NCBI GenBank assembly: GCA_036676495.1
Contig: JAKFCT010000069.1
Coordinates: forward strand, 1 to 64,000
Length of the DNA stretch: 64,000 bases
Direction of reading: 5' to 3'
From: Candidatus Sericytochromatia bacterium
GTDB taxonomy: Bacteria; Cyanobacteriota; Sericytochromatia; S15B-MN24; UBA4093
How positions within the stretch are numbered: position 1 is the stretch's first letter; the number at the start of each line of letters is the position of its first letter. Shown here piece by piece: positions 1 to 64,000 of the stretch. The notes under the pieces are model-generated. The model was not told the DNA's origin. It ran no database searches and saw only the letters and a list, made by a program, of their open reading frames with translations. A program made the translations under genes and the position numbers.

Positions 1-1269
1 GGTCGCGATCTCGCCGGTGGCCTTGGCGGAGCGCTCGGCCAGCTTGCGGACCTCGTCGGCGACCACCGCGAAGCCGCGGCCGTGCTCGCCGGCCCGCGCC
101 GCCTCGATGGCCGCGTTCAGGGCCAAGAGATTGGTCTGCTCGGCGATGTCGTCGATCACCGAAATGATCTCCCCGATCTCCTGGGAGGACTGGCCCAGGT
201 TGGTGATGACGGAGACGACGTCCGACATGGCATCGGTGATCTGGGTCATGCCGGAGATGGTCTGCTCGACCGACGTGCGGCCTTCCGCGGCCACGGCGGC
301 CGAACGTTCCGCGACGCGGTTGGCGTCCTCGACGTTGAGCGCCACTTGCTGGACCGAGGCGGCCATCTCTTCGATGCTGGCCGAGGTCTGGCTGACCGAC
401 GCGGAGAGGGTCTCCGTGTTGCTGGCCACTTGCTGGATGCTGAGCGCCATCTCGGCGAGGTTGCTCGAGGTCACCTCCACGTTGGCGGAGAGGGTTTGGG
501 TGCGCCCCTCCACGTGCTCGCAGGAGGCCGAGATGGAGGTGACCGCTTGCTGGACCTGGCTCAGCTCGCTGACCAGTCGCGTGATGCTCTCCTCGAGCAC
601 CTGCGAGGTGTCGACGGTCTCACCCAGGGTGTCGCGCACCACGTTCTTGAGGTCGGCGTAGTGCTCGGAGAGATCATGGTCGGGGTTCTTCACGGCGATC
701 TGCGTGAGGTCCAGGCCGATCGACTCCAGGTAGTCGTAGAAGAAGGAGTCGATGACGGCCTGCATGTCGTAGTTGAAGATGGCGGAGAGCGCTCGCTCGC
801 CCCGCTCCCGGAAGCGCGGGCGCATGGGGAAGCTGGCCTTGAGGTGCTTGCGGACGAGGTCGAAGTAGCTCTGGTACGCCCCCAGGTACCATTTCACCGG
901 GAGGTCGATGGTGTTGTGGAGTTTGCCAACATGCAGGCGCTTATCGAAGTACGCGGCCCCGAACCGTCCTCCCTGCGCGGCTTCCTGGAAGATCTCCCGG
1001 AAGTAGCCGGCCTGGGCGCGTTCCAGGTGACGCCGGAGGTCCGTCATGCTCACGCCGCGCCGCCGTGCCTGCCCTTCGAGGTAGGCAACGGTCGGAGGGT
1101 AAGTGAACTGGTGCTCGTAGAATTCTCGGGAAATCTCGTCGGCCTTCCGCTCCGCCCAGCCGGCGAGTTGCTTCAGGACGTGGATATCCCGCTCGTCGAA
1201 GCGGAGGAAGCCCTTCCGCTGCTCGAGATTTCGATCGGTGATGCGATACTTCTCAGCTAGCGCTGCCAT
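1..1269 (-). CDS. Globin-coupled methyl-accepting chemotaxis protein (HemAT-like), 3' end outside window
   Basis: Manual minus-strand translation from ATG at 1269: [24 protein letters not shown]...FYEHQF...[26 protein letters not shown] (globin sensor), then the MCP tip [40 protein letters not shown]. No TM segments. Not in the ORF track because there is no stop in the window. Confidence 0.9.
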
Positions 1270-1760
1270 GACGGTACCTTTCTTGCTAGATTCGCCCCCC
1301 TGAACCTTCCGGACGGGTGCCGGAAAATAGTTCTAGGTAAGTCTATTTAAACGTATTCTAAGGGAAATTAGAAAGGCTTGCATGGGTTGCAATTACTGAA
1401 TCTCGGGTGATGGGATTCCTTGAAAACGTGCGGATGTCCGTGTTTACGCGAGTCCGTCGCCCTGAAGACAAGTCCTGGTGCGGCGGATCGGGGTGAGAGC
1501 AAGGCTCCGTTCGGGCGTTTCATGGCCGCCATGGAGCCGGGCCCCCTGTCGGGTGAGGGGGCCTCGCAGTCGGGAGGCGGCCCGAGCGTCGCCGCCGTTC
1601 CTCCCAGGCTAACGGATGGCGCGTGTCGGCGAGTCCGTGGAAATTGCGCGGTTTGGGTGCGGCCTCCCGAAACCCGCTTGGTTACTGTATCCATGGGCCC
1701 GGACTGGTATCATCGGGCTCAACGGAACGGGGACCACGTGAGGGATGGAGGGCGGAAACG

Positions 1761-2207
1761 ATGCCGACTCGGAAGGCACACGCGGTTTGGGAAGGGGACT
1801 TGCAGCACGGGCAAGGAACGATGAGCCTCGGGAGCGGGGCGTACGAAGGAGCGTATTCCTTTCAGACTCGGATGGGGGAGAGCCCCGGCACGAACCCGGA
1901 GGAGCTGATTGGCGCGGCGCTGGCAGGCTGCTTCTCGATGGCGCTCTCGCTTGGCCTCAGCCAGGCGGCGGAAGCGCCGCGGCGGGTCCGGACCGATGCC
2001 CGGGTCCACTTCGAGAAGCAGGAGAGCGGCTGGGCCATCTCGCGGATCGACCTGACGACCGAGGCCGAGGTCTCGGGGATCGATGAGGCGGCTTTTCGGG
2101 CGATCGCCGAGGAAACCAAGAAGACCTGCCCGGTCTCCAAGGCCTTGACCGGCACGGAGATCACGCTGGAGGCCCGTCTGCTCTCCGGCGCGTCCCGCCC
2201 GACTTAG
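1761..2207 (+). CDS. osmC: OsmC family peroxiredoxin
   Basis: MPTRKAHAVWEG...GTNPEELIGAALAGCFSMAL...CPVSKAL motifs. Confidence 0.9.
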   Translation: MPTRKAHAVWEGDLQHGQGTMSLGSGAYEGAYSFQTRMGESPGTNPEELIGAALAGCFSMALSLGLSQAAEAPRRVRTDARVHFEKQESGWAISRIDLTTEAEVSGIDEAAFRAIAEETKKTCPVSKALTGTEITLEARLLSGASRPT

Positions 2208-2341
2208 CCCTGCGACGGCCCCGAAGCGGCCCCATGGCCGGCCGGCGGCGCGCGACCGGCCATGGGCGGGGGCGAGGGGGCTCCATGAGCCGCTTCCAGT
2301 GGTATGATCGGGGGGTAAGCCGCTGCTAGAAAGGATTCCCC

Positions 2342-3706
2342 ATGATCGATCTCTCGTCGGACCAGTTGCATCGCGAAATCGCCGCCCTTCGCCCCGAGTA
2401 TGAACGCATGCTCGCCGAGATCGTGGAGATCCCGACCGTCAGCATGGATCCGGTCTACCACCCGGACATCCGTCGCGGCGCCGAATGGGCCAAGGCCCTG
2501 CTGGAGGCGCATGGCGGCGAGGCGAGGATCGTCGAGACGGCCGGCTTCCCCGTGGTGGTGGGGACCTTCCGTCATCCCGAGGCCACGCGCACCCTCACGA
2601 TCTACAATCACCTGGACGTCCAGCCCGCCGACGAGCCCGAGTGGACGAGCGAGCCCTTCCGCTTCACCCAGGAGGGAGACACTTATCGCGGCCGCGGCAC
2701 CACCGACGACAAGGGCCCTGCGCTGGCAGCCTTCTACGCAGCCATGCTCGCCCGCAAGCATGGTGTTCCGCTCAACATCCGGTTCGTCTGGGAATTCGAG
2801 GAAGAGATCGGCAGCCCGAACTTCGAGGCCTTCCTCGAAGCGCATGCCGACGAGCTGGCCACGGACTCGGTGCTGGTCTCGGACACCATCTGGATCAGCC
2901 GGGACAAGCCCGCCGCCCCGCTCGGCCTGCGCGGCATGGTCGGTTTCCGCCTCTTGCTGGAAACCGGCACCAAGGACGTCCACTCGGGCCTGACCGGCGG
3001 CGCCGCGCGCAACCCCATCGGAGAGCTCTGCCAGCTCATCAGCGAGATCTACGACGCCCGCACGGGCAACGTGAAGATCCCGGGCTTCTACGATCGGGTC
3101 GCGCCCGTCACTCCCGAGGAAGAGAAGAGCTTCCTCGCCTCCGGCTTCGAAACGCGCGAGTTCCAGCGCGCCCATGGCCTGAAGTGCTTGCGGGTCACCG
3201 ATCCCCTGGAGGTGATGACGCGCATCTGGGCCCGTCCGACCTTCGAGGTGCACGGCATGGTGGGCGGCTACACCGGTCCTGGCGTCAAGGCCATCGTTCC
3301 CCCTCGGGCCGAAGCCAAGGTCAGCATGCGCCTGGTGCCCGACATGAAGCCTGCCGACGTGCTCGCCATGGTCAAGGCCTTCGTCGCGGAAAAGAACCCG
3401 GACGTCGTCCTGGATCCGGAGGGGGCCCTGGAGCCTTTCACCTGCGGGATGGAGGGCCCTTACTCAGAGGCTATCCGGTCGGCGCTGCGCTTCGGCTTCG
3501 GCGCCGATCCCGCCTTCATCCGCGAAGGAGGCTCCATCGGAGCTGTGGTCAGCATGCAGAAGCACCTGGGCTGCCCGATCATGTTCATCGGCCTGTCGCT
3601 GCCAGAGCATGGCTACCACGCGCCCAACGAGAACTTCGACTGGAGCATGGCCGAGGGCGGCATGAAGGCCTTCATGCGTTACTTCGAGCAGGTGGCGGCT
3701 CTCTAA
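2342..3706 (+). CDS. M20 family metallopeptidase/dipeptidase
   Basis: YNHLDVQP, GRGTTDDKG, EEEIGS, REGGSI, HAPNE motifs. Confidence 0.9.
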   Translation: MIDLSSDQLHREIAALRPEYERMLAEIVEIPTVSMDPVYHPDIRRGAEWAKALLEAHGGEARIVETAGFPVVVGTFRHPEATRTLTIYNHLDVQPADEPEWTSEPFRFTQEGDTYRGRGTTDDKGPALAAFYAAMLARKHGVPLNIRFVWEFEEEIGSPNFEAFLEAHADELATDSVLVSDTIWISRDKPAAPLGLRGMVGFRLLLETGTKDVHSGLTGGAARNPIGELCQLISEIYDARTGNVKIPGFYDRVAPVTPEEEKSFLASGFETREFQRAHGLKCLRVTDPLEVMTRIWARPTFEVHGMVGGYTGPGVKAIVPPRAEAKVSMRLVPDMKPADVLAMVKAFVAEKNPDVVLDPEGALEPFTCGMEGPYSEAIRSALRFGFGADPAFIREGGSIGAVVSMQKHLGCPIMFIGLSLPEHGYHAPNENFDWSMAEGGMKAFMRYFEQVAAL

Positions 3707-3720
3707 GCAAGCCTGATTCG

Positions 3721-3826
3721 AGAGCGAAAAACGTTGCTACAGGTCAGCGAGCTTTGAATATAAGGCCCTGTTCATGCCTTTCACGGCAAACGCTCGCTGC
3801 CTTACGCAACAGCCGCGGGCGCTAAG
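3721..3826. repeat. Structured intergenic repeat, copy 1 (copy 2 at 42933-43058)
   Basis: Shares AGAGCGA-N4-CGTTGCT.CAGG.CAGCGAGCTTTGA...CATGC...AACGCTCGCT...CGCAACAGCCGCGGGCGCTAAG with copy 2; folds as a long bulged hairpin. Confidence 0.8.
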
Positions 3827-3867
3827 AGCCAGGCCGCTAAGAGGCCTGGCTCGCCGGGGAACGAGGG

Positions 3868-4953
3868 TTAGACTCCCTTGATCCGGGCCTTGCTCACGAT
3901 CATCGGGTGATCGGTCGTTCGCTTCACCAGGGCGCTCCGGTCCCGGGTGAAGTCGCTGAAGCGGATGTCCGGGGATCCGAAGATCCAATCGATCCCCATC
4001 TGCTTGGGGCGCTGGCCGTGAGGCCCGCTGTTGGCCGCCACCATCTCCGTGCTGCGGGTCAACGTGTCGTAGTACTCTTCACGCTCGTTCATGTCGCCGG
4101 TGACGAAAACCGGCAGCCCGGTTTCCTTCCTCAGGCGATTGACGAGGTCGATCTGTTTGGCGGTGGCGAGATCGCGCCAGCGCTCCTGGTCGGGGAATCG
4201 CTTGGTATCGGCGGGGTTGTGGAAGTTGGCGAAGTACGCCTCTTGCCCGGTCTCACGGTTCCGGAGCCGCACGACGGGCATCTGGCGCCGATTGCCATCG
4301 AAATAGGGAATCTCGATGCTTCCGGGGCGGACGAGCTCCCATTTGTCCTTTCGCCATGCGATCGAGTTCACGGCCTCGCGCTTGCCGAGAGCAAAGCCCG
4401 GGTACACGGCGTACCGTTCCCCAGCGACCTTCTGGAACTCGCGCAACTGATCTCCCTGAAGCTCCTGGAAGCCCACGATGTCGACCTGATGCCGCTCGAG
4501 CAGCTTGATCGCCGAGCGGATGCGGGCCGGTCCCGGCTCCATTCCCGGTCTCTCGCCGCCCGGAACGGTGTGGCTGCTTCCGAGCACGTTGAAGGAGCTG
4601 ATCACCAAGTCGGTCGACTTCCGGGGGGGCTTCGGGGTCGGAATCCCGGGGGACGTAGCCCCGAGGGGGGGATCCCCGAGAGGCGGATCCCCGAGAGGCG
4701 GATCCCCGAGAGGGGGTGCCGCCGATGTCGACAGTAGCCGATCGAGCAGATCCTTGAGTTGCTGAAATAGGCCGCTCAGGACGGGAAGGGACTGAACGCC
4801 CGCTGTGACAGCCGGTGAGACGATGGGAGTGGCGGTCGAAGTGCCGGCCATCGGTGAGGAGCGCGCCGCCACGTGAAGCTGATCGAGCAAGCCTCGATAG
4901 GCCGTCGAAGGCAACGGGGGGAATGGCGTCGAAGCGGGGATGAATGCGTTCAT
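3868..4953 (-). CDS. Endonuclease/exonuclease/phosphatase family protein with low-complexity N-terminus
   Basis: SFNVLG, IVGFQE, VTGDMN, IDWIF, TDHPMI motifs; PPLGD repeats in the linker. Confidence 0.8.
   Translation of the reverse strand: MNAFIPASTPFPPLPSTAYRGLLDQLHVAARSSPMAGTSTATPIVSPAVTAGVQSLPVLSGLFQQLKDLLDRLLSTSAAPPLGDPPLGDPPLGDPPLGATSPGIPTPKPPRKSTDLVISSFNVLGSSHTVPGGERPGMEPGPARIRSAIKLLERHQVDIVGFQELQGDQLREFQKVAGERYAVYPGFALGKREAVNSIAWRKDKWELVRPGSIEIPYFDGNRRQMPVVRLRNRETGQEAYFANFHNPADTKRFPDQERWRDLATAKQIDLVNRLRKETGLPVFVTGDMNEREEYYDTLTRSTEMVAANSGPHGQRPKQMGIDWIFGSPDIRFSDFTRDRSALVKRTTDHPMIVSKARIKGV
4666..4713. repeat. 15-bp tandem repeat (about 3 copies) encoding PPLGD
   Basis: gatccccgagaggcg units in tandem. 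Confidence 0.8.
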
Positions 4954-5100
4954 CGTCTTACCTCCCGCGCCTTCTATCGTCGGGGAGTCAAGGCTGCTTT
5001 CTTATCGTTTGACTAACGGAGACCTAAGCTTTGCGTTGCAAAGTGACGGCCAGCGGGCGGAAGCCGGCTGGCCGTCGAATCCCTATGCGGGGATGGGGCC

Positions 5101-5976
5101 TCAGGCCTTCAGGGCTTGGGCGATGGACTCCTCCAGCGAGATGGTCGGACGTCCGGTAAGAGCGCTGATCTGGCGGGTCGCGTCGTAGAGCGCTCCCTGG
5201 GAGGCGCCGACGTCGGAGTTCGCGATCATGCTCGCGACGGCGTCAGGCAAGCCGGCTCCCAGGAGCACGCCCTTGTAGGCGTCTTCGGGCATGTCGTTGT
5301 AGACGATCGTCTGGCCGCTCTGACGGGCGAGCTCGGCGGCGAACTCGGCGAGCGTGTACGCCTGATCGCCGGCCAATTCGTACACGCGGCCGGCCTGATC
5401 GGCCTCGGAGGTCAGGACGGCGGCGATCGCCTCGGCGTAGTCGGTCCGGTTAGCCCAGGAGACGCGGCCTTCGCCGGCGCTGCCGAGGACGGCGTGGTGT
5501 TCCAGGGCGACGGGCAGGCTGGCGAGGTAGTTCTCGGCGTACCAGCCGTTGCGGAGCAGGACGTAAGGAAGGCCCGAGGCTTTGATGGCGGCCTCGGTCT
5601 GGCGGTGCTCCTCGGCCAGGCTCAGGGGGGACGTGTCGGCGTGCAGCAGGCTGGTATAGGCCAGGAGCTTGACGCCTGCGCGCTTGGCGGCGTCGATCAC
5701 GGCCTGGTGCTGGGGCACGCGCTTGCCGATCTCGCTGGCGGAGATGAGCAGCAGCGTGTCCACTCCGGCGAAGGCGCGCTCGAGGGTTTCCGGCCGGTCG
5801 TAGTCGGCCTCTCGGATCGTGACGCCCTGAGCGGCCAGGTGCTGGATTTTCTCGGGGTTCCGCGCGGTCGCGATCAGGCGGGAGGCCGGGACCTTTTTCA
5901 GCAAGGCGTCGATGATGAGCTGGCCCAGCTGGCCGCTGGCGCCGGTGATCGCGAGGGTGGAGGGGGTGGAAGTCAT
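5101..5976 (-). CDS. qorB: NAD(P)H:quinone oxidoreductase, QorB/YtfG (NmrA-like)
   Basis: AITGASGQLG Rossmann motif; LLISASEIGKRVPQH; LRNGWYAEN. Confidence 0.85.
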   Translation of the reverse strand: MTSTPSTLAITGASGQLGQLIIDALLKKVPASRLIATARNPEKIQHLAAQGVTIREADYDRPETLERAFAGVDTLLLISASEIGKRVPQHQAVIDAAKRAGVKLLAYTSLLHADTSPLSLAEEHRQTEAAIKASGLPYVLLRNGWYAENYLASLPVALEHHAVLGSAGEGRVSWANRTDYAEAIAAVLTSEADQAGRVYELAGDQAYTLAEFAAELARQSGQTIVYNDMPEDAYKGVLLGAGLPDAVASMIANSDVGASQGALYDATRQISALTGRPTISLEESIAQALKA

Positions 5977-6044
5977 TCGGGTTTCCTTTCAAGGCGCCCC
6001 GGCCGAGCCGGGGCTTCGGCATGGGAGGGGTGGGTGTGTTATCG

Positions 6045-6063
6045 TGAAACCTACACGGTTACA
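6045..6063. promoter_or_regulatory. Putative Rrf2 operator upstream of qorB
   Basis: TGAAAC-N7-GTTACA; a similar box lies at 6542-6560. Confidence 0.55.
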
Positions 6064-6087
6064 CTTTAGGGAAAAACAAAAGCCGCT

Positions 6088-6525
6088 CTAGGTTTGGGTC
6101 TGGCGATCGCCCGTGAGCACGTCCTCCAAGACGCTGGCGATCGTCTGGCTGGCCAGTTCGCTCTCGAGGGCCCGCTGGGCACGCGTCATCGTCCCCCGCA
6201 AGGCCGACTGGATGTTCCGTCCCACCGGACAGGCGGGATTCGGAGGTTCGTTGTGAAGGGCAAAGAGCGCTCCGTCATCGACCGCCCGATACACGTCCAG
6301 CAACGTGATCGCCGCGGTCGGTCGCGCCAGCAGCGCCCCGCCGCCGACCCCGAGCTGGGAGCTGGTGAGGCCCGCTTTCGCCAGCATCACGAGGAGTTTG
6401 CGGACGACGGCCGCGTTGGTGTTGGCGCTGGCGGCGATCCATTCCGAAGTCAACGGCTTGCCCTGGCTCTGTCCGAGCAAGGTCAGGATGTGCACGCTCA
6501 CGATGAAACGGCTGCTGATGGCCAT
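6088..6525 (-). CDS. Rrf2 family transcriptional regulator (YwnA-like)
   Basis: SSRFIVSVHIL, TSEWIAASANTN, ITLLDVYRAV, PNPACPVGRNI. Confidence 0.88.
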   Translation of the reverse strand: MAISSRFIVSVHILTLLGQSQGKPLTSEWIAASANTNAAVVRKLLVMLAKAGLTSSQLGVGGGALLARPTAAITLLDVYRAVDDGALFALHNEPPNPACPVGRNIQSALRGTMTRAQRALESELASQTIASVLEDVLTGDRQTQT

Positions 6526-6541
6526 GGCGCCTCCTTTAGTC

Positions 6542-6578
6542 TGTAATCATTTTAGATACACATGCGTGCCGCCGTCAA
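6542..6578 (-). promoter_or_regulatory. Promoter of the Rrf2 gene with overlapping autoregulatory palindrome
   Basis: Minus-strand TTGACG-18-TAAAAT; TGTAAT-N7-GATACA at 6542-6560 overlaps the -10. Confidence 0.55.
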
Positions 6579-6701
6579 GGCCTTCGGGTAAATAAAGGCT
6601 CATACGAGGCTCGCCGCGCCAAGGTGACGCCAGCGTGCGGTGGCGTCGTGCCATGGCCCCATGGTCGGCGCGGGCCGCGGGATCATGAGGAGCAAGAGGC
6701 G

Positions 6702-7079
6702 ATGCAATACGACGTGAAAACCCCCGAGGAGTACCTGGCGGCCCTCGAGTCCGACTGGCGGCGCGACACCTTGCTGAGCCTCCGGGACCTGATCGTGACC
6801 CGGGCGCCCGAACTGAGGGAGGGCATCGATTATAAGATGCTGAGCTACCGCGACGCGTCGGGCATCGTTTTCGGCCTCAATGCCCAGAAACACTACGTGA
6901 GCTTCTACGTGGGCAACGCGAGCACGATCGACGCGGACGGAACCCTGCTCGCGGGTCTGGACCGCGGAAAAGGCTGCATCCGCTTCAAGAAGTCCGTGCC
7001 CGTGGCCCATACCCGCATCGCGGCCTTCATCGAGCGGGCGGCCGAGATGGCTCGCCTGGGCCTCGATACCGGCTGCTAG
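6702..7079 (+). CDS. DUF1801 (YdhG-like) protein
   Basis: MQYDVKTPEEYL...LREGIDYKML...QKHYVSFYV...GKGCIRFKK. Confidence 0.75.
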   Translation: MQYDVKTPEEYLAALESDWRRDTLLSLRDLIVTRAPELREGIDYKMLSYRDASGIVFGLNAQKHYVSFYVGNASTIDADGTLLAGLDRGKGCIRFKKSVPVAHTRIAAFIERAAEMARLGLDTGC

Positions 7080-7094
7080 CTTCTTCCGCAAAGC

Positions 7095-7133
7095 AAAGCG
7101 GGCCTGCAGGTCTTACCCTGCAGGCCCGCTTTT
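7095..7133. terminator. Bidirectional intrinsic terminator
   Basis: aaagcgggcctgcagg/cctgcaggcccgcttt stem between convergent genes. Confidence 0.75.
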
Positions 7134-7144
7134 GAATGGGCTAA

Positions 7145-7915
7145 CTAGCGGGCGTTGACGTAGCCGGCGTCCACGTGAAGGGTGGTCCCGGTCACGTAGG
7201 ACGACTGATCCGAGGCCAGCCACATGCTGGCCTGGGCCACTTCCTCCGGCTGCGCGAAGCGGTTGAGCAGGCTCAATTGCGGGGCGTAGCTCACCGGGTC
7301 GAGGCCGAACTGCACCAGGGCACTGCGCAGCATCGGGGTGTCGATGGCTCCGGGCGCGACCGCGTTGACCCGGATCTGGTGCGGGCCGTACTCCATCGCG
7401 GCGACCTTGGTGATGCCGTTGACGCCGTGCTTGGCCGCCACGTACGCGATGTTATGGGGCTGCGGACGGAACCCGCTGACGGACGAGATGTTGATGATCG
7501 ACCCGCCGTGCCCCTGCGCCAGCATCTGCTGGATCTCGTACTTGAGGCAAAGGGCCGTGCCCTTGAGATCGACGGCCATGAGCCGGTCCCAGTAATCCTC
7601 GTCGAACTCCGCCACCGGCTTGTCATCCGGGGAAAGCGCGGCGTTGTTCACGGCCACGTCCAGGCGCCCGAACGTCTTCACCGTTTCCTGCACCATGGCC
7701 TTCACCTGATCGGACTTCGAGATGTCGACCTTCACGAAGTGCGCGATCCCCCCGGCTTGCTGGATCGCGTCGACCACTGCCCGGCCCTTTTCCTCGTTGA
7801 AATCGGCCACGACGACCTTCGCCCCCGATGCCGCAAACAGCTTCGCCGTCGCCTCGCCCATGCCCATGGCGGCTCCCGTCACGATGGCGACCTTACCTTC
7901 AAGCGCTGGTTTCAT
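7145..7915 (-). CDS. Short-chain dehydrogenase/reductase
   Basis: TGAAMGMG, NNAA, YVAAK (YxxxK) motifs. Confidence 0.9.
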   Translation of the reverse strand: MKPALEGKVAIVTGAAMGMGEATAKLFAASGAKVVVADFNEEKGRAVVDAIQQAGGIAHFVKVDISKSDQVKAMVQETVKTFGRLDVAVNNAALSPDDKPVAEFDEDYWDRLMAVDLKGTALCLKYEIQQMLAQGHGGSIINISSVSGFRPQPHNIAYVAAKHGVNGITKVAAMEYGPHQIRVNAVAPGAIDTPMLRSALVQFGLDPVSYAPQLSLLNRFAQPEEVAQASMWLASDQSSYVTGTTLHVDAGYVNAR

Positions 7916-8058
7916 CTCGACTCTCTTTCTTTGGGAACTCCCGAGCTCCCGATCAATTGCCTGGCCTCAGTCTCCCATGAGGCTGGCCATCGGCCATGAG
8001 CGGTTTCTACGGGATAAGTGTTAACATCCGTAGCTTCCACGTAGTTCAAGGCAAGACG

Positions 8059-8097
8059 AAGACCGCCAGCAGCGTGACGCGCTGCCGGCGGTCTTTT
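8059..8097. repeat. Hairpin related to the tRNA-Pro junction hairpin; also a likely terminator
   Basis: AAGACCGCCAGCAG-9nt-CTGCCGGCGGTCTT; the 5' arm is identical to the 28.1 and 32.2 kb copies. Confidence 0.6.
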
Positions 8098-8135
8098 GGA
8101 GGCCGCGGACGGACTCGAGCGGGAACCCGCCCGGG

Positions 8136-8654
8136 TCAGGCGGAAATCGGGTCCCGGCCTTCAACGCGCGAGGCGATGTACTCCTGGGCTTTATCGACCG
8201 GAATGCCGATCGCGAGGGCGATCTCGCCGAAGAGAAGCTCTTCCGCCTGCTTCATGTATTTCTGGTCGATTTGTCCCATCTTCCGGTTTTTCTGTTCGAT
8301 TTCGTTCTTCTTGGCATGGATGGACATGGTCAGCTTGAGCAATTCAGCGACGTTATTGCTGGTGATCGCGGATTCGTAGTGTTTCGTGAGGTCCTGCGCA
8401 CAATCATTGTAGTACGCTTCGGCTTGAATCGTGGGAATCGTGTCGATCATGCGATTGATTTCATCCGCGGACATGGCTGGGCGCATGAAGACCTTCGTAT
8501 CGACGGGGGTGTAGATTGTACAGTTGTCCTTCATGGATTTCATGACGTAATACAGCTGATTTTTTGCAATCTTCAAGTTTCTTGGAGTTGTAATATCCGT
8601 GATTTTACATGCGCCAATTTTCCCGTAAATCACGACATCATTGATCTCGTACAT
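8136..8654 (-). CDS. CarD family transcriptional regulator (low GC)
   Basis: MYEINDVVIYGKIGACKITDI...YYVMK...TIYTPVD...AEELLFGEIALAIGI; visibly AT-rich. Confidence 0.8.
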   Translation of the reverse strand: MYEINDVVIYGKIGACKITDITTPRNLKIAKNQLYYVMKSMKDNCTIYTPVDTKVFMRPAMSADEINRMIDTIPTIQAEAYYNDCAQDLTKHYESAITSNNVAELLKLTMSIHAKKNEIEQKNRKMGQIDQKYMKQAEELLFGEIALAIGIPVDKAQEYIASRVEGRDPISA

Positions 8655-9078
8655 ACTCACACTCCTCATCACCTATAGTTCTTATATTTTAGCACTTATT
8701 TTATTTTGCTGTAAGCATTTCTGCCCAGCGGGTATCGACTTGCATGGGTGGATCGAACTAATCAAGGGATAGGGGGTGGATCATGCGGGAATGGGGAGGG
8801 TTATCATGTAACGGCTTGCTATTGGGTGGTAGGTATCGATCTTGGCCTTAATGGGCAAGCTTTCGGCGGCATTCATGCTGAATCGGATCCCGCGCGGAGA
8901 ATATCGTCAGCTTGCAAGGGGTTTGGCGTTCGTTTGGTAAGCGGGGCGCCTTTCAATCAAGGAGCCGCAAGGTATTGGGGTATTCGCTTCCCCTGCGGGA
9001 GACGGGGCGTTCGTTTCACCAAGCGCCTGCGTCCCGCTTGGCGATGGAAGGACGGCGGGAGGCCGAACCGTGGGCAGG

Positions 9079-9121
9079 TTGACAGGGGCAAGGGCCGGCT
9101 CCTATTATGTAGACTGGTCTA
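9079..9121 (+). promoter_or_regulatory. Sigma70 promoter with LmrA/YxaF-like operator
   Basis: TTGACA(9079)-18-TATTAT(9103); palindrome TAGACTGGTCTA at 9110-9121. Confidence 0.65.
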
Positions 9122-9130
9122 GATGGAGGT

Positions 9131-9700
9131 TTGACGATGACGATCCCCCCTCGGCAGAAGATGATCGAGACGATGGCTCGGCTGATGCAGTCCCAGGGCT
9201 ACCGCAACACGGGGCTCAACCAGGTGCTCGCCGAGAGCGGGGCTCCCAAGGGATCCCTGTATCACTACTTTCCGGGCGGGAAGGAAGCGCTGGCGATCGC
9301 CGCCTTGGAGCATTCCACTCGCCTGGTCGCTGAGCGGATGGGCGCGCTTGCGGCTTCCGCGGCCTCGCCCAGGCAGGGCCTGATCGCGGTCGTCGAGGCC
9401 TTCATCTTCGACCTCGAGCAGTCCTCCTTCCAGAAGGGATGCCCGGTGGCCACCGTGACCCTTGAGGAGGCCGCGCAGAGTCCGGCCATCCAGCAAGCCT
9501 GTGCGCGGGCCTTCGGGCTCTGGCTGGATGTGCTGGCCGGTTACTTGAACCAGCACGGGATCGCCCATCCGGAACAGCGGGCCGAGAGCTTGGTGATGGC
9601 CCTGGAGGGCGCTCTCATCTTGAGCCGCGCGCAGCGGGACTGCGCTCCGTTGCGGCGGCTCGTGCAATCCGTGCCCGTGATGCTGCCGCAGGAGGTCTGA
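9131..9700 (+). CDS. TetR family regulator (LmrA/YxaF type)
   Basis: QGYRNTGLNQVLAESGAPKGSLYHYFPGGKE; GCPVATV; LEGALILSR. Confidence 0.9.
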   Translation: MTMTIPPRQKMIETMARLMQSQGYRNTGLNQVLAESGAPKGSLYHYFPGGKEALAIAALEHSTRLVAERMGALAASAASPRQGLIAVVEAFIFDLEQSSFQKGCPVATVTLEEAAQSPAIQQACARAFGLWLDVLAGYLNQHGIAHPEQRAESLVMALEGALILSRAQRDCAPLRRLVQSVPVMLPQEV

Positions 9701-9701
9701 G

Positions 9702-10631
9702 ATGAAAATCCGCTGGGTTGCCTACGCCGTTCTGATCGCAGGCCTCTTGCTGACACCGGCCGTTCGGGCCGTCGAAAAGTCGCCCGTCACCGATTCGGCG
9801 GTTCCCCGGCCATCCAAGCCGGTGGACCTGCGCTTCGCCTTGTTCAAGACCTCCGAGGTCAAGACCCAGGAGGGTTTCGCCTTCAAGGGCGGCAACCTCT
9901 TCAAGCCGGTTGCCATCAATCACACGGCCGTGCTGGTCCGGCATCCTCGGGGAAGCTTCCTATTCGACACCGCCCTGGGCCGGGACATCGACCAGCAGTA
10001 TCGCAAGGATATGCCATGGTGGGCCAGGCCGCTCTTTTCCTACGGTCCAGTCTCTCCGCTGCGGGATCAATTGGAAGCCGCCCAATTGGGGCCGGTGGAT
10101 CGCATCATCCTCTCCCATGCGCACTGGGATCATGCCAGTGGCCTGCTCGACTTTCCCCGGACGGAGGTCTGGATCACCCGGGCCGAGAAGGACTTCATCT
10201 CCCAGCGCCAACCCGGTGCGGTCTTGCCCAGTCAGGTGGATGCGCCGGCCTTGAATTGGAAGGTCTACGAACTCGAGAACCGCCCGTTTGCTTCATTTTC
10301 CCGTAGCCTAGACGTCTACGGGGATGGCAGCGTGGTCCTGGTTCCCTTGACCGGCCATACTCCAGGCTCGGTGGGGCTCTTCCTCACCGTAGGATCCGGA
10401 CGGCAATACTTCTTCTGCGGGGACGTGGTCTGGAAGCTGGAGGCCGCCCGCCGCGTGAAGCCGAAGTTCTGGCTGCCCAGCCGGATCGTGGATCACGATC
10501 GCCCGGCTACCCTGAAATCCGTCGCGCAACTGCATCGCCTCATGGAGGCCAACCCTTCGCTGGTCGTGGTGCCGACCCATGACGCGGCGGTCCACGACGC
10601 GCTCGGCTACTTTCCCCGCTGGGTCGAATAG
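9702..10631 (+). CDS. Exported MBL-fold hydrolase (AHL-lactonase-like)
   Basis: Signal peptide; HAHWDH, GHTPG, CGD, PTHD motifs. Confidence 0.8.
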   Translation: MKIRWVAYAVLIAGLLLTPAVRAVEKSPVTDSAVPRPSKPVDLRFALFKTSEVKTQEGFAFKGGNLFKPVAINHTAVLVRHPRGSFLFDTALGRDIDQQYRKDMPWWARPLFSYGPVSPLRDQLEAAQLGPVDRIILSHAHWDHASGLLDFPRTEVWITRAEKDFISQRQPGAVLPSQVDAPALNWKVYELENRPFASFSRSLDVYGDGSVVLVPLTGHTPGSVGLFLTVGSGRQYFFCGDVVWKLEAARRVKPKFWLPSRIVDHDRPATLKSVAQLHRLMEANPSLVVVPTHDAAVHDALGYFPRWVE

Positions 10632-10710
10632 GGGGAGGTCTCGACCCGACCCTGCGTCACCGACGTTCGAGTCTTGATGCCTCCGATGGCAGAGGACTAT
10701 GCTAGGTCCC

Positions 10711-12279
10711 ATGATGACGTTACGCTTTGACAACTCGTTCGTTCGCGACCTCCCGGGCGATCCGGAAACGGGGCGCCAGCGCCGGCAGGTCCACGGTGCC
10801 TTGTACTCTCGGGTCGAGCCGACGCCGGTCGCCGCGCCGCGCCTGGTCGCGTACGCGAAGGACGTGGCGGATCTGCTGGGCATTCCCCCTGCAGACCTCG
10901 CCTCGCCGGAGTTCGCACAGGTCTTCGCTGGCAACGTGCTGCTCGAGGGCATGGAGCCGTATGCCGCCAACTACGGAGGCCACCAGTTCGGCCACTGGGC
11001 GGGTCAGCTGGGTGACGGGCGGGCCATCACGCTGGGCGAAGCCCTCACCCCCGCCGGTAAGCGCTGGGAGTTGCAGCTCAAGGGAGCTGGTCCTACCCCT
11101 TATTCGCGAGGAGCGGATGGTCGCGCGGTCCTACGCTCGTCCATCCGTGAGTTCCTGTGCAGCGAGGCCATGCATCACCTCGGGGTTCCCACCACGCGGG
11201 CGCTCTGCCTCGTCGCGACCGGGGAAGACGTCATCCGGGACATGTTCTACGACGGCAACCCCCGGCCCGAGCCCGGGGCCATCGTCTGCCGGGTTGCGCC
11301 GTCGTTCATCCGCTTCGGAAGCTTCGAGCTTCCGTCCGCGCGGGGCGATGTCACGCTGTTGAAGCACCTGGTCGATTTCACGATCCGGCGGGACTTTCCG
11401 GAGTTGGTAAGCGGGGATCTCGTCGACGAGGAGATCCGAGGGGAGTGGTTCGCGCAGGTCTGCGAGCGGACGGCCGTCATGGTCGCTCACTGGATGCGGG
11501 TGGGCTTCGTTCACGGCGTCATGAACACCGACAACATGTCGATCCTGGGGCTGACCATCGATTACGGCCCTTATGGTTGGATCGATAACTTTGATCCGGA
11601 CTGGACCCCCAATACCACGGACGCGCAGCAGCGGCGCTACCGCTTCGGGCAGCAAGCGGAAATCGGGCACTGGAACCTGCATCGGCTTGCCAATGCCCTC
11701 GTGCCCGCCTTTGCCACCGTCGCGCCACTCCAGGCAGGACTGGCGCGCTACGCCGATACGTACAATCGCTGCAGTCGTCGCATGGTCGCCGACAAGCTGG
11801 GGTTGGCCGAATGTCAGGACGAGGACCTCGCGCTCATGCAAGAGCTTTACTCCCTGATGCAGCACGCCGAGGTCGATATGACCGTGTTCTTCCGCGAGCT
11901 GATCGCGGTGGATCCGGAGGCTCCGAGCCTGGAATCCTTGCGCGAGGCCTTCTACGATCCCGAGAAACGGCGCTGGTCGGAATCCCAATTCGAAACCTGG
12001 CTTTCGCGCTACGCCGAACGCGTGCGCCGCGATCCCCTGTCCCCCGAGGATCGGCGTGCCAGGATGGCCAAGGCTAACCCGCGCTACGTGCTCAGGAACT
12101 ACCTCGTCCAGGAAGCCATCGATCGCGCCGAGCAAGGGGACGATCGCGGAGTCCATGAGCTGCTGGAGGTGATGCGCCATCCGTATGAGGAGCAGGCCGG
12201 CAGGGAGCACTATGCAAAACGGCGCCCCGATTGGGCTCGGCAGCGCGCGGGGTGTTCGATGCTGTCGTGCAGCTCGTGA
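10711..12279 (+). CDS. selO: Protein adenylyltransferase SelO (YdiU)
   Basis: [47 protein letters not shown]-terminal LSCSS. Confidence 0.93.
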
Positions 12280-12459
12280 GGCGGTGACGACTTGGAGATC
12301 CGCTCAATCCCCTGACCACCTGGCCGATTTTCACCTCGTGATCCCGACCGGCCACCGGGTGCCGGCTCGGGAAATCGTCATTTGCCATGGCTTTCAGGCC
12401 AACCGATAATGAAGTGTCGAGTCCGTCAGCCGGACGCCTGTTGGAACGGAGAGGAACTC

Positions 12460-12912
12460 ATGCTGAAGCAGCGGTACATGATCACCATCAATGCGCCGAA
12501 AGACAAGGTTTGGAAGACCATGCTGGATGAGGCGACCTTCCGCGAGTGGGCGAGCGCTTTCAACCCGGGCACCTATTTCGAGGGAAGCTGGGAGAAGGGC
12601 CGCGAGATCCGCTTCCTTGGACCGGATCCAGAGACGGGCAAACTCGCGGGGATGGTCTCGCGGATTCATGATCATCGGCCGCAGGAGTTCGTTTCCATCG
12701 AGCATGTCGGGTTCATCGAGGACGGAAAAGTCGACACGACGAGCGAACTGGTCAAGCAGTGGGCTCCCGCCTATGAAAATTACACCTTCCGGGAATCGAA
12801 AGGCGGCACCGAGGTCTTGGTCGACATCGATGTCCTCGAAGACTACCTTTCGTTCTATGAGGACGCCTGGCCTAAGGCCCTTCAAAAGCTGAAAGCGCTG
12901 GCGGAGCGTTAA
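12460..12912 (+). CDS. SRPBCC/START-like domain protein
   Basis: ITINAPKDKVW...FEGSWEKG...AYENYTF...WPKALQKLKALAE. Confidence 0.8.
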   Translation: MLKQRYMITINAPKDKVWKTMLDEATFREWASAFNPGTYFEGSWEKGREIRFLGPDPETGKLAGMVSRIHDHRPQEFVSIEHVGFIEDGKVDTTSELVKQWAPAYENYTFRESKGGTEVLVDIDVLEDYLSFYEDAWPKALQKLKALAER

Positions 12913-12915
12913 GGC

Positions 12916-13137
12916 CTAGCTCTCCCCTTTCAACCCGAGGCCTTTCGCGGCAAGCGTCTCGCGAAGCAGGCGGACGGCCTTGGGGCCCACCCCATGGAGG
13001 GCAAGGAGGTCGGCTTCCGTGAGTCCGGACACGTCTTCAAGGGTCCGGTAACCCGCGTGCAAGAGCGCCCGCGTCGCTGGCTTGCCGATGTTCCTGGGGA
13101 GGTCGGTTTCCGGGGGGACGTTGGAAAATTGAGTCAT
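12916..13137 (-). CDS. Small helix-hairpin-helix protein (RNAP alpha-CTD-like)
   Basis: IGKPATRALLHAGYRTLEDV...LLALHGVGPKAVRLL. Confidence 0.75.
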   Translation of the reverse strand: MTQFSNVPPETDLPRNIGKPATRALLHAGYRTLEDVSGLTEADLLALHGVGPKAVRLLRETLAAKGLGLKGES

Positions 13138-13171
13138 CGTATCCTCCTGGGTTTGTGGGTGGCGAATGGCC

Positions 13172-14380
13172 TCACTGTCTTGCCGCCTCGAGCAGCCACC
13201 GTGCGGCCACCGTCGCCCCGTCCTTGTGAAGCGTGCCGGCCAGAGCGGTCGCTCGTGCGCGGGTCTCGGGGGTCAGGGCCGCCCTGAGCGCGGCTGACAG
13301 GGACTCGTGGGTCGGCGTCGGACCGTCGTGCGCCGTGCCGATACCCAGGGCCGCTACCCGGCTGGCCCAGTAGGGCTGATCGGCCATCTGGGGGACTACC
13401 ACCTGAGGCGCGCCGGCCGTGGCGGCCGTCATCGTCGTGCCCGCGCCGCCGTGGTGAATGACGGCAGCCACCCGACCGAACAATGCTTGCTGGTTGACCT
13501 CGCCGAGGGCAAAGCCGTCGTTCCGGTCATCGATCAAGGCCAGTTCGGCCCAGCCGCGGGAAACGAGCACGCGGTGGCCCTGCGAGCGGATCGCCTCGAT
13601 GGCGACCCGTGCGAAGTCCTTGGGGGCGCGCATGCTGCCGAAGCCCACGTACACCGGTGGCGCGCCGGCCTGCAGAAACGCTTCCAGCTCGGCTGGAAGA
13701 GGGCGTTCATCCGGTAGGATCCAGGCGCCCGTCTGCACGACGTCGATGTCCGCCGACTCCTGCCACGGGGCCAGCGTCGGGTCCGCCGCCAGCAAGGGGC
13801 GCTCGGTGAAGGCGTAGGCGTAGACGTTGTCTACCGGTGGAAGGCCTATCGACGTCCGGCGGGTATTGAGCGCCGCCCCGAAAAGCTCGTTCGCCCGCTG
13901 GGCATTCAGATCCCAGAGCACCCGGTTGTCGGTCACGTCCGGGGGGAACGATCCACCCGGAAGCGGCGTCGGTGGGAAGTGCGGCGAGGGAAGGAAGATG
14001 GGACAGTAGGCCGCCACCATGAAGCGGATGCCGAGCTTTTCGGCCACCGACCGCGCGCTGGCCAGGACCGGCAGCAGGCCGGATGCCACCAGCACATCGC
14101 AGCCCTCGGCTGCCCTGGCGACCGTGTCGAAGTACGCGGCCATCAACTCGCTCGCGATCCGAGGCACGTCTGCCGCCGTGGGCGGAGTCGCCCCGTGCAC
14201 CAGTTTGCGCACCGGCAGGCCTATCGGCACGAGGGGCACTCCGACCTCGGCCACCCGCGCTTCGCAGTCCGGCGGCGCGCATAGCCGCACCTCCGCGCCG
14301 AGTTCCCGCAACCGCACCGCGAGCCCCAAAAGCGGTTCGACTCCGCCCCGCGAGTCATACGTCAACAACAAGACACGCAT
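13172..14380 (-). CDS. GT1 glycosyltransferase, rifamycin glycosyltransferase (Rgt)/Gtf-like
   Basis: MRVLLLTYDSRGGVEPLLGLA..LRELGAEVRLCAPPD; PPVYVGFGS; HHGGAGTT; DQPYWA; upstream RAE-like palindrome. Confidence 0.8.
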   Translation of the reverse strand: MRVLLLTYDSRGGVEPLLGLAVRLRELGAEVRLCAPPDCEARVAEVGVPLVPIGLPVRKLVHGATPPTAADVPRIASELMAAYFDTVARAAEGCDVLVASGLLPVLASARSVAEKLGIRFMVAAYCPIFLPSPHFPPTPLPGGSFPPDVTDNRVLWDLNAQRANELFGAALNTRRTSIGLPPVDNVYAYAFTERPLLAADPTLAPWQESADIDVVQTGAWILPDERPLPAELEAFLQAGAPPVYVGFGSMRAPKDFARVAIEAIRSQGHRVLVSRGWAELALIDDRNDGFALGEVNQQALFGRVAAVIHHGGAGTTMTAATAGAPQVVVPQMADQPYWASRVAALGIGTAHDGPTPTHESLSAALRAALTPETRARATALAGTLHKDGATVAARWLLEAARQ

Positions 14381-14435
14381 TTCGCAACTCCCCCTTCGTA
14401 GGCTCTGGCAGGCCTGCGATTATGCGGCATGACCC

Positions 14436-14454
14436 GGGGCTTGCCGCAAGCCCC
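14436..14454. promoter_or_regulatory. Rifamycin-associated element (RAE)-like 19-bp palindrome
   Basis: GGGGCTTGCGGCAAGCCCC on the minus strand, about 55 bp upstream of the rgt-like start. Confidence 0.8.
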
Positions 14455-14540
14455 CGGGTGGGGTGTAACATGGATACTGGAAGGGACGACATCCCCCTCG
14501 CCACGACGGCCGGGGACCTTGTCCACCGGATGCCTCTGGC

Positions 14541-14963
14541 CTAGGGAGCCTCCAGCTCGCGGATGACGCGGCACGGGTTCCCGGCAGCAAGGACATTCGC
14601 AGGGATGTCCCGCGTCACGACACAGCCGGCCCCAATGGTCGAGTTGTCGCCAATCGTGACCCCTGGGCTGATGATGGCCCCGCCTCCGATCCAGACGTTG
14701 TTGCCGATGGTGACGGGCTTTGCCCGCTCGGGTCCCTTGATGCGTTCCTCGGCGTCGAGGGGGTGGGTCGCGGCGTAGATAGGCACTCCCGGACCGAAAA
14801 GCACGTTATCGCCAATCCGGACCGGAGCGCAGTCGAGGATGACGCAATCGAAGTTCATGTAGAGCCCGTCTCCGGCGGAGATGTTGCGGCCGTACTCGCA
14901 ACGGAACGGGGGCTCGATCTCGAGTCGGCTCCCGACGCTACCGATGAGCGATCGCCGAGGAAC
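14541..14963 (-). pseudogene. Maltose/sugar O-acetyltransferase, 5'-truncated
   Basis: [13 protein letters not shown]...[15 protein letters not shown]...[10 protein letters not shown]; in-frame stop at 14964-14966 and no N-terminal helical domain. Confidence 0.75.
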
Positions 14964-15072
14964 CTAACATAATTCAAAAATGCTTGACACGCAGTCAAGC
15001 AATCGTACAATTTGGCATGGAGTCGTTCTCCTGTCTAGAGAGCCTTTTGCAGCACTCCAACCTACTAGATGA

Positions 15073-16314
15073 TTGACCTTCATTGATTCCTGGCTCGATC
15101 GAAAGGAGAGATCCTTGCCAACTGCCTTGCGCAGGCCCTTCCTGCTCGCCTGTCTCATCATCTCCGCCTTCCTTCCCCTCCTGGGCACCCTATTCCGTGG
15201 GCACGGCCTGCCGGAGGGGTACGGCCTCTTTCCGCCTCAGCAGGTACCGGGAACTCCGGGTTTCAACGAGTGGTATTTTGCGGCGGGCTGCGGGCTGGTC
15301 GTCGGCATCAGCCTCTTCCTGGTCATTCCGAGGCTCTTCGGCTTCAAGCCGGTCGAACCCGCCCCGCAGCCGAAGCCGGGCCCCTTCCCGTACTGGTTCG
15401 CCCCCGGAGTGGTCGTCATGTTGGTGAGCTGGGGGCTGATGTGGTTCGGCTCTCCCATGGCGGCGCGCTTCACCTTCGTTCCCCTCTGGTGGGGATTCAT
15501 CTTCGCCCTCGACGGCTGGGTCTATTCCCGCACCAACGGCGCGTCCATCGTCGCGGGCAGAAAGCATGAGATGCTGATCCTGGCGGTCGTCTCGGCGGTC
15601 GGTTGGCATCTCTTCGAGTATTTGAACTACTTCGTGCTGTCGAACTGGTACTACCCGTACTCCGACCTGCTCACCCCCTTCGGTAACCTCGTCTGGTACA
15701 CCCTCTCCTACACGACGGTCTGGCCGGTTTGCTTCGTGTGGTACTTGCTGCTGGCGAGCTTCCCGGCGCTCAGGCAGCGCTGGACCAACGGTCCCAGGTT
15801 CGCCCCCTCGAAGTCCTTGCTGGTTGCCACCCTGCTGGGCGGCTTCGTCCTCTTGTTCCTGCTGGGGGTCTTCCCTTCCCCCTTGTTCTGGGCCCTCTGG
15901 GTCGGTCCGCTCGCGATTCTGGGGGCCGCCCTCCACTTGGCGGGCTACTGGACTCCGTTCGCTCCTGCCGCCGAGGGGGACTGGTCCCGCTTCCTGCTCA
16001 TGGCGCTGGCGACCTTCTGCAACGGCTTCGTCTGGGAACTCTGGAACTTCGGTAGCCAGGCGTTCCGCAACGTTCCTGCGAACCCCAACTACTGGATGTA
16101 CGACGTCCCCTACATGAACGTCATCCACGTCTTCTCGGAGATGCCGCTGCTCGGTTACTTCGGCTACCTGTTCTTCGGCGTCCTGGTCTGGTTGTTCTGG
16201 CTCGCGGTGGCTCACGTCATCGACATCGATCCCGACTTCGCTCACCAGGACGTGGTGGTCGCTTGCAGTTCCCCCGCGGAATCCGAACGGAATGCGGTCG
16301 CGTCGGCTCAGTGA
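15073..16314 (+). CDS. Conserved-looking integral membrane protein of unknown function
   Basis: About 10 hydrophobic segments; FEYLNYFV, WELWNF, EMPLLGYFGY motifs; start uncertain. Confidence 0.7.
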   Translation: MTFIDSWLDRKERSLPTALRRPFLLACLIISAFLPLLGTLFRGHGLPEGYGLFPPQQVPGTPGFNEWYFAAGCGLVVGISLFLVIPRLFGFKPVEPAPQPKPGPFPYWFAPGVVVMLVSWGLMWFGSPMAARFTFVPLWWGFIFALDGWVYSRTNGASIVAGRKHEMLILAVVSAVGWHLFEYLNYFVLSNWYYPYSDLLTPFGNLVWYTLSYTTVWPVCFVWYLLLASFPALRQRWTNGPRFAPSKSLLVATLLGGFVLLFLLGVFPSPLFWALWVGPLAILGAALHLAGYWTPFAPAAEGDWSRFLLMALATFCNGFVWELWNFGSQAFRNVPANPNYWMYDVPYMNVIHVFSEMPLLGYFGYLFFGVLVWLFWLAVAHVIDIDPDFAHQDVVVACSSPAESERNAVASAQ

Positions 16315-16458
16315 CCTGATCGCCTGATTGCCCAAAACCAGCCCTCCCCGTTCTCGAGGACGGGGAGGGCTTGGCTTGGGATTCTCAACGAGGGCCGGGT
16401 GAGGATGCGAGTGCTCATCCCCATCGGGTCGGCCCGACGGTCGACGCGTGATGACGGA

Positions 16459-17325
16459 TCACGCCCGCTGCTGCATGCGCTCAACGAGCTGGCGCAATGC
16501 GGCCCGCATCTGCTCTGGCGGAAGGTGCAACCAGTTGCCATGGCCGGGCAGGACCCACTCGAAGGTGTAGCCCAAGAGGCTTTCCATCGACCGGGTTTGC
16601 TCGGCCCACGAATACCAGCAGACCCCGCGGGAGGCTCCGAGCGCCCCGGTGTGCGTGCCCCAAAGGTGGTCTCCGGCAAATAGGAAGCGATCGCGCACCA
16701 GCAAGACCATGCTGCCCCGGGTATGGCCGGGGGTCGGGATCGCGACGTAGCCCGGGGTGATCGCGGTCGCTTCCTGCCCCGAGAGGACCCGTTCGGCGTC
16801 GGGCTGGGCGGCCTGGTCGGCCTGGTGGATGATCCGCTCGCTCCCGAAGCGCTCGGCATAGCGGGCGGCTTCGGCCACGTCGTCCTGGTGGGTGAGGAAG
16901 ATCTTGCGGATTCCCCCCATGGCCTCGAAGCGCTGGACGAGGTGGGGAAGGAACTTGGGCGAATCGATGAGCCAGTTGCCGTGCGGATCGTGGATGAAGT
17001 AGCTGTGGCCTCCGTAGGATTTGGGGGAGTTGAAGCCGTTGTAGTAGATCCCTTCGTCCAGGGGCATGGGAAAGTCCCCCATGACCTCGCGGGCGGGATG
17101 GGGGTGGAGCGTGCCGATGGACCCTGTCGGGCAAGCGAGGAGGGCTTGCATGGCGCTTCGCGCGTCCTCCGGGGGTCCCGGCTGGGCATAGACGTATGAC
17201 GCGGTGCTGCCCTCGGCGAACGACTTCGGAGCCAGCAGGCGGCACGTCCCGCAATCGATGCAGGTGGCGTCCACGTAGAATTCCCCGGTGACATTCTCGG
17301 GAAGGCGTTGCTTGAGGGTCGCCAT
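16459..17325 (-). CDS. Ferredoxin-MBL-fold hydrolase fusion
   Basis: CIDCGTC...ACP Fe-S motif; THQDD, PGHTRG, AGDH, PGHG. Confidence 0.85.
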   Translation of the reverse strand: MATLKQRLPENVTGEFYVDATCIDCGTCRLLAPKSFAEGSTASYVYAQPGPPEDARSAMQALLACPTGSIGTLHPHPAREVMGDFPMPLDEGIYYNGFNSPKSYGGHSYFIHDPHGNWLIDSPKFLPHLVQRFEAMGGIRKIFLTHQDDVAEAARYAERFGSERIIHQADQAAQPDAERVLSGQEATAITPGYVAIPTPGHTRGSMVLLVRDRFLFAGDHLWGTHTGALGASRGVCWYSWAEQTRSMESLLGYTFEWVLPGHGNWLHLPPEQMRAALRQLVERMQQRA

Positions 17326-17512
17326 GGGTCACCCCTTTCATGCGCTGGCAACCCCGAGTCTACCAGCGTGGGTGCCGACATGCATGGAGGCGGCCGCGAG
17401 GGCTTCCCGCTTGCGCGGAGCCGCAGCCGGCATGGGCCTTGTCCGGGACATGGCGCGCACGTTACAATCGAGGGTTCCCCGACTGTTGGGAGGCTCACGG
17501 GCTCGGCGTAGG

Positions 17513-18142
17513 ATGGAAAAAATCGATTTCAAGAAGACGCTCAAGGCGCTCTATGATGCCCCGACCGATCGGTTCGTGCTCATCGACGTTCCGAGGATGC
17601 GATTCGTCAAGGTGGACGGCCACGGGGATCCCAATGCCGCTCCTGCCTACCATCAGGCGGTCGAGTGGTTGTATTCCGTCAGCTACGCCATGAAGTTCGC
17701 GGCCAAGGCGTCGACGAATCGGGACTATGTGGTGCCTCCACTCGAGGGGCTATGGTGGGCGGAAGATCCGTCCGACTTCGTCGCGCGCCGCAAGGAGCGC
17801 TGGAACTGGACCATGATGATCATGGCGCCGGATTTCGTCGCCCATGACCTGTTCGAGGCGGCCGTCGCCAAGACCACGAAGAAACGCGGATTGCCGCCCG
17901 AAAGCCTACGCCTGGAAGCCTACGACGAAGGGCCGTCGCTCCAGATCTTGCACATCGGCAGCTACGATGACGAGGGGCCGATCCTCGCAAGGCTTCACGA
18001 CGACGAGATGCCCTCGCGGGGTCTGACTTTCGGAGGTCCGCATCATGAGATCTACCTGAGTGATCCACGCAAAGTGGCTCCAAACAAGCTCAAGACCCTC
18101 TTGCGCCAGCCGGTGGCTCACGTCGACCGTGCTGAATCGTGA
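17513..18142 (+). CDS. GyrI-like small-molecule-binding protein
   Basis: MEKIDFKK...GHGDPN...VPPLEGLWW...HIGSYDDE...HHEIYLSDPRK. Confidence 0.85.
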   Translation: MEKIDFKKTLKALYDAPTDRFVLIDVPRMRFVKVDGHGDPNAAPAYHQAVEWLYSVSYAMKFAAKASTNRDYVVPPLEGLWWAEDPSDFVARRKERWNWTMMIMAPDFVAHDLFEAAVAKTTKKRGLPPESLRLEAYDEGPSLQILHIGSYDDEGPILARLHDDEMPSRGLTFGGPHHEIYLSDPRKVAPNKLKTLLRQPVAHVDRAES

Positions 18143-18367
18143 CGCGCGAAGCCGCAGGCGCTAGGGAGCCTTTCGCATACGATGCGGCGCCTCGCCCCTT
18201 TGTCCGCTTGGGGCATCCCGCGTATTCTTGGGCTATTTCATGCGCTCGTTATGGAGCGGCCACTGCCTCCCGCTATCCGAAGGGCGGCTAATGCGAGTCA
18301 AGCGGCATCAGCGGGGACCGAGCAAGTCCGTTGTACGTCGAGCAAACGCTCACACCAGGCGAGTAAG

Positions 18368-19021
18368 CTAGTCGTAACATGACCAGAGGTCTTTTATTCG
18401 CCCGTCATCCTTGACCTCGATCCAGCCCTCGGAGTCCTTCGCGCCTCGTACATAGACCCACCACTGGTAGACAGGTTGCTTGGGTGACCCGGGCGCGATC
18501 TTGCCGAGCGGTCTTGGTATCTGATTCAGCATCGGATCGGGATCCCACTCGGCATAGGACGCCTGACCATCGTCTGCAACTTCGAGGCAGACCGACCGCA
18601 AGATTTTGCCCTTGTGCCAGATAAGGGGACTTTCTTGGCCTTGATCGTGTAGGACGTAGACGTGATCTCCGGGCTTTACGCGAAGCGACGGACCCGCTTT
18701 CTCGCCCCAGTTATACAAATCCATTGGGCGGCTGACAACGACGTCAACCGGCTTCAGAACGAGAATTCGACCCTTGAGGGTCCGGAACGTCGCGCCTTTC
18801 GGAAGGGTTGTGAGAACCTTTGCACTCCGATTGGGCTGGCTGAAAAGCGGTATGGGCGCGCCAGCCTCCCATGTCTCGTTGTAACCCATGCACCCGAAGG
18901 GTTGGAAAGTACCATCCGTTGCGAAGGGGACCCGGAGCACATCCGGACCGGCAATGGCCGGCGGACACGCAGTTACTGCTGCCAAGCCCCATACCGAGAG
19001 TCCAATGAGCACGTTCTTCAT
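18368..19021 (-). CDS. Secreted hypothetical protein (possible SH3-like segments)
   Basis: Signal peptide; WWVYVRG...EGWI segment. Confidence 0.6.
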   Translation of the reverse strand: MKNVLIGLSVWGLAAVTACPPAIAGPDVLRVPFATDGTFQPFGCMGYNETWEAGAPIPLFSQPNRSAKVLTTLPKGATFRTLKGRILVLKPVDVVVSRPMDLYNWGEKAGPSLRVKPGDHVYVLHDQGQESPLIWHKGKILRSVCLEVADDGQASYAEWDPDPMLNQIPRPLGKIAPGSPKQPVYQWWVYVRGAKDSEGWIEVKDDGRIKDLWSCYD

Positions 19022-19134
19022 GTGGACATTATACCCAACAGACCTTTGTCGGCCTTTCCATTCCCCGAGCAGCCTCTTCTCCAGCTCGGTGACTCTTGCG
19101 CGGGAGTGCCCTCCGGAAATGCGGTGAGCCGTTC

Positions 19135-19320
19135 GCGGTAAGTACGGGCCTCAGAGAACGGAGAAAAAGAAAGCGCGCCAGCCGTTAGGAGCCCTGCTGG
19201 CGCTCGACTCGATACCCTCCTTGCGGAGGTTCAGGTCGGAGTGGCGGGAGGGGTACTCGGATAGAGGCACCCCAGCCCGCAAAGGTCCAAGATCGGGTCT
19301 GCGAACGGCTCCTGAACTAG
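19135..19320 (+). mobile_element. tRNA-Pro att-like junction copy B (recombinase 3' relic + double hairpin + core + coding tail)
   Basis: GCCAGCCGTTAGGAGCCCTGCTGGC hairpin, CCTCCTTGCGGAGG hairpin, core GGTCGGAGTGGCGGGA (19234-19249), tail SGRSGG...KVQDRVCERLLN*. Confidence 0.75.
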
Positions 19321-19323
19321 CAG

Positions 19324-20808
19324 TCAGGGGCTAGTGACTTCGATATGGAAGCCGTCCCCCTCCCGTCGCAGAACTGCTTGTTGCGCGCGCAGCTTGAAGC
19401 CGGGCTGTTCGACCTCGAGGCTTCCTGAGGCGACCGAGGAGCCTGCGAGAAGCGGTTTTCCATTAACCCGGATCGCGCTCGGCTCCAGATTTCGGTATAG
19501 CTCGACCGTCAGTACCTTGGGCATGGTGTGTCGGATTGCGATGACGTTCTCCATCGTCAGCACCGGTTGTTTTGTCTTGGCGTGGGTGAACGCGAGAAGT
19601 TTACCTCGGGTGAGCCGGCGACCATCCGCGATGTCCCACGACTCGACCCATGAGCCGCCCATCGAGACGAGGTGCGAGGGCAGCTTCAGCGACAGCCGCG
19701 TTGCTCCCTGGCTGCGGAACTCCGTCATGACGTGCTCAATCTCACGGGACTCGGCTGCGGCCTGGGCTTGAAACTGAGCCTTGTGGCGCGACAGCTCTGC
19801 GTCGATGTTGTAGCGCTTCCCGAGTTGCTGGATGATTTCTTCGGGGCGCTGTTGCGGGCTCACGGCCTCCGCGAGAAGCCCATCCAGGGAGTCGACGTAA
19901 TCCGAGAAGCGGCCTTTCCATTCTGGCATCAAGCGGTCCAAGAGATGGCAGATGGCCGCGCCCATGACGTAATACCGCGAGCGATCCGGATCCTGCTGCT
20001 TCTCTAGCGCCGCTTTCAGCCTGGACGTCGTATAGGCGATGTGATTGGAGGCCCCCTTGGGATGGCTGCGCTCGAAGAACTTGTCCGTCAGGTACTGGGC
20101 CGTGCCTTCCGTTACCATCATGCCTTGCCGGTAATCCGCGTAATTCTTCGGGATCATGCTGTCGTGCTTCTGGCGTACCGCCAAGTAGAGCATGGCCCCG
20201 GTCTTGAGCGAGTTCGGGGTGCTTTCCCCGATGAGGCGTGCGAGAAGTGAGGCTTCGAGTTGCGTATAGGCGAAGTCTTCGGCGTCGAGAAGGCGCTCGT
20301 CGCCCTTTGCCATGCGGTGCATGAAATTTTCTTGGGCGGTGAAGTGAAAGGTTTCGTGGAACAGCGTCAGAAACTCGTGGATCGGATCCAGGGTCTCAGC
20401 CGTCTTCGCTTGCGCCAATTGCTTGACGATGAAGACGCGTTCGCCGTCGACATGCTTTTCATCCCAGGCGTTATCCGTTGCGAGCCCGAGTCGTCTCACG
20501 GTTTCGCCTTCAAGGCGCTTGACGCTAGGCAACGATGGAAGCGGCCGCCCGTCTAGCCTTTTGGACGTGCTCGTCGGGGGAGCGTTCAACAAGTAGTAGG
20601 TGTCACCAGTCCCGTAAACCAGCGGGTAGCTGGTGAGATCGTAGCCAGGCCAGACGGGGCCTTCTTTCGCGCTGTTTAGGTAGCCGACGAGACGCGTCAG
20701 GACCACCTCATCGTGACTTGGCGCCGGTTTCGCCGCCGCCTGGATCGGTTGGGGCAGCATCGCAAGTAAGAGAAAGAGAGAGATGGCGAGTCGCTTCTTG
20801 ATGCGCAT
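19324..20808 (-). CDS. Secreted putative zinc metallopeptidase (gluzincin-like)
   Basis: Signal peptide; HETFH (HExxH) plus downstream EGTAQY. Confidence 0.6.
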   Translation of the reverse strand: MRIKKRLAISLFLLLAMLPQPIQAAAKPAPSHDEVVLTRLVGYLNSAKEGPVWPGYDLTSYPLVYGTGDTYYLLNAPPTSTSKRLDGRPLPSLPSVKRLEGETVRRLGLATDNAWDEKHVDGERVFIVKQLAQAKTAETLDPIHEFLTLFHETFHFTAQENFMHRMAKGDERLLDAEDFAYTQLEASLLARLIGESTPNSLKTGAMLYLAVRQKHDSMIPKNYADYRQGMMVTEGTAQYLTDKFFERSHPKGASNHIAYTTSRLKAALEKQQDPDRSRYYVMGAAICHLLDRLMPEWKGRFSDYVDSLDGLLAEAVSPQQRPEEIIQQLGKRYNIDAELSRHKAQFQAQAAAESREIEHVMTEFRSQGATRLSLKLPSHLVSMGGSWVESWDIADGRRLTRGKLLAFTHAKTKQPVLTMENVIAIRHTMPKVLTVELYRNLEPSAIRVNGKPLLAGSSVASGSLEVEQPGFKLRAQQAVLRREGDGFHIEVTSP

Positions 20809-20895
20809 CGTGGCCTCCGTGCTCGGTAGGTGGCTCTAGCAACATACCCGATCGCGACAAAAGAAAGGGTGCCAGCAAGCGATCGACAGGGTTCC

Positions 20896-21050
20896 TTGAC
20901 AGCGAAACGGGACATGTGGCAGGATGCGTACGGTCCATCCCGAGGAGGTCCCGACCGCGATGTAATTCCTGACATACGGCCATATCCCCAGAATGCAGGC
21001 GCGCCGCAAGACGGTCGCAGCCGACGTGCAATGCGAGGACCCGTATGTCA
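20896..21050 (+). promoter_or_regulatory. Promoter and putative attenuation leader of the ABC-F gene
   Basis: TTGACA at 20896; SD GAGGAGGT at 20942-20949; ATG-TAA at 20960-20965; TGACATACGG (20970-20979) perfectly complementary to CCGTATGTCA (21041-21050), which covers the start codon. Confidence 0.6.
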
Positions 21051-22544
21051 CTTCTTTCCGCGAGCCGGGCGACGTTCCGGCATCCGGCCATGCCGGACGA
21101 TCTCTTCTCGGACGTCACCTTCCACATTTCGCCTGGCGATCGGATCGCCCTCGTCGGCCCCAACGGGGCCGGCAAAACGACGCTTCTCAAGCTCATGACC
21201 GGTGCGCTCATGCTCACCGAGGGGGCCATCGTACGGCGGCGCGGCCTGCTCGTCGCGACGATGGACCAGGTTTCCGAAGCGCCTTCCGATCGATCTCTCT
21301 TGGCCCATGTCGCGGCAGCCGAGCCTGATGGCGCCGAATGGCGCGCCGTGATGGTGCTCGAGGGCCTGGGGCTGCCGGCCTCAATCCACGACGCGCCATG
21401 GGGCACGCTCTCCGCGGGACAGCGCTCGCGCGCCATGCTCGCGGCGCTGCTCGTCGCCCCGGCGGATCTGCTCTTGCTCGACGAGCCGACCAACCATCTC
21501 GACGCGGAGGGGCGCGACTGGCTCGAAGCATGGCTGCCCCAGCAGGACGCCGCCATCGTGCTCATCTCCCATGACCGGGCGTTCATCGAAGCCTCCGCCT
21601 CACGGATCTTCGAGCTGCGTCGCGGCAAGCTCACCGTTCACGAGGGTGATTACGCCTATTTCCGTGAAGCCAAGGCCCTAGCCGATCGCCAGGCATGGGC
21701 TGCCTTCGAGGGGCAGCAGCGCCGCCAATCGGCGGCCACCCGGGCCGCGGCGAAACGCACGGCTCTTGCTCAGGATGTCGCGAAGGCCCCGAAAGGCCCA
21801 GGCCTTGGCGATAAGTCCTTTTACAAGGCCAAGGCTGCGAAGGTGGAAAAGACGGCAAAGATCATCCAGGCACGGGCCGAACGAGTCCCCGAGGCTCCGA
21901 AGCCGATCCTCGACGACGACATTCCCGTCCTGGATTGGGGGTTCGTGCGTCGATCGGGCGAACTGCCACTTGCGGTCAGGGGGCTCGCAAAAGCCTACGG
22001 CGATCACGGCCTCTTCGAGGGGCTCAGCTTCGACCTCGGGCGCGGCGAGCGGCTGGCCGTCCTCGGACAGAACGGAGCAGGCAAGACTACCCTGATCCGA
22101 ATTCTGCTCGGCCTCGAGACCCCGGACGCCGGGGAGATCGTCTGGGGGCATGGCGCTCAGCCCGGCTGGTTCGGGCAAGAGGCAGAGCAGCTCGACCCGG
22201 AGCTTTCGGCGCTCTCTAACCTGCTCACGGTGCGCCCAGACCAGGCCCGGGCCAGACTTCTGCTCGCTTGTCTAAGATTACGCGGGGACCGGGCATTTCA
22301 GCCGGTAGGTACCATGAGCGCGGGGGAACGCGCCAAGGTCGCACTCGCCAGGCTCTTGCTCAGCGGCGCCAACGTGCTCCTGCTCGACGAGCCCACCAAC
22401 CATCTCGATCTCGATACCCGTGAGGCCATTGAAGCGACCCTCGCGACGTATCCCGGTGCGATCGTGCTCGTGAGCCATGACCGACGCTTCATCGAGGCGA
22501 TCGCCACGAGGACCCTCACACTGGGGTCTCCTGAGAGGGGGTAA
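21045..22544 (+). CDS. ABC-F ATPase, ribosomal-protection-like
   Basis: Two NBDs (GPNGAGKT and GQNGAGKT, LLLDEPTNHLD twice), no TM segments, long basic interdomain linker. Confidence 0.88.
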   Translation: MSLLSASRATFRHPAMPDDLFSDVTFHISPGDRIALVGPNGAGKTTLLKLMTGALMLTEGAIVRRRGLLVATMDQVSEAPSDRSLLAHVAAAEPDGAEWRAVMVLEGLGLPASIHDAPWGTLSAGQRSRAMLAALLVAPADLLLLDEPTNHLDAEGRDWLEAWLPQQDAAIVLISHDRAFIEASASRIFELRRGKLTVHEGDYAYFREAKALADRQAWAAFEGQQRRQSAATRAAAKRTALAQDVAKAPKGPGLGDKSFYKAKAAKVEKTAKIIQARAERVPEAPKPILDDDIPVLDWGFVRRSGELPLAVRGLAKAYGDHGLFEGLSFDLGRGERLAVLGQNGAGKTTLIRILLGLETPDAGEIVWGHGAQPGWFGQEAEQLDPELSALSNLLTVRPDQARARLLLACLRLRGDRAFQPVGTMSAGERAKVALARLLLSGANVLLLDEPTNHLDLDTREAIEATLATYPGAIVLVSHDRRFIEAIATRTLTLGSPERG

Positions 22545-22630
22545 CAGGGTCTGCCTGCTTCAGCGAATGAGCTCAGCCTACGCCCGGAACCGCTCATCGC
22601 GCGGGCAGCCAACGCTTGAGCTTCGTCCGC

Positions 22631-24076
22631 TCATTCGCGATCGATCGTGAGCAACTGCGGGGGTGTTGCGTCTGCCGGATAGATCAGCTGCAAGAGCACC
22701 TCGCGTCGTGCTTGAGGCGGAACCTCAATCACCTCGAACGGCGGTAGGCGCTGCCCCTGTCGCAGGGTGACGTGCGTCAGCCGGGTCACGTCCATGCCTC
22801 GCTCGTTCTTCCAATCCAGGCGAACGGTGCCACGGAACGTGACGGGAAGATTCGGAGGCTCGAGGTAGGTAACCGTTCGTCCTGTCGCACTCACGGGGTG
22901 CGAAAGCGACAGGGCGTAACGGCGCGGAGTCAGGTCAGGGTTCGATAGGGGAAGTCGCAGCCGGTAGGCCACCCCGTAGTTGCCGTGGGCCTGGTAAGCG
23001 GTCTCTGGGTAGCGCCGCAGCATGGGGGCACTTTGGACCTGGTCGGTTCCCAGGCGTTTCAGGTAGGTGGTCGCGAGCGGGTACGCCACGCCAGAGCCAG
23101 GCTGGGAGATCAAGGCCGACTCCCCCTCCGTGCTAAACGCCTCTCCTCGCCACTGGCTCCCGAGGCTCACTCCGGCCACACGACCAAACGTGAACCCACC
23201 CATCGGGGGAGGTTTTCCGGGGTCGAAGGGCGTCGCAGCCGCTTCACGATCCCCCGCCAGCTGGCCTAGTCGGATCAACGCCTCGTAGTCGTCCAGTTGA
23301 GGGACCAGGAACTCTCCGGTTTCGCTGCGCCTGGCGAAGATCGCAACCTCCGAGAGGTAGACCGGCCCATCGCTCTCGAAGTCGGCGAGAACGCTCCGGC
23401 CGTTGACCGCCGGGAGGCTCGGGACGTCGGTGGGAATGGGCCACTGGTAGAGGAGTTTGGATTCGCGGGGCTCCAAGCGGAACGTCTCGAGCGGCAAGTT
23501 AGACGTGCCGAGCAGCAACTCGGTGGCGACGCGATCGCCGGGCCCCGCGTAGACCTCACCCAGCGGGTTGGGCACGATCGGGTCTAGGGGTCTGAACTTG
23601 GCATCCGGCTGACTGAGGTAAGACGAACCCCTGAAGGGGACGATCGTGTGCGCCTGGTCGCTCAGGTTGGTCGCGACCAGCCCGACGTAGAGAAGCCGCT
23701 CTCCGGGCGTCTCGTCCTTGGCAATGTGGTGGGAGAAGTACGAGAACTTCCCCTTGAAGGCATAGTCGAGGAAGGCCGGCCCATCGACCTCAGCGCTGGG
23801 AGGCAGGGTCGAAACCAGAATCCCTTCCCGCTGGACGATCTCAGGGCTGTTGCTGTTGAGCACCGGAGTCCCGTCGAGGCCGCCGGGAAGGGGAAAGACC
23901 GGCCGTTCAGTCGTCACGGGAACCTGCGGGCTCGGACTCACCTGCGGGTAGGGGGGCATTCCGCCTTCCCCTGGGGCTTGCGGGTGGCGAATCGTGCCGC
24001 ATCCCACCAGGAACGAGAAGACCAACAGGAGCGGCATCCGAGATGACCTGGGTGGCACGAAAGTACGCATTCGCAT
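22631..24076 (-). CDS. DUF3370-like lipoprotein
   Basis: Lipobox FLVGC; PLPGGLDGTPVLNSNSPE, SYLSQPDA, AYQAHGNYGV, YPADATPPQLLT; start may be 24037. Confidence 0.75.
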   Translation of the reverse strand: MRMRTFVPPRSSRMPLLLVFSFLVGCGTIRHPQAPGEGGMPPYPQVSPSPQVPVTTERPVFPLPGGLDGTPVLNSNSPEIVQREGILVSTLPPSAEVDGPAFLDYAFKGKFSYFSHHIAKDETPGERLLYVGLVATNLSDQAHTIVPFRGSSYLSQPDAKFRPLDPIVPNPLGEVYAGPGDRVATELLLGTSNLPLETFRLEPRESKLLYQWPIPTDVPSLPAVNGRSVLADFESDGPVYLSEVAIFARRSETGEFLVPQLDDYEALIRLGQLAGDREAAATPFDPGKPPPMGGFTFGRVAGVSLGSQWRGEAFSTEGESALISQPGSGVAYPLATTYLKRLGTDQVQSAPMLRRYPETAYQAHGNYGVAYRLRLPLSNPDLTPRRYALSLSHPVSATGRTVTYLEPPNLPVTFRGTVRLDWKNERGMDVTRLTHVTLRQGQRLPPFEVIEVPPQARREVLLQLIYPADATPPQLLTIDRE

Positions 24077-24316
24077 CGAGGGCCCCTTGCCACGATGGGC
24101 GGAAAACAGGGGTGGCATGCGACGCCATGGGCCGCTTCGTAGGTTCGGTTCATGAAAGCGCCGCGCGTTGGATCGTATGCTCCGCCTTCCGGTTCGGCCA
24201 GTTGCACTTTGCACCAGCCGGCACCGAGGGCCCGGACGTTTCTTCGATTGGCCTCATCGACTTGACGCCGCCAGGGCCCACGCGGAGCGTCCCTTACCGT
24301 CCTGCACCACCTCAGG

Positions 24317-24423
24317 CCGCTTGCGGAGTTTCAGGTCGGAGGAGCGGGATCGTCAATCCACGTGCCACCTTTCAGGCCACAAGGGTTAAAGACCTAGTCC
24401 ACGAGCTGCTTTTGACGATCTAG
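24317..24423 (+). mobile_element. att-like junction copy C
   Basis: CCGCTTGCGG hairpin relic, TCAGGTCGGAGGAGCGGGAT core, tail SGRRSG...RVKDLVHELLLTI*. Confidence 0.7.
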
Positions 24424-24460
24424 GCGTTGGGGAAAGCTGTAATCGTACTCGAACCTAAGG

Positions 24461-25576
24461 TTAGTCGATTTGAGGACTTGCTGTGCAGTTGGGAACCGAC
24501 ACGGAGTCCATCTCACCGGGGAAGAACCGTTGCTTGAGCCAGAGCGAGACGTAGACCAAGGCCACCAGAGCGGGCACTTCGACAAGGGGACCTACGACCG
24601 CAGCTAAGGCTTCCGAGGATGCGATGCCGAACATCCCGACAGCCACCGCGATCGCCAGTTCGAAGTTGTTTCCCGCTGCGGTGAAGGATAGAGCTGCCGT
24701 CTCCTGGTAATTGAAGCCCAAGGCCTTGCTCACGGCGAAGGCGAGGAAGAACATCACCAGGAAGTAGAGCACGAGCGGAATCGAGATGCGAACGACATCC
24801 ACGGGGAGGCTGACTATCTTGCTGCCCTGCATGCTGAACATCAAGACGATGGTGTATAGCAGGCCGATGAGGGCCGTTGGCCCCAGCTTGGGCATCAGGA
24901 CGTTGTCGTACCAGTCGCGTCCCTTCAAGCGAACGCCCACGATACGGGTGATGGCACCCAGGGCCAGAGGGATGCCGAGGAAGATGAGGACGCTCTTGGC
25001 GATGGCCCACATGGAGACGTCGAGTGCAGTGGCCGTGCCGCCCAGCCAGACCGGTAGGACCGTCAGGAAGAAGTAGCCCAACACCGAGTACATCGCGATC
25101 TGGAAAAGGGAGTTGAGCGCCACCATGATGGCAGCGGCTTCGCTGTCGCCTTTCGCGAGCATGTTCCAGAGCAGGACCATGGCGATGCAGCGGGCGAGCC
25201 CAATCATGATGAGGCCGGTTCGGTACTCCGGCAGGTCGGGTAGCATCACCCAGGCCAGGCTGAACATCACCACCGGTCCGAGAATCCAGTTGAAGAACAG
25301 CGAGGCCCCTAAGAGCTTCCCCTTCGCCTTGAATGTTCCGAGGGTTTCGTAGCGGACCTTGGCGAGGACCGGATACATCATCCAGAGCAAACCGATAGCG
25401 ATGGGCAGCGATACATCCGCCACCTGGACGGCATCAAGGGCCGGGCCGATACCCGGAAAGACCTTCCCGAGCAGAACGCCCAGCGCCATGGCGGCGAAGA
25501 TCCAGAGGGGTAGGAAACGGTCGATGAGAGACAGCTTCCCGACGATGTTCGATACCTGAACGGCTTCTGTGGCCAT
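24461..25576 (-). CDS. acr3: Arsenite efflux transporter Acr3
   Basis: LSLIDRFLPLWI, MMYPVLAKV, GLARCIAMV, AAGNNFELAIAVA, GPLVEVP. Confidence 0.95.
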   Translation of the reverse strand: MATEAVQVSNIVGKLSLIDRFLPLWIFAAMALGVLLGKVFPGIGPALDAVQVADVSLPIAIGLLWMMYPVLAKVRYETLGTFKAKGKLLGASLFFNWILGPVVMFSLAWVMLPDLPEYRTGLIMIGLARCIAMVLLWNMLAKGDSEAAAIMVALNSLFQIAMYSVLGYFFLTVLPVWLGGTATALDVSMWAIAKSVLIFLGIPLALGAITRIVGVRLKGRDWYDNVLMPKLGPTALIGLLYTIVLMFSMQGSKIVSLPVDVVRISIPLVLYFLVMFFLAFAVSKALGFNYQETAALSFTAAGNNFELAIAVAVGMFGIASSEALAAVVGPLVEVPALVALVYVSLWLKQRFFPGEMDSVSVPNCTASPQID

Positions 25577-25577
25577 G

Positions 25578-25901
25578 CTACAGCTCCTCGAAGATGGCCA
25601 AAGGCTCCTTGGCGGTGTCAGTGGCCTTGTAGTAGTTCCAGCGGCCCTGTTTCCGAGCCGTGACCAGGCCTGCTTGGCTCAGAACCGACAGGTGATGCGA
25701 GAGACTGCCTTGGGGCATCCCGAGCACTTCCATGAGGTCGCAGACGCAGACCTCGTGGTCCTTCACGAGGTGCAGCAACTTGAGGCGAACCTCGTCGCCC
25801 AGCGCCTTGAAGAGCCGGGCCTTGTCGGCCAGCCCGGCGGGCAACACGGTTGGGTTTGGACTCTCACAGCAGGCGGTGAGCTGCTTCAACTTCTTGAGCA
25901 T
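25578..25901 (-). CDS. arsR: ArsR family repressor
   Basis: FKALGDEVRLKL...EVCVCDL...LSHHLSVL; N-terminal CC. Confidence 0.9.
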   Translation of the reverse strand: MLKKLKQLTACCESPNPTVLPAGLADKARLFKALGDEVRLKLLHLVKDHEVCVCDLMEVLGMPQGSLSHHLSVLSQAGLVTARKQGRWNYYKATDTAKEPLAIFEEL

Positions 25902-25928
25902 GGGATCCCCTTGACAAGCTACGAACCC

Positions 25929-25962
25929 ATCGATTAATTTCGATTCATCGAGAAACGTCGAT
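25929..25962. promoter_or_regulatory. Tandem ArsR operator boxes in the divergent promoter
   Basis: ATCGA-N6-TCGAT twice (25929-25944 and 25947-25962). Confidence 0.7.
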
Positions 25963-26011
25963 GGTTCTATTCTACACCCAGTTCGCTCAGATTCAAGCGA
26001 GGAGGTCCACC

Positions 26012-26794
26012 GTGCCCTTGCCCACTTCCCAAGATGAAATTCGCCAGGTCGTTCAGGAGCACTACGCCGAGGTCGCAAAAAGCGCGCAGAGCTGTTGCGC
26101 TCCATCCTGCTGCTCGCCCAGTTCGACAAGCTTGGGCTACACTGCAGAAGACCTGACCTCAGTTCCCAAGGGGGCCGACCTCGGCCTCGGGTGCGGCAAC
26201 CCCCAGCTCATCTCTGAGCTGAAGCCGGGCGAGGTGGTGTTAGACCTTGGCAGCGGTGCGGGTTTTGACTGTTTCCTGGCCGCCAACAAGGTCGGGCCGA
26301 CCGGAATGGTCATCGGCGTGGACATGACCCCCGAGATGCTTGACCGTGCCCGTCAAAACGCCCACAAGGGGGGCTACTCCAACGTCGAGTTCCGTCAGGG
26401 GCTGATCGAGGACCTACCGGTCGAGGCTGGGACCGTCGACGTCATCATGTCGAACTGCGTCGTCAACCTCTCGCCTGCTAAGGCCCAGGTCTACCAAGAG
26501 GCGTTCCGGGTCCTGAAGCCGGGCGGGCGCATCGCCATCTCTGACGTGGTCGCATTCCAGCCGCTTCCCATCGAGATCCGGGAACAGCTCTCACTTTACT
26601 CGGCGTGCATCGCAGGAGCCGCGACCATCGCCGACATCGAGGGCATGCTCCGTGATGCCGGTTTCGATAACATAAACATCCAGGCGAAGCTGGAGGAGAG
26701 CCGGATGATGGTCCAGGAGTGGGCGCCCGGCAGTGGATTGGAGGAGTACGTGGCCTCGGCGATGATCACCGCAAGCAAGGCGGTTGGCCAATGA
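26012..26794 (+). CDS. arsM: Arsenite S-adenosylmethionine methyltransferase
   Basis: SCCAPSCC, LGLGCGNP, VLDLGSGAGFD, SNCVVNL, ACIAGA; SD ggagg before GTG at 26012. Confidence 0.92.
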   Translation: MPLPTSQDEIRQVVQEHYAEVAKSAQSCCAPSCCSPSSTSLGYTAEDLTSVPKGADLGLGCGNPQLISELKPGEVVLDLGSGAGFDCFLAANKVGPTGMVIGVDMTPEMLDRARQNAHKGGYSNVEFRQGLIEDLPVEAGTVDVIMSNCVVNLSPAKAQVYQEAFRVLKPGGRIAISDVVAFQPLPIEIREQLSLYSACIAGAATIADIEGMLRDAGFDNINIQAKLEESRMMVQEWAPGSGLEEYVASAMITASKAVGQ

Positions 26795-27198
26795 AACAGG
26801 TCCTGTTTGCCTGCATCCACAACACGGGGCGCAGCCAGATGGCTGAGGCATTCTTCAACCAGATCGCTGACCCCACCAAGGCACGCGCCATCTCCGGGGG
26901 AACTGAGCCGACATCGGGGATGAATCCCACCGTTCTCGCCGTCATGAAAGAGGTTGGCCTCGACTTGGTGGCCCAAGGGCATCACCCGAAGCTCGCAGAC
27001 CTGGACGCTCTCTCGGTCGGGGATCGGGCAATCTCCATGGGGTGTGGCGTGAGCCTGGCATGCCCTGCGCACTTGGGCCGGATGGAAGACTGGGGGCTGG
27101 ATGACCCTAAGGGGCAGCCCATCGAGCGCGTCCGCGAGATTCGCGACGACATCAAGAAGCGAGTCGAGGGCCTGGTACGCGAACTTGGGGTTTTGTAA
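26791..27198 (+). CDS. arsC: Arsenate reductase, LMW-PTP fold
   Basis: CIHNTGRSQMAEAF; MGCG...CP; DWGLDDPKG. Confidence 0.88.
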   Translation: MKQVLFACIHNTGRSQMAEAFFNQIADPTKARAISGGTEPTSGMNPTVLAVMKEVGLDLVAQGHHPKLADLDALSVGDRAISMGCGVSLACPAHLGRMEDWGLDDPKGQPIERVREIRDDIKKRVEGLVRELGVL

Positions 27199-27211
27199 GT
27201 TTTGAAATCGA

Positions 27212-27243
27212 TTAGGGGATGGGACGGTGATCCCATCCCCTAA
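27212..27243. terminator. Hairpin after arsC
   Basis: ttaggggatggga/tcccatcccctaa perfect stem. Confidence 0.65.
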
Positions 27244-27254
27244 TCCTTCGACAT

Positions 27255-27410
27255 GAAAGAATGACCGCCAGCAGTGAGACGCATGCTGACGGGGAGCCTA
27301 CAGTAAACCTCAGATCAGAAGCTCCCCGTCCCGTTATGCGATGAGGCAAGACGCCGAATTCCCAGGCAAATTGGGCGCAGGATCGAGTCCACAAGCGCCT
27401 CCTCTCCTAG
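27255..27410 (+). mobile_element. Degenerate att-like junction copy
   Basis: GACCGCCAGCAG-TGAGACGCA-TGCTGACGG hairpin relic, TCAGATCAGAAGC core relic, tail QDRVHKRLLS*. Confidence 0.6.
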
Positions 27411-27563
27411 GTTTGAGAACGGTTTGTTTTCGTGTGATATTGTTTATTCGAGTTTACGCTTGAATGCCTCGATACTCGATATCCAACTCCCGCCATTTAC
27501 TGGAACAGTAACGTTAGCGCGGGCTCGCTGGCACCATCCTTGCGGCTGGGCAAAGGGGGGAAA

Positions 27564-27992
27564 ATGGCAGTCAAGACCTATGGGATCAATCACGTCGCCA
27601 TCGAGGTGACGGACATCGAGAAGGCCGTGGACTTCTACACGGATGTCTTCAACCTGGAAAAACTGAACGAGGGGGAGGGCGACGCGTTCTTCAAAGTCGG
27701 CGAACACCAGTTTCTGGCGATCTTCGAGGTTGACGAGGTCAAGCCGGATCGCGCCCGTCACTTTGGTCTGATGGTTCGTGACGAGGCACAGCTTGCGGAG
27801 GTCCGCGCGAAGGTCTCGAAGAAATGGGGGCTGGTCTTGCATCCAGGGTTCAGGTGCGACTTCCACGATCCGTGGGGCAACCATATCCAAGTTGTCGACC
27901 TGCATAATGAGTCGTTGGTCTGGTTGCTCCCCTACCAAGAGATACAGAAAGTCGGCATCACGTTTGAACGCGTCTCGGAATCGGCGCTGTAG
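27564..27992 (+). CDS. VOC/glyoxalase family protein
   Basis: INHVAIEVTDIEKAVDFY...HFGL...FHDPWGNHIQV. Confidence 0.85.
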   Translation: MAVKTYGINHVAIEVTDIEKAVDFYTDVFNLEKLNEGEGDAFFKVGEHQFLAIFEVDEVKPDRARHFGLMVRDEAQLAEVRAKVSKKWGLVLHPGFRCDFHDPWGNHIQVVDLHNESLVWLLPYQEIQKVGITFERVSESAL

Positions 27993-28097
27993 CTAATATC
28001 GGTGGCGTTGCCGCCAAGCAGCGGCTCGTCTCGGACGCAGCGAACAAACACCTGGACGTAGGCAAGGTTTCGCTTCCGACGCCGCTGAAATTCCCGC

Positions 28098-28251
28098 AAG
28101 AGAAAGACCGCCAGCAGTTAGAAGCCCTGCTGGCGGTCTATTCTTGATTCCCTTGCGGGATTCAGGTCGGAGCGGCGGGATGGTTACTTTGAACCAGCCA
28201 CCCCATGGAAAAAAGCTCCAGGAGCTGATCCACGAGCTGCTTATGGCCTGA
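28098..28251 (+). mobile_element. att-like junction copy D (best preserved)
   Basis: Double hairpin, 17-bp exact match to the tRNA-Pro 3' end GGTCGGAGCGGCGGGAT (28165-28181), tail SGRSGG...KLQELIHELLMA*. Confidence 0.85.
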
Positions 28252-28504
28252 TTTGCGGGCACTGAGCTTACTAATCTGAGTACTTGACGACGAAAGATCC
28301 CGGCGCTATGAAGTGCCTTGACTCATTCAGACCCTGGCAGGCCCCAAAGGGGGGGCCTACGCTTGCCGTGCTGTCACGTGTTTCCACGAACGTCGTCCTG
28401 TGGAAGGAAGTCTTGTTTGAGCTGACACTGACGCTCGTGAGAAGTTCTCAGAGAAAGGTGTCCGGAGTCTTGACCCTGGACACCTTCAATGTACGCCGTA
28501 AAGA

Positions 28505-30067
28505 CTAGTAAATTAATCCCCAGTAGACGTCGAGGATCGCACGGTTATCGTAGTACCACGCGTTGTTCCGAAGTTTCGTGATGGCCGAATCGTTGTTCGT
28601 GAGTTTGCCCTGCTGGACGTAGAGCGCCAGCGCACCGGTCACGATGGGGGCCGCGAAGCTGGTTCCCCAGCCACCATGCATCCCTACGTCGTAACCCGTG
28701 GTCTGGTTCGCAACTGCAACGTTGCTACCACCCGCGTAGATGTCAGCGAAGGTCATGTTCGCGGTACCGCTGCTGTACGAGGACACGCTCCGGTCCGTAT
28801 CATGCGAGCTTACGCCCAAGACCTCGCCATATCCTGCCGGATAGTTGTTCTGGTTCCCTTTGTTACCCGTAGAGGAAACCTGGATCATCCCGGCGTCGTA
28901 GTTGGCCTTAATGGCACCGTACCAGCCCCACATCCAGGCCGGATACAGCCAGCTGGTTTCCGTGGTCGAGAAGCTCATGTTCACGATCTTCACGCCGTCG
29001 TACCGCGCCTGATCCAGCGCTCGGGCGATCTGATTCATGTCCATGTTCTTCCCATCCTGGTCGGCGTACACGTGGTACGCGTAGGGAATGGCATGAGGAG
29101 CAACGCCCGCCGCTCCTGCAGAGTCGTTGAGCGCCGAGAAGATTAGCGAGGCGACGGGACGACCGTGACCCATTCCGACTCGAATGTCCTGATTGTTGTT
29201 TTCAAAGTTGTAGCTCCAGACGCTTCCGGAGTTCCCCCAGAGCTGAGTCGCATAGGGCTCACCAGGAGCCATGAAGCGGTTGTCGATGACCGCGACCTTG
29301 ACGCCCGCTCCGTTAGCAAAGCTCCATGCTGCAGTGCTGGACTGGGGATTGATGCGGTTGCCGTAAATACCACCGGTGCCGTAGTCCCGCATGTACCAGA
29401 ATTGGCTCGTCGAAGGCGTCACGCTGCCGTTACCCTCGTTGTAGAGGACCCCTGTGGCGTCGGTTCCAGCCTGATTGATGCCGATGTGGAAGACCTTGTT
29501 CGCCTTCTTGTTCTTGTGGACTTTCAAGACTTGCTGCAAGGCCTTGGCCGCCCGCTTGTCGGAGAAGACCATCTCGCCACGGACGCCGACCTCTTCGGAG
29601 AGCTGAGGAAGCTGGTCCAGGGCGACTTTGCTGTCTTCAAAGGCGACGAGGTAGGTGTCGGTATAGCCGTCCTCGATGTAAGAACTGTCGGGCATTGCCT
29701 TGAGCTTTTTCTCCTGCTTGACGATCCGCGCGCCGTACGTCTGCAGAAAGTTCGAGACCTCACCGTCGGTGGCGCCCTCCTCGAACGTGACTCGCGTCTC
29801 GTCGGGGTAGAACGTGACCACTGTTTCAGGCTTATTCTTCAAGTAGTACTTGGACTCGCGGCCAAGAGACTGGGTTGAGACGTCGGACTCGAACGAGTAG
29901 GTGAACGGCTTGTCAGCCAACTCGGGAAGAACCGTACGAGGATTCGTGTGCTCCACCAGGGGAGCCCCTTTGACCATGTCCTTGTCTTGACCGTCTTGAA
30001 TGCTTGAGGGCGGCACGCAGCCGACCAAGGCCAGGCTCAGGATTAGCGCGAGCTTCGTGAGTTTCAC
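28505..30067 (-). CDS. S8 (subtilisin-like) serine peptidase, lipoprotein
   Basis: Lipobox LVGC; catalytic triad VAVID, GHGRPVAS, GTSFAAP. Confidence 0.85.
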   Translation of the reverse strand: MKLTKLALILSLALVGCVPPSSIQDGQDKDMVKGAPLVEHTNPRTVLPELADKPFTYSFESDVSTQSLGRESKYYLKNKPETVVTFYPDETRVTFEEGATDGEVSNFLQTYGARIVKQEKKLKAMPDSSYIEDGYTDTYLVAFEDSKVALDQLPQLSEEVGVRGEMVFSDKRAAKALQQVLKVHKNKKANKVFHIGINQAGTDATGVLYNEGNGSVTPSTSQFWYMRDYGTGGIYGNRINPQSSTAAWSFANGAGVKVAVIDNRFMAPGEPYATQLWGNSGSVWSYNFENNNQDIRVGMGHGRPVASLIFSALNDSAGAAGVAPHAIPYAYHVYADQDGKNMDMNQIARALDQARYDGVKIVNMSFSTTETSWLYPAWMWGWYGAIKANYDAGMIQVSSTGNKGNQNNYPAGYGEVLGVSSHDTDRSVSSYSSGTANMTFADIYAGGSNVAVANQTTGYDVGMHGGWGTSFAAPIVTGALALYVQQGKLTNNDSAITKLRNNAWYYDNRAILDVYWGLIY

Positions 30068-30269
30068 ATGCGCTCCTTTACTTTTGCTATGGTGCTGTAA
30101 TAGTGGTTGTTACGTCATATGCGTTATCATAGCAGTTGGATGGCCGCTTCTACAACTATCCTTGCGCTTCCCGTGGATGGTTTTGCCGAGCGTAACTTGG
30201 TCACGGACTTTGCTTAGAGTCGTGTGTGTTGATAACGACGCCGCGCAATTTTCTCCTTCCGCGATCCGG

Positions 30270-30626
30270 TCAGGCGTCCCAAGCGGCCCAGGCCGTGTAG
30301 AGCACCGACGTGATGTAGTACCCGGTGACGGTGTTGCTCGCCGCCCCTGCTTGCCACGGCGGTATCTCGCTATAGCTGAAACTTGGGCCTCCGTACCGTT
30401 TGACGTAGGATGCTGCCATCGCCAGGAAAATGCCAACGCTACCGGCCGAGAAGGCAAGCCCTCGCATAGGATCGCCTGCATACATGTGTCCAACAGAAGG
30501 CAATGTCGTGACCAGAACGGTTGGTCCGACGTTCAGGTCTCCCTGGCCGACCGAGGTCCCTTTCACTTTCCCGGTAGGGCGAGTTGATAGGGTGAGACCT
30601 GCGGCAACCCAAGGATTGTGAGACAA
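30270..30626 (-). CDS. Small hypothetical membrane protein, possibly a fragment
   Basis: LPSVGHMYAG plus two hydrophobic segments ending WAAWDA. Confidence 0.35.
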   Translation of the reverse strand: MSHNPWVAAGLTLSTRPTGKVKGTSVGQGDLNVGPTVLVTTLPSVGHMYAGDPMRGLAFSAGSVGIFLAMAASYVKRYGGPSFSYSEIPPWQAGAASNTVTGYYITSVLYTAWAAWDA

Positions 30627-31102
30627 GGAGGCTGCTGAAGTGACAGGCTCCGAGGCTACGGAACGGGTGGCAAGGAAGGACTCGACAGGGCCCTGAGGAT
30701 GCAGCGCATAGGGCCTCCGATCGAGACCATCGCTGGCTCATCAGGTCTTCGAGCTGGACGGCCCAAGACTTGCCCATGGCCCCTTATGTATACGAGTTAT
30801 CCATGTGGCTTCGCGGATCGGAGCTTCGGTCCGCTGCTGAGCGATCCACGGAAGTGCAGGGCGATCGAGACCGCTTTCATTGGTTCTGCCGGGACTTCTT
30901 GCCGTAGCGCAGCACGCCCACCTTCGTGAGCTGCATGCCCTGGGCGACGTGAAGGTGGGCGTTGCCGGCTTGCGGGCGCTAGAGCCTCTGCCTCCGGTTG
31001 AAGCGGCGCTTGCCGGCACACTATACTACCTGCGGATCGGGTTGGGTGGACGAAGATGCCGGCGCGACGCGCCCGAGATTGAGACGTAGGAGAATAGCCA
31101 CT

Positions 31103-31591
31103 ATGAAGAAAGCCATCATCTACCTGTGGTATGAGCACGACGCGGAGGAGGCAGCACACTTCTATGCCCGGACCTTTCCCGACAGCAAGGTCGGCGCGGT
31201 GCAACGGGCGCCGTCCGACTTCCCGAGCGGCAAGGCGGGTGACGTGCTGACGGTCGAGTTCACGGTGTGCGGCCTGCCATGCGTGGGCCTCAACGGCGGG
31301 GACGCGTTCAAGCAAAGCGAAGCGTTCTCCTTCCAGATCGCCACCGAGGACCAGGCGGAGACCGACCGCTACTGGAACGCGATCGTCGGCAACGGCGGTG
31401 AGGAGAGCGCGTGCGGCTGGTGCAAGGACAAGTGGGGCGTGTCATGGCAGATTACGCCGCGCGTCCTGACCGAGGCGATGGCCCAGGGTGGCGAAGTCGC
31501 GAAGCGCGCGTTCGAGGCGATGATGGAGATGCAGAAGATCGACGTCGCAAAGATCGAGGCGGCGGTGCGCGGCGAGACTAACCCGGGATAG
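31103..31591 (+). CDS. VOC family protein (PhnB/3-dmu-9_3-mt-like)
   Basis: LWYEHDAEEAAHFY...LNGG..F...AFSFQI...CGWCKDKWGVSWQITP. Confidence 0.88.
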   Translation: MKKAIIYLWYEHDAEEAAHFYARTFPDSKVGAVQRAPSDFPSGKAGDVLTVEFTVCGLPCVGLNGGDAFKQSEAFSFQIATEDQAETDRYWNAIVGNGGEESACGWCKDKWGVSWQITPRVLTEAMAQGGEVAKRAFEAMMEMQKIDVAKIEAAVRGETNPG

Positions 31592-31669
31592 GATCTCCAG
31601 CGCCTAGGAAACTAACGAGGGCCTGACCGTTTTCGGTCAGGCCCAGCGTGCGTGCCACTCCCGCCGAGA

Positions 31670-32215
31670 GGATCCCCCAGTTCTTGGTCCGGGCAAAAGT
31701 GCGAAATTGGACCTCACTGTCACGATGTAAACGCTGAAACGCCCACTTGGCGGGCAAGTTCAGCGGGGGCCGAAAGTCCAACGCTTTGTGAGGGCGCCTG
31801 AAGTTATATGGGGCTCTCTGGGCAGCGATCTTACGCCTGGCGTCGTCCAGAGACAAGAACCAGTTGGGGGCCAAGCACTCGTCCTGAACGCTGCCGTTGG
31901 AGGATTCGATGAACGCATGGTCCTTGGGGTTACCGGGCCGAGAGAAGTCCAACGTGACGCCGTTCTCATAAGCCCAACGGTCCAAGCCTTTCGAGATGAA
32001 CTCGGGGCCGTTGTCGACACGATTGTTCTTGGGGACGCCACGCTGATGGCGAAGCCGCTCGAGGACGGCCACGACCTGCTCGCCCTTGAGCCCCTGGTCC
32101 ACCTCGATGGCTAAATTCTCCCGGGTAATCGTATCCAGTACGGTGAGGGACCGAAATCGCTTGTCATTGAAGAGCGCGTCTGAGACGAATCCCATGTACC
32201 AGCGCTCGTTCTCTG
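31670..32215 (-). mobile_element. IS3-family transposase remnant (integrase core)
   Basis: NERW...FRSLTVLDTITRENLAI...VDNGPEFISK...SRPGNPKDHAFIES..GSVQDECL; truncated against junction E. Confidence 0.85.
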
Positions 32216-32225
32216 CATTGAGGAG

Positions 32226-32309
32226 AAGAGAAAGACCGCCAGCAGTTAGAAGCCCTGCTGGCGGTCTATTCTTGATTCCCTTGCGGGAATCAGGTCGGAG
32301 CTGACCTGA
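32226..32309 (+). mobile_element. att-like junction copy E
   Basis: 76 bp (32226-32301) match 28098-28173 with 1 mismatch; the core sits in the inverted repeat TCAGGTC-GGAGCT-GACCTGA. Confidence 0.85.
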
Positions 32310-32557
32310 CCCCAATTACTTGGCCGAAGTGAATTGAACTCGGAATGTAAAGGGATCCTTCCAAACGGAAGGGCCTACGCGGGGGAGAGCGCTTGACGAC
32401 CCCAAGCCCTGGCGCGGCCGGGGCGTTCATACGGAGGGTGTCGGGGGAAGCTCTTCGCGTAGACCCTACCATAAACAAGAAATGTCACGGCGTGAGGCCG
32501 CATGATCTTATAGGATAGCAGTCCGCGCGGCCGGACTAAAGCACGCATCGGCGCGAT

Positions 32558-35353
32558 CTACCCGGTGGTGCGTAGCCCCGAGGCGATCGCGTTGACCGTC
32601 ATGAGCACCCGCAAGAGGGCGGCCTCGGAGGCCTCCCCCTCGGCCCGGAGCCGGCGCCAGCGGCCAAGCTCGGCGATTTGCTGGCGGTGCAGGGCCCGCA
32701 AGGGCTCCTCGCGCAGGCGCAGCGTCTTGTGCAGCCGGGGCCGGCGCTCGGCAAAGGGCGCCGGGAAGACGGCGTGCAGCATGCGCCGGGTCAGCTCGTA
32801 CTCGCCCATGATCTGGGTCATGGCCTGCTCGCGCAGCTCCGTGTCCTCCACCAGGCCGGCGTAGTCGCGCATGACGCGGGCGTCGGCGGTCATGAGGCTG
32901 GACTCGACGTTGCTGAGCACGTAGGTGAGGAACGGCCACCGGCTGGCTTCCTCGAGCACCTGCGCGAAGCCCTCGGCATCGCTTTCCTGCAAGCGGGCGA
33001 GGGCCGAGCCCACGCCAAACCAGCCCGGCAGGTAGAAGCGCGACTGGTTCCAGCTGAAGACCCAGGGAATGGCCCGCAGGTCGGCGAGCGTTCGCTTCCC
33101 GGTTCGGCGCGCGGGCCTGGAGCCGATGCGCCCCAGCTCCAGGGCATCGATCGGGGTCGCCTGGCCGTAGAAGGTCATGAAGCCCTCGGACTGGACCAGG
33201 GCCTCGTAGGCTTCCCGGCTCCAATCGGCGAGCTGGCGCATGCGCGGCGACAGCCCGCGCGGCACCGCCGCCCGGCGCCCGCGCAGGAGCGTGACCTCGG
33301 TGGTGGCCGCTGCGAGCAATTCGAGGTTGTAGGCGGCTTGATCCACGTGGGAGTACTTCTGGGCGATGGTCTCGCCTTGCTCGGTCATGCGGAGCTTGCC
33401 GGAAACCGTTCCCGGAGGCAGGGCCTCGAGGAAGCGGTAGGTGGGCCCCGCGCCGCGCCCGATGGTGCCGCCGCGCCCGTGGAAGTACTGGAGCGCGACG
33501 CCCAGTTCGCGCCCCACTTGCAGCATGGCGATCTGGGCCTCGTAGAGCCCCCACTGGCTCGCCAGGATGCCGCCGTCCTTGCTGGAGTCCGAGTACCCGA
33601 TCATCACCTGCTGCAAGGGTCGATCGCCATGCAGGCGCGCGAGGCTGCGCCGCGTCATGGGATGCGCCAGGAAGGTGCTCAGGATGCCCGGGCTGCGCTG
33701 AAGATCCTCGATGGTCTCGAACAAGGGCACGATCGGCAGGAGCGCGACGGGGCCGTCGGGACTCGCCACGACCAGGTCGGTTTCGCGGGCCAAGAGGTAA
33801 ACCACCAGCAGATCCGAGAGCGAGCGGGTCATGCTCACGATCAGCGAGCCGATCCCGGGGCCATGGTGCGCCAGGTGCTCGGCCAGCACCCGGTACGTAT
33901 CGAGGACCGCGTCGGCCTCCGGCCCGATGCCCCGGGTCGGGCGCGAAAACGGCCGCATGCGCTGAAGCTCGGCGTTGAGGAAGTCGAGCCGCTTACTTTC
34001 GGGCCAATCGGCAAAGTCCTCGCCGTCCAGGCCCCCGGCCTTCAGGAGCTGCGAGACGGCCTTGTCGTGGAAGACCGAGTTCTGGCGGATGTCCAGCTTG
34101 GCCAGGTGAAACCCGAAGGTCCTGAGACTGTCGAGGGCTTCCTGGACCTCGGTCTGCGCGAGCCGCCGGGCGCCCACCGCCTGAAGGGCGTCGCGCAGCA
34201 CGATCAGGTCCGCTTCGAGCTCGGAGGCGAAGCGGTAGGCCCCCGGATGATCGAGAAGCTTCACCGCGTGGCTGCGCATCACGTCCACCGGCAGCCTCAG
34301 GATCATGAGGTTGAGGAGTTGCCGCCAGGGCTCCTCGGGGTTGCGGTCCAGGGCTTCCTGGCCCCGCGCTCCCAGCTGGCCCGCCACCGTCCAGATCCGC
34401 TCCAAGAGCTCGGGAGGCGGGGCCTGGTAGCGATCTGACAAGCTGAGCTGCGCGGCCAGCTCCAGCAGCTGCCGCCGCAGCACCCGCATGGCCTGGAGCC
34501 TGAGGTCCGCGAGCGTCTCGCGGGTGACCTCGGCCGTCACCAGGGGGTGTCCGTCCCGGTCGCCGCCGACCCAGGTGCCGAAGCTCAGCAAGGGGCCCGT
34601 CGTCAGCTCGTCGGCCGCAAAGCCCGCTTCCTCCCAGGCCAGCCGCAGCCGCCGCTTCATCCCCGGCAGCGCCCGCGGGAAGATCTCGCGCAGGTAATGC
34701 TCGACGTTTCGCAGCTCGGAGGCCACGTCCGGCTTCTCGAGGAAGATCTCGCCCGTCCGCCAAAGCCTCTCCAGGACGCGCTTGACCGCGTCGCGGTTCT
34801 CGCGCTCCTCGATCGGCGTCAGGACGTGCTGGCGCTCCTGGAGGTAGCGAAACAATTCCCGGTGATGCTCCAGCACCGTCGCGCGCTTGGCCTCGGTGGG
34901 ATGCGCCGTCAGGACCGGCTCGATCGCGATCTCGGGAAGCGCCCGGGCGATCTCGTCGGACGCCAATCCCGCCTCCTTCAGCCGCGCGAGCGCATGCCCC
35001 CAAAGCCCCGGCTCCATGCCCAGGCCCGCCTCGGCCTCGTGACGCCGCCGGTGGTGCGCGAGCGTATTCTCCTCGGCCAGGTTCAAGAGCAGGAAGGCCA
35101 TCGAGTAGCCCTGGTAAAGCCGCTCGGAGTCGCCCTCCGCGACGACGGGCGCCTCGTCGCTCAGCCACGGCACCGCCCGCGCGCCCTCCGGACCGAGGTC
35201 TTCGAGCACCTCGCGAAAGCACTCCAGCAGGAAGCGGAAATCCCGCTCGAACGGATCCGCGCCCGCGCTCGGGGCCCATACCGTCGTCAAGATCGGCGAC
35301 CCTGCGGCGCGGGGCCGGCGGCTCTCGGGATTTGCTCGCTCGCTCATCGTCAC
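32558..35353 (-). CDS. ppc: Phosphoenolpyruvate carboxylase
   Basis: VLTAHPTE, GGDRDG, QQVMIGYSDSSKDGG, FHGRGGTIGRG, LRAIPWVFSW, C-terminal LRTTG. Confidence 0.95.
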   Translation of the reverse strand: MTMSERANPESRRPRAAGSPILTTVWAPSAGADPFERDFRFLLECFREVLEDLGPEGARAVPWLSDEAPVVAEGDSERLYQGYSMAFLLLNLAEENTLAHHRRRHEAEAGLGMEPGLWGHALARLKEAGLASDEIARALPEIAIEPVLTAHPTEAKRATVLEHHRELFRYLQERQHVLTPIEERENRDAVKRVLERLWRTGEIFLEKPDVASELRNVEHYLREIFPRALPGMKRRLRLAWEEAGFAADELTTGPLLSFGTWVGGDRDGHPLVTAEVTRETLADLRLQAMRVLRRQLLELAAQLSLSDRYQAPPPELLERIWTVAGQLGARGQEALDRNPEEPWRQLLNLMILRLPVDVMRSHAVKLLDHPGAYRFASELEADLIVLRDALQAVGARRLAQTEVQEALDSLRTFGFHLAKLDIRQNSVFHDKAVSQLLKAGGLDGEDFADWPESKRLDFLNAELQRMRPFSRPTRGIGPEADAVLDTYRVLAEHLAHHGPGIGSLIVSMTRSLSDLLVVYLLARETDLVVASPDGPVALLPIVPLFETIEDLQRSPGILSTFLAHPMTRRSLARLHGDRPLQQVMIGYSDSSKDGGILASQWGLYEAQIAMLQVGRELGVALQYFHGRGGTIGRGAGPTYRFLEALPPGTVSGKLRMTEQGETIAQKYSHVDQAAYNLELLAAATTEVTLLRGRRAAVPRGLSPRMRQLADWSREAYEALVQSEGFMTFYGQATPIDALELGRIGSRPARRTGKRTLADLRAIPWVFSWNQSRFYLPGWFGVGSALARLQESDAEGFAQVLEEASRWPFLTYVLSNVESSLMTADARVMRDYAGLVEDTELREQAMTQIMGEYELTRRMLHAVFPAPFAERRPRLHKTLRLREEPLRALHRQQIAELGRWRRLRAEGEASEAALLRVLMTVNAIASGLRTTG

Positions 35354-35449
35354 CCCCTGGCAAGGCCGTCCCCCCCACCTTAGGGGAGGACGCCCGGGTT
35401 GACGATGGTGCCTGTGTCGGATCTGGGGGGGAGTTTGGGGTGATTGCGC

Positions 35450-35622
35450 CTAAACGGGTGCCGCGACCCGCGCGTCGTCCGGCCGAGGCAGCGTGAACCA
35501 GAAGCGCGAGCCCTGGCCGAGCGCACTTTCTACTCCGATCGCCCCGCCATGCGCCTCCACCAGCGCCTTGGCAATCGACAGCCCCAGCCCGGTCCCCCCG
35601 TACGAGCGCGTCGTCGACGGAC
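35450..35622 (-). pseudogene. Histidine kinase HATPase C-terminal fragment
   Basis: [42 protein letters not shown] with no upstream body. Confidence 0.75.
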
Positions 35623-35624
35623 GC

Positions 35625-36248
35625 GGGGAACGGCTTGTGATTCCCCGCTGCTCAACGCCAGGGTGGTAGAGAAGCTGGTCTTCGACCTGCTTCTGCGTGG
35701 CCTCAAGGTCCGTCTCAACGAGCTTCGAGGTGCTACGACGCTGGTCACCGAATCTCCCAATGTCGGCGAGGTGGAGCGTGAACTGGCCGACTTGCAGACC
35801 AAGCGGGAGCTGATCCTCGACAACTACACGGATGGTTGTTATGGCCACGGACCCGAGGCTAAGGCCAAACGGGATGCCAAGCTTGCTCCGGTTCTTAAGC
35901 GGATCGAGGAGATCGAGAAGGAGCTAACGCCCGCGGAGCATTCCAAGCCAAACGAGCTGGAGGAAGCCCTGACCAACATCCGGGATCTCTGGGAGGCTTG
36001 GCCTACTTCGGTTCGGCGCGACATCCTGCGGACCTATGTCCCTGAGAGGTTCCAACTGCGGAAGGATCGTACCCTGCGAGCCGAGGTCTGCGGCGTTCTC
36101 CTTGAGGTAGACATTCCCGTCAAGCCTCAGCCGACCAAGGGGATGCGGTACGCCGGGCGCCAGAAGGCGGAGAAAAACCAAGACGGCCTGCAGTTAGAAG
36201 CCCTGCAGACCGTCTTAGATTCTACCCCCCTGTTAGGGGGGGTAAAGG
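35625..36248 (+). pseudogene. C-terminal remnant of a large serine recombinase-like gene abutting tRNA-Pro
   Basis: [19 protein letters not shown] (post-zinc-ribbon-like), coiled coil [22 protein letters not shown]...RIEEIEKEL, then RRDILR; convergent with and reading into the tRNA; no catalytic domain. Confidence 0.65.
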
Positions 36249-36322
36249 TCGGAGCGGCGGGATTCGAACCCACGACCCCCACTACCCCAAAGTGGTGCGC
36301 TACCAAGCTGCGCTACGCCCCG
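36249..36322 (-). tRNA. tRNA-Pro (GGG)
   Basis: CGGGGCGTAGCGCAGCTTGGTAGCGCA-CCACT-TTGGGGT-AGTGG...GTTCGAATCCCGCCGCTCCGA cloverleaf. Confidence 0.95.
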
Positions 36323-36390
36323 ACTGTTTTTTACGTTTTTCCTTTTGGGGAAGGAAACGTTAACTTGGGGTGAACCCAAGCCAGAATTGA

Positions 36391-36419
36391 AGTATATCAA
36401 AGGCCTATTTCAAATGCAA
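36391..36419 (-). promoter_or_regulatory. Sigma70 promoter for tRNA-Pro
   Basis: TTGCAT-17-TATACT on the minus strand. Confidence 0.55.
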
Positions 36420-36449
36420 GGGGTTCAAGCGAGACTTCCGGCAATCTCT

Positions 36450-38015
36450 TTAGGCCTCGGCGGCGCCAGAAGGCAGGGGCAGCGTGAACCAGAAGGTACT
36501 CCCCTCGCCAAGCTCGCTCTCGACGCCGATCTTGCCACCATGGGCCTCGACCAGCGCCTTGGAAATGCTGAGGCCCAGCCCGGTCCCCCCGGCCGCGCGC
36601 GTGGAGCTCATGTCGAGTTGCGTGAACGGCCGAAACAGCCGAGGAAGGTCCTGGGCGGAAATGCCGATGCCCGTATCGACGACCTCCACGCGGATCGAGT
36701 TGCCGGTGACGCTGGCGCGCACCCGGATCGTGCCGCCCGGGGGAGTGAACTTGATGGCGTTGTTGATGAGATTGAGCAAGACCTGACCGATTCGCTGCGC
36801 GTCCGCCACGACTTCCGGAAGGTCGCCCGGAACCTCGCTGCGAAGCTCGAGGTTCTTTTGGTCGGCCAGCGGCGACAATCGCTCGCAGACTTCGGAGGTC
36901 AGCGTCGCCAACTGCATGGGATAGCGCTCGAGTGAGAACTTGCCTGCCTGGATGCGGCTCATGTCCAGCAGATCGTTGACCAGGTAGAGCAAGGACTCGG
37001 CCCCAAGGAGAATCTTGCGAAGGTACTGGTGCTGCTGCTCGGTCAATGCCCCGGCGACTTCGTCGTCGAGGATGCTTCCAAAGCCCATGATGGCGTTGAT
37101 GGGAGTGCGCAGCTCGTGCGAGAGGATGCTGATGAATTGATCCTTCAGGACCTCGGCTTGCCGCAGGGCCTCGAGCTCCAGGCGCTGATCTTCGGCCTTC
37201 TTGCGGGCGCCCACGTCCTGAATCGCGATCTGGACCGCGCCCTGCCCTTGGTACGTCAGCGGGATCGCCGTGACCTCCACGTCGATGACGCTGCCGTCCA
37301 GGCGAATGAACTTCTCGGCGATCGCCTGGCTCGGTTTGCCCGTCTCCAGGACCCGGCGCATGTTCGCCATGGCCACGGGCAAGGAGTCCGGATGAACGAA
37401 CTCGAGCACCTGCCGCCCGATGAGCTGCTCGGGACTCTCGGCGGCCATCAGCCGCGCCCCCTCGCGGTTGACGTAGACGAGCTTGCCGGCCACATGCACC
37501 GCCATGGCGCTCGGAGCCAGGTCCATGAGCGTCCGGAAGCGATCCTCGCTCTCGCGCAGGGCCGCCTCGGACTCGACCTGGGCCGTCACGTCCGTGTGAA
37601 TCGACACTCCCGCCACGATCCGCCCCTGGGCATCGCGGATGGGGGCGGCGTTGATGCTCAGGATGGCGACGCGGCCATCCGGCCGCACGTACTCGATGTG
37701 CTCGCGGGTGGTCACAGTGCCGTCCCGGACGGCGCGAACGAGCGGCCAATCCTCGGGGCACAAGGGCCGCCCGTCCCGATGCCGGCCTCGCTCGCGATAA
37801 GCCTCTGCTGGTGCGGCATTGTCGAGGGCATAGCCCAGGATCTCTTCCATGCGCTTGTTTCCCATCAGGATGCGCGCGGACGGAGCCGCCGCGATGAGCA
37901 CGCCTGCGGGCATCTGCTCGAGAATGGCCACCGTCCAGGGGGAAAGGCCCTCCAACGCATCCGATGCGGGAAGGCTCCCGGGATCATGCTTGGACCACCC
38001 ATCCGAATCGGCCAT
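36450..38015 (-). CDS. PAS-PAS sensor histidine kinase
   Basis: Two PAS domains; SHELRTP H-box; NAIKFT; DTGIGI; GTGLGL. Confidence 0.92.
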
Positions 38016-38111
38016 GGCACCTCCCCGAGGGAAACTATCGCTATTCTCGCACCCCGGGAGACCATGTCAATCAAAAAATCCCCGCTCCATCATGGAGCGG
38101 GGATTTCGGTG

Positions 38112-38184
38112 TGGCCAGGGGCAGAATCGAACTGCCGACACCGGCATTTTCAGTGCCGTGCTCTACCAACTGAGCTACCTGGCC
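38112..38184 (-). tRNA. tRNA-Phe (GAA)
   Basis: GGCCAGGTAGCTCAGTTGGTAGAGCA-CGGCA-CTGAAAA-TGCCG...GTTCGATTCTGCCCCTGGCCA. Confidence 0.95.
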
Positions 38185-38401
38185 GAACAAGAATCCAGTA
38201 TATCAGCCCCTTAAGGCTTGTCAAGCGTTTGTTTAATCGGGTTTGGGCGTTTTTTTTCCGCCCGCGCCCCCAGGGACGCGAGAAAGCCCTTCCCGTCGCG
38301 GATTCCCCGGAGAGTTCGGTTGCCTTGGAGGCCCGGATTTGGTACCTTGGAACATCCCCCGGCGTAGTTTCTGCCAGCCCGAGAGGGCGCCCATGGAGAC
38401 G

Positions 38402-39949
38402 ATGATGGCCAACCCGACCTACTACCTCACCACCGCGATCGACTACGTCAACGGACCTCCTCACATGGGCCATGCCTACGAGAAGATTGCCGCTGACGCG
38501 ATCGCCCGCTATCATCGCCTGCGCGGAGCGGACGTCTTCTTCCTGACCGGCTCCGACGAGCACGGTGTCAAGATCGAGCGCTCGGCCGAAGCCCAGGGGC
38601 TCGACCCTCAGACGTTCACCGACCAGATCGTCGACCAGTTCAAGGCCACCTGGGCCAAGCTCGGCATCTCCTACGACCGCTTCATCCGCACCACGGATGC
38701 CGATCACCGCGGGGTCGTCCAGGGCATCTTCTCGAAGCTGCTGGAGAAGGGCGATATCTACAAGGCCAAGTACGAGGGCTTCTACTGCAAGGGCTGCGAG
38801 GAGTTCAAGAACGAGCGCGACCTCGTGGAGAAGTGCTGCTCCGTTCACCAGACTCCCGCCGAGTGGATGAGCGAAGAGAACTACGTCTTCAAGCTCTCCG
38901 AGTACCGCGATCGCCTGCGCGCCCACATCGAGGCCCATCCCGGCTTCATCCAGCCCGAGTTCCGCGCCAAGGAAGTCCTCAACCTCCTCGAGACCTTCCC
39001 CGACGTCTCCGTCTCCCGGCAGTCGGTCAAATGGGGCATCCCGGTCCCCGGTGACGAATCGCAGGTCATCTACGTCTGGATCGACGCCCTCTCCAACTAC
39101 CTCACCGGCATCGGCTATCCGGACGCCGACACCTTCAAGAAGTACTGGCCCGCCAGCGTCCACCTGATCGGCAAGGACATCGTCAAGTTCCATGCCATCA
39201 TCTGGCCGGCCATGCTCATGGCGCTCGACCTCCCGCTTCCTGCGCAGGTCTTCGGCCATGGCTGGGTGCTCATGGGCGGTCAGAAGATGGGCAAGTCCAC
39301 CGGCAACGTCACCAGCCCCAACGCCCTCGCCGACGAGTACGGAGCGGACGCCATCCGCTACTACCTGCTGCGCGAGATCGCCTTCGGGCGCGACGGCGAA
39401 ATGAACCAGGAAGCCTTCGAGAACCGCGTCAACGCCGACCTCGCCAACAACCTCGGCAACGCGCTCAACCGGACCCTGACGATCCTCGAAAAAAACTTCG
39501 AAGGCCGCGTCAGCCCCCGGCATGCCGCCATCGAAGGAGACCTGCCCCAGAAGGTCGCCGACGTCCTCGCTCGGGTCGAGGATCGTATGGCCGAGCTCGC
39601 CCTGGACGAGGCCCTCATGGCCATCTGGGAGCTGCTCGACGCCACCAACAAGTACATCGACTCGACGGCTCCGTGGGCACTCGCCAAGGCCGGCGACCGG
39701 GAGAACCTCGGGGGCGTCCTTTACGCCGTCCTCGAGGCCCTGCGGATCGCCAGCATCCTCGCCAGCCCCTTCATCCCCACGCTCGCCGGAAAGATCTGGG
39801 AGCAGCTGGGCATCCAGGCCCCTCTCTCCGAGCAGCGCTGGAGCGATCTGGTCTGGGGACGCCTCGAGGAAGGCACGCAGACCCAGAAGCTGGGTCCCAT
39901 CTATCCCCGGATCGGCGCCGAGCTCGCCGGCGCCAAGAAGAAGGCATGA
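38402..39949 (+). CDS. metG: Methionyl-tRNA synthetase (short form)
   Basis: YYLTTAIDYVNGPPHMGH, YVWIDAL, KMGKS. Confidence 0.95.
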   Translation: MMANPTYYLTTAIDYVNGPPHMGHAYEKIAADAIARYHRLRGADVFFLTGSDEHGVKIERSAEAQGLDPQTFTDQIVDQFKATWAKLGISYDRFIRTTDADHRGVVQGIFSKLLEKGDIYKAKYEGFYCKGCEEFKNERDLVEKCCSVHQTPAEWMSEENYVFKLSEYRDRLRAHIEAHPGFIQPEFRAKEVLNLLETFPDVSVSRQSVKWGIPVPGDESQVIYVWIDALSNYLTGIGYPDADTFKKYWPASVHLIGKDIVKFHAIIWPAMLMALDLPLPAQVFGHGWVLMGGQKMGKSTGNVTSPNALADEYGADAIRYYLLREIAFGRDGEMNQEAFENRVNADLANNLGNALNRTLTILEKNFEGRVSPRHAAIEGDLPQKVADVLARVEDRMAELALDEALMAIWELLDATNKYIDSTAPWALAKAGDRENLGGVLYAVLEALRIASILASPFIPTLAGKIWEQLGIQAPLSEQRWSDLVWGRLEEGTQTQKLGPIYPRIGAELAGAKKKA

Positions 39950-40752
39950 CGACCTTCATCGACTCGCATTGCCACCTGGACATGCTCCCCGGCTGGGTCG
40001 AAGGACTTCCGGCCGAGGAGCATGACCGCAACATCGACGAGGCGGTGGCGCGGGCGCGCGAGGCCGGAGTCCGCTGGATCCTCAACCCCGGCGTGACCTG
40101 GGACGACTTTCCCCGCGTCCAGGCTCTGACCGAGCGCTACTCCAACGTCTTCGTTGCGGCCGGCATCCATCCGCACGATGCGGAGACCTGGACCGAGGGC
40201 TCTTACGAGCGGCTCAAGGAGATGGCCCGCCACCCGCGGGTGGTCGCCATCGGGGAGTGCGGGCTCGATTACTACTACGACAACGCCCCGCGCGAAAAGC
40301 AGCAGGAAGCCTTCCGGGAGCAGATCCGGCTCGCCAAGGAGCTCGACCTCCCGCTCATCATCCACACCCGGGATGCCGAGGAGGACACCATGCGCCTGCT
40401 CGAGGAAGAAGGAGCGACGCGCGGCGTCTTCCATTGCTTCACGGGCTCGAAGGAGCTGGCGCTGGCCGGCATCCGCCTGGGCTTCGCCATCTCCTTCAGC
40501 GGGGTGGTCACCTTCAAGAAGTCCGAGGCCCTGCGCGAGGTCGCCCGCGAGGTGCCGGAGGATCGCTTCCTCATCGAGACCGACGCTCCCTACCTCGCCC
40601 CTCCGCCCTACCGGGGGAAGCGCAACGAGCCGGCTTACGTGGTGAAGGTTGCCGAGACCCTCGCCGAGGTGAGGGGGCTGAGCGTCGAGGCCGTCGCGGA
40701 GCGCGCGACCCGGAACACGATTCAGTTGTTCAAGCTGCCGGTCGAGGTCTAG
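39946..40752 (+). CDS. tatD: TatD family DNase
   Basis: IDSHCHL, GIHPH, IGECGLDYY, HCFTG, ETDAPYL. Confidence 0.92.
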   Translation: MTTFIDSHCHLDMLPGWVEGLPAEEHDRNIDEAVARAREAGVRWILNPGVTWDDFPRVQALTERYSNVFVAAGIHPHDAETWTEGSYERLKEMARHPRVVAIGECGLDYYYDNAPREKQQEAFREQIRLAKELDLPLIIHTRDAEEDTMRLLEEEGATRGVFHCFTGSKELALAGIRLGFAISFSGVVTFKKSEALREVAREVPEDRFLIETDAPYLAPPPYRGKRNEPAYVVKVAETLAEVRGLSVEAVAERATRNTIQLFKLPVEV

Positions 40753-41105
40753 AGGGCCCCTCGGAGCCCTTCGAGCTGGCCGGCGTCGTGGAGCGCCTTG
40801 AGCTTGGACAGCTCGTGGGCGTCCAGCCAGAGGCCCTGGCAGGCGCTGCATCGGTTGATCTGAGCGGCCGGAGTGGCCACCAGCACGGCGACGGCTCCGC
40901 AACGGGGACAGCGCATGGGGGCCTCGTCGTCGGCGCACGTCGGCGCGGTACGGTCGAGCGCGGGGGGCGGCGTCATCGCGTTCAAGAGGGGCTCGAGCTC
41001 GCCGGCGTCCAGCCAAATCCCGGTGCAACGCGGGCATTGGTCGACCTCGACTCCCAGGAGCATCTTGGGTTCGAGCCGGGCGGCATAGTGTCTCGGGCAC
41101 TTCAT
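40749..41105 (-). CDS. Tandem zf-TFIIB-like zinc-ribbon protein
   Basis: Two CPRx...CxxCxGxWLDAxEL repeats. Confidence 0.75.
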   Translation of the reverse strand: MKCPRHYAARLEPKMLLGVEVDQCPRCTGIWLDAGELEPLLNAMTPPPALDRTAPTCADDEAPMRCPRCGAVAVLVATPAAQINRCSACQGLWLDAHELSKLKALHDAGQLEGLRGAL

Positions 41106-41206
41106 GGCGATCGCTCTCCTTTGCCCATGTATACCCCGAATCGGAGGCTCCGCGCGGAGGAGGTAACGGGTAAGATGAGAGCATGACCAATGGAAGGACG
41201 ATCGCC

Positions 41207-41926
41207 ATGACCCGCACGACGCGCTTATCTTCTCAGGAAAAAGCCCGGATCCAGCGCTTGCTGGCCACGCTCGAGGCCCATCACCCCAACGCCACCACCG
41301 AGCTCAACTTCGACACGCCGTTTCAGCTGCTGATCGCCGTCATCCTCTCGGCCCAGTGCACCGACAAGCGCGTGAACATGGTCACGGAAGGCCTGTTCGC
41401 CCGCTACCCGGACGCGGCGGCCATGGCCCGCCTCAGCGAGGCGGAGCTGCTCGAGGAGATCAAGTCGATCAACTTCGCTCCCACCAAGGCCAAGAACGTG
41501 GCGAAGACCTGCCGCATGCTGCTGGAGCTGCATGGCGGGGAAGTGCCGGGAAAGCGCGAGGAGCTCGAAGCCCTGGCGGGAGTGGGGCGTAAGACGGCGA
41601 ACGTCGTGCTGGCAACGGCCTTCGACGTGCCGGCCCTCGCCGTCGACACCCATGTCTTCCGGGTATCGAAACGCCTGGGCCTTGCCAAGGCGGAGACTCC
41701 CGAGGAGACCGAGCGGCAACTGGAGCGCCTGATCCCCCGCGAGAAGTGGTCACTCGCCCATCACTGGCTGATCCTGCACGGCCGCTACACCTGCACGGCG
41801 CGCAAGCCGAACTGCGAGCGCTGTCCCTTGACCGCGGATTGTCCGGAGTATGCCAAGCTGATACGGCCTGCGGCGGGCACGACGGCCCGCGCCGGGAAAA
41901 AGGCGGGCAAGACGCGTCCCGTGTAG
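41207..41926 (+). CDS. nth: Endonuclease III
   Basis: LSAQCTD, LAGVGRKTANVV, VDTHVFR, C-x6-C-x2-C-x5-C Fe-S motif. Confidence 0.95.
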   Translation: MTRTTRLSSQEKARIQRLLATLEAHHPNATTELNFDTPFQLLIAVILSAQCTDKRVNMVTEGLFARYPDAAAMARLSEAELLEEIKSINFAPTKAKNVAKTCRMLLELHGGEVPGKREELEALAGVGRKTANVVLATAFDVPALAVDTHVFRVSKRLGLAKAETPEETERQLERLIPREKWSLAHHWLILHGRYTCTARKPNCERCPLTADCPEYAKLIRPAAGTTARAGKKAGKTRPV

Positions 41927-41973
41927 CGCTGGCGCCGTCGCGTCGGCGCCTGCGAGAGTCAGGTGCCGCGCGT

Positions 41974-42861
41974 TCAGCGAAGCTTGAAGCCGACCTTGTC
42001 GAAGGCCTCGCGGACCGGGGCGTAGTCGGCGGGCTTGCCTTCCACGAAGCCGTCCACCTGGTAGATCTCGCGGATCTTCTTGCGCCCCTCCGGCGTGTCG
42101 GAGAGCTTCAGGAAGGTCTGCTTGATCTGCTTGACGATCGCGGGGTCGAGGTCCTTGCGGACCGCGATGTTGTCGCTGGGGATGGGCTTGGTGACGGCGA
42201 GCAGGGCGATCTTCGCGTGGTCCTTCGGATTCTTCAGGGAGTTGGTCCAGGCCGAGTCCTTGCCCTGGGGGTCGTTGGTGTAGGTGGCCGCGGCGTCCAC
42301 CTTGCCATGAAGGACGGCGAGCACCGCCGCGTCATGCCCTCCCGCGTAGATGAGGCGCTTGAAGTCCTTTTCCGGCACGATGCCGGCGTTCATCAGCATC
42401 ACCCGGGGGTAGATGGCTCCCGAGGTCGAGACGGGATCCACGAAGGCCACGGTCTTGTCCTTGAGGTCCTTGAGGGTCTTGATTTTGGAGCCCTTGCGGG
42501 TGATCAGGGCCCCGTGGTACTCCGCGTGGCCGTTGAAGAACGACTTGAGGATCACCTCGGCGTTCGCCTTGCGCTCGGCGAGCACGTAGGCAGCAGGCGG
42601 GAAGAAGGCCACGTCGATCTTGCCGGCGCGCATCGCCTCGATCACGCCCGTGTAATCGGTGGCGACGAAGGGGTCGACCCGCATCGGGAGCTCCTGGCTC
42701 AAGAGCTCGACCACGTCGCGGGAGGTCTTGGTCAGATCCTGGAGGCTCTCCCAGGGAGCGAAGCCCACCCGCAGGGTCTTGGGCGTGTAGGCCTGCACGG
42801 GGGCCGCCAAGAGGCCGACTGCAAGTCCCAGGATGAGCCAGGTTCGTTTCTGCGTTGCCAA
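41974..42861 (-). CDS. Phosphonate/phosphite ABC substrate-binding protein (PhnD family)
   Basis: Signal peptide; DYTGVIEAM, FVDPVSTSG, GGHDA. Confidence 0.85.
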   Translation of the reverse strand: MATQKRTWLILGLAVGLLAAPVQAYTPKTLRVGFAPWESLQDLTKTSRDVVELLSQELPMRVDPFVATDYTGVIEAMRAGKIDVAFFPPAAYVLAERKANAEVILKSFFNGHAEYHGALITRKGSKIKTLKDLKDKTVAFVDPVSTSGAIYPRVMLMNAGIVPEKDFKRLIYAGGHDAAVLAVLHGKVDAAATYTNDPQGKDSAWTNSLKNPKDHAKIALLAVTKPIPSDNIAVRKDLDPAIVKQIKQTFLKLSDTPEGRKKIREIYQVDGFVEGKPADYAPVREAFDKVGFKLR

Positions 42862-42932
42862 CGTTTCCCCCTCGAAAAAAGCAATCGGCTGTTTCCCGCA
42901 TTAACTTACCCGGAATCCCACGCTTATACTCT

Positions 42933-43058
42933 AGAGCGATCTTCGTTGCTGCAGGACAGCGAGCTTTGACTTTCAGCCTCTATCCATGCAGTTCTCGGTT
43001 AACGCTCGCTTTCCTGGTCTCCAGCCACGGGCGCCTCGCAACAGCCGCGGGCGCTAAG
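42933..43058. repeat. Structured intergenic repeat, copy 2
   Basis: Homologous to 3721-3826 with a 20-nt internal insertion; includes the yraN stop codon. Confidence 0.8.
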
Positions 43059-43416
43059 GGCTGCCGAAGGCCCCCCGGATATGCCGGATCTCGGGGGCTT
43101 TCCCGGCTGGCAGGCGCACGTCGATCACGTCGAATCGGCACGGCTGGCCCCCGAGACCGTGCTGGCTCATGTAGAGCTGGCCCAGACGGATGAGGCGGGC
43201 TTGCTTTTGCCAGGTGACCGCCTCGGCGCCGATGCCGCAGCGCAGGCTGCGGCGCGTCTTGACTTCCACGAAGACCCAGCACGCCCCGTCGCGGCCGATC
43301 AGGTCCAGCTCGCCGTGAGCACAGCGGTGGTTGCGTGCTATAATCGCGTATCCGAGCCCTTCAAGGTGCTTCTCGGCGAGCGCTTCGCCGAGCCGGCCCA
43401 GTTCGATGCGGCTCAT
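43054..43416 (-). CDS. yraN: YraN family (UPF0102) endonuclease
   Basis: LGRLGE..A...GY.IIARN...GELDLI...VFVEVKTR...CRFDVI. Confidence 0.9.
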   Translation of the reverse strand: MSRIELGRLGEALAEKHLEGLGYAIIARNHRCAHGELDLIGRDGACWVFVEVKTRRSLRCGIGAEAVTWQKQARLIRLGQLYMSQHGLGGQPCRFDVIDVRLPAGKAPEIRHIRGAFGSP

Positions 43417-43449
43417 GCCTTCTCCCCTTCCTGCAACCTTCGGTGACCC

Positions 43450-44478
43450 GTGGCTCAAGCTAACCGTTACTCGGATTCGAGGCGCTCAGCCTCTTGGTGG
43501 CTTCAGATGGGGGCCCTCGCTTTGCTGCTCCTCGCCGTCGCCGTCATGGCGGTGCGCTGGGGGGCGGTTGATTTATCGACGAAGCAGTTTATCGATCTTA
43601 TCATGGGGCGCGCGGCGGATTCAACCGAGGCGGCGATCCTCTGGGAAATCCGCTTTCCCCGCGTCCTGCTCGCCCTCGTGGCGGGCATCGGCCTCTCGGC
43701 GGCCGGCGTCACCTGGCAGGGGGTGCTGCGCAACCCGCTGGCGGATCCGTACCTGATCGGCGTCTCCGCCGGCGGAGCCCTCGGAGCGGGCCTGGCCCTC
43801 TTCTGGAAGGGAGACTTGCCGCTGGGAATCCAGACCGTGCCGATCGCGGCTTTCTGCGGCTCGCTGCTGGCGCTGGGCGTGGTCTGGGGCATCTCCGGGC
43901 GCGGGGCCACCTTCTCCGTGGAGCGGATGCTCCTGGCAGGCGTCGCCGTCGGCTCCTTCCTCTCCGCCATCCTGTCCATGCTGCTCTTCTGGAACCAGGA
44001 ATCCCTGACCACCCTGTACTTCTGGATGCTGGGAAGCTTCTCGGGCCGGACCTGGGAGGATCTCGGGCTCGCCTTGCCCTACCTGGGCGTCGGGATGGGC
44101 CTGTTGTTCTGGCAGCTTCGCCACCTGAACGTCCTGCAACTGGGAGCCGAGCGCGCGCGGGGCCTCGGGGTGGAGACGGTCAGCGTGCAGCGCTGGCTGA
44201 TCGTCGGGGCCTCGCTCGTGACGGCCTCGGTGGTGGCGGTGTGCGGCATGATCGGGTTCGTGGGGCTGGTGGTCCCGCATCTGACCCGCCTCCTGGTGGG
44301 GCCGGATCTTCGCCGGGTGCTGCCCGCCGCCTGCCTGCTCGGTGCCATCCTGCTGGTCGTGGCGGATCTGGCGGCGCGAACCCTCTGGGCTCCCGCCGAG
44401 ATGCCCGTCGGGGTGCTCACGGCCCTCTTGGGGGCGCCGTTCTTCCTGTACCTGATCGCGCGGGAGCGGCGGTCATGA
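43450..44478 (+). CDS. FecCD/BtuC-type ABC permease
   Basis: IRFPRV, RNPLADPY, IGFVGLVVPH, EMPVGV. Confidence 0.9.
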   Translation: MAQANRYSDSRRSASWWLQMGALALLLLAVAVMAVRWGAVDLSTKQFIDLIMGRAADSTEAAILWEIRFPRVLLALVAGIGLSAAGVTWQGVLRNPLADPYLIGVSAGGALGAGLALFWKGDLPLGIQTVPIAAFCGSLLALGVVWGISGRGATFSVERMLLAGVAVGSFLSAILSMLLFWNQESLTTLYFWMLGSFSGRTWEDLGLALPYLGVGMGLLFWQLRHLNVLQLGAERARGLGVETVSVQRWLIVGASLVTASVVAVCGMIGFVGLVVPHLTRLLVGPDLRRVLPAACLLGAILLVVADLAARTLWAPAEMPVGVLTALLGAPFFLYLIARERRS

Positions 44479-45275
44479 GCGCGCTCGTCCAGGCCATCGG
44501 CCTCACGGTGGGCCATCAGCAACCCGCTTTGCGAGGCATCGACCTCTCGGTGGGGCCAAGGGAGTTCGTGGGCCTTCTCGGGGCCAACGGGGCCGGCAAG
44601 TCCACCCTTCTGATGACGCTGGCCGGCCATTTGAACCCCCTGGAAGGTGACGCGCGCCTCGAAGGACAGGCCGTTTCGAAGCTGCCTCCCCGCAAGGTCG
44701 CACGTCTGCTGGCCTACTTGCCGCAGCACCCCGCGGCCGACGGGGATTTCGCCGTGCGCGACGTGGTCGAGCTCGGTCGCCATCCTTATCAGCGGGGTTT
44801 CGGCTTCCATCGGAACCCCGAGGACCTGGAGGCGGTCTCTTATGCCATGCGGGTCACCGCCGTCGAGCATCTGGCGGGGCATCGCATGGACCGCCTATCC
44901 GGCGGACAGAGGCAGCGGGTGAGGTTGGCCCAGGCGATTGCCCAAAGGCCGAGGGTTTTGTTGCTGGACGAACCCACCTCATGGCTGGATCTGAGGTATC
45001 AGTTGGAGTTGATGGGCTTGCTCCGGCGTTTGGCGCTCGATGAGGGAGTCGCCGTCGTGGCGGTCCTGCATGATCTCAATCAGGCGGCGCAGTTCTGCAC
45101 GCGGGTGGTCCTGCTGGCGGAGGGCGGAGTGCTGGGGGACGGGGATCCGCGCGACGTGCTGACGGCGGAAGCGCTGGAGAAGGCCTACGGAGTCCGGGCT
45201 CTGGTGCAGCCGCATCCGCGCCTCGGGGTTCCCGTGGTCATGCCCCTGGACAGTCTGGGCAAGGATGAGGCATAG
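44475..45275 (+). CDS. Iron/cobalamin ABC transporter ATP-binding protein
   Basis: GANGAGKS, LSGGQRQR, LLDEPT, HDLNQA. Confidence 0.9.
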   Translation: MSALVQAIGLTVGHQQPALRGIDLSVGPREFVGLLGANGAGKSTLLMTLAGHLNPLEGDARLEGQAVSKLPPRKVARLLAYLPQHPAADGDFAVRDVVELGRHPYQRGFGFHRNPEDLEAVSYAMRVTAVEHLAGHRMDRLSGGQRQRVRLAQAIAQRPRVLLLDEPTSWLDLRYQLELMGLLRRLALDEGVAVVAVLHDLNQAAQFCTRVVLLAEGGVLGDGDPRDVLTAEALEKAYGVRALVQPHPRLGVPVVMPLDSLGKDEA

Positions 45276-45905
45276 GTGAAAGGCGTGTTGCGGAAGACAC
45301 TCTCGGCATTGACGGCGCTGCTCGTCCTGAGCGCGTGCCAGGGGACTCCCAAGGACGACCCCCTGGTCATCCGGGATGACGACGCCCTGGCGGAGTTCAT
45401 GCTGCCGGAGTCCCGGGACATGGTCTGGACGTACCGCCGCGAGACGGTCGGCTTGATCGAGGACGTGGCGACGGTTTCGATCGCGGTGGAGACCTTGAAG
45501 AAGGACTCTGCCAAGCTGACCTATTCCCAGGAGGGAGGGGATGCGCCGGAGATCGTCCAGGGCATCGGCATCCGGGGGAACGCCGAGATCGCGGTGAGCC
45601 CCGAGGGGGCCGTGACCTGGAAGGACGCGCGGGACGAGCGGACCTACATGCCGGACGGCCGCGTGACGAGCAAGGACGGGACGGAGTTCGAGTTGCTCGG
45701 GACGGAGACGATCCGGACCCCGGCGGGCACCTTCGCCTGCGTCAAGTACCGCGTGCGCCGCGACCCGAGCATCGCCGATCCGATGACCCTGGAAGGGACC
45801 CAGTGGTGGGGCAAGGGGGTGGGGCTGGTCAAGGCCGTCTCCACCGTCGAGGGGTTCAATGCGGGGACCCGCACCACGATCGAGCTGATCACCTTGGAGC
45901 GCTAG
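45276..45905 (+). CDS. Hypothetical lipoprotein
   Basis: Lipobox LSAC; TPAGTF...WWGKGVGLVK beta-rich motif. Confidence 0.7.
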   Translation: MKGVLRKTLSALTALLVLSACQGTPKDDPLVIRDDDALAEFMLPESRDMVWTYRRETVGLIEDVATVSIAVETLKKDSAKLTYSQEGGDAPEIVQGIGIRGNAEIAVSPEGAVTWKDARDERTYMPDGRVTSKDGTEFELLGTETIRTPAGTFACVKYRVRRDPSIADPMTLEGTQWWGKGVGLVKAVSTVEGFNAGTRTTIELITLER

Positions 45906-46062
45906 GGGATTGCCTCGCCTGTCCCGTTAACCGGATTCATGGGCCGGGTACGTGTAAAGCAACGTCCCTCCCATGTCGTTCGATGGAACCGGTTGCTTCT
46001 GGTTCTCGTCCGAGACCTTGGAAAGCAAAGTTCGGGTGGGAACGGTCAGAAAGGATTGCCGT

Positions 46063-46701
46063 ATGCGTCGAGCGACTTCACTCTTCTTGGCATTGGGGAT
46101 TGCGCTGATGGCCGCTCCGGCCATGGCCGCGGATACGTCCAAGGCGGAGCTGGAGGTCTTGCGCCAGCGGGTGGAGGCGACTCCGGCCGATGCGGGCGTG
46201 CACTTCGACATGGCCATGGGCCTGGCGCGCACGTCGCGGCTCGAGGAGGGCTGGACCTCCCTCAAGAAGGTCAACGACCTGGATCCGGCGTACGCCGACA
46301 AGGTGATCGCGACCTACGAGCCGCTGGTCACGGAGAATCCCCAGAACATCGAGGCGCAGTTCCGCCTGGCGTTTGGCCACTACTTCAAGGGGTTGAATTT
46401 CCAGGAACAGGGTCAGCCCGAGGCCGCCAAGGAGGCGAAGCTGCGGGCGAAGAAGGCCTTCGGGCACATCATCGAGACGGATCCGAAGTACGTCTGGGGC
46501 TACAACTACATGGCCTACCTGATGGCGGAGGAAGGGGATCTTCCGGGGGCGGTGGAGACGTTGAAGAAGGCGATCGCCGTCGAGCCCAACAACGCGGTCT
46601 CGCATTTCCTCATCGGCCAGGCCTACTTCCGGCAGGGGAACCACAAGGATGCGGTGCTCGAAATTGGTACGGCCATGCGGCTGCGGGGGATGACTCCGTA
46701 A
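46063..46701 (+). CDS. Exported TPR protein
   Basis: Signal peptide; several TPR-like helical repeats. Confidence 0.8.
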   Translation: MRRATSLFLALGIALMAAPAMAADTSKAELEVLRQRVEATPADAGVHFDMAMGLARTSRLEEGWTSLKKVNDLDPAYADKVIATYEPLVTENPQNIEAQFRLAFGHYFKGLNFQEQGQPEAAKEAKLRAKKAFGHIIETDPKYVWGYNYMAYLMAEEGDLPGAVETLKKAIAVEPNNAVSHFLIGQAYFRQGNHKDAVLEIGTAMRLRGMTP

Positions 46702-46810
46702 CCTCGTCGTGCTCCCCGGAGGCGCCGCTGACGGGGGGAAGCCGGCCGCCAGGCTCGCTCGCTTCCGTGGTTGCGCGGTGGGAGACCCTGTGTTATGATG
46801 AGGTTCACCT

Positions 46811-46884
46811 CGGGATGTAGCGCAGCTTGGTAGCGCACCTCGTTCGGGACGAGGGGGTCGCAGGTTCGAATCCTGTCATCCCGA
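46811..46884 (+). tRNA. tRNA-Pro (CGG)
   Basis: CGGGATGTAGCGCAGCTTGGTAGCGCA-CCTCG-TTCGGGA-CGAGG...GTTCGAATCCTGTCATCCCGA. Confidence 0.95.
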
Positions 46885-47184
46885 CTTGATACTCTGGGAG
46901 CGTCCTTGCCGTGAAGCTGGCCCTCGCCTTTGTTTGCTTAGGCCTCATCGCGCTCGGCGTCATCGATTTAGAGCCCTTTCGCCCCTCGCGGGGTGGAAGG
47001 GCTCGTGCCATGCGGGGACGCGCCGTGGCGCGCGAGCGGGTCGTCCGCCGCGGGCGCCGGCTCCCGCGATCCTGAAGCAAACGGTTGCCGTAGGCGTCCC
47101 TGCCTGCGCGGGCCCAGAGGCCCGCGCCACCCTTTCCAAGGAAAAACGCCGGGGCGCGTGCCCCGGCGTTTTTGGGTTTTTGGG

Positions 47185-47475
47185 TTAGTAGCGAGCCGGA
47201 GCGGCCTTGCGGAAGCAATCCGAGCAGTAAACCGGCTTGCCCTGAGTGGGACGGAAGGGGACCTTGGTCTCCACTCCGCACTCGCCGCAGGTGGCCTCGA
47301 AAAGCTCGCGCTGGGGCCGCGCCGGAGCGCCGGTCGCCGCCTTGCGGGCCGCGCGGCAGTTCGGGCAGCGCCGCGGCTCGTTGGTGTACCCCTTCTGGGC
47401 ATAAAACTCCTGCTCGCCAACCGTGAACAGGAAGTCGGCGCCGCATTCGCGGCAAACCATGGGCTTGTCTTGCAT
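47185..47475 (-). CDS. Zinc-ribbon / CxxC-x17-CxxC domain protein
   Basis: MQDKPMVCRECGADFLFTVGEQEFY...CGECG...VPFRP...VYCSDCF. Confidence 0.88.
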   Translation of the reverse strand: MQDKPMVCRECGADFLFTVGEQEFYAQKGYTNEPRRCPNCRAARKAATGAPARPQRELFEATCGECGVETKVPFRPTQGKPVYCSDCFRKAAPARY

Positions 47476-47803
47476 CGTCAGCAGTCCTCCAAAAGACCAA
47501 TCCGTTTCCCCGTTCTTGTTACGTCCCTCGCTGCTTGAGCGTTCGCTGACCGAGTACAGGACAAGACCTGTTGAGCCCGCCAGAACCACCGGAAAAACCG
47601 TGTCAACAAGAACTTGGGTGCCATCTTACTGTAGCCCCCGATTCCTCGTCAACTCCTTGACAACTCGAAACAATCGCCAAAAACCTGGTGTTGACCGGGT
47701 TTCGGGCTGATGTAAAATGTAAAGGAGGCTTCATAATCCCCGGCCTCGCGCCCGCCTCCGCCGGCTCGCGGACGGCGCCGGGCGACGACGGATGAGGTGC
47801 GCC

Positions 47804-48709
47804 ATGCACGTCCTACTCCTGACCAATCCCCAGGCGGGCCTCGCCGGATCCGCCTGCCCCGCCGAGCGGTTCCTCCCCGTCATGGCGGCATGGGGCTGGC
47901 AAGTCGTCACCCGGCCCACCTCCTCCGGCCCCCGGCTCACCGCCATGGCGTACCAGGCCGCTCAAGACGGCTTCGAGGCCGTGATCGCCGCCGGCGGTGA
48001 CGGGACCCTCCACCACATCGCCAACGGCCTCGCCGGCACCCGCACCGCCCTCGGCATCCTCCCCTGCGGCACCGCCAACGATCTCGCCCGCACTCTCGGC
48101 ATCCCCCTGGACCCCGACGCGGCCCTCCTCGCCCTGCGCGACGCGCAACGCCACACCATCGACCTCGGCTCCCTCAACGGCCACTACTTCCTCAACGTCG
48201 CCGCCCTCGGAGTGAGCGCCGAGGCGAGCACCATGATCACCCCCGCCCAGAAGCGCCGCCTGGGACAAGGCGCCTACTACTGGAATGCCATCAAGCGCCT
48301 CTTCCGGCAGCAGCGCCTCCGGATCCGGCTCATCACCCCGCAAGCGACCGAGCGCCTCGACGTCTACCAGATCTCGGTCGCGAACGGCCGCCTCTTCGGG
48401 GGCGGCTGGCGCATCTCCGCGGAAGCCGCCGTCGATGATCGCTTGCTGGACGTCGTCGCCGTCGAGCCCACGGGCCCGCTCGCTCTCGTGTGCCGCATGC
48501 TCCGCCAGCGCGGCGGCATGGCCGAACGGCTCGGCTCACGGGCCTACCGCCTCCCCTCCTGCCGCATCGAGGTCGACGGCCCGGTCCTGGTCAACGTCGA
48601 CGGCGAGACCTTCACCCTCTTGCCCCCGCTGGAGTTCCAGGTCGTCCCGGACGCCCTGAGCGTGCTCTTGCCCAGCAAAAAGCCCGCCCCGGAAGCCGGG
48701 GCGGGCTAA
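47804..48709 (+). CDS. Diacylglycerol/lipid kinase family (YegS/DgkB-like)
   Basis: NPQAG, GGDGT, PCGTANDLAR, VDGE. Confidence 0.88.
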   Translation: MHVLLLTNPQAGLAGSACPAERFLPVMAAWGWQVVTRPTSSGPRLTAMAYQAAQDGFEAVIAAGGDGTLHHIANGLAGTRTALGILPCGTANDLARTLGIPLDPDAALLALRDAQRHTIDLGSLNGHYFLNVAALGVSAEASTMITPAQKRRLGQGAYYWNAIKRLFRQQRLRIRLITPQATERLDVYQISVANGRLFGGGWRISAEAAVDDRLLDVVAVEPTGPLALVCRMLRQRGGMAERLGSRAYRLPSCRIEVDGPVLVNVDGETFTLLPPLEFQVVPDALSVLLPSKKPAPEAGAG

Positions 48710-48720
48710 GCATGAAACGG

Positions 48721-49170
48721 TCAGACGGACTGCAGCGTGAGCCGCTCGTCGGCGCTCAAGATTCGATCCAGGTCGAGCAGCAGCACCAGCGGCGCCCCGT
48801 CCCGGATCCGCGCTACCCCCGAGAGGAACGCGGAATGGGCCGTCTTCGCCGCGGTGGGCACCGGGTCCATCGCCTGCATGAAGGCGACTTCCTTGACCGC
48901 GTCCACCATGAGCCCCAGGACCTGGCCCGAGACCTGGGCCACGATGACGCAGCGCGTGGGTGACGGCACGGACGGAGGCAGCGCGAAGCGCTTGCGCAGG
49001 TCGATCACCGGGACGAGCGTGCCCCGGAGATCGATCAGGCCCTCGATCCAGTTGGGAGCATGGGGAATCCGAATCGGGGGCGCCCACGCCACGATCTCCT
49101 GGACATGGGCGATGTTCGCCCCGTAGGTCTCGTCGGCCAGCGTGAACGTGACGGCCTGCGTCGCTTCCAT
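48721..49170 (-). CDS. cheW: Chemotaxis adaptor CheW
   Basis: VQEI...IPHAP..IEGLIDLRG..VPVIDLR...GLMVDAV. Confidence 0.9.
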   Translation of the reverse strand: MEATQAVTFTLADETYGANIAHVQEIVAWAPPIRIPHAPNWIEGLIDLRGTLVPVIDLRKRFALPPSVPSPTRCVIVAQVSGQVLGLMVDAVKEVAFMQAMDPVPTAAKTAHSAFLSGVARIRDGAPLVLLLDLDRILSADERLTLQSV

Positions 49171-49173
49171 GGG

Positions 49174-50229
49174 CTAGCGCTTGACGGCGATCGCCGGAAC
49201 GCCTTCGCTCCGCAGCTGCGTCGCGAGCTGGGTGGCGCCCGCCAGCGAGTCGAAGTTGCCGACGCGCACCCGGGTCGCTCCGACGCGCTTGGTCGCCCCC
49301 GAGGCCACCGAGACGAACAGCCCCTGGTCATTCAGCTCCGAAGCCAGGTTCTGCGCCGAGCCCCGCGAGGAGTAGATCCCGAGCTGGATCGCGTACTTGC
49401 CCTTGCCCACGCTCACCACCGAGCCGGGGTGCCCGGCCGCGGCGAACTGGCTCTTGAGCTCGTTGGCCTTGGCGGACGAATCCACCACCGTGGAGCGCAC
49501 GGCGTAGGCGCCGGTGATGGCGCCGCCGTTATCCAGGTAAGCCTCGGAGTAGCCCTTGGCCTTCAGAGCGGCAAGCAGGTTGTTGGCGTTGCTGGCATCG
49601 GCGAACGAACCCACCTGGACCGCGTAGCGCCGGCCCTGCAGGGCGGCCGCCTTGGCGGGCCGGGATTCGGCAGGCTTGGCCGCGGGCTTGGCGGCAGGCA
49701 CCTTGGCGGGCGCGGTCTTCGCCACGGGCTTGGCCACAGGCTTGGGGGTGGCAGCAGGCTTCGCGACGACCGGCACGGCAGGCGCGACCGGCTGGGGAGC
49801 CTCGGCCTCGACGGGCTTGGGGGCTTCGTTCTCGGGCGCCACGGCCACCGGGGTGGGAGGGACCTGCGCCGGCTGAGCGGGATCCGCCTCGGGAGCCTTG
49901 GCGACCTTGCCGAAGCCGCCCGGATTGGCGAAGGGGCTCGCCCCGGGAACCGGATCCTTCTTGGCGAGGAAGGGAAGGTTGCCGTCGCTCATGAAGTAGT
50001 AGGCGCCGGCACCGGCGACCATCAGGCCGACGATCGCGAAGATGGCGGTTTTCTTCCAGCCGCCCCCTTGAGGAGCCTCTTCGTCGTCGTACTCGTCGTA
50101 CTCTTCGTCGCCGTCCTCGTCGTCCTCGTACTCCTCGTCGTCGTCGTAGCCTTCGGCCTCTTCGTCGTCGAGATCGTACTCGGTCTCCTCGTCCTCAAAT
50201 TGATAATCCAGGTCGTTGCGCTCGGGCAC
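49174..50229 (-). CDS. SPOR-domain membrane protein with acidic N-terminus
   Basis: D/E-rich N-terminus, one TM segment, P/A/K linker, YAVQVGSF and YAIQLGIY SPOR repeats. Confidence 0.8.
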   Translation of the reverse strand: MPERNDLDYQFEDEETEYDLDDEEAEGYDDDEEYEDDEDGDEEYDEYDDEEAPQGGGWKKTAIFAIVGLMVAGAGAYYFMSDGNLPFLAKKDPVPGASPFANPGGFGKVAKAPEADPAQPAQVPPTPVAVAPENEAPKPVEAEAPQPVAPAVPVVAKPAATPKPVAKPVAKTAPAKVPAAKPAAKPAESRPAKAAALQGRRYAVQVGSFADASNANNLLAALKAKGYSEAYLDNGGAITGAYAVRSTVVDSSAKANELKSQFAAAGHPGSVVSVGKGKYAIQLGIYSSRGSAQNLASELNDQGLFVSVASGATKRVGATRVRVGNFDSLAGATQLATQLRSEGVPAIAVKR

Positions 50230-50516
50230 GGCTCCTCCTCACGGTTTTTCCCGCACCTAACAAAACCAGGCATGTGGCCGCTCGAGGCCGCCGGGGGCGG
50301 CTCGACGGAAACGGTTCGTTAGGCGCTCTTGGTCGCTTGGCCCCGGGGCGCCCGGGTCGGTTCTTCGGAACGCTCAAAGCCTCGGCTCGCTTCCGACCTC
50401 GGGCGCCGTCGGCGCCTGCGCGAAAGGTCGGGTTCGGCTCAGAGGCTCTTATACCCGCGGGACCCTCGAAGTAAAAGCGGCGGCGTCACGGCCCAAGCGT
50501 GTCGCCGCCCCTTTTC

Positions 50517-50780
50517 TTACTCTTCCTGCTCGCCCAGCTCTTCGAGGTACTGGACGACCTTGTTGAACTCGGCCTCGTCCTCGATCATCACCAGGGAGTC
50601 TTCCTCGAAGCGAAGCACGAGGACTTCCTCGTCGTCCGCCCCTTCCTCACCCTCGGTGGGCATCAGCAGGGCATATTCCTTGTTGTCGACCTCGATGATG
50701 TCGACCACGGCGAACTCATGCTCTTTGCCGTCCTCGTCCACCAGCGTGACGATGTCTTCGCGGGCTTCTTCCATTTCCAT
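50517..50780 (-). CDS. DUF1292 family protein
   Basis: IVTLVDEDGKEHEF...EYALL...IEDEAEF; downstream of ruvX. Confidence 0.8.
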   Translation of the reverse strand: MEMEEAREDIVTLVDEDGKEHEFAVVDIIEVDNKEYALLMPTEGEEGADDEEVLVLRFEEDSLVMIEDEAEFNKVVQYLEELGEQEE

Positions 50781-50837
50781 CGGGTGTGGTTCCTTTCAAC
50801 TGAGTGGATGTTGCAACGATCCGGGGGTCAGGGAGAG

Positions 50838-51287
50838 CTAAGAGTCGCGTTCGGTCGCGCGACGCCGGGCCTCGCGGTCCATGAAGCTTTGAAGGATCAA
50901 GACCGCCGCCTGCTGGTCGATGACCTCGCGCCGCTTCTCGCGCCGGACTCCCCCCAAGATCAGCACCTGTTGCGCTTGCTTGGTGGTGAGCCGCTCATCG
51001 ACCAACTCGATGGGGAGTCCCAGGGCCTTCAAGTCTTCGGTAAACGCACTCACGTACGCCGCTTGAGGGCCTGCTACCCCGCTCATACTCAATGGGTAGC
51101 CTACCACAAACCTTTTGGCGTTGTACACCTCAACGAGGTTGCGCAACTCCGCCAGGTCAAGCTCCTTATTGCGGCGTCGAATCACGGTCAACGGCTGGGC
51201 CGTGTACCCCAAGGGATCGCTGACGGCCACGCCAATGGTCTTCGTGCCGACGTCCAGGCCGAGCATCCGCTCCATCTCTTCGTCCAT
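50838..51287 (-). CDS. ruvX: YqgF/RuvX pre-16S rRNA nuclease
   Basis: LGLDVGTKTIGVAVSD, VDERLTT, IDQQAAVLILQ. Confidence 0.92.
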   Translation of the reverse strand: MDEEMERMLGLDVGTKTIGVAVSDPLGYTAQPLTVIRRRNKELDLAELRNLVEVYNAKRFVVGYPLSMSGVAGPQAAYVSAFTEDLKALGLPIELVDERLTTKQAQQVLILGGVRREKRREVIDQQAAVLILQSFMDREARRRATERDS

Positions 51288-53662
51288 TACGGGTTTGCCT
51301 CACTCTCAGGAGCCATCTGGGACGGCAGCAGCCATACCCCGGTCCGTGTCCACGGCGTCAGCCGCTGCATGCTCGCTCTCAGCTCGCCGTCCAGCCCGGT
51401 GAACAGGCCGGCCAGCGGGTCGCGCTCGGGCAAGAAGACCATCCGGACCTCGCGATCGCCCAGGCCCGCCTTCTCGCGCGCTTCCTTCAGGGCCTCCGAA
51501 AGGCCCCCAATCTTGTCGACAAGCCCCAGGCGCTGGGCTTCCGCCCCGGTGTACACCCGGCCGCTGGCCATCTCGCGCACCTGGCCCTCCGAGAGGCCCC
51601 GCTGACGCGATACCAGCCCCACGAACCGGCCGTAGAAGAACTCCCCGGAGTTGCGAAGCTGCTCTTCCTCCTTGGGGGTGTAGCCCTGCCATGGAGACAT
51701 GTAGGTCGCCATGTCCCCGCGCTTCAAGGTCTCGCGGGTGATGCCCCAGCGGCTCAGCAAGGGCTCGATGCTGAACTTGCCCATGACCACCCCGATGGAG
51801 CCGGTGATGGTCCCGGGATCCGCGTAAAGGGTGACTCCGGGCAGCATCGAGATCCAGTAGCCCCCCGACGCCGCCACGTCGCCCATGGAGACGACGACGG
51901 GCTTCTTGGCGGCCAGCAGCTCGGCTTCACGGCGGATCACCTCGGAGGCGATCGCCGATCCTCCCGGCGAGTCCACCCTCAGGACCACGGCTTTGATCCC
52001 GGAGTCCTCTCGCGCCTGGCGCAGGGCACGGACCATGGTCTCGGCTCCCATCGACGCCCCGGAAAGCAGGTCGTTGCCCGACTCCCCTTCGTTGATGCCG
52101 CCCGCCGCATGGATGATGGCCACCGACGGGGGAGCCCAGGCGCCGGACTGGTAGCGAAGGGCATCGGCCCGAACCCCGCTCATCGAGCGATCCAGCCCCT
52201 TCTCCAGCTCCTTGGAGACCTCATCGCGGCTCATCAAGGCGTCCACCAGCTTCAGTTGCTGGGCCTCCGGCGCATCGAGAAGGCCTTCCTCGTTGATGAT
52301 CCGCGTGACCTCGGCGACGGGCAGGTTCCGGCCCTCGGCGATGCCCGCGACCATGCGATTGTACTGGTCGTCCAGGAGCGCGGTCTGCTGCTCGCGGTTG
52401 GCTTCCGAGAGGTTCTTGCGGGTGAAGGGCTCGGGCATGGACTTGTAGCGGCCGATGGCGATGAAGTGGGGCCGCACGCCGAGCTGATCGAAGAGCCCCT
52501 TGAAGAAGGTGAACTCGCGGGAGAGGCCGACCAGTTCCAGGCTACCGACCGGGTTGAGGGCGATCTTGTCGGCGACGGAGGCCAGGTAGTATTCCTTGGC
52601 TCCGGCGGATTCGGTGTAGGCCCAGAGGGTCTTGCCCTTGGCCTTGAAGCGCGCGAGGGCGGCGCGGACTTCCTCCACCGAGGCCCAGCCGGCTTGAATG
52701 CCGTCGATCTTGAGGATCAGCGCGCCGATTCGCGGATCGGTCTCGGCGGCCTCGATGGCCCGCAGGGTGCCGTAGATTGGCGGCACGTCGGCCCTGGGGC
52801 CGATGAGGCCCAGGCGACCCTGCACGTCGGAGAGGTTGCCCTTCAGATCCAGGGTGGCCCACTGGGCGCCTTGCCGCGCGAAGCGGGTGCTCTGGCGCAG
52901 CGAGCTGAAGCGCAGGTGGGCGGCGTTGGCGGTGCCGTTGCTCATGCCGCCGAGGCCCCAGTGAGTGAAGTTCAGGCCGAGCCCCGCGCGGAACTCACCG
53001 GCGGGGGTGTAGGTCGCGCGCAGGTTGAGGCCGGGAACCACCTGGACGTCGGCGCCGAAGAGGGTCTGCACCGCGCTGAGGGGGGCGCCTTCGGGGAAGA
53101 CGCCGTCGATGCTGAGGGTGCCGACGGGGCCGAACGGGCGGAAAGCGGCTCCGAGCTGGTATTCGCGGGGCGTGAGGGCTCCGGTGGCGGCGAAGGCGTT
53201 GCGCGCCACGGCTCCCATGGCCAGGTAGTTCTGGGGGCGGTAGAGCAAGCCGACGTCAGTTTGCCAGGGCCGGCTTTCGGAGGGCAGGTGATAGGTCATC
53301 CCGAAATGGAAGCCGCCTCCCAGGGGGGCTCCCAAGCCGGTGAGCAGGTCGTTGTAGTCATTTCCAGCCTGCACTCCCCCGTGATAACCGAAGGCCAGGC
53401 CCCCTGAAGCGATCATGGCCCAGGTATTGCCCGTGGCCCAACCTTCTCGAGCGGCGAGCAAGGAGACGCCCTGGTGGGCTCCGAGGCCTGCGGGGTTCAA
53501 GGCGAGGGCGCTGGTGTCGTCATGGAGTGCGACGGAAGGGATGAGTCCCAGGTCTTGGGGGGGAAGGGCCCAAGCGGGGTTGGCGACGGTCGCGCCGAGC
53601 AGCGAGGCGGTGAGAAGCGCGAGGGGGCGGCGAGGGTCGGCAGCGAGGTTGAAGCGAGTCAT
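51287..53662 (-). CDS. sppA: Signal peptide peptidase SppA (tandem S49) with extra N-terminal beta-rich domain
   Basis: YYLASVAD, GRYKS, RVDSPGGS, AASGGY, TITGSIGV; about 250-aa N-terminal extension after the signal peptide. Confidence 0.85.
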   Translation of the reverse strand: MTRFNLAADPRRPLALLTASLLGATVANPAWALPPQDLGLIPSVALHDDTSALALNPAGLGAHQGVSLLAAREGWATGNTWAMIASGGLAFGYHGGVQAGNDYNDLLTGLGAPLGGGFHFGMTYHLPSESRPWQTDVGLLYRPQNYLAMGAVARNAFAATGALTPREYQLGAAFRPFGPVGTLSIDGVFPEGAPLSAVQTLFGADVQVVPGLNLRATYTPAGEFRAGLGLNFTHWGLGGMSNGTANAAHLRFSSLRQSTRFARQGAQWATLDLKGNLSDVQGRLGLIGPRADVPPIYGTLRAIEAAETDPRIGALILKIDGIQAGWASVEEVRAALARFKAKGKTLWAYTESAGAKEYYLASVADKIALNPVGSLELVGLSREFTFFKGLFDQLGVRPHFIAIGRYKSMPEPFTRKNLSEANREQQTALLDDQYNRMVAGIAEGRNLPVAEVTRIINEEGLLDAPEAQQLKLVDALMSRDEVSKELEKGLDRSMSGVRADALRYQSGAWAPPSVAIIHAAGGINEGESGNDLLSGASMGAETMVRALRQAREDSGIKAVVLRVDSPGGSAIASEVIRREAELLAAKKPVVVSMGDVAASGGYWISMLPGVTLYADPGTITGSIGVVMGKFSIEPLLSRWGITRETLKRGDMATYMSPWQGYTPKEEEQLRNSGEFFYGRFVGLVSRQRGLSEGQVREMASGRVYTGAEAQRLGLVDKIGGLSEALKEAREKAGLGDREVRMVFLPERDPLAGLFTGLDGELRASMQRLTPWTRTGVWLLPSQMAPESEANP

Positions 53663-53742
53663 GGGGGCCCTCCTTGTCGTGAAGGCCCCATGATACCCCC
53701 CGCTCGATTGGTTGGCAAAAGGGGGCGCCGGGGGCTTTCCCG

Positions 53743-53946
53743 TCAGGCGACCGGAAAGCCCGCTTCGGCCAAACGCTGGCGCACGGCGGTTTCCGAGGCC
53801 CGGCTGGGGTCGAGATCGAGCGCCACGCGTTTCTGGTCGATGTCGACCCGCACGTCCGAGATGCCATCCATGCTGCCCAGGGACTCCTGGATGGTCTCGG
53901 CGCAGCCGCCGCACTTGATCTTGGGGACGTCGAGGGTCAGATGCAT
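53743..53946 (-). CDS. Heavy-metal-associated (CopZ-like) chaperone
   Basis: IKCGGC motif, 67 aa. Confidence 0.85.
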   Translation of the reverse strand: MHLTLDVPKIKCGGCAETIQESLGSMDGISDVRVDIDQKRVALDLDPSRASETAVRQRLAEAGFPVA

Positions 53947-54034
53947 CGAACTCTCCTTTTTGAGCCGCAGGCGCTCTTGAGCCGCAGGCGCGGTCCGGGC
54001 CGGACGCGCGCGACGGAGCGCGTCCGAAACGGGG

Positions 54035-55270
54035 TTAGCGGGTGGCGGGGAGCGCCTGGGGGGACGTGACCATCAAGGTATGGGTCTGGGGATTCCAGGC
54101 GACCACGGAGCGGCCTTCCAGGACGGCCAGGAGGTCGTTGCCGACCAGCGACCCGCGCCAGCCGCTCAGGACGGGCAGGTCCTGGCAGGGCTCGCCGCGC
54201 CGGAAGGCATCGGCCAGGCGCTGCAGCTCGCCGTTGGTCGCGAGCATGGAGGCGGCGACCGCTTCGCGGGCGGCCACCGAGTGGACGACGGCCTGGAGCA
54301 AGTCGGTCAGGGCCAGGGTTTGCTCGTCGGGAGCGGGCATCGACGGCTCGGGCGTCGGGTAATCGGCGCGCGGCAGGGCGAGCGCCTTGGCGACGGCGCT
54401 GACGAGGTCGTTGCCGCAGCGATCCAGGTCGCGGGGCTGGATGCCGCGGAGGTTCTTGAGCTGGCCGGGGTTGCGGGGGCGGCGGCGCGCGATCTCGACG
54501 AGCAGCTCGTCCTTGAGGACCGAGCCTCGGGGCCGGTCGCGCCGCTGGGCCTCAAATTCACGCCATTCGGCCAGCTCCCGCAGGATGGCGAGCTGCTGGG
54601 CATCGAGGCTGCCGCGCCCCTTCACGCGCAGGAAGCAGGTCCGGGGGTCGGTGCGCAGCCCCAGCGTGGACGCGATGTTGTCCTGAAGCGCCTCCGCTTC
54701 CTGGAAGGCCCATTCGAGCCGCCCGCGCTGCGAGAGTTCATGGCGGAGGCGATCGTAGACGGCGAGCAGGTAGCGCACGTCGTCCATGGCATAGTCGAGC
54801 TGGGCGGGCGTCAGGGGGCGAATCGACCAGTCGGTCATGGATTCGCCCTTGGCCAGGCGGAAGCCCTGGGTGGCCTCGACCAGGGCGCCATAGCTTTGCT
54901 TGGCGCCGAAGCCGACGAGGCCCGCGGCGATCTGGGTGTCGAAGACGGGCTCGATGCGCTCGCCGGTCAAGCCGAGCAGGATCTCGAGGTCCTGATCCGC
55001 CGCGTGGAAGACCTTGAGGATCTTCGGGTTGGTGAGGATCGCCCGGAACGGATCGTCCGAGCGGCCGGCGAGCTTGGCGGTGTCGATGACGGCGACCAGT
55101 CCCTCGGGCGTGGCGACCTGGATTAGCTCCAGCTTCGGGGCGTACGAGCGCTCGCGAATGAACTCGGTGTCGATGGCCAGGCGATCGCAAGTCATCAGGA
55201 TCGCGCAGAGCGCGTCAAGCTCCTCGGGGGTATCGACGTAGCGGGTGGGGGCGGCGGGGGATTGCGTCAT
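54035..55270 (-). CDS. rnd: Ribonuclease D
   Basis: AIDTEF, HAADQDL, FDTQIAA, TDWS.RPL...YAMDDV, HRDC domain. Confidence 0.92.
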   Translation of the reverse strand: MTQSPAAPTRYVDTPEELDALCAILMTCDRLAIDTEFIRERSYAPKLELIQVATPEGLVAVIDTAKLAGRSDDPFRAILTNPKILKVFHAADQDLEILLGLTGERIEPVFDTQIAAGLVGFGAKQSYGALVEATQGFRLAKGESMTDWSIRPLTPAQLDYAMDDVRYLLAVYDRLRHELSQRGRLEWAFQEAEALQDNIASTLGLRTDPRTCFLRVKGRGSLDAQQLAILRELAEWREFEAQRRDRPRGSVLKDELLVEIARRRPRNPGQLKNLRGIQPRDLDRCGNDLVSAVAKALALPRADYPTPEPSMPAPDEQTLALTDLLQAVVHSVAAREAVAASMLATNGELQRLADAFRRGEPCQDLPVLSGWRGSLVGNDLLAVLEGRSVVAWNPQTHTLMVTSPQALPATR

Positions 55271-55658
55271 GACCTCTCCTTTGATGGTGTGTCTCCAGCT
55301 TACCACGACCGGTTCGGGGTCACGACGGCGATGCCTGCCGGCGAGGGGACGTTCGAGCGGCAAAGGATCCGTAGTAACTACTCAGGTGGGCGGCAAAAGT
55401 TTGTTCTACGATAGGCCATGGAAATCCAGCATCGTTATTGTGTTAGGATTTCGTGAGGAACGTGAGGCTGTCGTCACGGTTTGCGTATGCGCCAGGACAG
55501 GCCGCTCGCCTTCGCCGTCAGGACCGGGCTCGGGTCATGCGAGCCCTTGGCGCCTGCGGGGTTTCCATCAAGCAACGCGTGATCGCGACGCGCCCGAAGT
55601 GGCAGCGTTGATTGGGCATGCTGGAAATCCGCATGCGATAAAGGCACGGTAGGAAACG

Positions 55659-56357
55659 ATGAAGCAGAAGCCCCCCGCGCGGACCCTTCAGGGAGCCGAG
55701 ACGTTCGTGGAGATGCTGGAGGTCTACAGCGTCTGCGTCAAGATCGGCCGTTGCTCCGAGGAGTTGCTCAATTACCTGATCGATATGGAACTGGTGGCCT
55801 TGAACGCCGAGATCGCCTCGGCCCATGCGCGTCAGAACCAGGAGGCCTTCAGCGTCTTGTCGAGCGAGGCCGGGTTGGTCGCGAAGCGCATGAGCGCGGC
55901 GATCGCCCAGATCACGGCCCGGGCCGACGAGCTCTCCAAGAACTCGCTCAACGGCATCATCCAGGCACGCCTCAGCCATAAGCTGCTCGAGGTCCCGAGC
56001 CGCGGCAAGTCGGAGTTCCTGCCCGGCAGCCGCAAGGTCCTCGAATCGGGCATCCTCCGCTCCGAGGATCTGGTCAAACGGACGGCCATCTTCATCGACG
56101 AGGTCTTCTCCGACATCAACAGCGTGTTGACCCAGATCCTCCGCGAGAACAAGCGCTTCGAGACCATCGCCACCTACTTCAGCATCGAAGCCAGCCGCGA
56201 TCCCGAAAGCCAAGCCTACTTCTCCAACATCGCCCAGATGCTGAGAGGCATTTGCACCCAGACCCGGACCTGCATCCAGAACATGGGCGCCCAGGCCGAC
56301 GAGTCCAGCCTCACGGCGCTCATCCACCGGGAGCCCTTCTCCTGGGACGCGGCCTGA
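55659..56357 (+). CDS. Soluble MCP-signalling-domain-like protein
   Basis: LVALNAEIASAHA...AFSVLSSE resembles the MCP hairpin tip; no TM segments; upstream of the ODP-like gene. Confidence 0.65.
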   Translation: MKQKPPARTLQGAETFVEMLEVYSVCVKIGRCSEELLNYLIDMELVALNAEIASAHARQNQEAFSVLSSEAGLVAKRMSAAIAQITARADELSKNSLNGIIQARLSHKLLEVPSRGKSEFLPGSRKVLESGILRSEDLVKRTAIFIDEVFSDINSVLTQILRENKRFETIATYFSIEASRDPESQAYFSNIAQMLRGICTQTRTCIQNMGAQADESSLTALIHREPFSWDAA

Positions 56358-56404
56358 GCCGCGACCCCCCGCTCGCCTTCACGACCGCACCGAAAGGGAA
56401 ACGC

Positions 56405-57172
56405 ATGATCTCCAGGACGCTCTTCGACGACGGAACCCATCGCTGGATCGTCTTGGCACGCGATCCCGAGCGGCAGGACTCCGTCATCGACACCAACGAA
56501 TACTTGATCGTGAGCAACGGGGATGCCATCCTGCTCGATCCGGGAGGCACGGAGATCTTTCCCGCGGTCCTGCGCACGGTGGCCAAGCTGATCGAGCTCG
56601 ATCAGCTCCGGGGCTTCTTCGCGAGCCACCAGGATCCCGACATCATGTCGTCATTGCCCCTGTGGATGGGGCTTTGCGCCGATGCGAAGACCTACATGCC
56701 CTGGATCTGGGAAGGGTTCATCGCGCATTTCGGGGTCGAGTACGTCGAGCGCTTCGTCACGCTCCCCGATGAGGGAGGGGCGGTCCCGATCGGCACCCGG
56801 GGACGGGCCCTGACGGCCGTGCCGGCCCATTACTGCCATGCGTCCGGGAACTTCTCGGTCTACGACCCGCATGCCAAGATTCTCTTCAGCGGAGACATCG
56901 GCGCGGCCTTGTTGCCCCCCGACCAGAACACGCTCTTCGTGGAGGACTTCGACCGGCACATCGCCTTCATGCGCGGGTTCCACCAGCGCTGGATGCCTTC
57001 CAACGAGGCCAAGAACCGCTGGGTCCGCCGCGTCCGCAAGCTGGACGTCCAGATGCTCTGCCCGCAGCATGGCGCGATCTTCCAGGGCGAGCAGGTCGGC
57101 CAGTTCCTGGATTGGTTCGAGGCGCTAGAAGTCGGACTCGACGGCGTTCAGGCCGGGGCTGCTTCGGCCTAA
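56405..57172 (+). CDS. Oxygen-binding di-iron protein (ODP)-like MBL fold
   Basis: IDTNEYLI, LDPGG, SHQDPDI, PAHYCH, FSGDIG, CPQHG; no flavodoxin domain. Confidence 0.8.
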   Translation: MISRTLFDDGTHRWIVLARDPERQDSVIDTNEYLIVSNGDAILLDPGGTEIFPAVLRTVAKLIELDQLRGFFASHQDPDIMSSLPLWMGLCADAKTYMPWIWEGFIAHFGVEYVERFVTLPDEGGAVPIGTRGRALTAVPAHYCHASGNFSVYDPHAKILFSGDIGAALLPPDQNTLFVEDFDRHIAFMRGFHQRWMPSNEAKNRWVRRVRKLDVQMLCPQHGAIFQGEQVGQFLDWFEALEVGLDGVQAGAASA

Positions 57173-57194
57173 ACGTCTGCGGCGTGACCTCCCG

Positions 57195-57971
57195 TTACCG
57201 GGAGGTTTCCGCCGGCTGCTTGGGGACCAGCCGCTTCGATTCGGGCGGGATGACGTCGCCCAGGAGGTGGCGGATGGCCTCGGAGGCGGCGAAGAACCCG
57301 AACGTGCCCGGCATGTAGCTGATGGTCCCGTTGATGGTCTTCTGGACGCCGGCTCCGGGGACGAATTCCCGCGGGATATGGGGCATGGGCCGTTCCTCGG
57401 AGAAGACGGCCCGGACGCCCTTCTGGATGCCGTTCTTGCGGGCGAGCTTGCGCATGGCCAGCGCCATCGGACAAGAATGGGTCTCGTAAAGATCCGCGAC
57501 CTTCACCTTGCCCGGATCGAGCCGCCCGCCGGCTCCCATGCTCGACACCACGAAGATCCCCCGCTCCTGGGCGGCCTTGATCAGGCCGACCTTGGAGGTC
57601 AGGGCGTCGATGCAGTCGATCACCACGTCGATCCCGTCTTCCAGCACGTCGGCGGCATCGGAGGGCGAGAGGCGCTGCCGAAGCAGGCGTAGCGCGACGT
57701 TCGGGTTGATGTCCCGCAGGCGCTCGGCCATGACGTCGACCTTGGGCTGGCCGATCGTGGAGGTCAGGGCGACCACCTGCCGGTTGGTGTTGGACGGGTC
57801 GACGACGTCGAAGTCGATCACGGTGATCCGGCCGATGCCGGCGCGCCCCAGGGCCTCGAGGCAGGACCCGCCCACCCCTCCGGCGCCCGCGACGAGCACG
57901 TGGGCGCCGCCGAGGCGCGTGAGGCCTTCATCTCCGGTGAGCAGACGGGTGCGAACCTTGTAACCTTCCAT
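57195..57971 (-). CDS. tcdA: tRNA threonylcarbamoyladenosine dehydratase (ThiF family)
   Basis: GAGGVGG, DFDVVDPSNTNRQ, IDCID, SSMGAG. Confidence 0.85.
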   Translation of the reverse strand: MEGYKVRTRLLTGDEGLTRLGGAHVLVAGAGGVGGSCLEALGRAGIGRITVIDFDVVDPSNTNRQVVALTSTIGQPKVDVMAERLRDINPNVALRLLRQRLSPSDAADVLEDGIDVVIDCIDALTSKVGLIKAAQERGIFVVSSMGAGGRLDPGKVKVADLYETHSCPMALAMRKLARKNGIQKGVRAVFSEERPMPHIPREFVPGAGVQKTINGTISYMPGTFGFFAASEAIRHLLGDVIPPESKRLVPKQPAETSR

Positions 57972-58001
57972 GGGATCCTTTTCTCTTGACTCAGGGCGGG
58001 G

Positions 58002-58754
58002 CTAATGAAGGGGGATGCGGAAGAGCGCGGCTCCGGCGGCATTCGAGGCGGCCAGCACCTCCTCGGTGGGATTGCCGCGCAGCGCCGCCACGGCGCCGGC
58101 GATCCCGACGAGCTCGGCGGGCTCGTTGCGCTGCCCCTGCAGCCAGCTCGGAGAGAGGTCGGGGGCGTCGGTCTCCAGGATCATGCCCTCCGCGGGGCAC
58201 GCCCTAATTGTCTCATGAAGGCGCTTTGCCGTGGGCCACGTCCCGATTCCTCCGATGCCCAGGGCGATCCCGCGATCGAGGTAGCGCTTGGCGAGGGGCC
58301 ATGGGCCGGCGAAGGCGTGGACGACGCCACGCAGGGAGGGGCGGGACTTGAGGGCCGCGAGGACCTCCTCGTGGGCATGGACGACGTGCAGGATGACCGG
58401 GAGGTCATGCGCGACGGCGAGGTCCAGCTGGGCGTCCAGGAGGTCGAGGTCGCCGGGGGTTCGGTGGCGCTTGTCGAGGCCGCATTCCCCGAGGGCCACG
58501 AGCGCGCCGTTCGAGAGGGCCTCTTCGAGCAGGGAAAGGGCCTCGGGAGGGTGGGCCATGGCGGGGTGCAAGCCGCCCGCCCGGTACAGGGTCATGCCGG
58601 GCAGGGCAGGCAGGGGACGGGCGAGCTCGCGGGGCGAGACCCCGGGGACGATGGCCGCCGTGACTCCGGCGGCCGCCGCGCGCTGGGCGATCGCCGGAAG
58701 ATCCCCGGCGAAGCGGGGATCGTCGAGGTGGCAGTGGGAGTCGAGGTGCCCCAC
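58002..58754 (-). CDS. TatD family hydrolase (YjjV-like)
   Basis: LDSHCHL, GLHP, LGECGLD, HAFAG, ETDAPD; GTG start at 58754. Confidence 0.85.
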   Translation of the reverse strand: MGHLDSHCHLDDPRFAGDLPAIAQRAAAAGVTAAIVPGVSPRELARPLPALPGMTLYRAGGLHPAMAHPPEALSLLEEALSNGALVALGECGLDKRHRTPGDLDLLDAQLDLAVAHDLPVILHVVHAHEEVLAALKSRPSLRGVVHAFAGPWPLAKRYLDRGIALGIGGIGTWPTAKRLHETIRACPAEGMILETDAPDLSPSWLQGQRNEPAELVGIAGAVAALRGNPTEEVLAASNAAGAALFRIPLH

Positions 58755-58774
58755 GGGAGCGCGCCGCCGGGGGG

Positions 58775-59353
58775 CTAGCGGATCAGGCTGAGGAACTCGC
58801 TGCGGGCGTGGGGATCGCGCATGGCGCCTTCGTAGGCGGAGGTCACCATGGAGGCCCCTTCCTTCTTGACCCCGCGGCAGACCATGCAGCCGTGGGCGGC
58901 CTCGATGACGACGGCGGCGCCGCGAGGCTGGAGGTGGTCCATCAGGGCCTGGACGACCTGGCGGGTGAGGCGCTCCTGGATCTGGAGGCGGCGCGCGAAG
59001 CAATCCACCAGCCGGGCAAGCTTGCTGAGGCCCACGACCTTCCGGCTGGGCAGGTAAGCGACGTGCGCTTTGCCGTCGAAGGGCAGCATGTGGTGCTCAC
59101 AGGTGGAGTGGAAGGGGATGTCCTTGAGGAGGACCATCTCCTCGTAGCCTTCGACCTCCTCGAAGGTGGTGGCAAGAATGGCTTCGGGGTTCTGCTGGTA
59201 GCCCGCGAAGATCTCGGCCCAGGCGCGGATCACCCGGTCCGGGGTCTCGAGCAGCCCTTCTCGGTCGGGGTCTTCGCCGATGGTCTTGAGGATGGTCCGC
59301 AGAGCCAGCTTGACCTCTTCGAGCTGGGGAGGGATCGGGGTGGAAGTCGCCAT
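58775..59353 (-). CDS. folE: GTP cyclohydrolase I
   Basis: [41 protein letters not shown]. Confidence 0.95.
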
Positions 59354-59632
59354 CGTTATCATTCTCCTGGGCGGGGGCCGGAGCCGCCGTGATCGAGGCC
59401 CCGGAGGGACTCGGGTCGAACGCTGCGGCGGCATGCTTGCTCGTCGATGCCGCTCGATCCCAAACAGGATACCGCATGCGGCCGCCTCTGTCAGCGTCGT
59501 GGCGCATGGTTTCCCGCTAGACAGGCGGAAAGACGGGCCCGGATCGGGGCGTGCGGCCTGAGCTTGCCGGAGAAAGGGCGAGTTGCCTTGCGCTCGACGG
59601 CAGGCGAGCCCAAGGCAACCGGTCGGTGGAAA

Positions 59633-60085
59633 TCAGGCGCTGACGCGCTTGGTCATGCGGAGCTGGTTCTGCTCTCCGGGGCGGATATCCCAGCTGACCT
59701 CGTCCATGAGGGACTGCATGAAGAAGATCCCCATGCCTCCGCGCTGCCCCTCGATGACCATGCGTTCGATGTCCGGCCGGGGGACGCGCCCCTTGGGAGG
59801 CTCGAACGGTTCGCCCCAGTCGGTGAGGCAGACCTCGAAGCGGTCCGCCTGGGCATTGACCGCGATGTCGATGCGGCCCTGGTCGGGCGGGGTGTTGCGG
59901 TAGGCATGTTTGACGACGTTGGCGCAGGCCTCGACGATGGCCAGCTCGATGTCCCCGAGGGGGACGTTGGAGAAGCCGGCGTCGATCGCGGCGCGGCGCA
60001 CGAACTGGTGCATGTGGAACAGGTTCGCGAGATTGTTGGTGAAGGTCGCCTGGGCACTGAGTTGCTTGGACGTGAGCGAGGCCAT
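59633..60085 (-). CDS. Anti-sigma factor kinase (RsbW-like)
   Basis: ELAIVEACANVVKHAY, DWGEPF, GGMGIFFMQSLMDEV. Confidence 0.88.
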   Translation of the reverse strand: MASLTSKQLSAQATFTNNLANLFHMHQFVRRAAIDAGFSNVPLGDIELAIVEACANVVKHAYRNTPPDQGRIDIAVNAQADRFEVCLTDWGEPFEPPKGRVPRPDIERMVIEGQRGGMGIFFMQSLMDEVSWDIRPGEQNQLRMTKRVSA

Positions 60086-60101
60086 CGATCCTCCTTGTTT
60101 G

Positions 60102-60461
60102 CTAGTTGGCCGGCACGGCGCGATAGGAGGCGATGGCGTCGCGGGTGCTGGGGAACGTCTGGAAGAAGCCCGCGAAGGCCAGCGTCAGGACGCGTTGTAG
60201 GGACGGATTGAGGTTGGCGATGCGCAGGTCGCCGTTCCGCTCGCGGAGATCGGCGGTCAGCGAGAGGATGGCGCCGAAGCCGATGCTGGAGATATGGATG
60301 GCCTCCGCGGCGTCGAGCACGACCTGGGGCGACTCCCCGGGCAGCGCGTCGACGATCTCCTCGAACCCGCGAACGGTTTGATCGTTGAGGAAGCCGGAGA
60401 GATGGAGGATGGTGACCTGATCCTCGTGCAGGGGGGTGCAGATGAGGGTGTAACTGTCCAT
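60102..60461 (-). CDS. STAS anti-sigma-factor antagonist (RsbV-like)
   Basis: LSGFLN...HISSIGFG...NLNPSL. Confidence 0.8.
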   Translation of the reverse strand: MDSYTLICTPLHEDQVTILHLSGFLNDQTVRGFEEIVDALPGESPQVVLDAAEAIHISSIGFGAILSLTADLRERNGDLRIANLNPSLQRVLTLAFAGFFQTFPSTRDAIASYRAVPAN

Positions 60462-60644
60462 AGGGGTCCTTTCCCGGATGAAGGGGGGAGCCGTTTCTCC
60501 ATGTAAGCGAAGGGATGTTGCCGGGAGATTGAGCGGGGGTAAGGAGAGCATCAAGCCTGCGAGAAGGGGGTGATTCTGCTTTACAAGCCTTTGTAAAGTG
60601 ATACAATCCTTGCGGATGGCTCGATCGTTCTTAAGGAGAAGACC

Positions 60645-60938
60645 ATGGCCCAGGACCAAAGGACCCAAGCGGGAATCGCGACGTGGCAGGCCTATTACTC
60701 CACGCTGATGGAGCAGGAGGGCGTTGAACGGCTTCGCCGGGTCAAGAGCCGGCTCTACGAAAAACTGGAGTCCATCAACGAGGAGATCGAGTCCTTGGAG
60801 GAGGATCGCGAGCGGATCTTTGGCCGTCACCCCGAGATCTCGCCCTTCATCGAGCAAGAGGTGGACGGGCTGATCACGACGGGGCGCGAGGTGAGCATCC
60901 GTCTGGAAACGGTGATCGGGCTCCTCGGCGAGGAGTAG
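60645..60938 (+). CDS. Small coiled-coil hypothetical protein
   Basis: Good SD (aaggag), helical heptads, followed by a terminator. Confidence 0.65.
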   Translation: MAQDQRTQAGIATWQAYYSTLMEQEGVERLRRVKSRLYEKLESINEEIESLEEDRERIFGRHPEISPFIEQEVDGLITTGREVSIRLETVIGLLGEE

Positions 60939-60965
60939 CGAGACGCTGGTTCGGCAGCCCCCATA

Positions 60966-61013
60966 AAAACCCGAGAGCCGGTGGCGCCAACGCGCCACCG
61001 GCTCTCGGGGTTT
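60966..61013. terminator. Bidirectional terminator
   Basis: aaaacccgagagccggtggcg/cgccaccggctctcggggttt stem between convergent genes. Confidence 0.8.
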
Positions 61014-61018
61014 GGGAT

Positions 61019-62881
61019 CTAGAGGCTCGGCAGGTAGTGCCGGCGGAAGTCGTCACGGGGCGGGCGCTTGTCGCGCTTGCGCTCGTCGTGGCCCGTATGC
61101 TCGTTCGGGGTGCCGGCGTCGACCAGTTCGGAGCCCGTGAGCGGGTAGCCGACCTGGAAGGTCATCGCGGGGCTGAGCCGGCCGTTCTGGATGGCCGCGC
61201 GCATGCCGGCGAGCGCCGGGTCGTTGTCCGGGTTGGAGATGAGGATCTTGGCGATCGCTTCCCGGGCGAGGTCGATGGGGCCGGTCTTGATGATGCTCGA
61301 GGCGCCCAGCGCGCGGGCCGCGTAGGTGAGGCCGAAGCCCACCTTTCCGACCGTGCGGAAGACCTGGTGCTCGTCGAGGCCGCAGTCCAGGTTGGCCAAG
61401 AGGACGGCGTTCTGGGGATGGGTGTTCTGGAACTTCAGGAAGAAGTTGCCGAAGGTCGAGGCGAGCGTCTTGCCCATGCGGACCAGGACCGGCAGCGACA
61501 GCGGCTTGCCCGAGGTGTCCTGGATGCGGCCGTTCTCGGAGACGTACTTGCCGTCCCGGAGGATCCGATCCAGCAGGAAGCGGCCCACGTCCTGGGTGCG
61601 CACCGCCACCTGGCGGGTGGCCTTCTGGAGGTCGGCGTCGGACATGTCCTTCCAGTCATCCGGCAGGATGGTCTGGATGTAGGCGGGGTCGCGCTTGGCA
61701 ATCTCTTGAAGGTAGTTGCGCAGGGTAGCCGAGGTGATCATGCCGCCCTCGCCGCCGGCCTTGGTCTCGGCGTCCGCGCCCTCGCCGTAGAGGGCCGCGA
61801 ACATGGCGGCACCGATCTCGTAAGGGGTCTTCTGATCCCGGTGGAAGAAGGTCCAGGTCACGCAGTGGCGCTCATGGGGCTGCAGGCTGGCAACGGTCTG
61901 TTCCCAGATCAGCTCGGTTTCGGCCTTGCCGAAGTCGCGGGCCAGGGAGGCGACGCGCTGGGTCGAGTGCTGATCGATGATGGCGCCGAACGGCTCGAAG
62001 GTCACGCCGGTCGGCTGCTCCGGATGCCCGATGGCCAGGAGGCTGTCGGGGACGTACTTGCCGGCGTCCAGCATGGCGGCAAGCGTCTTGAGCTTGGAGA
62101 CTTCCATGCCGGCCGGGGTGTCTTCCGCGGGTTGGCCGAGCTTGGCGAGCCGGCGGTCGAATTCGGCGCGCAGCAGGCGGGTGGCTTCGGCGAGCTGGTT
62201 GCTCGGGAAGACGTGCTCGGTGCTGGTGAGGCCCTCGCTCATGGCGGTCACGGCCGCGGCCTGGGCGAAGATGCCGACGTCGAGGGATTCCTCGCGGGCG
62301 GTGACGGCGAGGCCGAAGGGCTCCATGACGTCGCCGAGGAGGGATTCGTAGTGGTCGCGGCGCAGCAGGACCCAGAGGGGGATGGCGATCGCCTCGGGAT
62401 TCCAGCCGGCGAGCTCCATGAAGGCCCGGCGGACCTCACCGTCGAGTTCGACCACCCGCACCGGCTGCCAGTTGGTCGCGGAGGGCGACCAGAAGCCGTT
62501 GTACGCCGCCCGGAAGCGCACGTCCTGCGCGACGGGGCGCGAGAAGTCGACGGCGGGACGGTTGCCCAGGGTGGCCAGGAAGTCGCCGAAACCGGGGAAT
62601 GCGTCGTACTCGCGGGTCAGCGTGCCGTCAGGATGCACCCACCAGGTATCCCCGCCATCGGTGAGGGAAATCTGGGATCCGTCCACGGAGACCGGCTTCC
62701 CGGTCCGGGCGGCTTCCGCGCGCGCGGCCTCGATAGCCGCATCGAAGCGCTCGAAGATCCCGCTGAGGAGCGCGTCGCGCTCGGGAAGCCCGAGGCCCAG
62801 CAGACGCCCGGTGAGGCTGTTGCGGCGCTTGGCCTCGGTGAACTGGAAAAGCGCGTCGAGCGCATCAGTGGCAGTGATCAT
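61019..62881 (-). CDS. Large hypothetical protein with nitroreductase-like motifs
   Basis: WSPSATNWQP near the N-terminus; LTYAARALGASS and FQVGYP near the C-terminus. Confidence 0.6.
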   Translation of the reverse strand: MITATDALDALFQFTEAKRRNSLTGRLLGLGLPERDALLSGIFERFDAAIEAARAEAARTGKPVSVDGSQISLTDGGDTWWVHPDGTLTREYDAFPGFGDFLATLGNRPAVDFSRPVAQDVRFRAAYNGFWSPSATNWQPVRVVELDGEVRRAFMELAGWNPEAIAIPLWVLLRRDHYESLLGDVMEPFGLAVTAREESLDVGIFAQAAAVTAMSEGLTSTEHVFPSNQLAEATRLLRAEFDRRLAKLGQPAEDTPAGMEVSKLKTLAAMLDAGKYVPDSLLAIGHPEQPTGVTFEPFGAIIDQHSTQRVASLARDFGKAETELIWEQTVASLQPHERHCVTWTFFHRDQKTPYEIGAAMFAALYGEGADAETKAGGEGGMITSATLRNYLQEIAKRDPAYIQTILPDDWKDMSDADLQKATRQVAVRTQDVGRFLLDRILRDGKYVSENGRIQDTSGKPLSLPVLVRMGKTLASTFGNFFLKFQNTHPQNAVLLANLDCGLDEHQVFRTVGKVGFGLTYAARALGASSIIKTGPIDLAREAIAKILISNPDNDPALAGMRAAIQNGRLSPAMTFQVGYPLTGSELVDAGTPNEHTGHDERKRDKRPPRDDFRRHYLPSL

Positions 62882-63031
62882 CGTGATGAAAAACTCCTCG
62901 GCGTATTGAATCGGATTTGCCGTGACCCACCATGCTACCATGCGCGACCTCCCATCGACAGGCTAATGGCGACTCACCATGCCGGAGCGGGCCGCGGGAG
63001 AAGGTTCAAAGGATTTCCCTGCCTTAAAGTA

Positions 63032-63060
63032 TTGACAACCTGCGCCGGAGAACGTAGAGT
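63032..63060 (+). promoter_or_regulatory. Sigma70 promoter of tRNA-Val
   Basis: TTGACA-17-TAGAGT. Confidence 0.75.
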
Positions 63061-63072
63061 AGATACCTGTTC

Positions 63073-63146
63073 GGGCGCATAGCTCAGTTGGTTAGAGCGC
63101 GTCGTTGACATCGACGAGGTCACTGGTTCGAATCCAGTTGTGCCCA
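63073..63146 (+). tRNA. tRNA-Val (GAC)
   Basis: GGGCGCATAGCTCAGTTGGTTAGAGCG-CGTCG-TTGACAT-CGACG...GTTCGAATCCAGTTGTGCCCA. Confidence 0.95.
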
Positions 63147-63151
63147 CTGAC

Positions 63152-63193
63152 AAGCCAGCTTGTTGCAGTTAGCAACAAGCTGGCTTTTTATTT
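63152..63193 (+). terminator. Intrinsic terminator after tRNA-Val
   Basis: aagccagcttgttgc/gcaacaagctggctt stem plus T tract. Confidence 0.8.
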
Positions 63194-63526
63194 GTCGAGC
63201 TTGCTTGGTCGCCGGGGGCGGCCTCGAGCGGGTCATGACGCGGGTTAGGTTCGGGGAAACGGGAGGCGTGTCGACGCACCAGCATCTGCGGGAGGGATTG
63301 CTCATCGCAATGGAGCAGCCACGCCCCAACGAGGTTAGGCAGAGGCTGCACTAGTATTGCCCCATGTCCTCCAGCCCCACCTGAACGTCCCCGGAAGCGG
63401 TAACGAGAATAACGCCTCAAGCACGTGCTGTGCCCCCTCTCCCAGCCTACCCCTCGATCACCGAAGTTGTGGGTATCCTAGCTACTTGTGGAGAATCAAC
63501 GGTTATGGGGTTGCTGGATAACCCAC

Positions 63527-64000
63527 TTAGGGCCCCTGGGCGATTGCCCGCCCCTTCACTTCTATGCCAAGCTCATCTTCCATCGGGATCATCATGAACG
63601 CGGGCCGCTGGATGCCATAATCACTTAACCGAATGGTGAACCGTCCCTCGAACTGAACGTCCGGTCCGTTTGGCGTGAATTCGAGGACAGTCTCGACAGG
63701 ACGCTCGAGGCCCCGAATGGCCAACTGCCCGCGCAGACGTGCATGCCCCATGAATAGATCCGCTTCTTTTCGATCCGCAAACGTGATCTCTTGGGCTCTG
63801 AGGATGAGCCGTGGATGCCGGAATGCCTCAAGCACCTCAAGGGCATGCTTGTCTCGGTTACGATTTCCGCTGCTGAAGCTGCGGACGGGCACGGATAGCT
63901 CGATGGGCAGGGCAATCCTCCCGGCCTCGATGCCGAACTCACCCCGCAGCGATCGGGAAATCCCCTCCCAGCGGTGCATGGGATGCGCCCCAGAATAGCG
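63527..64000 (-). CDS. YceI-like protein, 5' end outside window
   Basis: HPMHRWEG...VPVRSFSSGNRNRDKH...GQLAIRG...LSDYGI; frame open to the window edge. Confidence 0.75.
   Translation of the reverse strand, partial: RYSGAHPMHRWEGISRSLRGEFGIEAGRIALPIELSVPVRSFSSGNRNRDKHALEVLEAFRHPRLILRAQEITFADRKEADLFMGHARLRGQLAIRGLERPVETVLEFTPNGPDVQFEGRFTIRLSDYGIQRPAFMMIPMEDELGIEVKGRAIAQGP

Follow-up and report, generated by a model that had tools for sequence, protein, structure and literature searches.

The window, the whole stretch of 64,000 nucleotides that was analysed, probably contains a flexible island of ~30 kb that was built by repeated site-specific integration at the 3' end of tRNA-Pro(GGG), and the region studied here would be its well-preserved tRNA-proximal half. 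Vestiges and synteny suggest that the island extends from about 6.6 to 36.3 kb, which is larger than the span of 19135-36322 stated in a preliminary description of this DNA. The modules of the island were most likely stacked by a serine integrase. The features are listed in Table 1.

Table 1. Junctions, modules and genes of the tRNA-Pro(GGG) island in the window
Feature	Position	Strand	Basis
tRNA-Pro(GGG), anchor (attB side)	36247..36322	-	ARAGORN; Rfam tRNA 59.7 bits
Junction J36, left part: U-tract, hairpin B, hairpin A	36167..36246		nhmmer E 1.2e-20
J36 hairpin B, stems (loop TTAGAAGCC)	36182-36193 + 36203-36214
J36 hairpin A	36224-36242
Large serine recombinase (LSR), C-terminal remnant, ~200 aa	35624..36214	+	homology to full-length LSRs
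Histidine-kinase gene 3' fragment, abuts recombinase truncation point	35450..35640	-	repeat D4; HATPase_c C-terminus in translation
Second, divergent PEP carboxylase (ppc)	32558..35353	-	Pfam, NCBIfam
IS-end-like repeated relic inside J32 core	32302..32542		blastn vs genome
Junction J32: both hairpins, first 9 nt of core	32221..32301		nhmmer E 1.6e-21
Module: S8 peptidase, small unknown ORFs, PhnB/VOC-like, IS3 rve relic	28264..32220		Pfam, NCBIfam
IS3 rve relic	31578-32315	-
PhnB/VOC-like protein	30998-31591	+
S8 peptidase	28505-30067	-
Junction J28, complete attP-like unit: U-tract, hairpin B, hairpin A, 17/17 core, right arm	28091..28263		nhmmer E 8.9e-28
Module with single VOC/glyoxalase-family gene	27401..28090 (gene 27540-27992)	+ (gene)	Pfam, NCBIfam
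Junction J27, decayed: hairpin B half, right-arm-like end	27256..27400		repeat D5; nhmmer E 0.19
Arsenic cluster module	24418..27255		Pfam, NCBIfam; 84% nt identity to G003 array copy
ArsC	26719-27198	+
ArsM	25961-26794	+
ArsR	25578-26129	-
ACR3	24461-25576	-
Junction J24: hairpin A vestige, core 15/17, right arm	24316..24417		repeats, core match, nhmmer
DUF3370 protein module	22631..24214	-	Pfam; fragment present in G003 array
Module: ribosomal-protection-type ABC-F and upstream region	20879..22544	+	NCBIfam NF000355; G003 array match
Junction vestige: U-tract, 5' half of hairpin B	20858..20880		side-by-side alignment with G003
Module: secreted 494-aa protein, HExxH word	19324..20808	-	81.6% nt identity to G003 tRNA-proximal module
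Junction J19, complete attP-like unit, short recombinase 3'-end echo on left	19135..19331		nhmmer E 1e-21
Right-arm vestige, older island part	14485..14547		nhmmer E 1.2e-4; 2.3e-3 genome-wide
Hairpin B vestige, older island part	8046..8097		E 0.007

The 3' end of the tRNA (17 nt), two hairpins and a conserved arm of ~70 nt were found together in direct orientation at 19.2, 24.3, 28.1, 32.2 and 36.2 kb, and weaker vestiges of this junction at 27.3, 20.9, 14.5, 8.0 and 5.0 kb. The repeated core, GGTCGGAGCGGCGGGAT, corresponds to the last 17 nt of tRNA-Pro(GGG) at 36247-36263; the tRNA gene is intact, and the direct repeats of its 3' end have a single orientation and all lie on its 3' side. When up to 3 mismatches were allowed, the core was matched four times in the window, always on the plus strand, with 0 mismatches at 36247 and 28165 and 2 each at 19234 and 24334; 1.10 matches were expected and 3 of 100 shuffles reached four. 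The loop word GTTAGAAGCCCTGC also occurs four times (19184, 28117, 32245 and 36193) versus 0.40 expected, and none of 100 shuffles reached this number. A repeat search connected 19165-19310, 24330-24410, 28098-28241, 32226-32301 and 36154-36263 in families of 76-81 nt, with J28 and J32 being 99% identical across 76 nt. Core matches, repeat families and nhmmer profiles thus confirm the earlier claim of tRNA-tail and hairpin junctions that recur in one orientation.

When the whole 4.1-Mb genome was searched with junction profiles, matches were confined to the array on contig C69 (E 1e-20 to 9e-28 for four copies and 2.5e-4 for J24) and to one extra copy on contig C66, so that a dispersal of junction-like sequences throughout the genome was not found. 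The C66 copy is a full junction with a module at a non-tRNA site, and reading of the empty site by eye revealed no att-like target. The copies in the window differ in their state of preservation. J24 lacks the large hairpin, and in J32 the core is interrupted after its first 9 nt by a repeated IS-end-like sequence of 35 nt. The copy at 27.3 kb, already called degenerate, is indeed a weak match (25 nt at 88%), and the vestige at 20.9 kb separates two modules that stand apart in G003, a relative from a different genus. The echo of the recombinase 3' end reported at J19 is present, at 75% over 53 nt (19145-19197), a stretch that includes the hairpin. The contigs are metagenome assemblies and the repeat shared by J28 and J32 could permit a wrong join; therefore, the module order of each genome is not certain.

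The left part of J36, folded as RNA on the tRNA strand, reached -47 kcal/mol with a z-score of -6.1. Both hairpins are maintained through compensatory changes: 13 of 21 pairs vary on both sides and 88% of the cells are paired, which was reached by 0 of 500 shuffles, while 24-49% were paired in slid controls. The preliminary observation that the loop is kept and the stems vary agrees with this covariation and with the four copies of the loop word. Read on the tRNA strand, hairpin B runs into UUUCUCUU, and this larger hairpin together with its U-tract resembles an intrinsic terminator. It is missing from the promoter/terminator scan because the loop limit of the scanner is 8 nt. The invariant loop of hairpin B, TAGAAGC, is not accounted for by a terminator role. 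In Rfam (E≤1) the tRNA was the sole match at 18.5-37 kb, which indicates that the junction is not a described RNA family. Conservation sets in sharply at the U-tract in most of 26 aligned junction copies. For the right arm, a structured RNA was not supported by the fold z-scores (-1.0 and -1.1). A minus-strand frame ending at the core appeared conserved by eye; a conserved C-terminus of a minus-strand gene was rejected, as third codon positions do not hold a disproportionate share of the differences.

The cargo named in the preliminary description could mostly be recovered with family profiles, including ppc, the S8 peptidase, two VOC-type proteins, the IS3 (rve) relic, ACR3/ArsR/ArsM/ArsC, ABC-F and DUF3370. 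The exception is the ‘metallopeptidase’, the 494-aa protein, for which Pfam, NCBIfam and PHROG gave no match and only the HExxH word was seen. ABC-F scored 393 bits against NF000355, for which the cut-off is 380. The interval at 19.2-24.3 kb had been taken as one cargo; ABC-F and DUF3370 are both present there, but it actually consists of three modules with decayed internal junctions. Module genes are found on both strands, and in the G003 copy of the ABC-F module a TTGACA-type promoter-like word was seen by eye. The GC content of the array is 56-62% at 18-32 kb versus 65.9% genome-wide. In Pfam, the window modules contained no recombinase or transfer genes apart from the IS3 relic, no conjugation genes were seen, and Phage_integrase was not matched by any of 22 ORFs at 16-39 kb. 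The array ppc shares 38% aa identity with the other copy of the genome on contig C28 and, being a second copy, was ruled out as an ancestral chromosomal neighbour of the tRNA; a long ORF at the array end in G002, a relative from the same genus, encodes a PPDK-type protein and not ppc. The histidine-kinase fragment (repeat D4) is 77% identical to 36472-36602. That it forms a conserved gene pair with ppc was rejected, as no match was obtained near the G003 homologue.

The recombinase remnant noted beside the tRNA is the C-terminal third of an LSR and is without the N-terminal catalytic, recombinase and most zinc-ribbon parts. No Pfam domain is left and its start in the alignment falls within the zinc-ribbon region of full-length relatives; therefore, it is a dead gene fragment and not a working enzyme. 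It shares 62% identity with residues 390-596 of the intact LSR of metagenome locus L070, and 47-55% with the C-terminal parts of L002, L003 and L004. Both full-length proteins scanned, L003 and L004, have the Pfam domains Resolvase, Recombinase and Zn_ribbon_recom. At L070 the intact LSR frame of 659 aa directly abuts a hairpin-B junction and the tRNA, and the nearest solved relative of its product is the A118 serine integrase. Full-length LSRs adjoin tRNA-Pro(GGG) in 4 of the 8 related loci scanned. A search for an intact recombinase at this tRNA in relatives had been suggested, and one was found at the same tRNA-side place in G002, G018 (L003) and L070; in L002 and L006 an LSR match is also paired with the tRNA. 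No intact cognate LSR was found in the genome of the window, and its three other LSR-like genes, on C20, C22 and C104, are distant. Viral contigs that were scanned matched neither the hairpin pattern nor the L070 LSR; a contig scan derived from the LSR alignment used a single narrow peptide pattern and yielded 3 loci, which says little about distribution.

Junction DNA was matched in 11 of 41 genomes, the genome of the window (G000) included, among them 7 of the 9 other genomes of the same family. All five Sericytochromatia relatives examined have arrays that start at tRNA-Pro(GGG) and extend from its 3' side, and the junction architecture was also present in several of 23 metagenome loci. Together, six arrays contain 38 junction loci and 32 intervals (modules) with a median of 2.1 kb and a range of 0.57-8.3 kb. 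LSR coding traces (E≤1e-3) occur in 3 of the 32 intervals and 3 of the 6 arrays, as one intact gene and two remnants; the intact LSR lies in the largest interval (8.3 kb, G002), and in G001 a stub of ~80 aa is located next to a junction. The G001 array carries HEPN/MNT-type pairs.

The modules common to G000 and G003 share 89.3% (ABC-F module, 1660 nt), 84.1% and 81.6% DNA identity, and core DNA around the native ppc 65-70%; across the genera compared, shared modules are 81-90% identical and core DNA 65-72%. Counted from the tRNA, the modules do not have the same order, as the 494-aa module lies close to the tRNA in G003 and far from it in the window. The ends of the segments common with G003 lie 0-21 nt from G003 junctions, and repeat positions coincide with synteny breaks or module boundaries between genomes. 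Modules for an LCM methyltransferase, cation efflux and alkylation repair are common to G001, G002, G005 and G008 at 81-90%. The flanks of G002 are collinear with those of the window (5-6563, and the tRNA-Phe side), and only one array gene is in common with G000. The array is thus a hotspot of turnover at this locus, as two genomes of the same genus with common flanks share almost nothing across the ~30 kb between them. The same modules recur in another genus at other array positions, and, as the preliminary description required, their boundaries coincide with synteny breaks. Its view of a tRNA-anchored att array is likewise supported, with small recombinase-less modules that behave as exchangeable units between att-type junctions in tandem.

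We infer that an LSR produces these junctions, with a crossover at or left of ...GGGA and with mobilisation in trans. An integrating unit would carry a composite site of ~170 nt that reads, on the tRNA strand, right arm, replacement for the last 16-18 nt of the tRNA, small GC hairpin, long hairpin and U-tract. The LSR, whose gene would lie at the hairpin end in autonomous elements, would recombine this site with the tRNA, and each integration would rebuild the tRNA with a new 3' end and terminator and displace the previous 3' end outward, so that in a stack of units the modules would be separated by attP-like junctions. A recombinase is absent from most modules, which measure 0.6-5 kb with 1-4 genes and may be non-autonomous units of the CIME or pseudo-SCC type, moved by the LSR of an autonomous element, and some junctions would later have been deleted. 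As all that is left of a cognate LSR here is a dead C-terminal stub, the array would probably stay static without an LSR supplied in trans. A more far-reaching reading, in which this family has a serine-recombinase cassette system, is possible but doubtful. Recombinase-less cassettes of 0.6-5 kb would then be excised and inserted singly and in trans, with either tRNA-Pro(GGG) or an internal junction as the target, and the one ~170-nt site of each cassette would arise when the cassette circularises and so joins the arm, the tRNA 3' end and the two hairpins. Such a system would be a functional analogue of integrons based on a different enzyme class, and every cassette insertion would also give the tRNA a new 3' end and terminator.

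Stepwise integration of small modules has to be weighed against decay, in which all modules arrived in full LSR-bearing elements, deletions removed the recombinase and backbone, and recombinase-less modules never moved by themselves. LSR stubs of differing length lie by junctions (~200 aa here, ~80 aa in G001 and an echo of ~35 nt at J19), the 20.9-kb vestige compared with G003 indicates that junctions themselves were lost by deletion, and the only element still intact, that of G002, occupies the largest interval. However, the scarcity of LSR traces among the 32 intervals, the sharp onset of conservation at the U-tract and the recurrence of recombinase-less, junction-bounded modules across genera at 81-90% and in other positions make decay as the only process unlikely. 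Homologous recombination or gene conversion between the repeats of 100-170 nt could also swap, remove or reorder modules, for example after DNA uptake, with little current site-specific recombination. The near-identity of J28 and J32, a G003 hairpin that resembles a hybrid of two stem types and the lack of an intact cognate LSR in 5 of the 6 arrays are consistent with this. So is the mean identity of the junction left halves, which is 0.835 within and 0.774 between genera (for the arms, a ranking by end-free global alignment gave unreliable short alignments). That left halves are closer within a genus, though modules cross genera, requires gene conversion, host-specific selection on the tRNA trailer or homologous exchange. 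Homologous exchange by itself does not account for the tRNA 3' end in each junction, for the constant start of the arrays at the tRNA or for the position of an intact LSR gene, always exactly at the tRNA-proximal junction, and it is considered quite improbable as the main route.

The preliminary description had called the locus integron-like, a label that is not supported. An integron-like platform, where a resident recombinase captures promoterless cassettes via structured single-stranded sites, would be in line with the small modules, the hairpins that keep their structure while stems vary, and adaptive cargo such as the arsenic genes, ABC-F and the HEPN/MNT-type pairs of G001. It is very improbable, since the ORFs scanned at 16-39 kb include no tyrosine recombinase, the recombinase linked to the array is an LSR, which moves with an element and is neither of the IntI type nor a fixed gene of a platform, genes occur in both orientations with a promoter-like word in the G003 ABC-F module, and the repeated site is a composite attP-like junction with a tRNA end and a U-tract terminator, not an attC. 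Dispersed copies of a terminator, REP or MITE type, or an assembly artefact, unrelated to integration, would fit with the terminator-like hairpin B and with the one copy away from any tRNA. This is barely credible given that profile matches are confined to the array and one other place, that the repeats carry the tRNA 3' end, that the same architecture exists in five other assemblies and several metagenome loci, and that segments common between genomes end at junctions. To judge from its sequence, the locus probably arose by the accretion in tandem of integrative modules, most of them without a recombinase, which makes it a compact form of a known island-building route and not an integron.

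Several known systems resemble the proposed accretion. SCC and SCCmec composites arise by LSR integration at the 3' end of a conserved gene, rlmH, with tandem stacking and repeated integration-site sequences, and their ccr-less pseudo-SCC units are presumed to be moved in trans. The array shares LSR-driven 3'-end integration, as proposed here, tandem stacking and recombinase-less units with them, and differs in target, host phylum and recombinase (Ccr in SCC); SCC units are also much larger. CIMEs are att-flanked units without recombination and transfer genes, and their arrays are formed by successive site-specific integration; CIMEs and the tandem accretion of ICE/IME were reportedly treated by Pavlovic et al. 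in 2004. The modules here likewise have att-type flanks and no recombinase or transfer genes, but CIMEs were defined for tyrosine-recombinase ICEs of streptococci and here the enzyme would be an LSR. With integrons the array has ordered small exchangeable modules, structured repeat sites and a recombinase locus alongside in common, whereas IntI, attI, attC (judged from site anatomy) and a common promoter were not found, genes have both orientations and the site contains a tRNA end.

As far as the excerpted account of PMC3146451 goes, the ssrA-GIs of Dehalococcoides are tandem islands that follow the gene of a small structured RNA on its downstream side and are each delimited by a directly repeated copy of the 3' end of this gene, with a CcrB-like large serine recombinase adjoining the attachment site, an insertion point inferred in the T-loop/T-arm region and 15 islands without integration module that were proposed to be cis-mobilizable. 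Tandem repeats of an RNA-gene 3' end, an LSR at the site and recombinase-less members are also found here, in Sericytochromatia. The target is tRNA-Pro(GGG) instead of tmRNA, however, and the repeat, 20 bp plus a 15-bp motif in the account of ssrA-GIs (PMC3146451), is a ~170-nt composite with two covarying hairpins. The second small serine recombinase and six-gene integration module given there were not seen in the two LSR elements annotated here. Tycheposon islands of Prochlorococcus, in the excerpted source (10.1101/2020.12.28.424599), grow at tRNA genes by repeated integration, with newer elements displacing older ones outward, and contain scattered partial tRNAs, broken integrases and niche-adaptive cargo; 910 of 937 elements have tyrosine recombinases and many have replication modules. 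Island growth anchored at a tRNA, as proposed here, is shared, in hosts related within the cyanobacterial phylum, and the recombinase differs, being an LSR here. Neither the annotated ORFs of the window array nor the scanned LSR elements of G002 and G018 contained recognised replication domains (primase, helicase, polymerase).

No mobile-element system of this kind was found described for Sericytochromatia in the literature searched on the subject. The source organism is described as a soil bacterium. The array illustrates in concrete terms how this little-studied, non-photosynthetic sister lineage of cyanobacteria stores and exchanges flexible genes. Its modules encode enzymes of arsenic detoxification and peptidases, as well as an ABC-F protein of the ribosomal-protection type and an additional PEP carboxylase. 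Conceptually, what is gained is limited, since tandem islands that are driven by an LSR and include members without a recombinase have been described for Dehalococcoides ssrA and SCC. The junction is compact and well defined and is linked to a serine integrase whose natural target is a tRNA, so plasmid tests of the system should be simple; the integrase and its att site, which restore the gene that they target, may also be useful as a pair.

As claimed in the preliminary description, the 3' end of tRNA-Pro(GGG) is repeated in one orientation along the window: copies of the core, the last 17 nt of the gene, are present at 28165 (17/17 matches) and at 19234 and 24334 (15/17 each). A 14-nt loop word occurs at 19184, 28117, 32245 and 36193 (0.40 occurrences expected; none of 100 shuffles reached four), and a repeat search of the window united the copies of core and loop word into families of 53-81 nt. 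On the plus strand, a complete junction starts with an A-rich tract (AAAAGAAAG) and hairpin B (loop (T)TAGAAGC(C) on a stem of 12-13 bp). After a short spacer come hairpin A (GC stem of 4-8 bp, loop mostly TTGC), the tRNA 3' end and a conserved 'right arm' of ~70 nt. Among the junctions, named by their position in kb, J19 and J28 are complete, and J36 is the genuine tRNA, in which the arm is replaced by the tRNA body. The core of J32 is broken off after 9 nt by a 35-nt sequence that is itself repeated on three other contigs; J24 has no hairpin B and J27 is a weak relic. In metagenome assemblies such as these, the 76-nt repeat of J28 and J32 could act as an assembler trap.

Features located in the window
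Feature	Position	Strand	Source or remark
tRNA-Pro(GGG)	36247-36322	minus	ARAGORN
Junction vestige	20858-20880		relaxed searches
Junction vestige	14485-14547		relaxed searches
Junction vestige	8046-8097		relaxed searches
Junction vestige	5044-5094		relaxed searches
Module with 494-aa gene	19165-20877
ABC-F module	20879-22538
ABC-F protein	21045-22544
Histidine-kinase 3' end fragment	35450-35640
Recombinase remnant	35624-36214
Hairpin B loop	36194-36202
Gap between tRNA-Phe(GAA) and tRNA-Pro(GGG), with PAS histidine kinase	36323-38110

When all 106 contigs of the genome (4.14 Mb, 65.9% GC) were searched with profiles derived from the junction copies, matches were obtained only in the array on contig C69, to which the window belongs, and at one place on contig C66; the genome-wide scatter considered in the preliminary description was thus not found. 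Positions 5-6563 are collinear with G002, a genome of the same genus, beyond the array of G002 itself, and the tRNA-Phe side of the window is collinear with the related genomes G001 and G002. Therefore, the island spans ~6.6-36.3 kb, and the region delimited in the preliminary description is its better-preserved half. At 18-32 kb the GC content is 56-62%, compared with 65.9% for the genome. The place on C66 lies in a low-GC insertion of 3.2 kb (C66:17780-20985; 3780-6987 of locus L051), recognized against empty sites in G001 and G002, which contains a full attP-like junction at C66:19391-19563 and a module that resembles window 28105-28417 and 30213-30772 at 72-74%. C66 has no tRNA, and nothing resembling an att target was noticed when the empty site was read.

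Of the 41 genomes searched, 11 contain junction DNA, G000 (the genome of the window) included, and seven of these are among the nine other genomes of the same family. In the five fetched relatives the junction arrays start at tRNA-Pro(GGG) and extend from its 3' side. The observation is real and family-wide, and the proposed tandem capture at a tRNA is upheld. In total, the six arrays hold 38 junction loci; their 32 intervals have a median length of 2.1 kb and range from 0.57 to 8.3 kb. Several of 23 metagenome loci with the hairpin pattern have the same junctions, and four of them adjoin the tRNA. One array (L033, on contig C11 of G008) holds two complete tRNA-Pro(GGG) genes, at 9697-9772 and 16524-16598, with another junction within 70 nt after the inner gene, which looks like a whole captured tRNA, perhaps following imprecise excision and re-integration.

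The modules between junctions behave as exchangeable units. The module with the 494-aa gene is 81.6% identical to the tRNA-adjoining module of G003, a genome of another genus, the ABC-F module is 89.3% identical to the G003 module two places farther out, and the ars genes are 84% identical, vs only 65-70% for the core DNA around the native ppc. In G003 all three modules are bounded by junctions, and the ends of the shared segments lie 0-21 nt from these; of the junction that separates the 494-aa and ABC-F modules, the window keeps just the A-tract and one half of hairpin B. Moving away from the tRNA, G003 has the 494-aa gene, DUF3370 fragment, ABC-F and ars, and the window has ars, DUF3370, ABC-F and the 494-aa gene, with every orientation kept. 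Modules for an LCM methyltransferase, cation efflux and alkylation repair are common to G001, G002, G005 and G008 at 81-90% identity, and their flanks are 72-77% identical. One array gene is common to G000 and G002. Besides the native ppc on contig C28, which is present in all relatives, the genome has a second ppc in the array, and the two are 38% identical at the amino acid level. The ABC-F module is the closest between genera (89% at the nucleotide level), and its protein scores 393 bits vs the NCBIfam cut-off of 380 for ribosomal-protection-like ABC-F. In the G001 array (L030, 9960-10723), a HEPN/MNT-type pair (NTase_sub_bind and Polbeta nucleotidyltransferase) and a YhcG-type nuclease occur in single modules, so that defence or addiction genes are also among the cargo.

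Covariation in the hairpins was analyzed across 26 aligned copies, which come from six genomes. Both sides vary in 13 of the 21 proposed pairs and 88% of cells pair, values reached by none of 500 shuffles, and slid controls were 24-49% paired. Read on the tRNA strand, the tRNA end is followed by hairpin A, hairpin B and then UUUCUCUU, with strong folds of -47 and -48 kcal/mol (z of -6 and -8). Hairpin B may be read as a terminator that each incoming unit would bring to the rebuilt tRNA gene. The loop is kept while the stems vary, as first noted: TAGAAGC hardly varies among three genera, with wholly changed stems (e.g., L034 8788-8897). Where a large serine recombinase (LSR) is present, this loop falls inside its reading frame (..QLEAL..), and it is conserved just as much in recombinase-less modules. 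The terminator role does not account for the near-invariant loop, which could determine protein binding or processing.

The C-terminal recombinase remnant described beside the tRNA was confirmed as the last ~200 aa of an LSR, matching full-length proteins of related genomes at 47-55%. These proteins carry Resolvase, Recombinase and Zn_ribbon_recom domains, and aligned with them the window copy starts within the zinc-ribbon region. The tRNA adjoins an LSR match in four of eight related loci. In the metagenome locus L070, an intact LSR frame of 659 aa, 62% identical to the remnant, terminates in a hairpin-B junction immediately adjoining tRNA-Pro(GGG); among solved proteins, the A118 serine integrase is closest to it. 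Three further LSR-like genes of G000 barely match the remnant. LSR coding matches were found in three of the six arrays: G002 has an intact gene, inside the 8.3-kb interval, and G000 and G001 have stubs.

In four of four loci (window 35444-36373, L003 1255-3234, L031 3368-5164, L070 10217-12193) the LSR frame stays open up to the junction and beyond it, across the hairpins and the tRNA in antisense. Which frame crosses the tRNA differs from locus to locus, so the run-on tail is probably not a conserved part of the protein; at a J28-type site the equivalent frame meets a stop just after hairpin B. Metagenome locus L063 has a different LSR (7759-8816; 31% identical to the G018 protein) on the opposite side of a junction, reading toward the core, and the tRNA-proximal LSR of G002 is only ~34% identical to those of L070 and G018. 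Therefore, the junction sites seem to be used by LSRs of more than one lineage and by elements of more than one layout. The histidine-kinase fragment abutting the truncated recombinase matches the 3' end (36472-36602) of the intact kinase across the tRNA at 77% identity; no source for it was found.

The simplest account would be many rounds of integration by an LSR into the 3' end of the tRNA. Stacking of elements of one family would then yield attP-like junctions, in which the older unit contributes the left part and the newer unit the arm, and this composition is the pattern observed. The identity shared by all junctions stops at ...GGGA, which would put the crossover at the T-stem/T-loop border or to its left, a position resembling that inferred for Dehalococcoides ssrA islands (PMC3146451). 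The units without recombinase could have lost it through pure decay in place, but LSR traces are scarce, the conservation of the junctions has a sharp left edge and the same recombinase-less modules recur in other genera. Because of these three features, mobilisation of non-autonomous units is favoured over pure decay. Against the simple model, the left halves of junctions cluster mildly by genus (0.835 vs 0.774), a junction and module on C66 occupy a non-tRNA site, and the contigs come from metagenome assemblies.

SCC composites and CIMEs are classic cases of such tandem islands. The integron label of the preliminary description was not upheld, since the array differs from integrons in recombinase, recombination site and cassette orientation; it is a compact version of already known tandem capture at tRNAs. 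In Dehalococcoides, LSRs drive the formation of tandem islands beside a gene for a small RNA; many of these islands lack an integration module and have been suggested to be cis-mobilizable (PMC3146451). Island growth through repeated tRNA integration is described for the tycheposons of a cyanobacterium (10.1101/2020.12.28.424599). Literature searches on this subject returned no description of the tRNA-Pro(GGG) array system in Sericytochromatia.

The gap between tRNA-Phe(GAA) and tRNA-Pro(GGG), at 36323-38110 of the window, is itself variable. It is occupied by a PAS histidine kinase in the window and by a pyridine-nucleotide-disulphide oxidoreductase/rhodanese protein in G002 (L031 970-3416), and consists of 275 nt with no gene in G001 (L030 6613-6887), which may indicate a second hotspot at the 3' side of tRNA-Phe.
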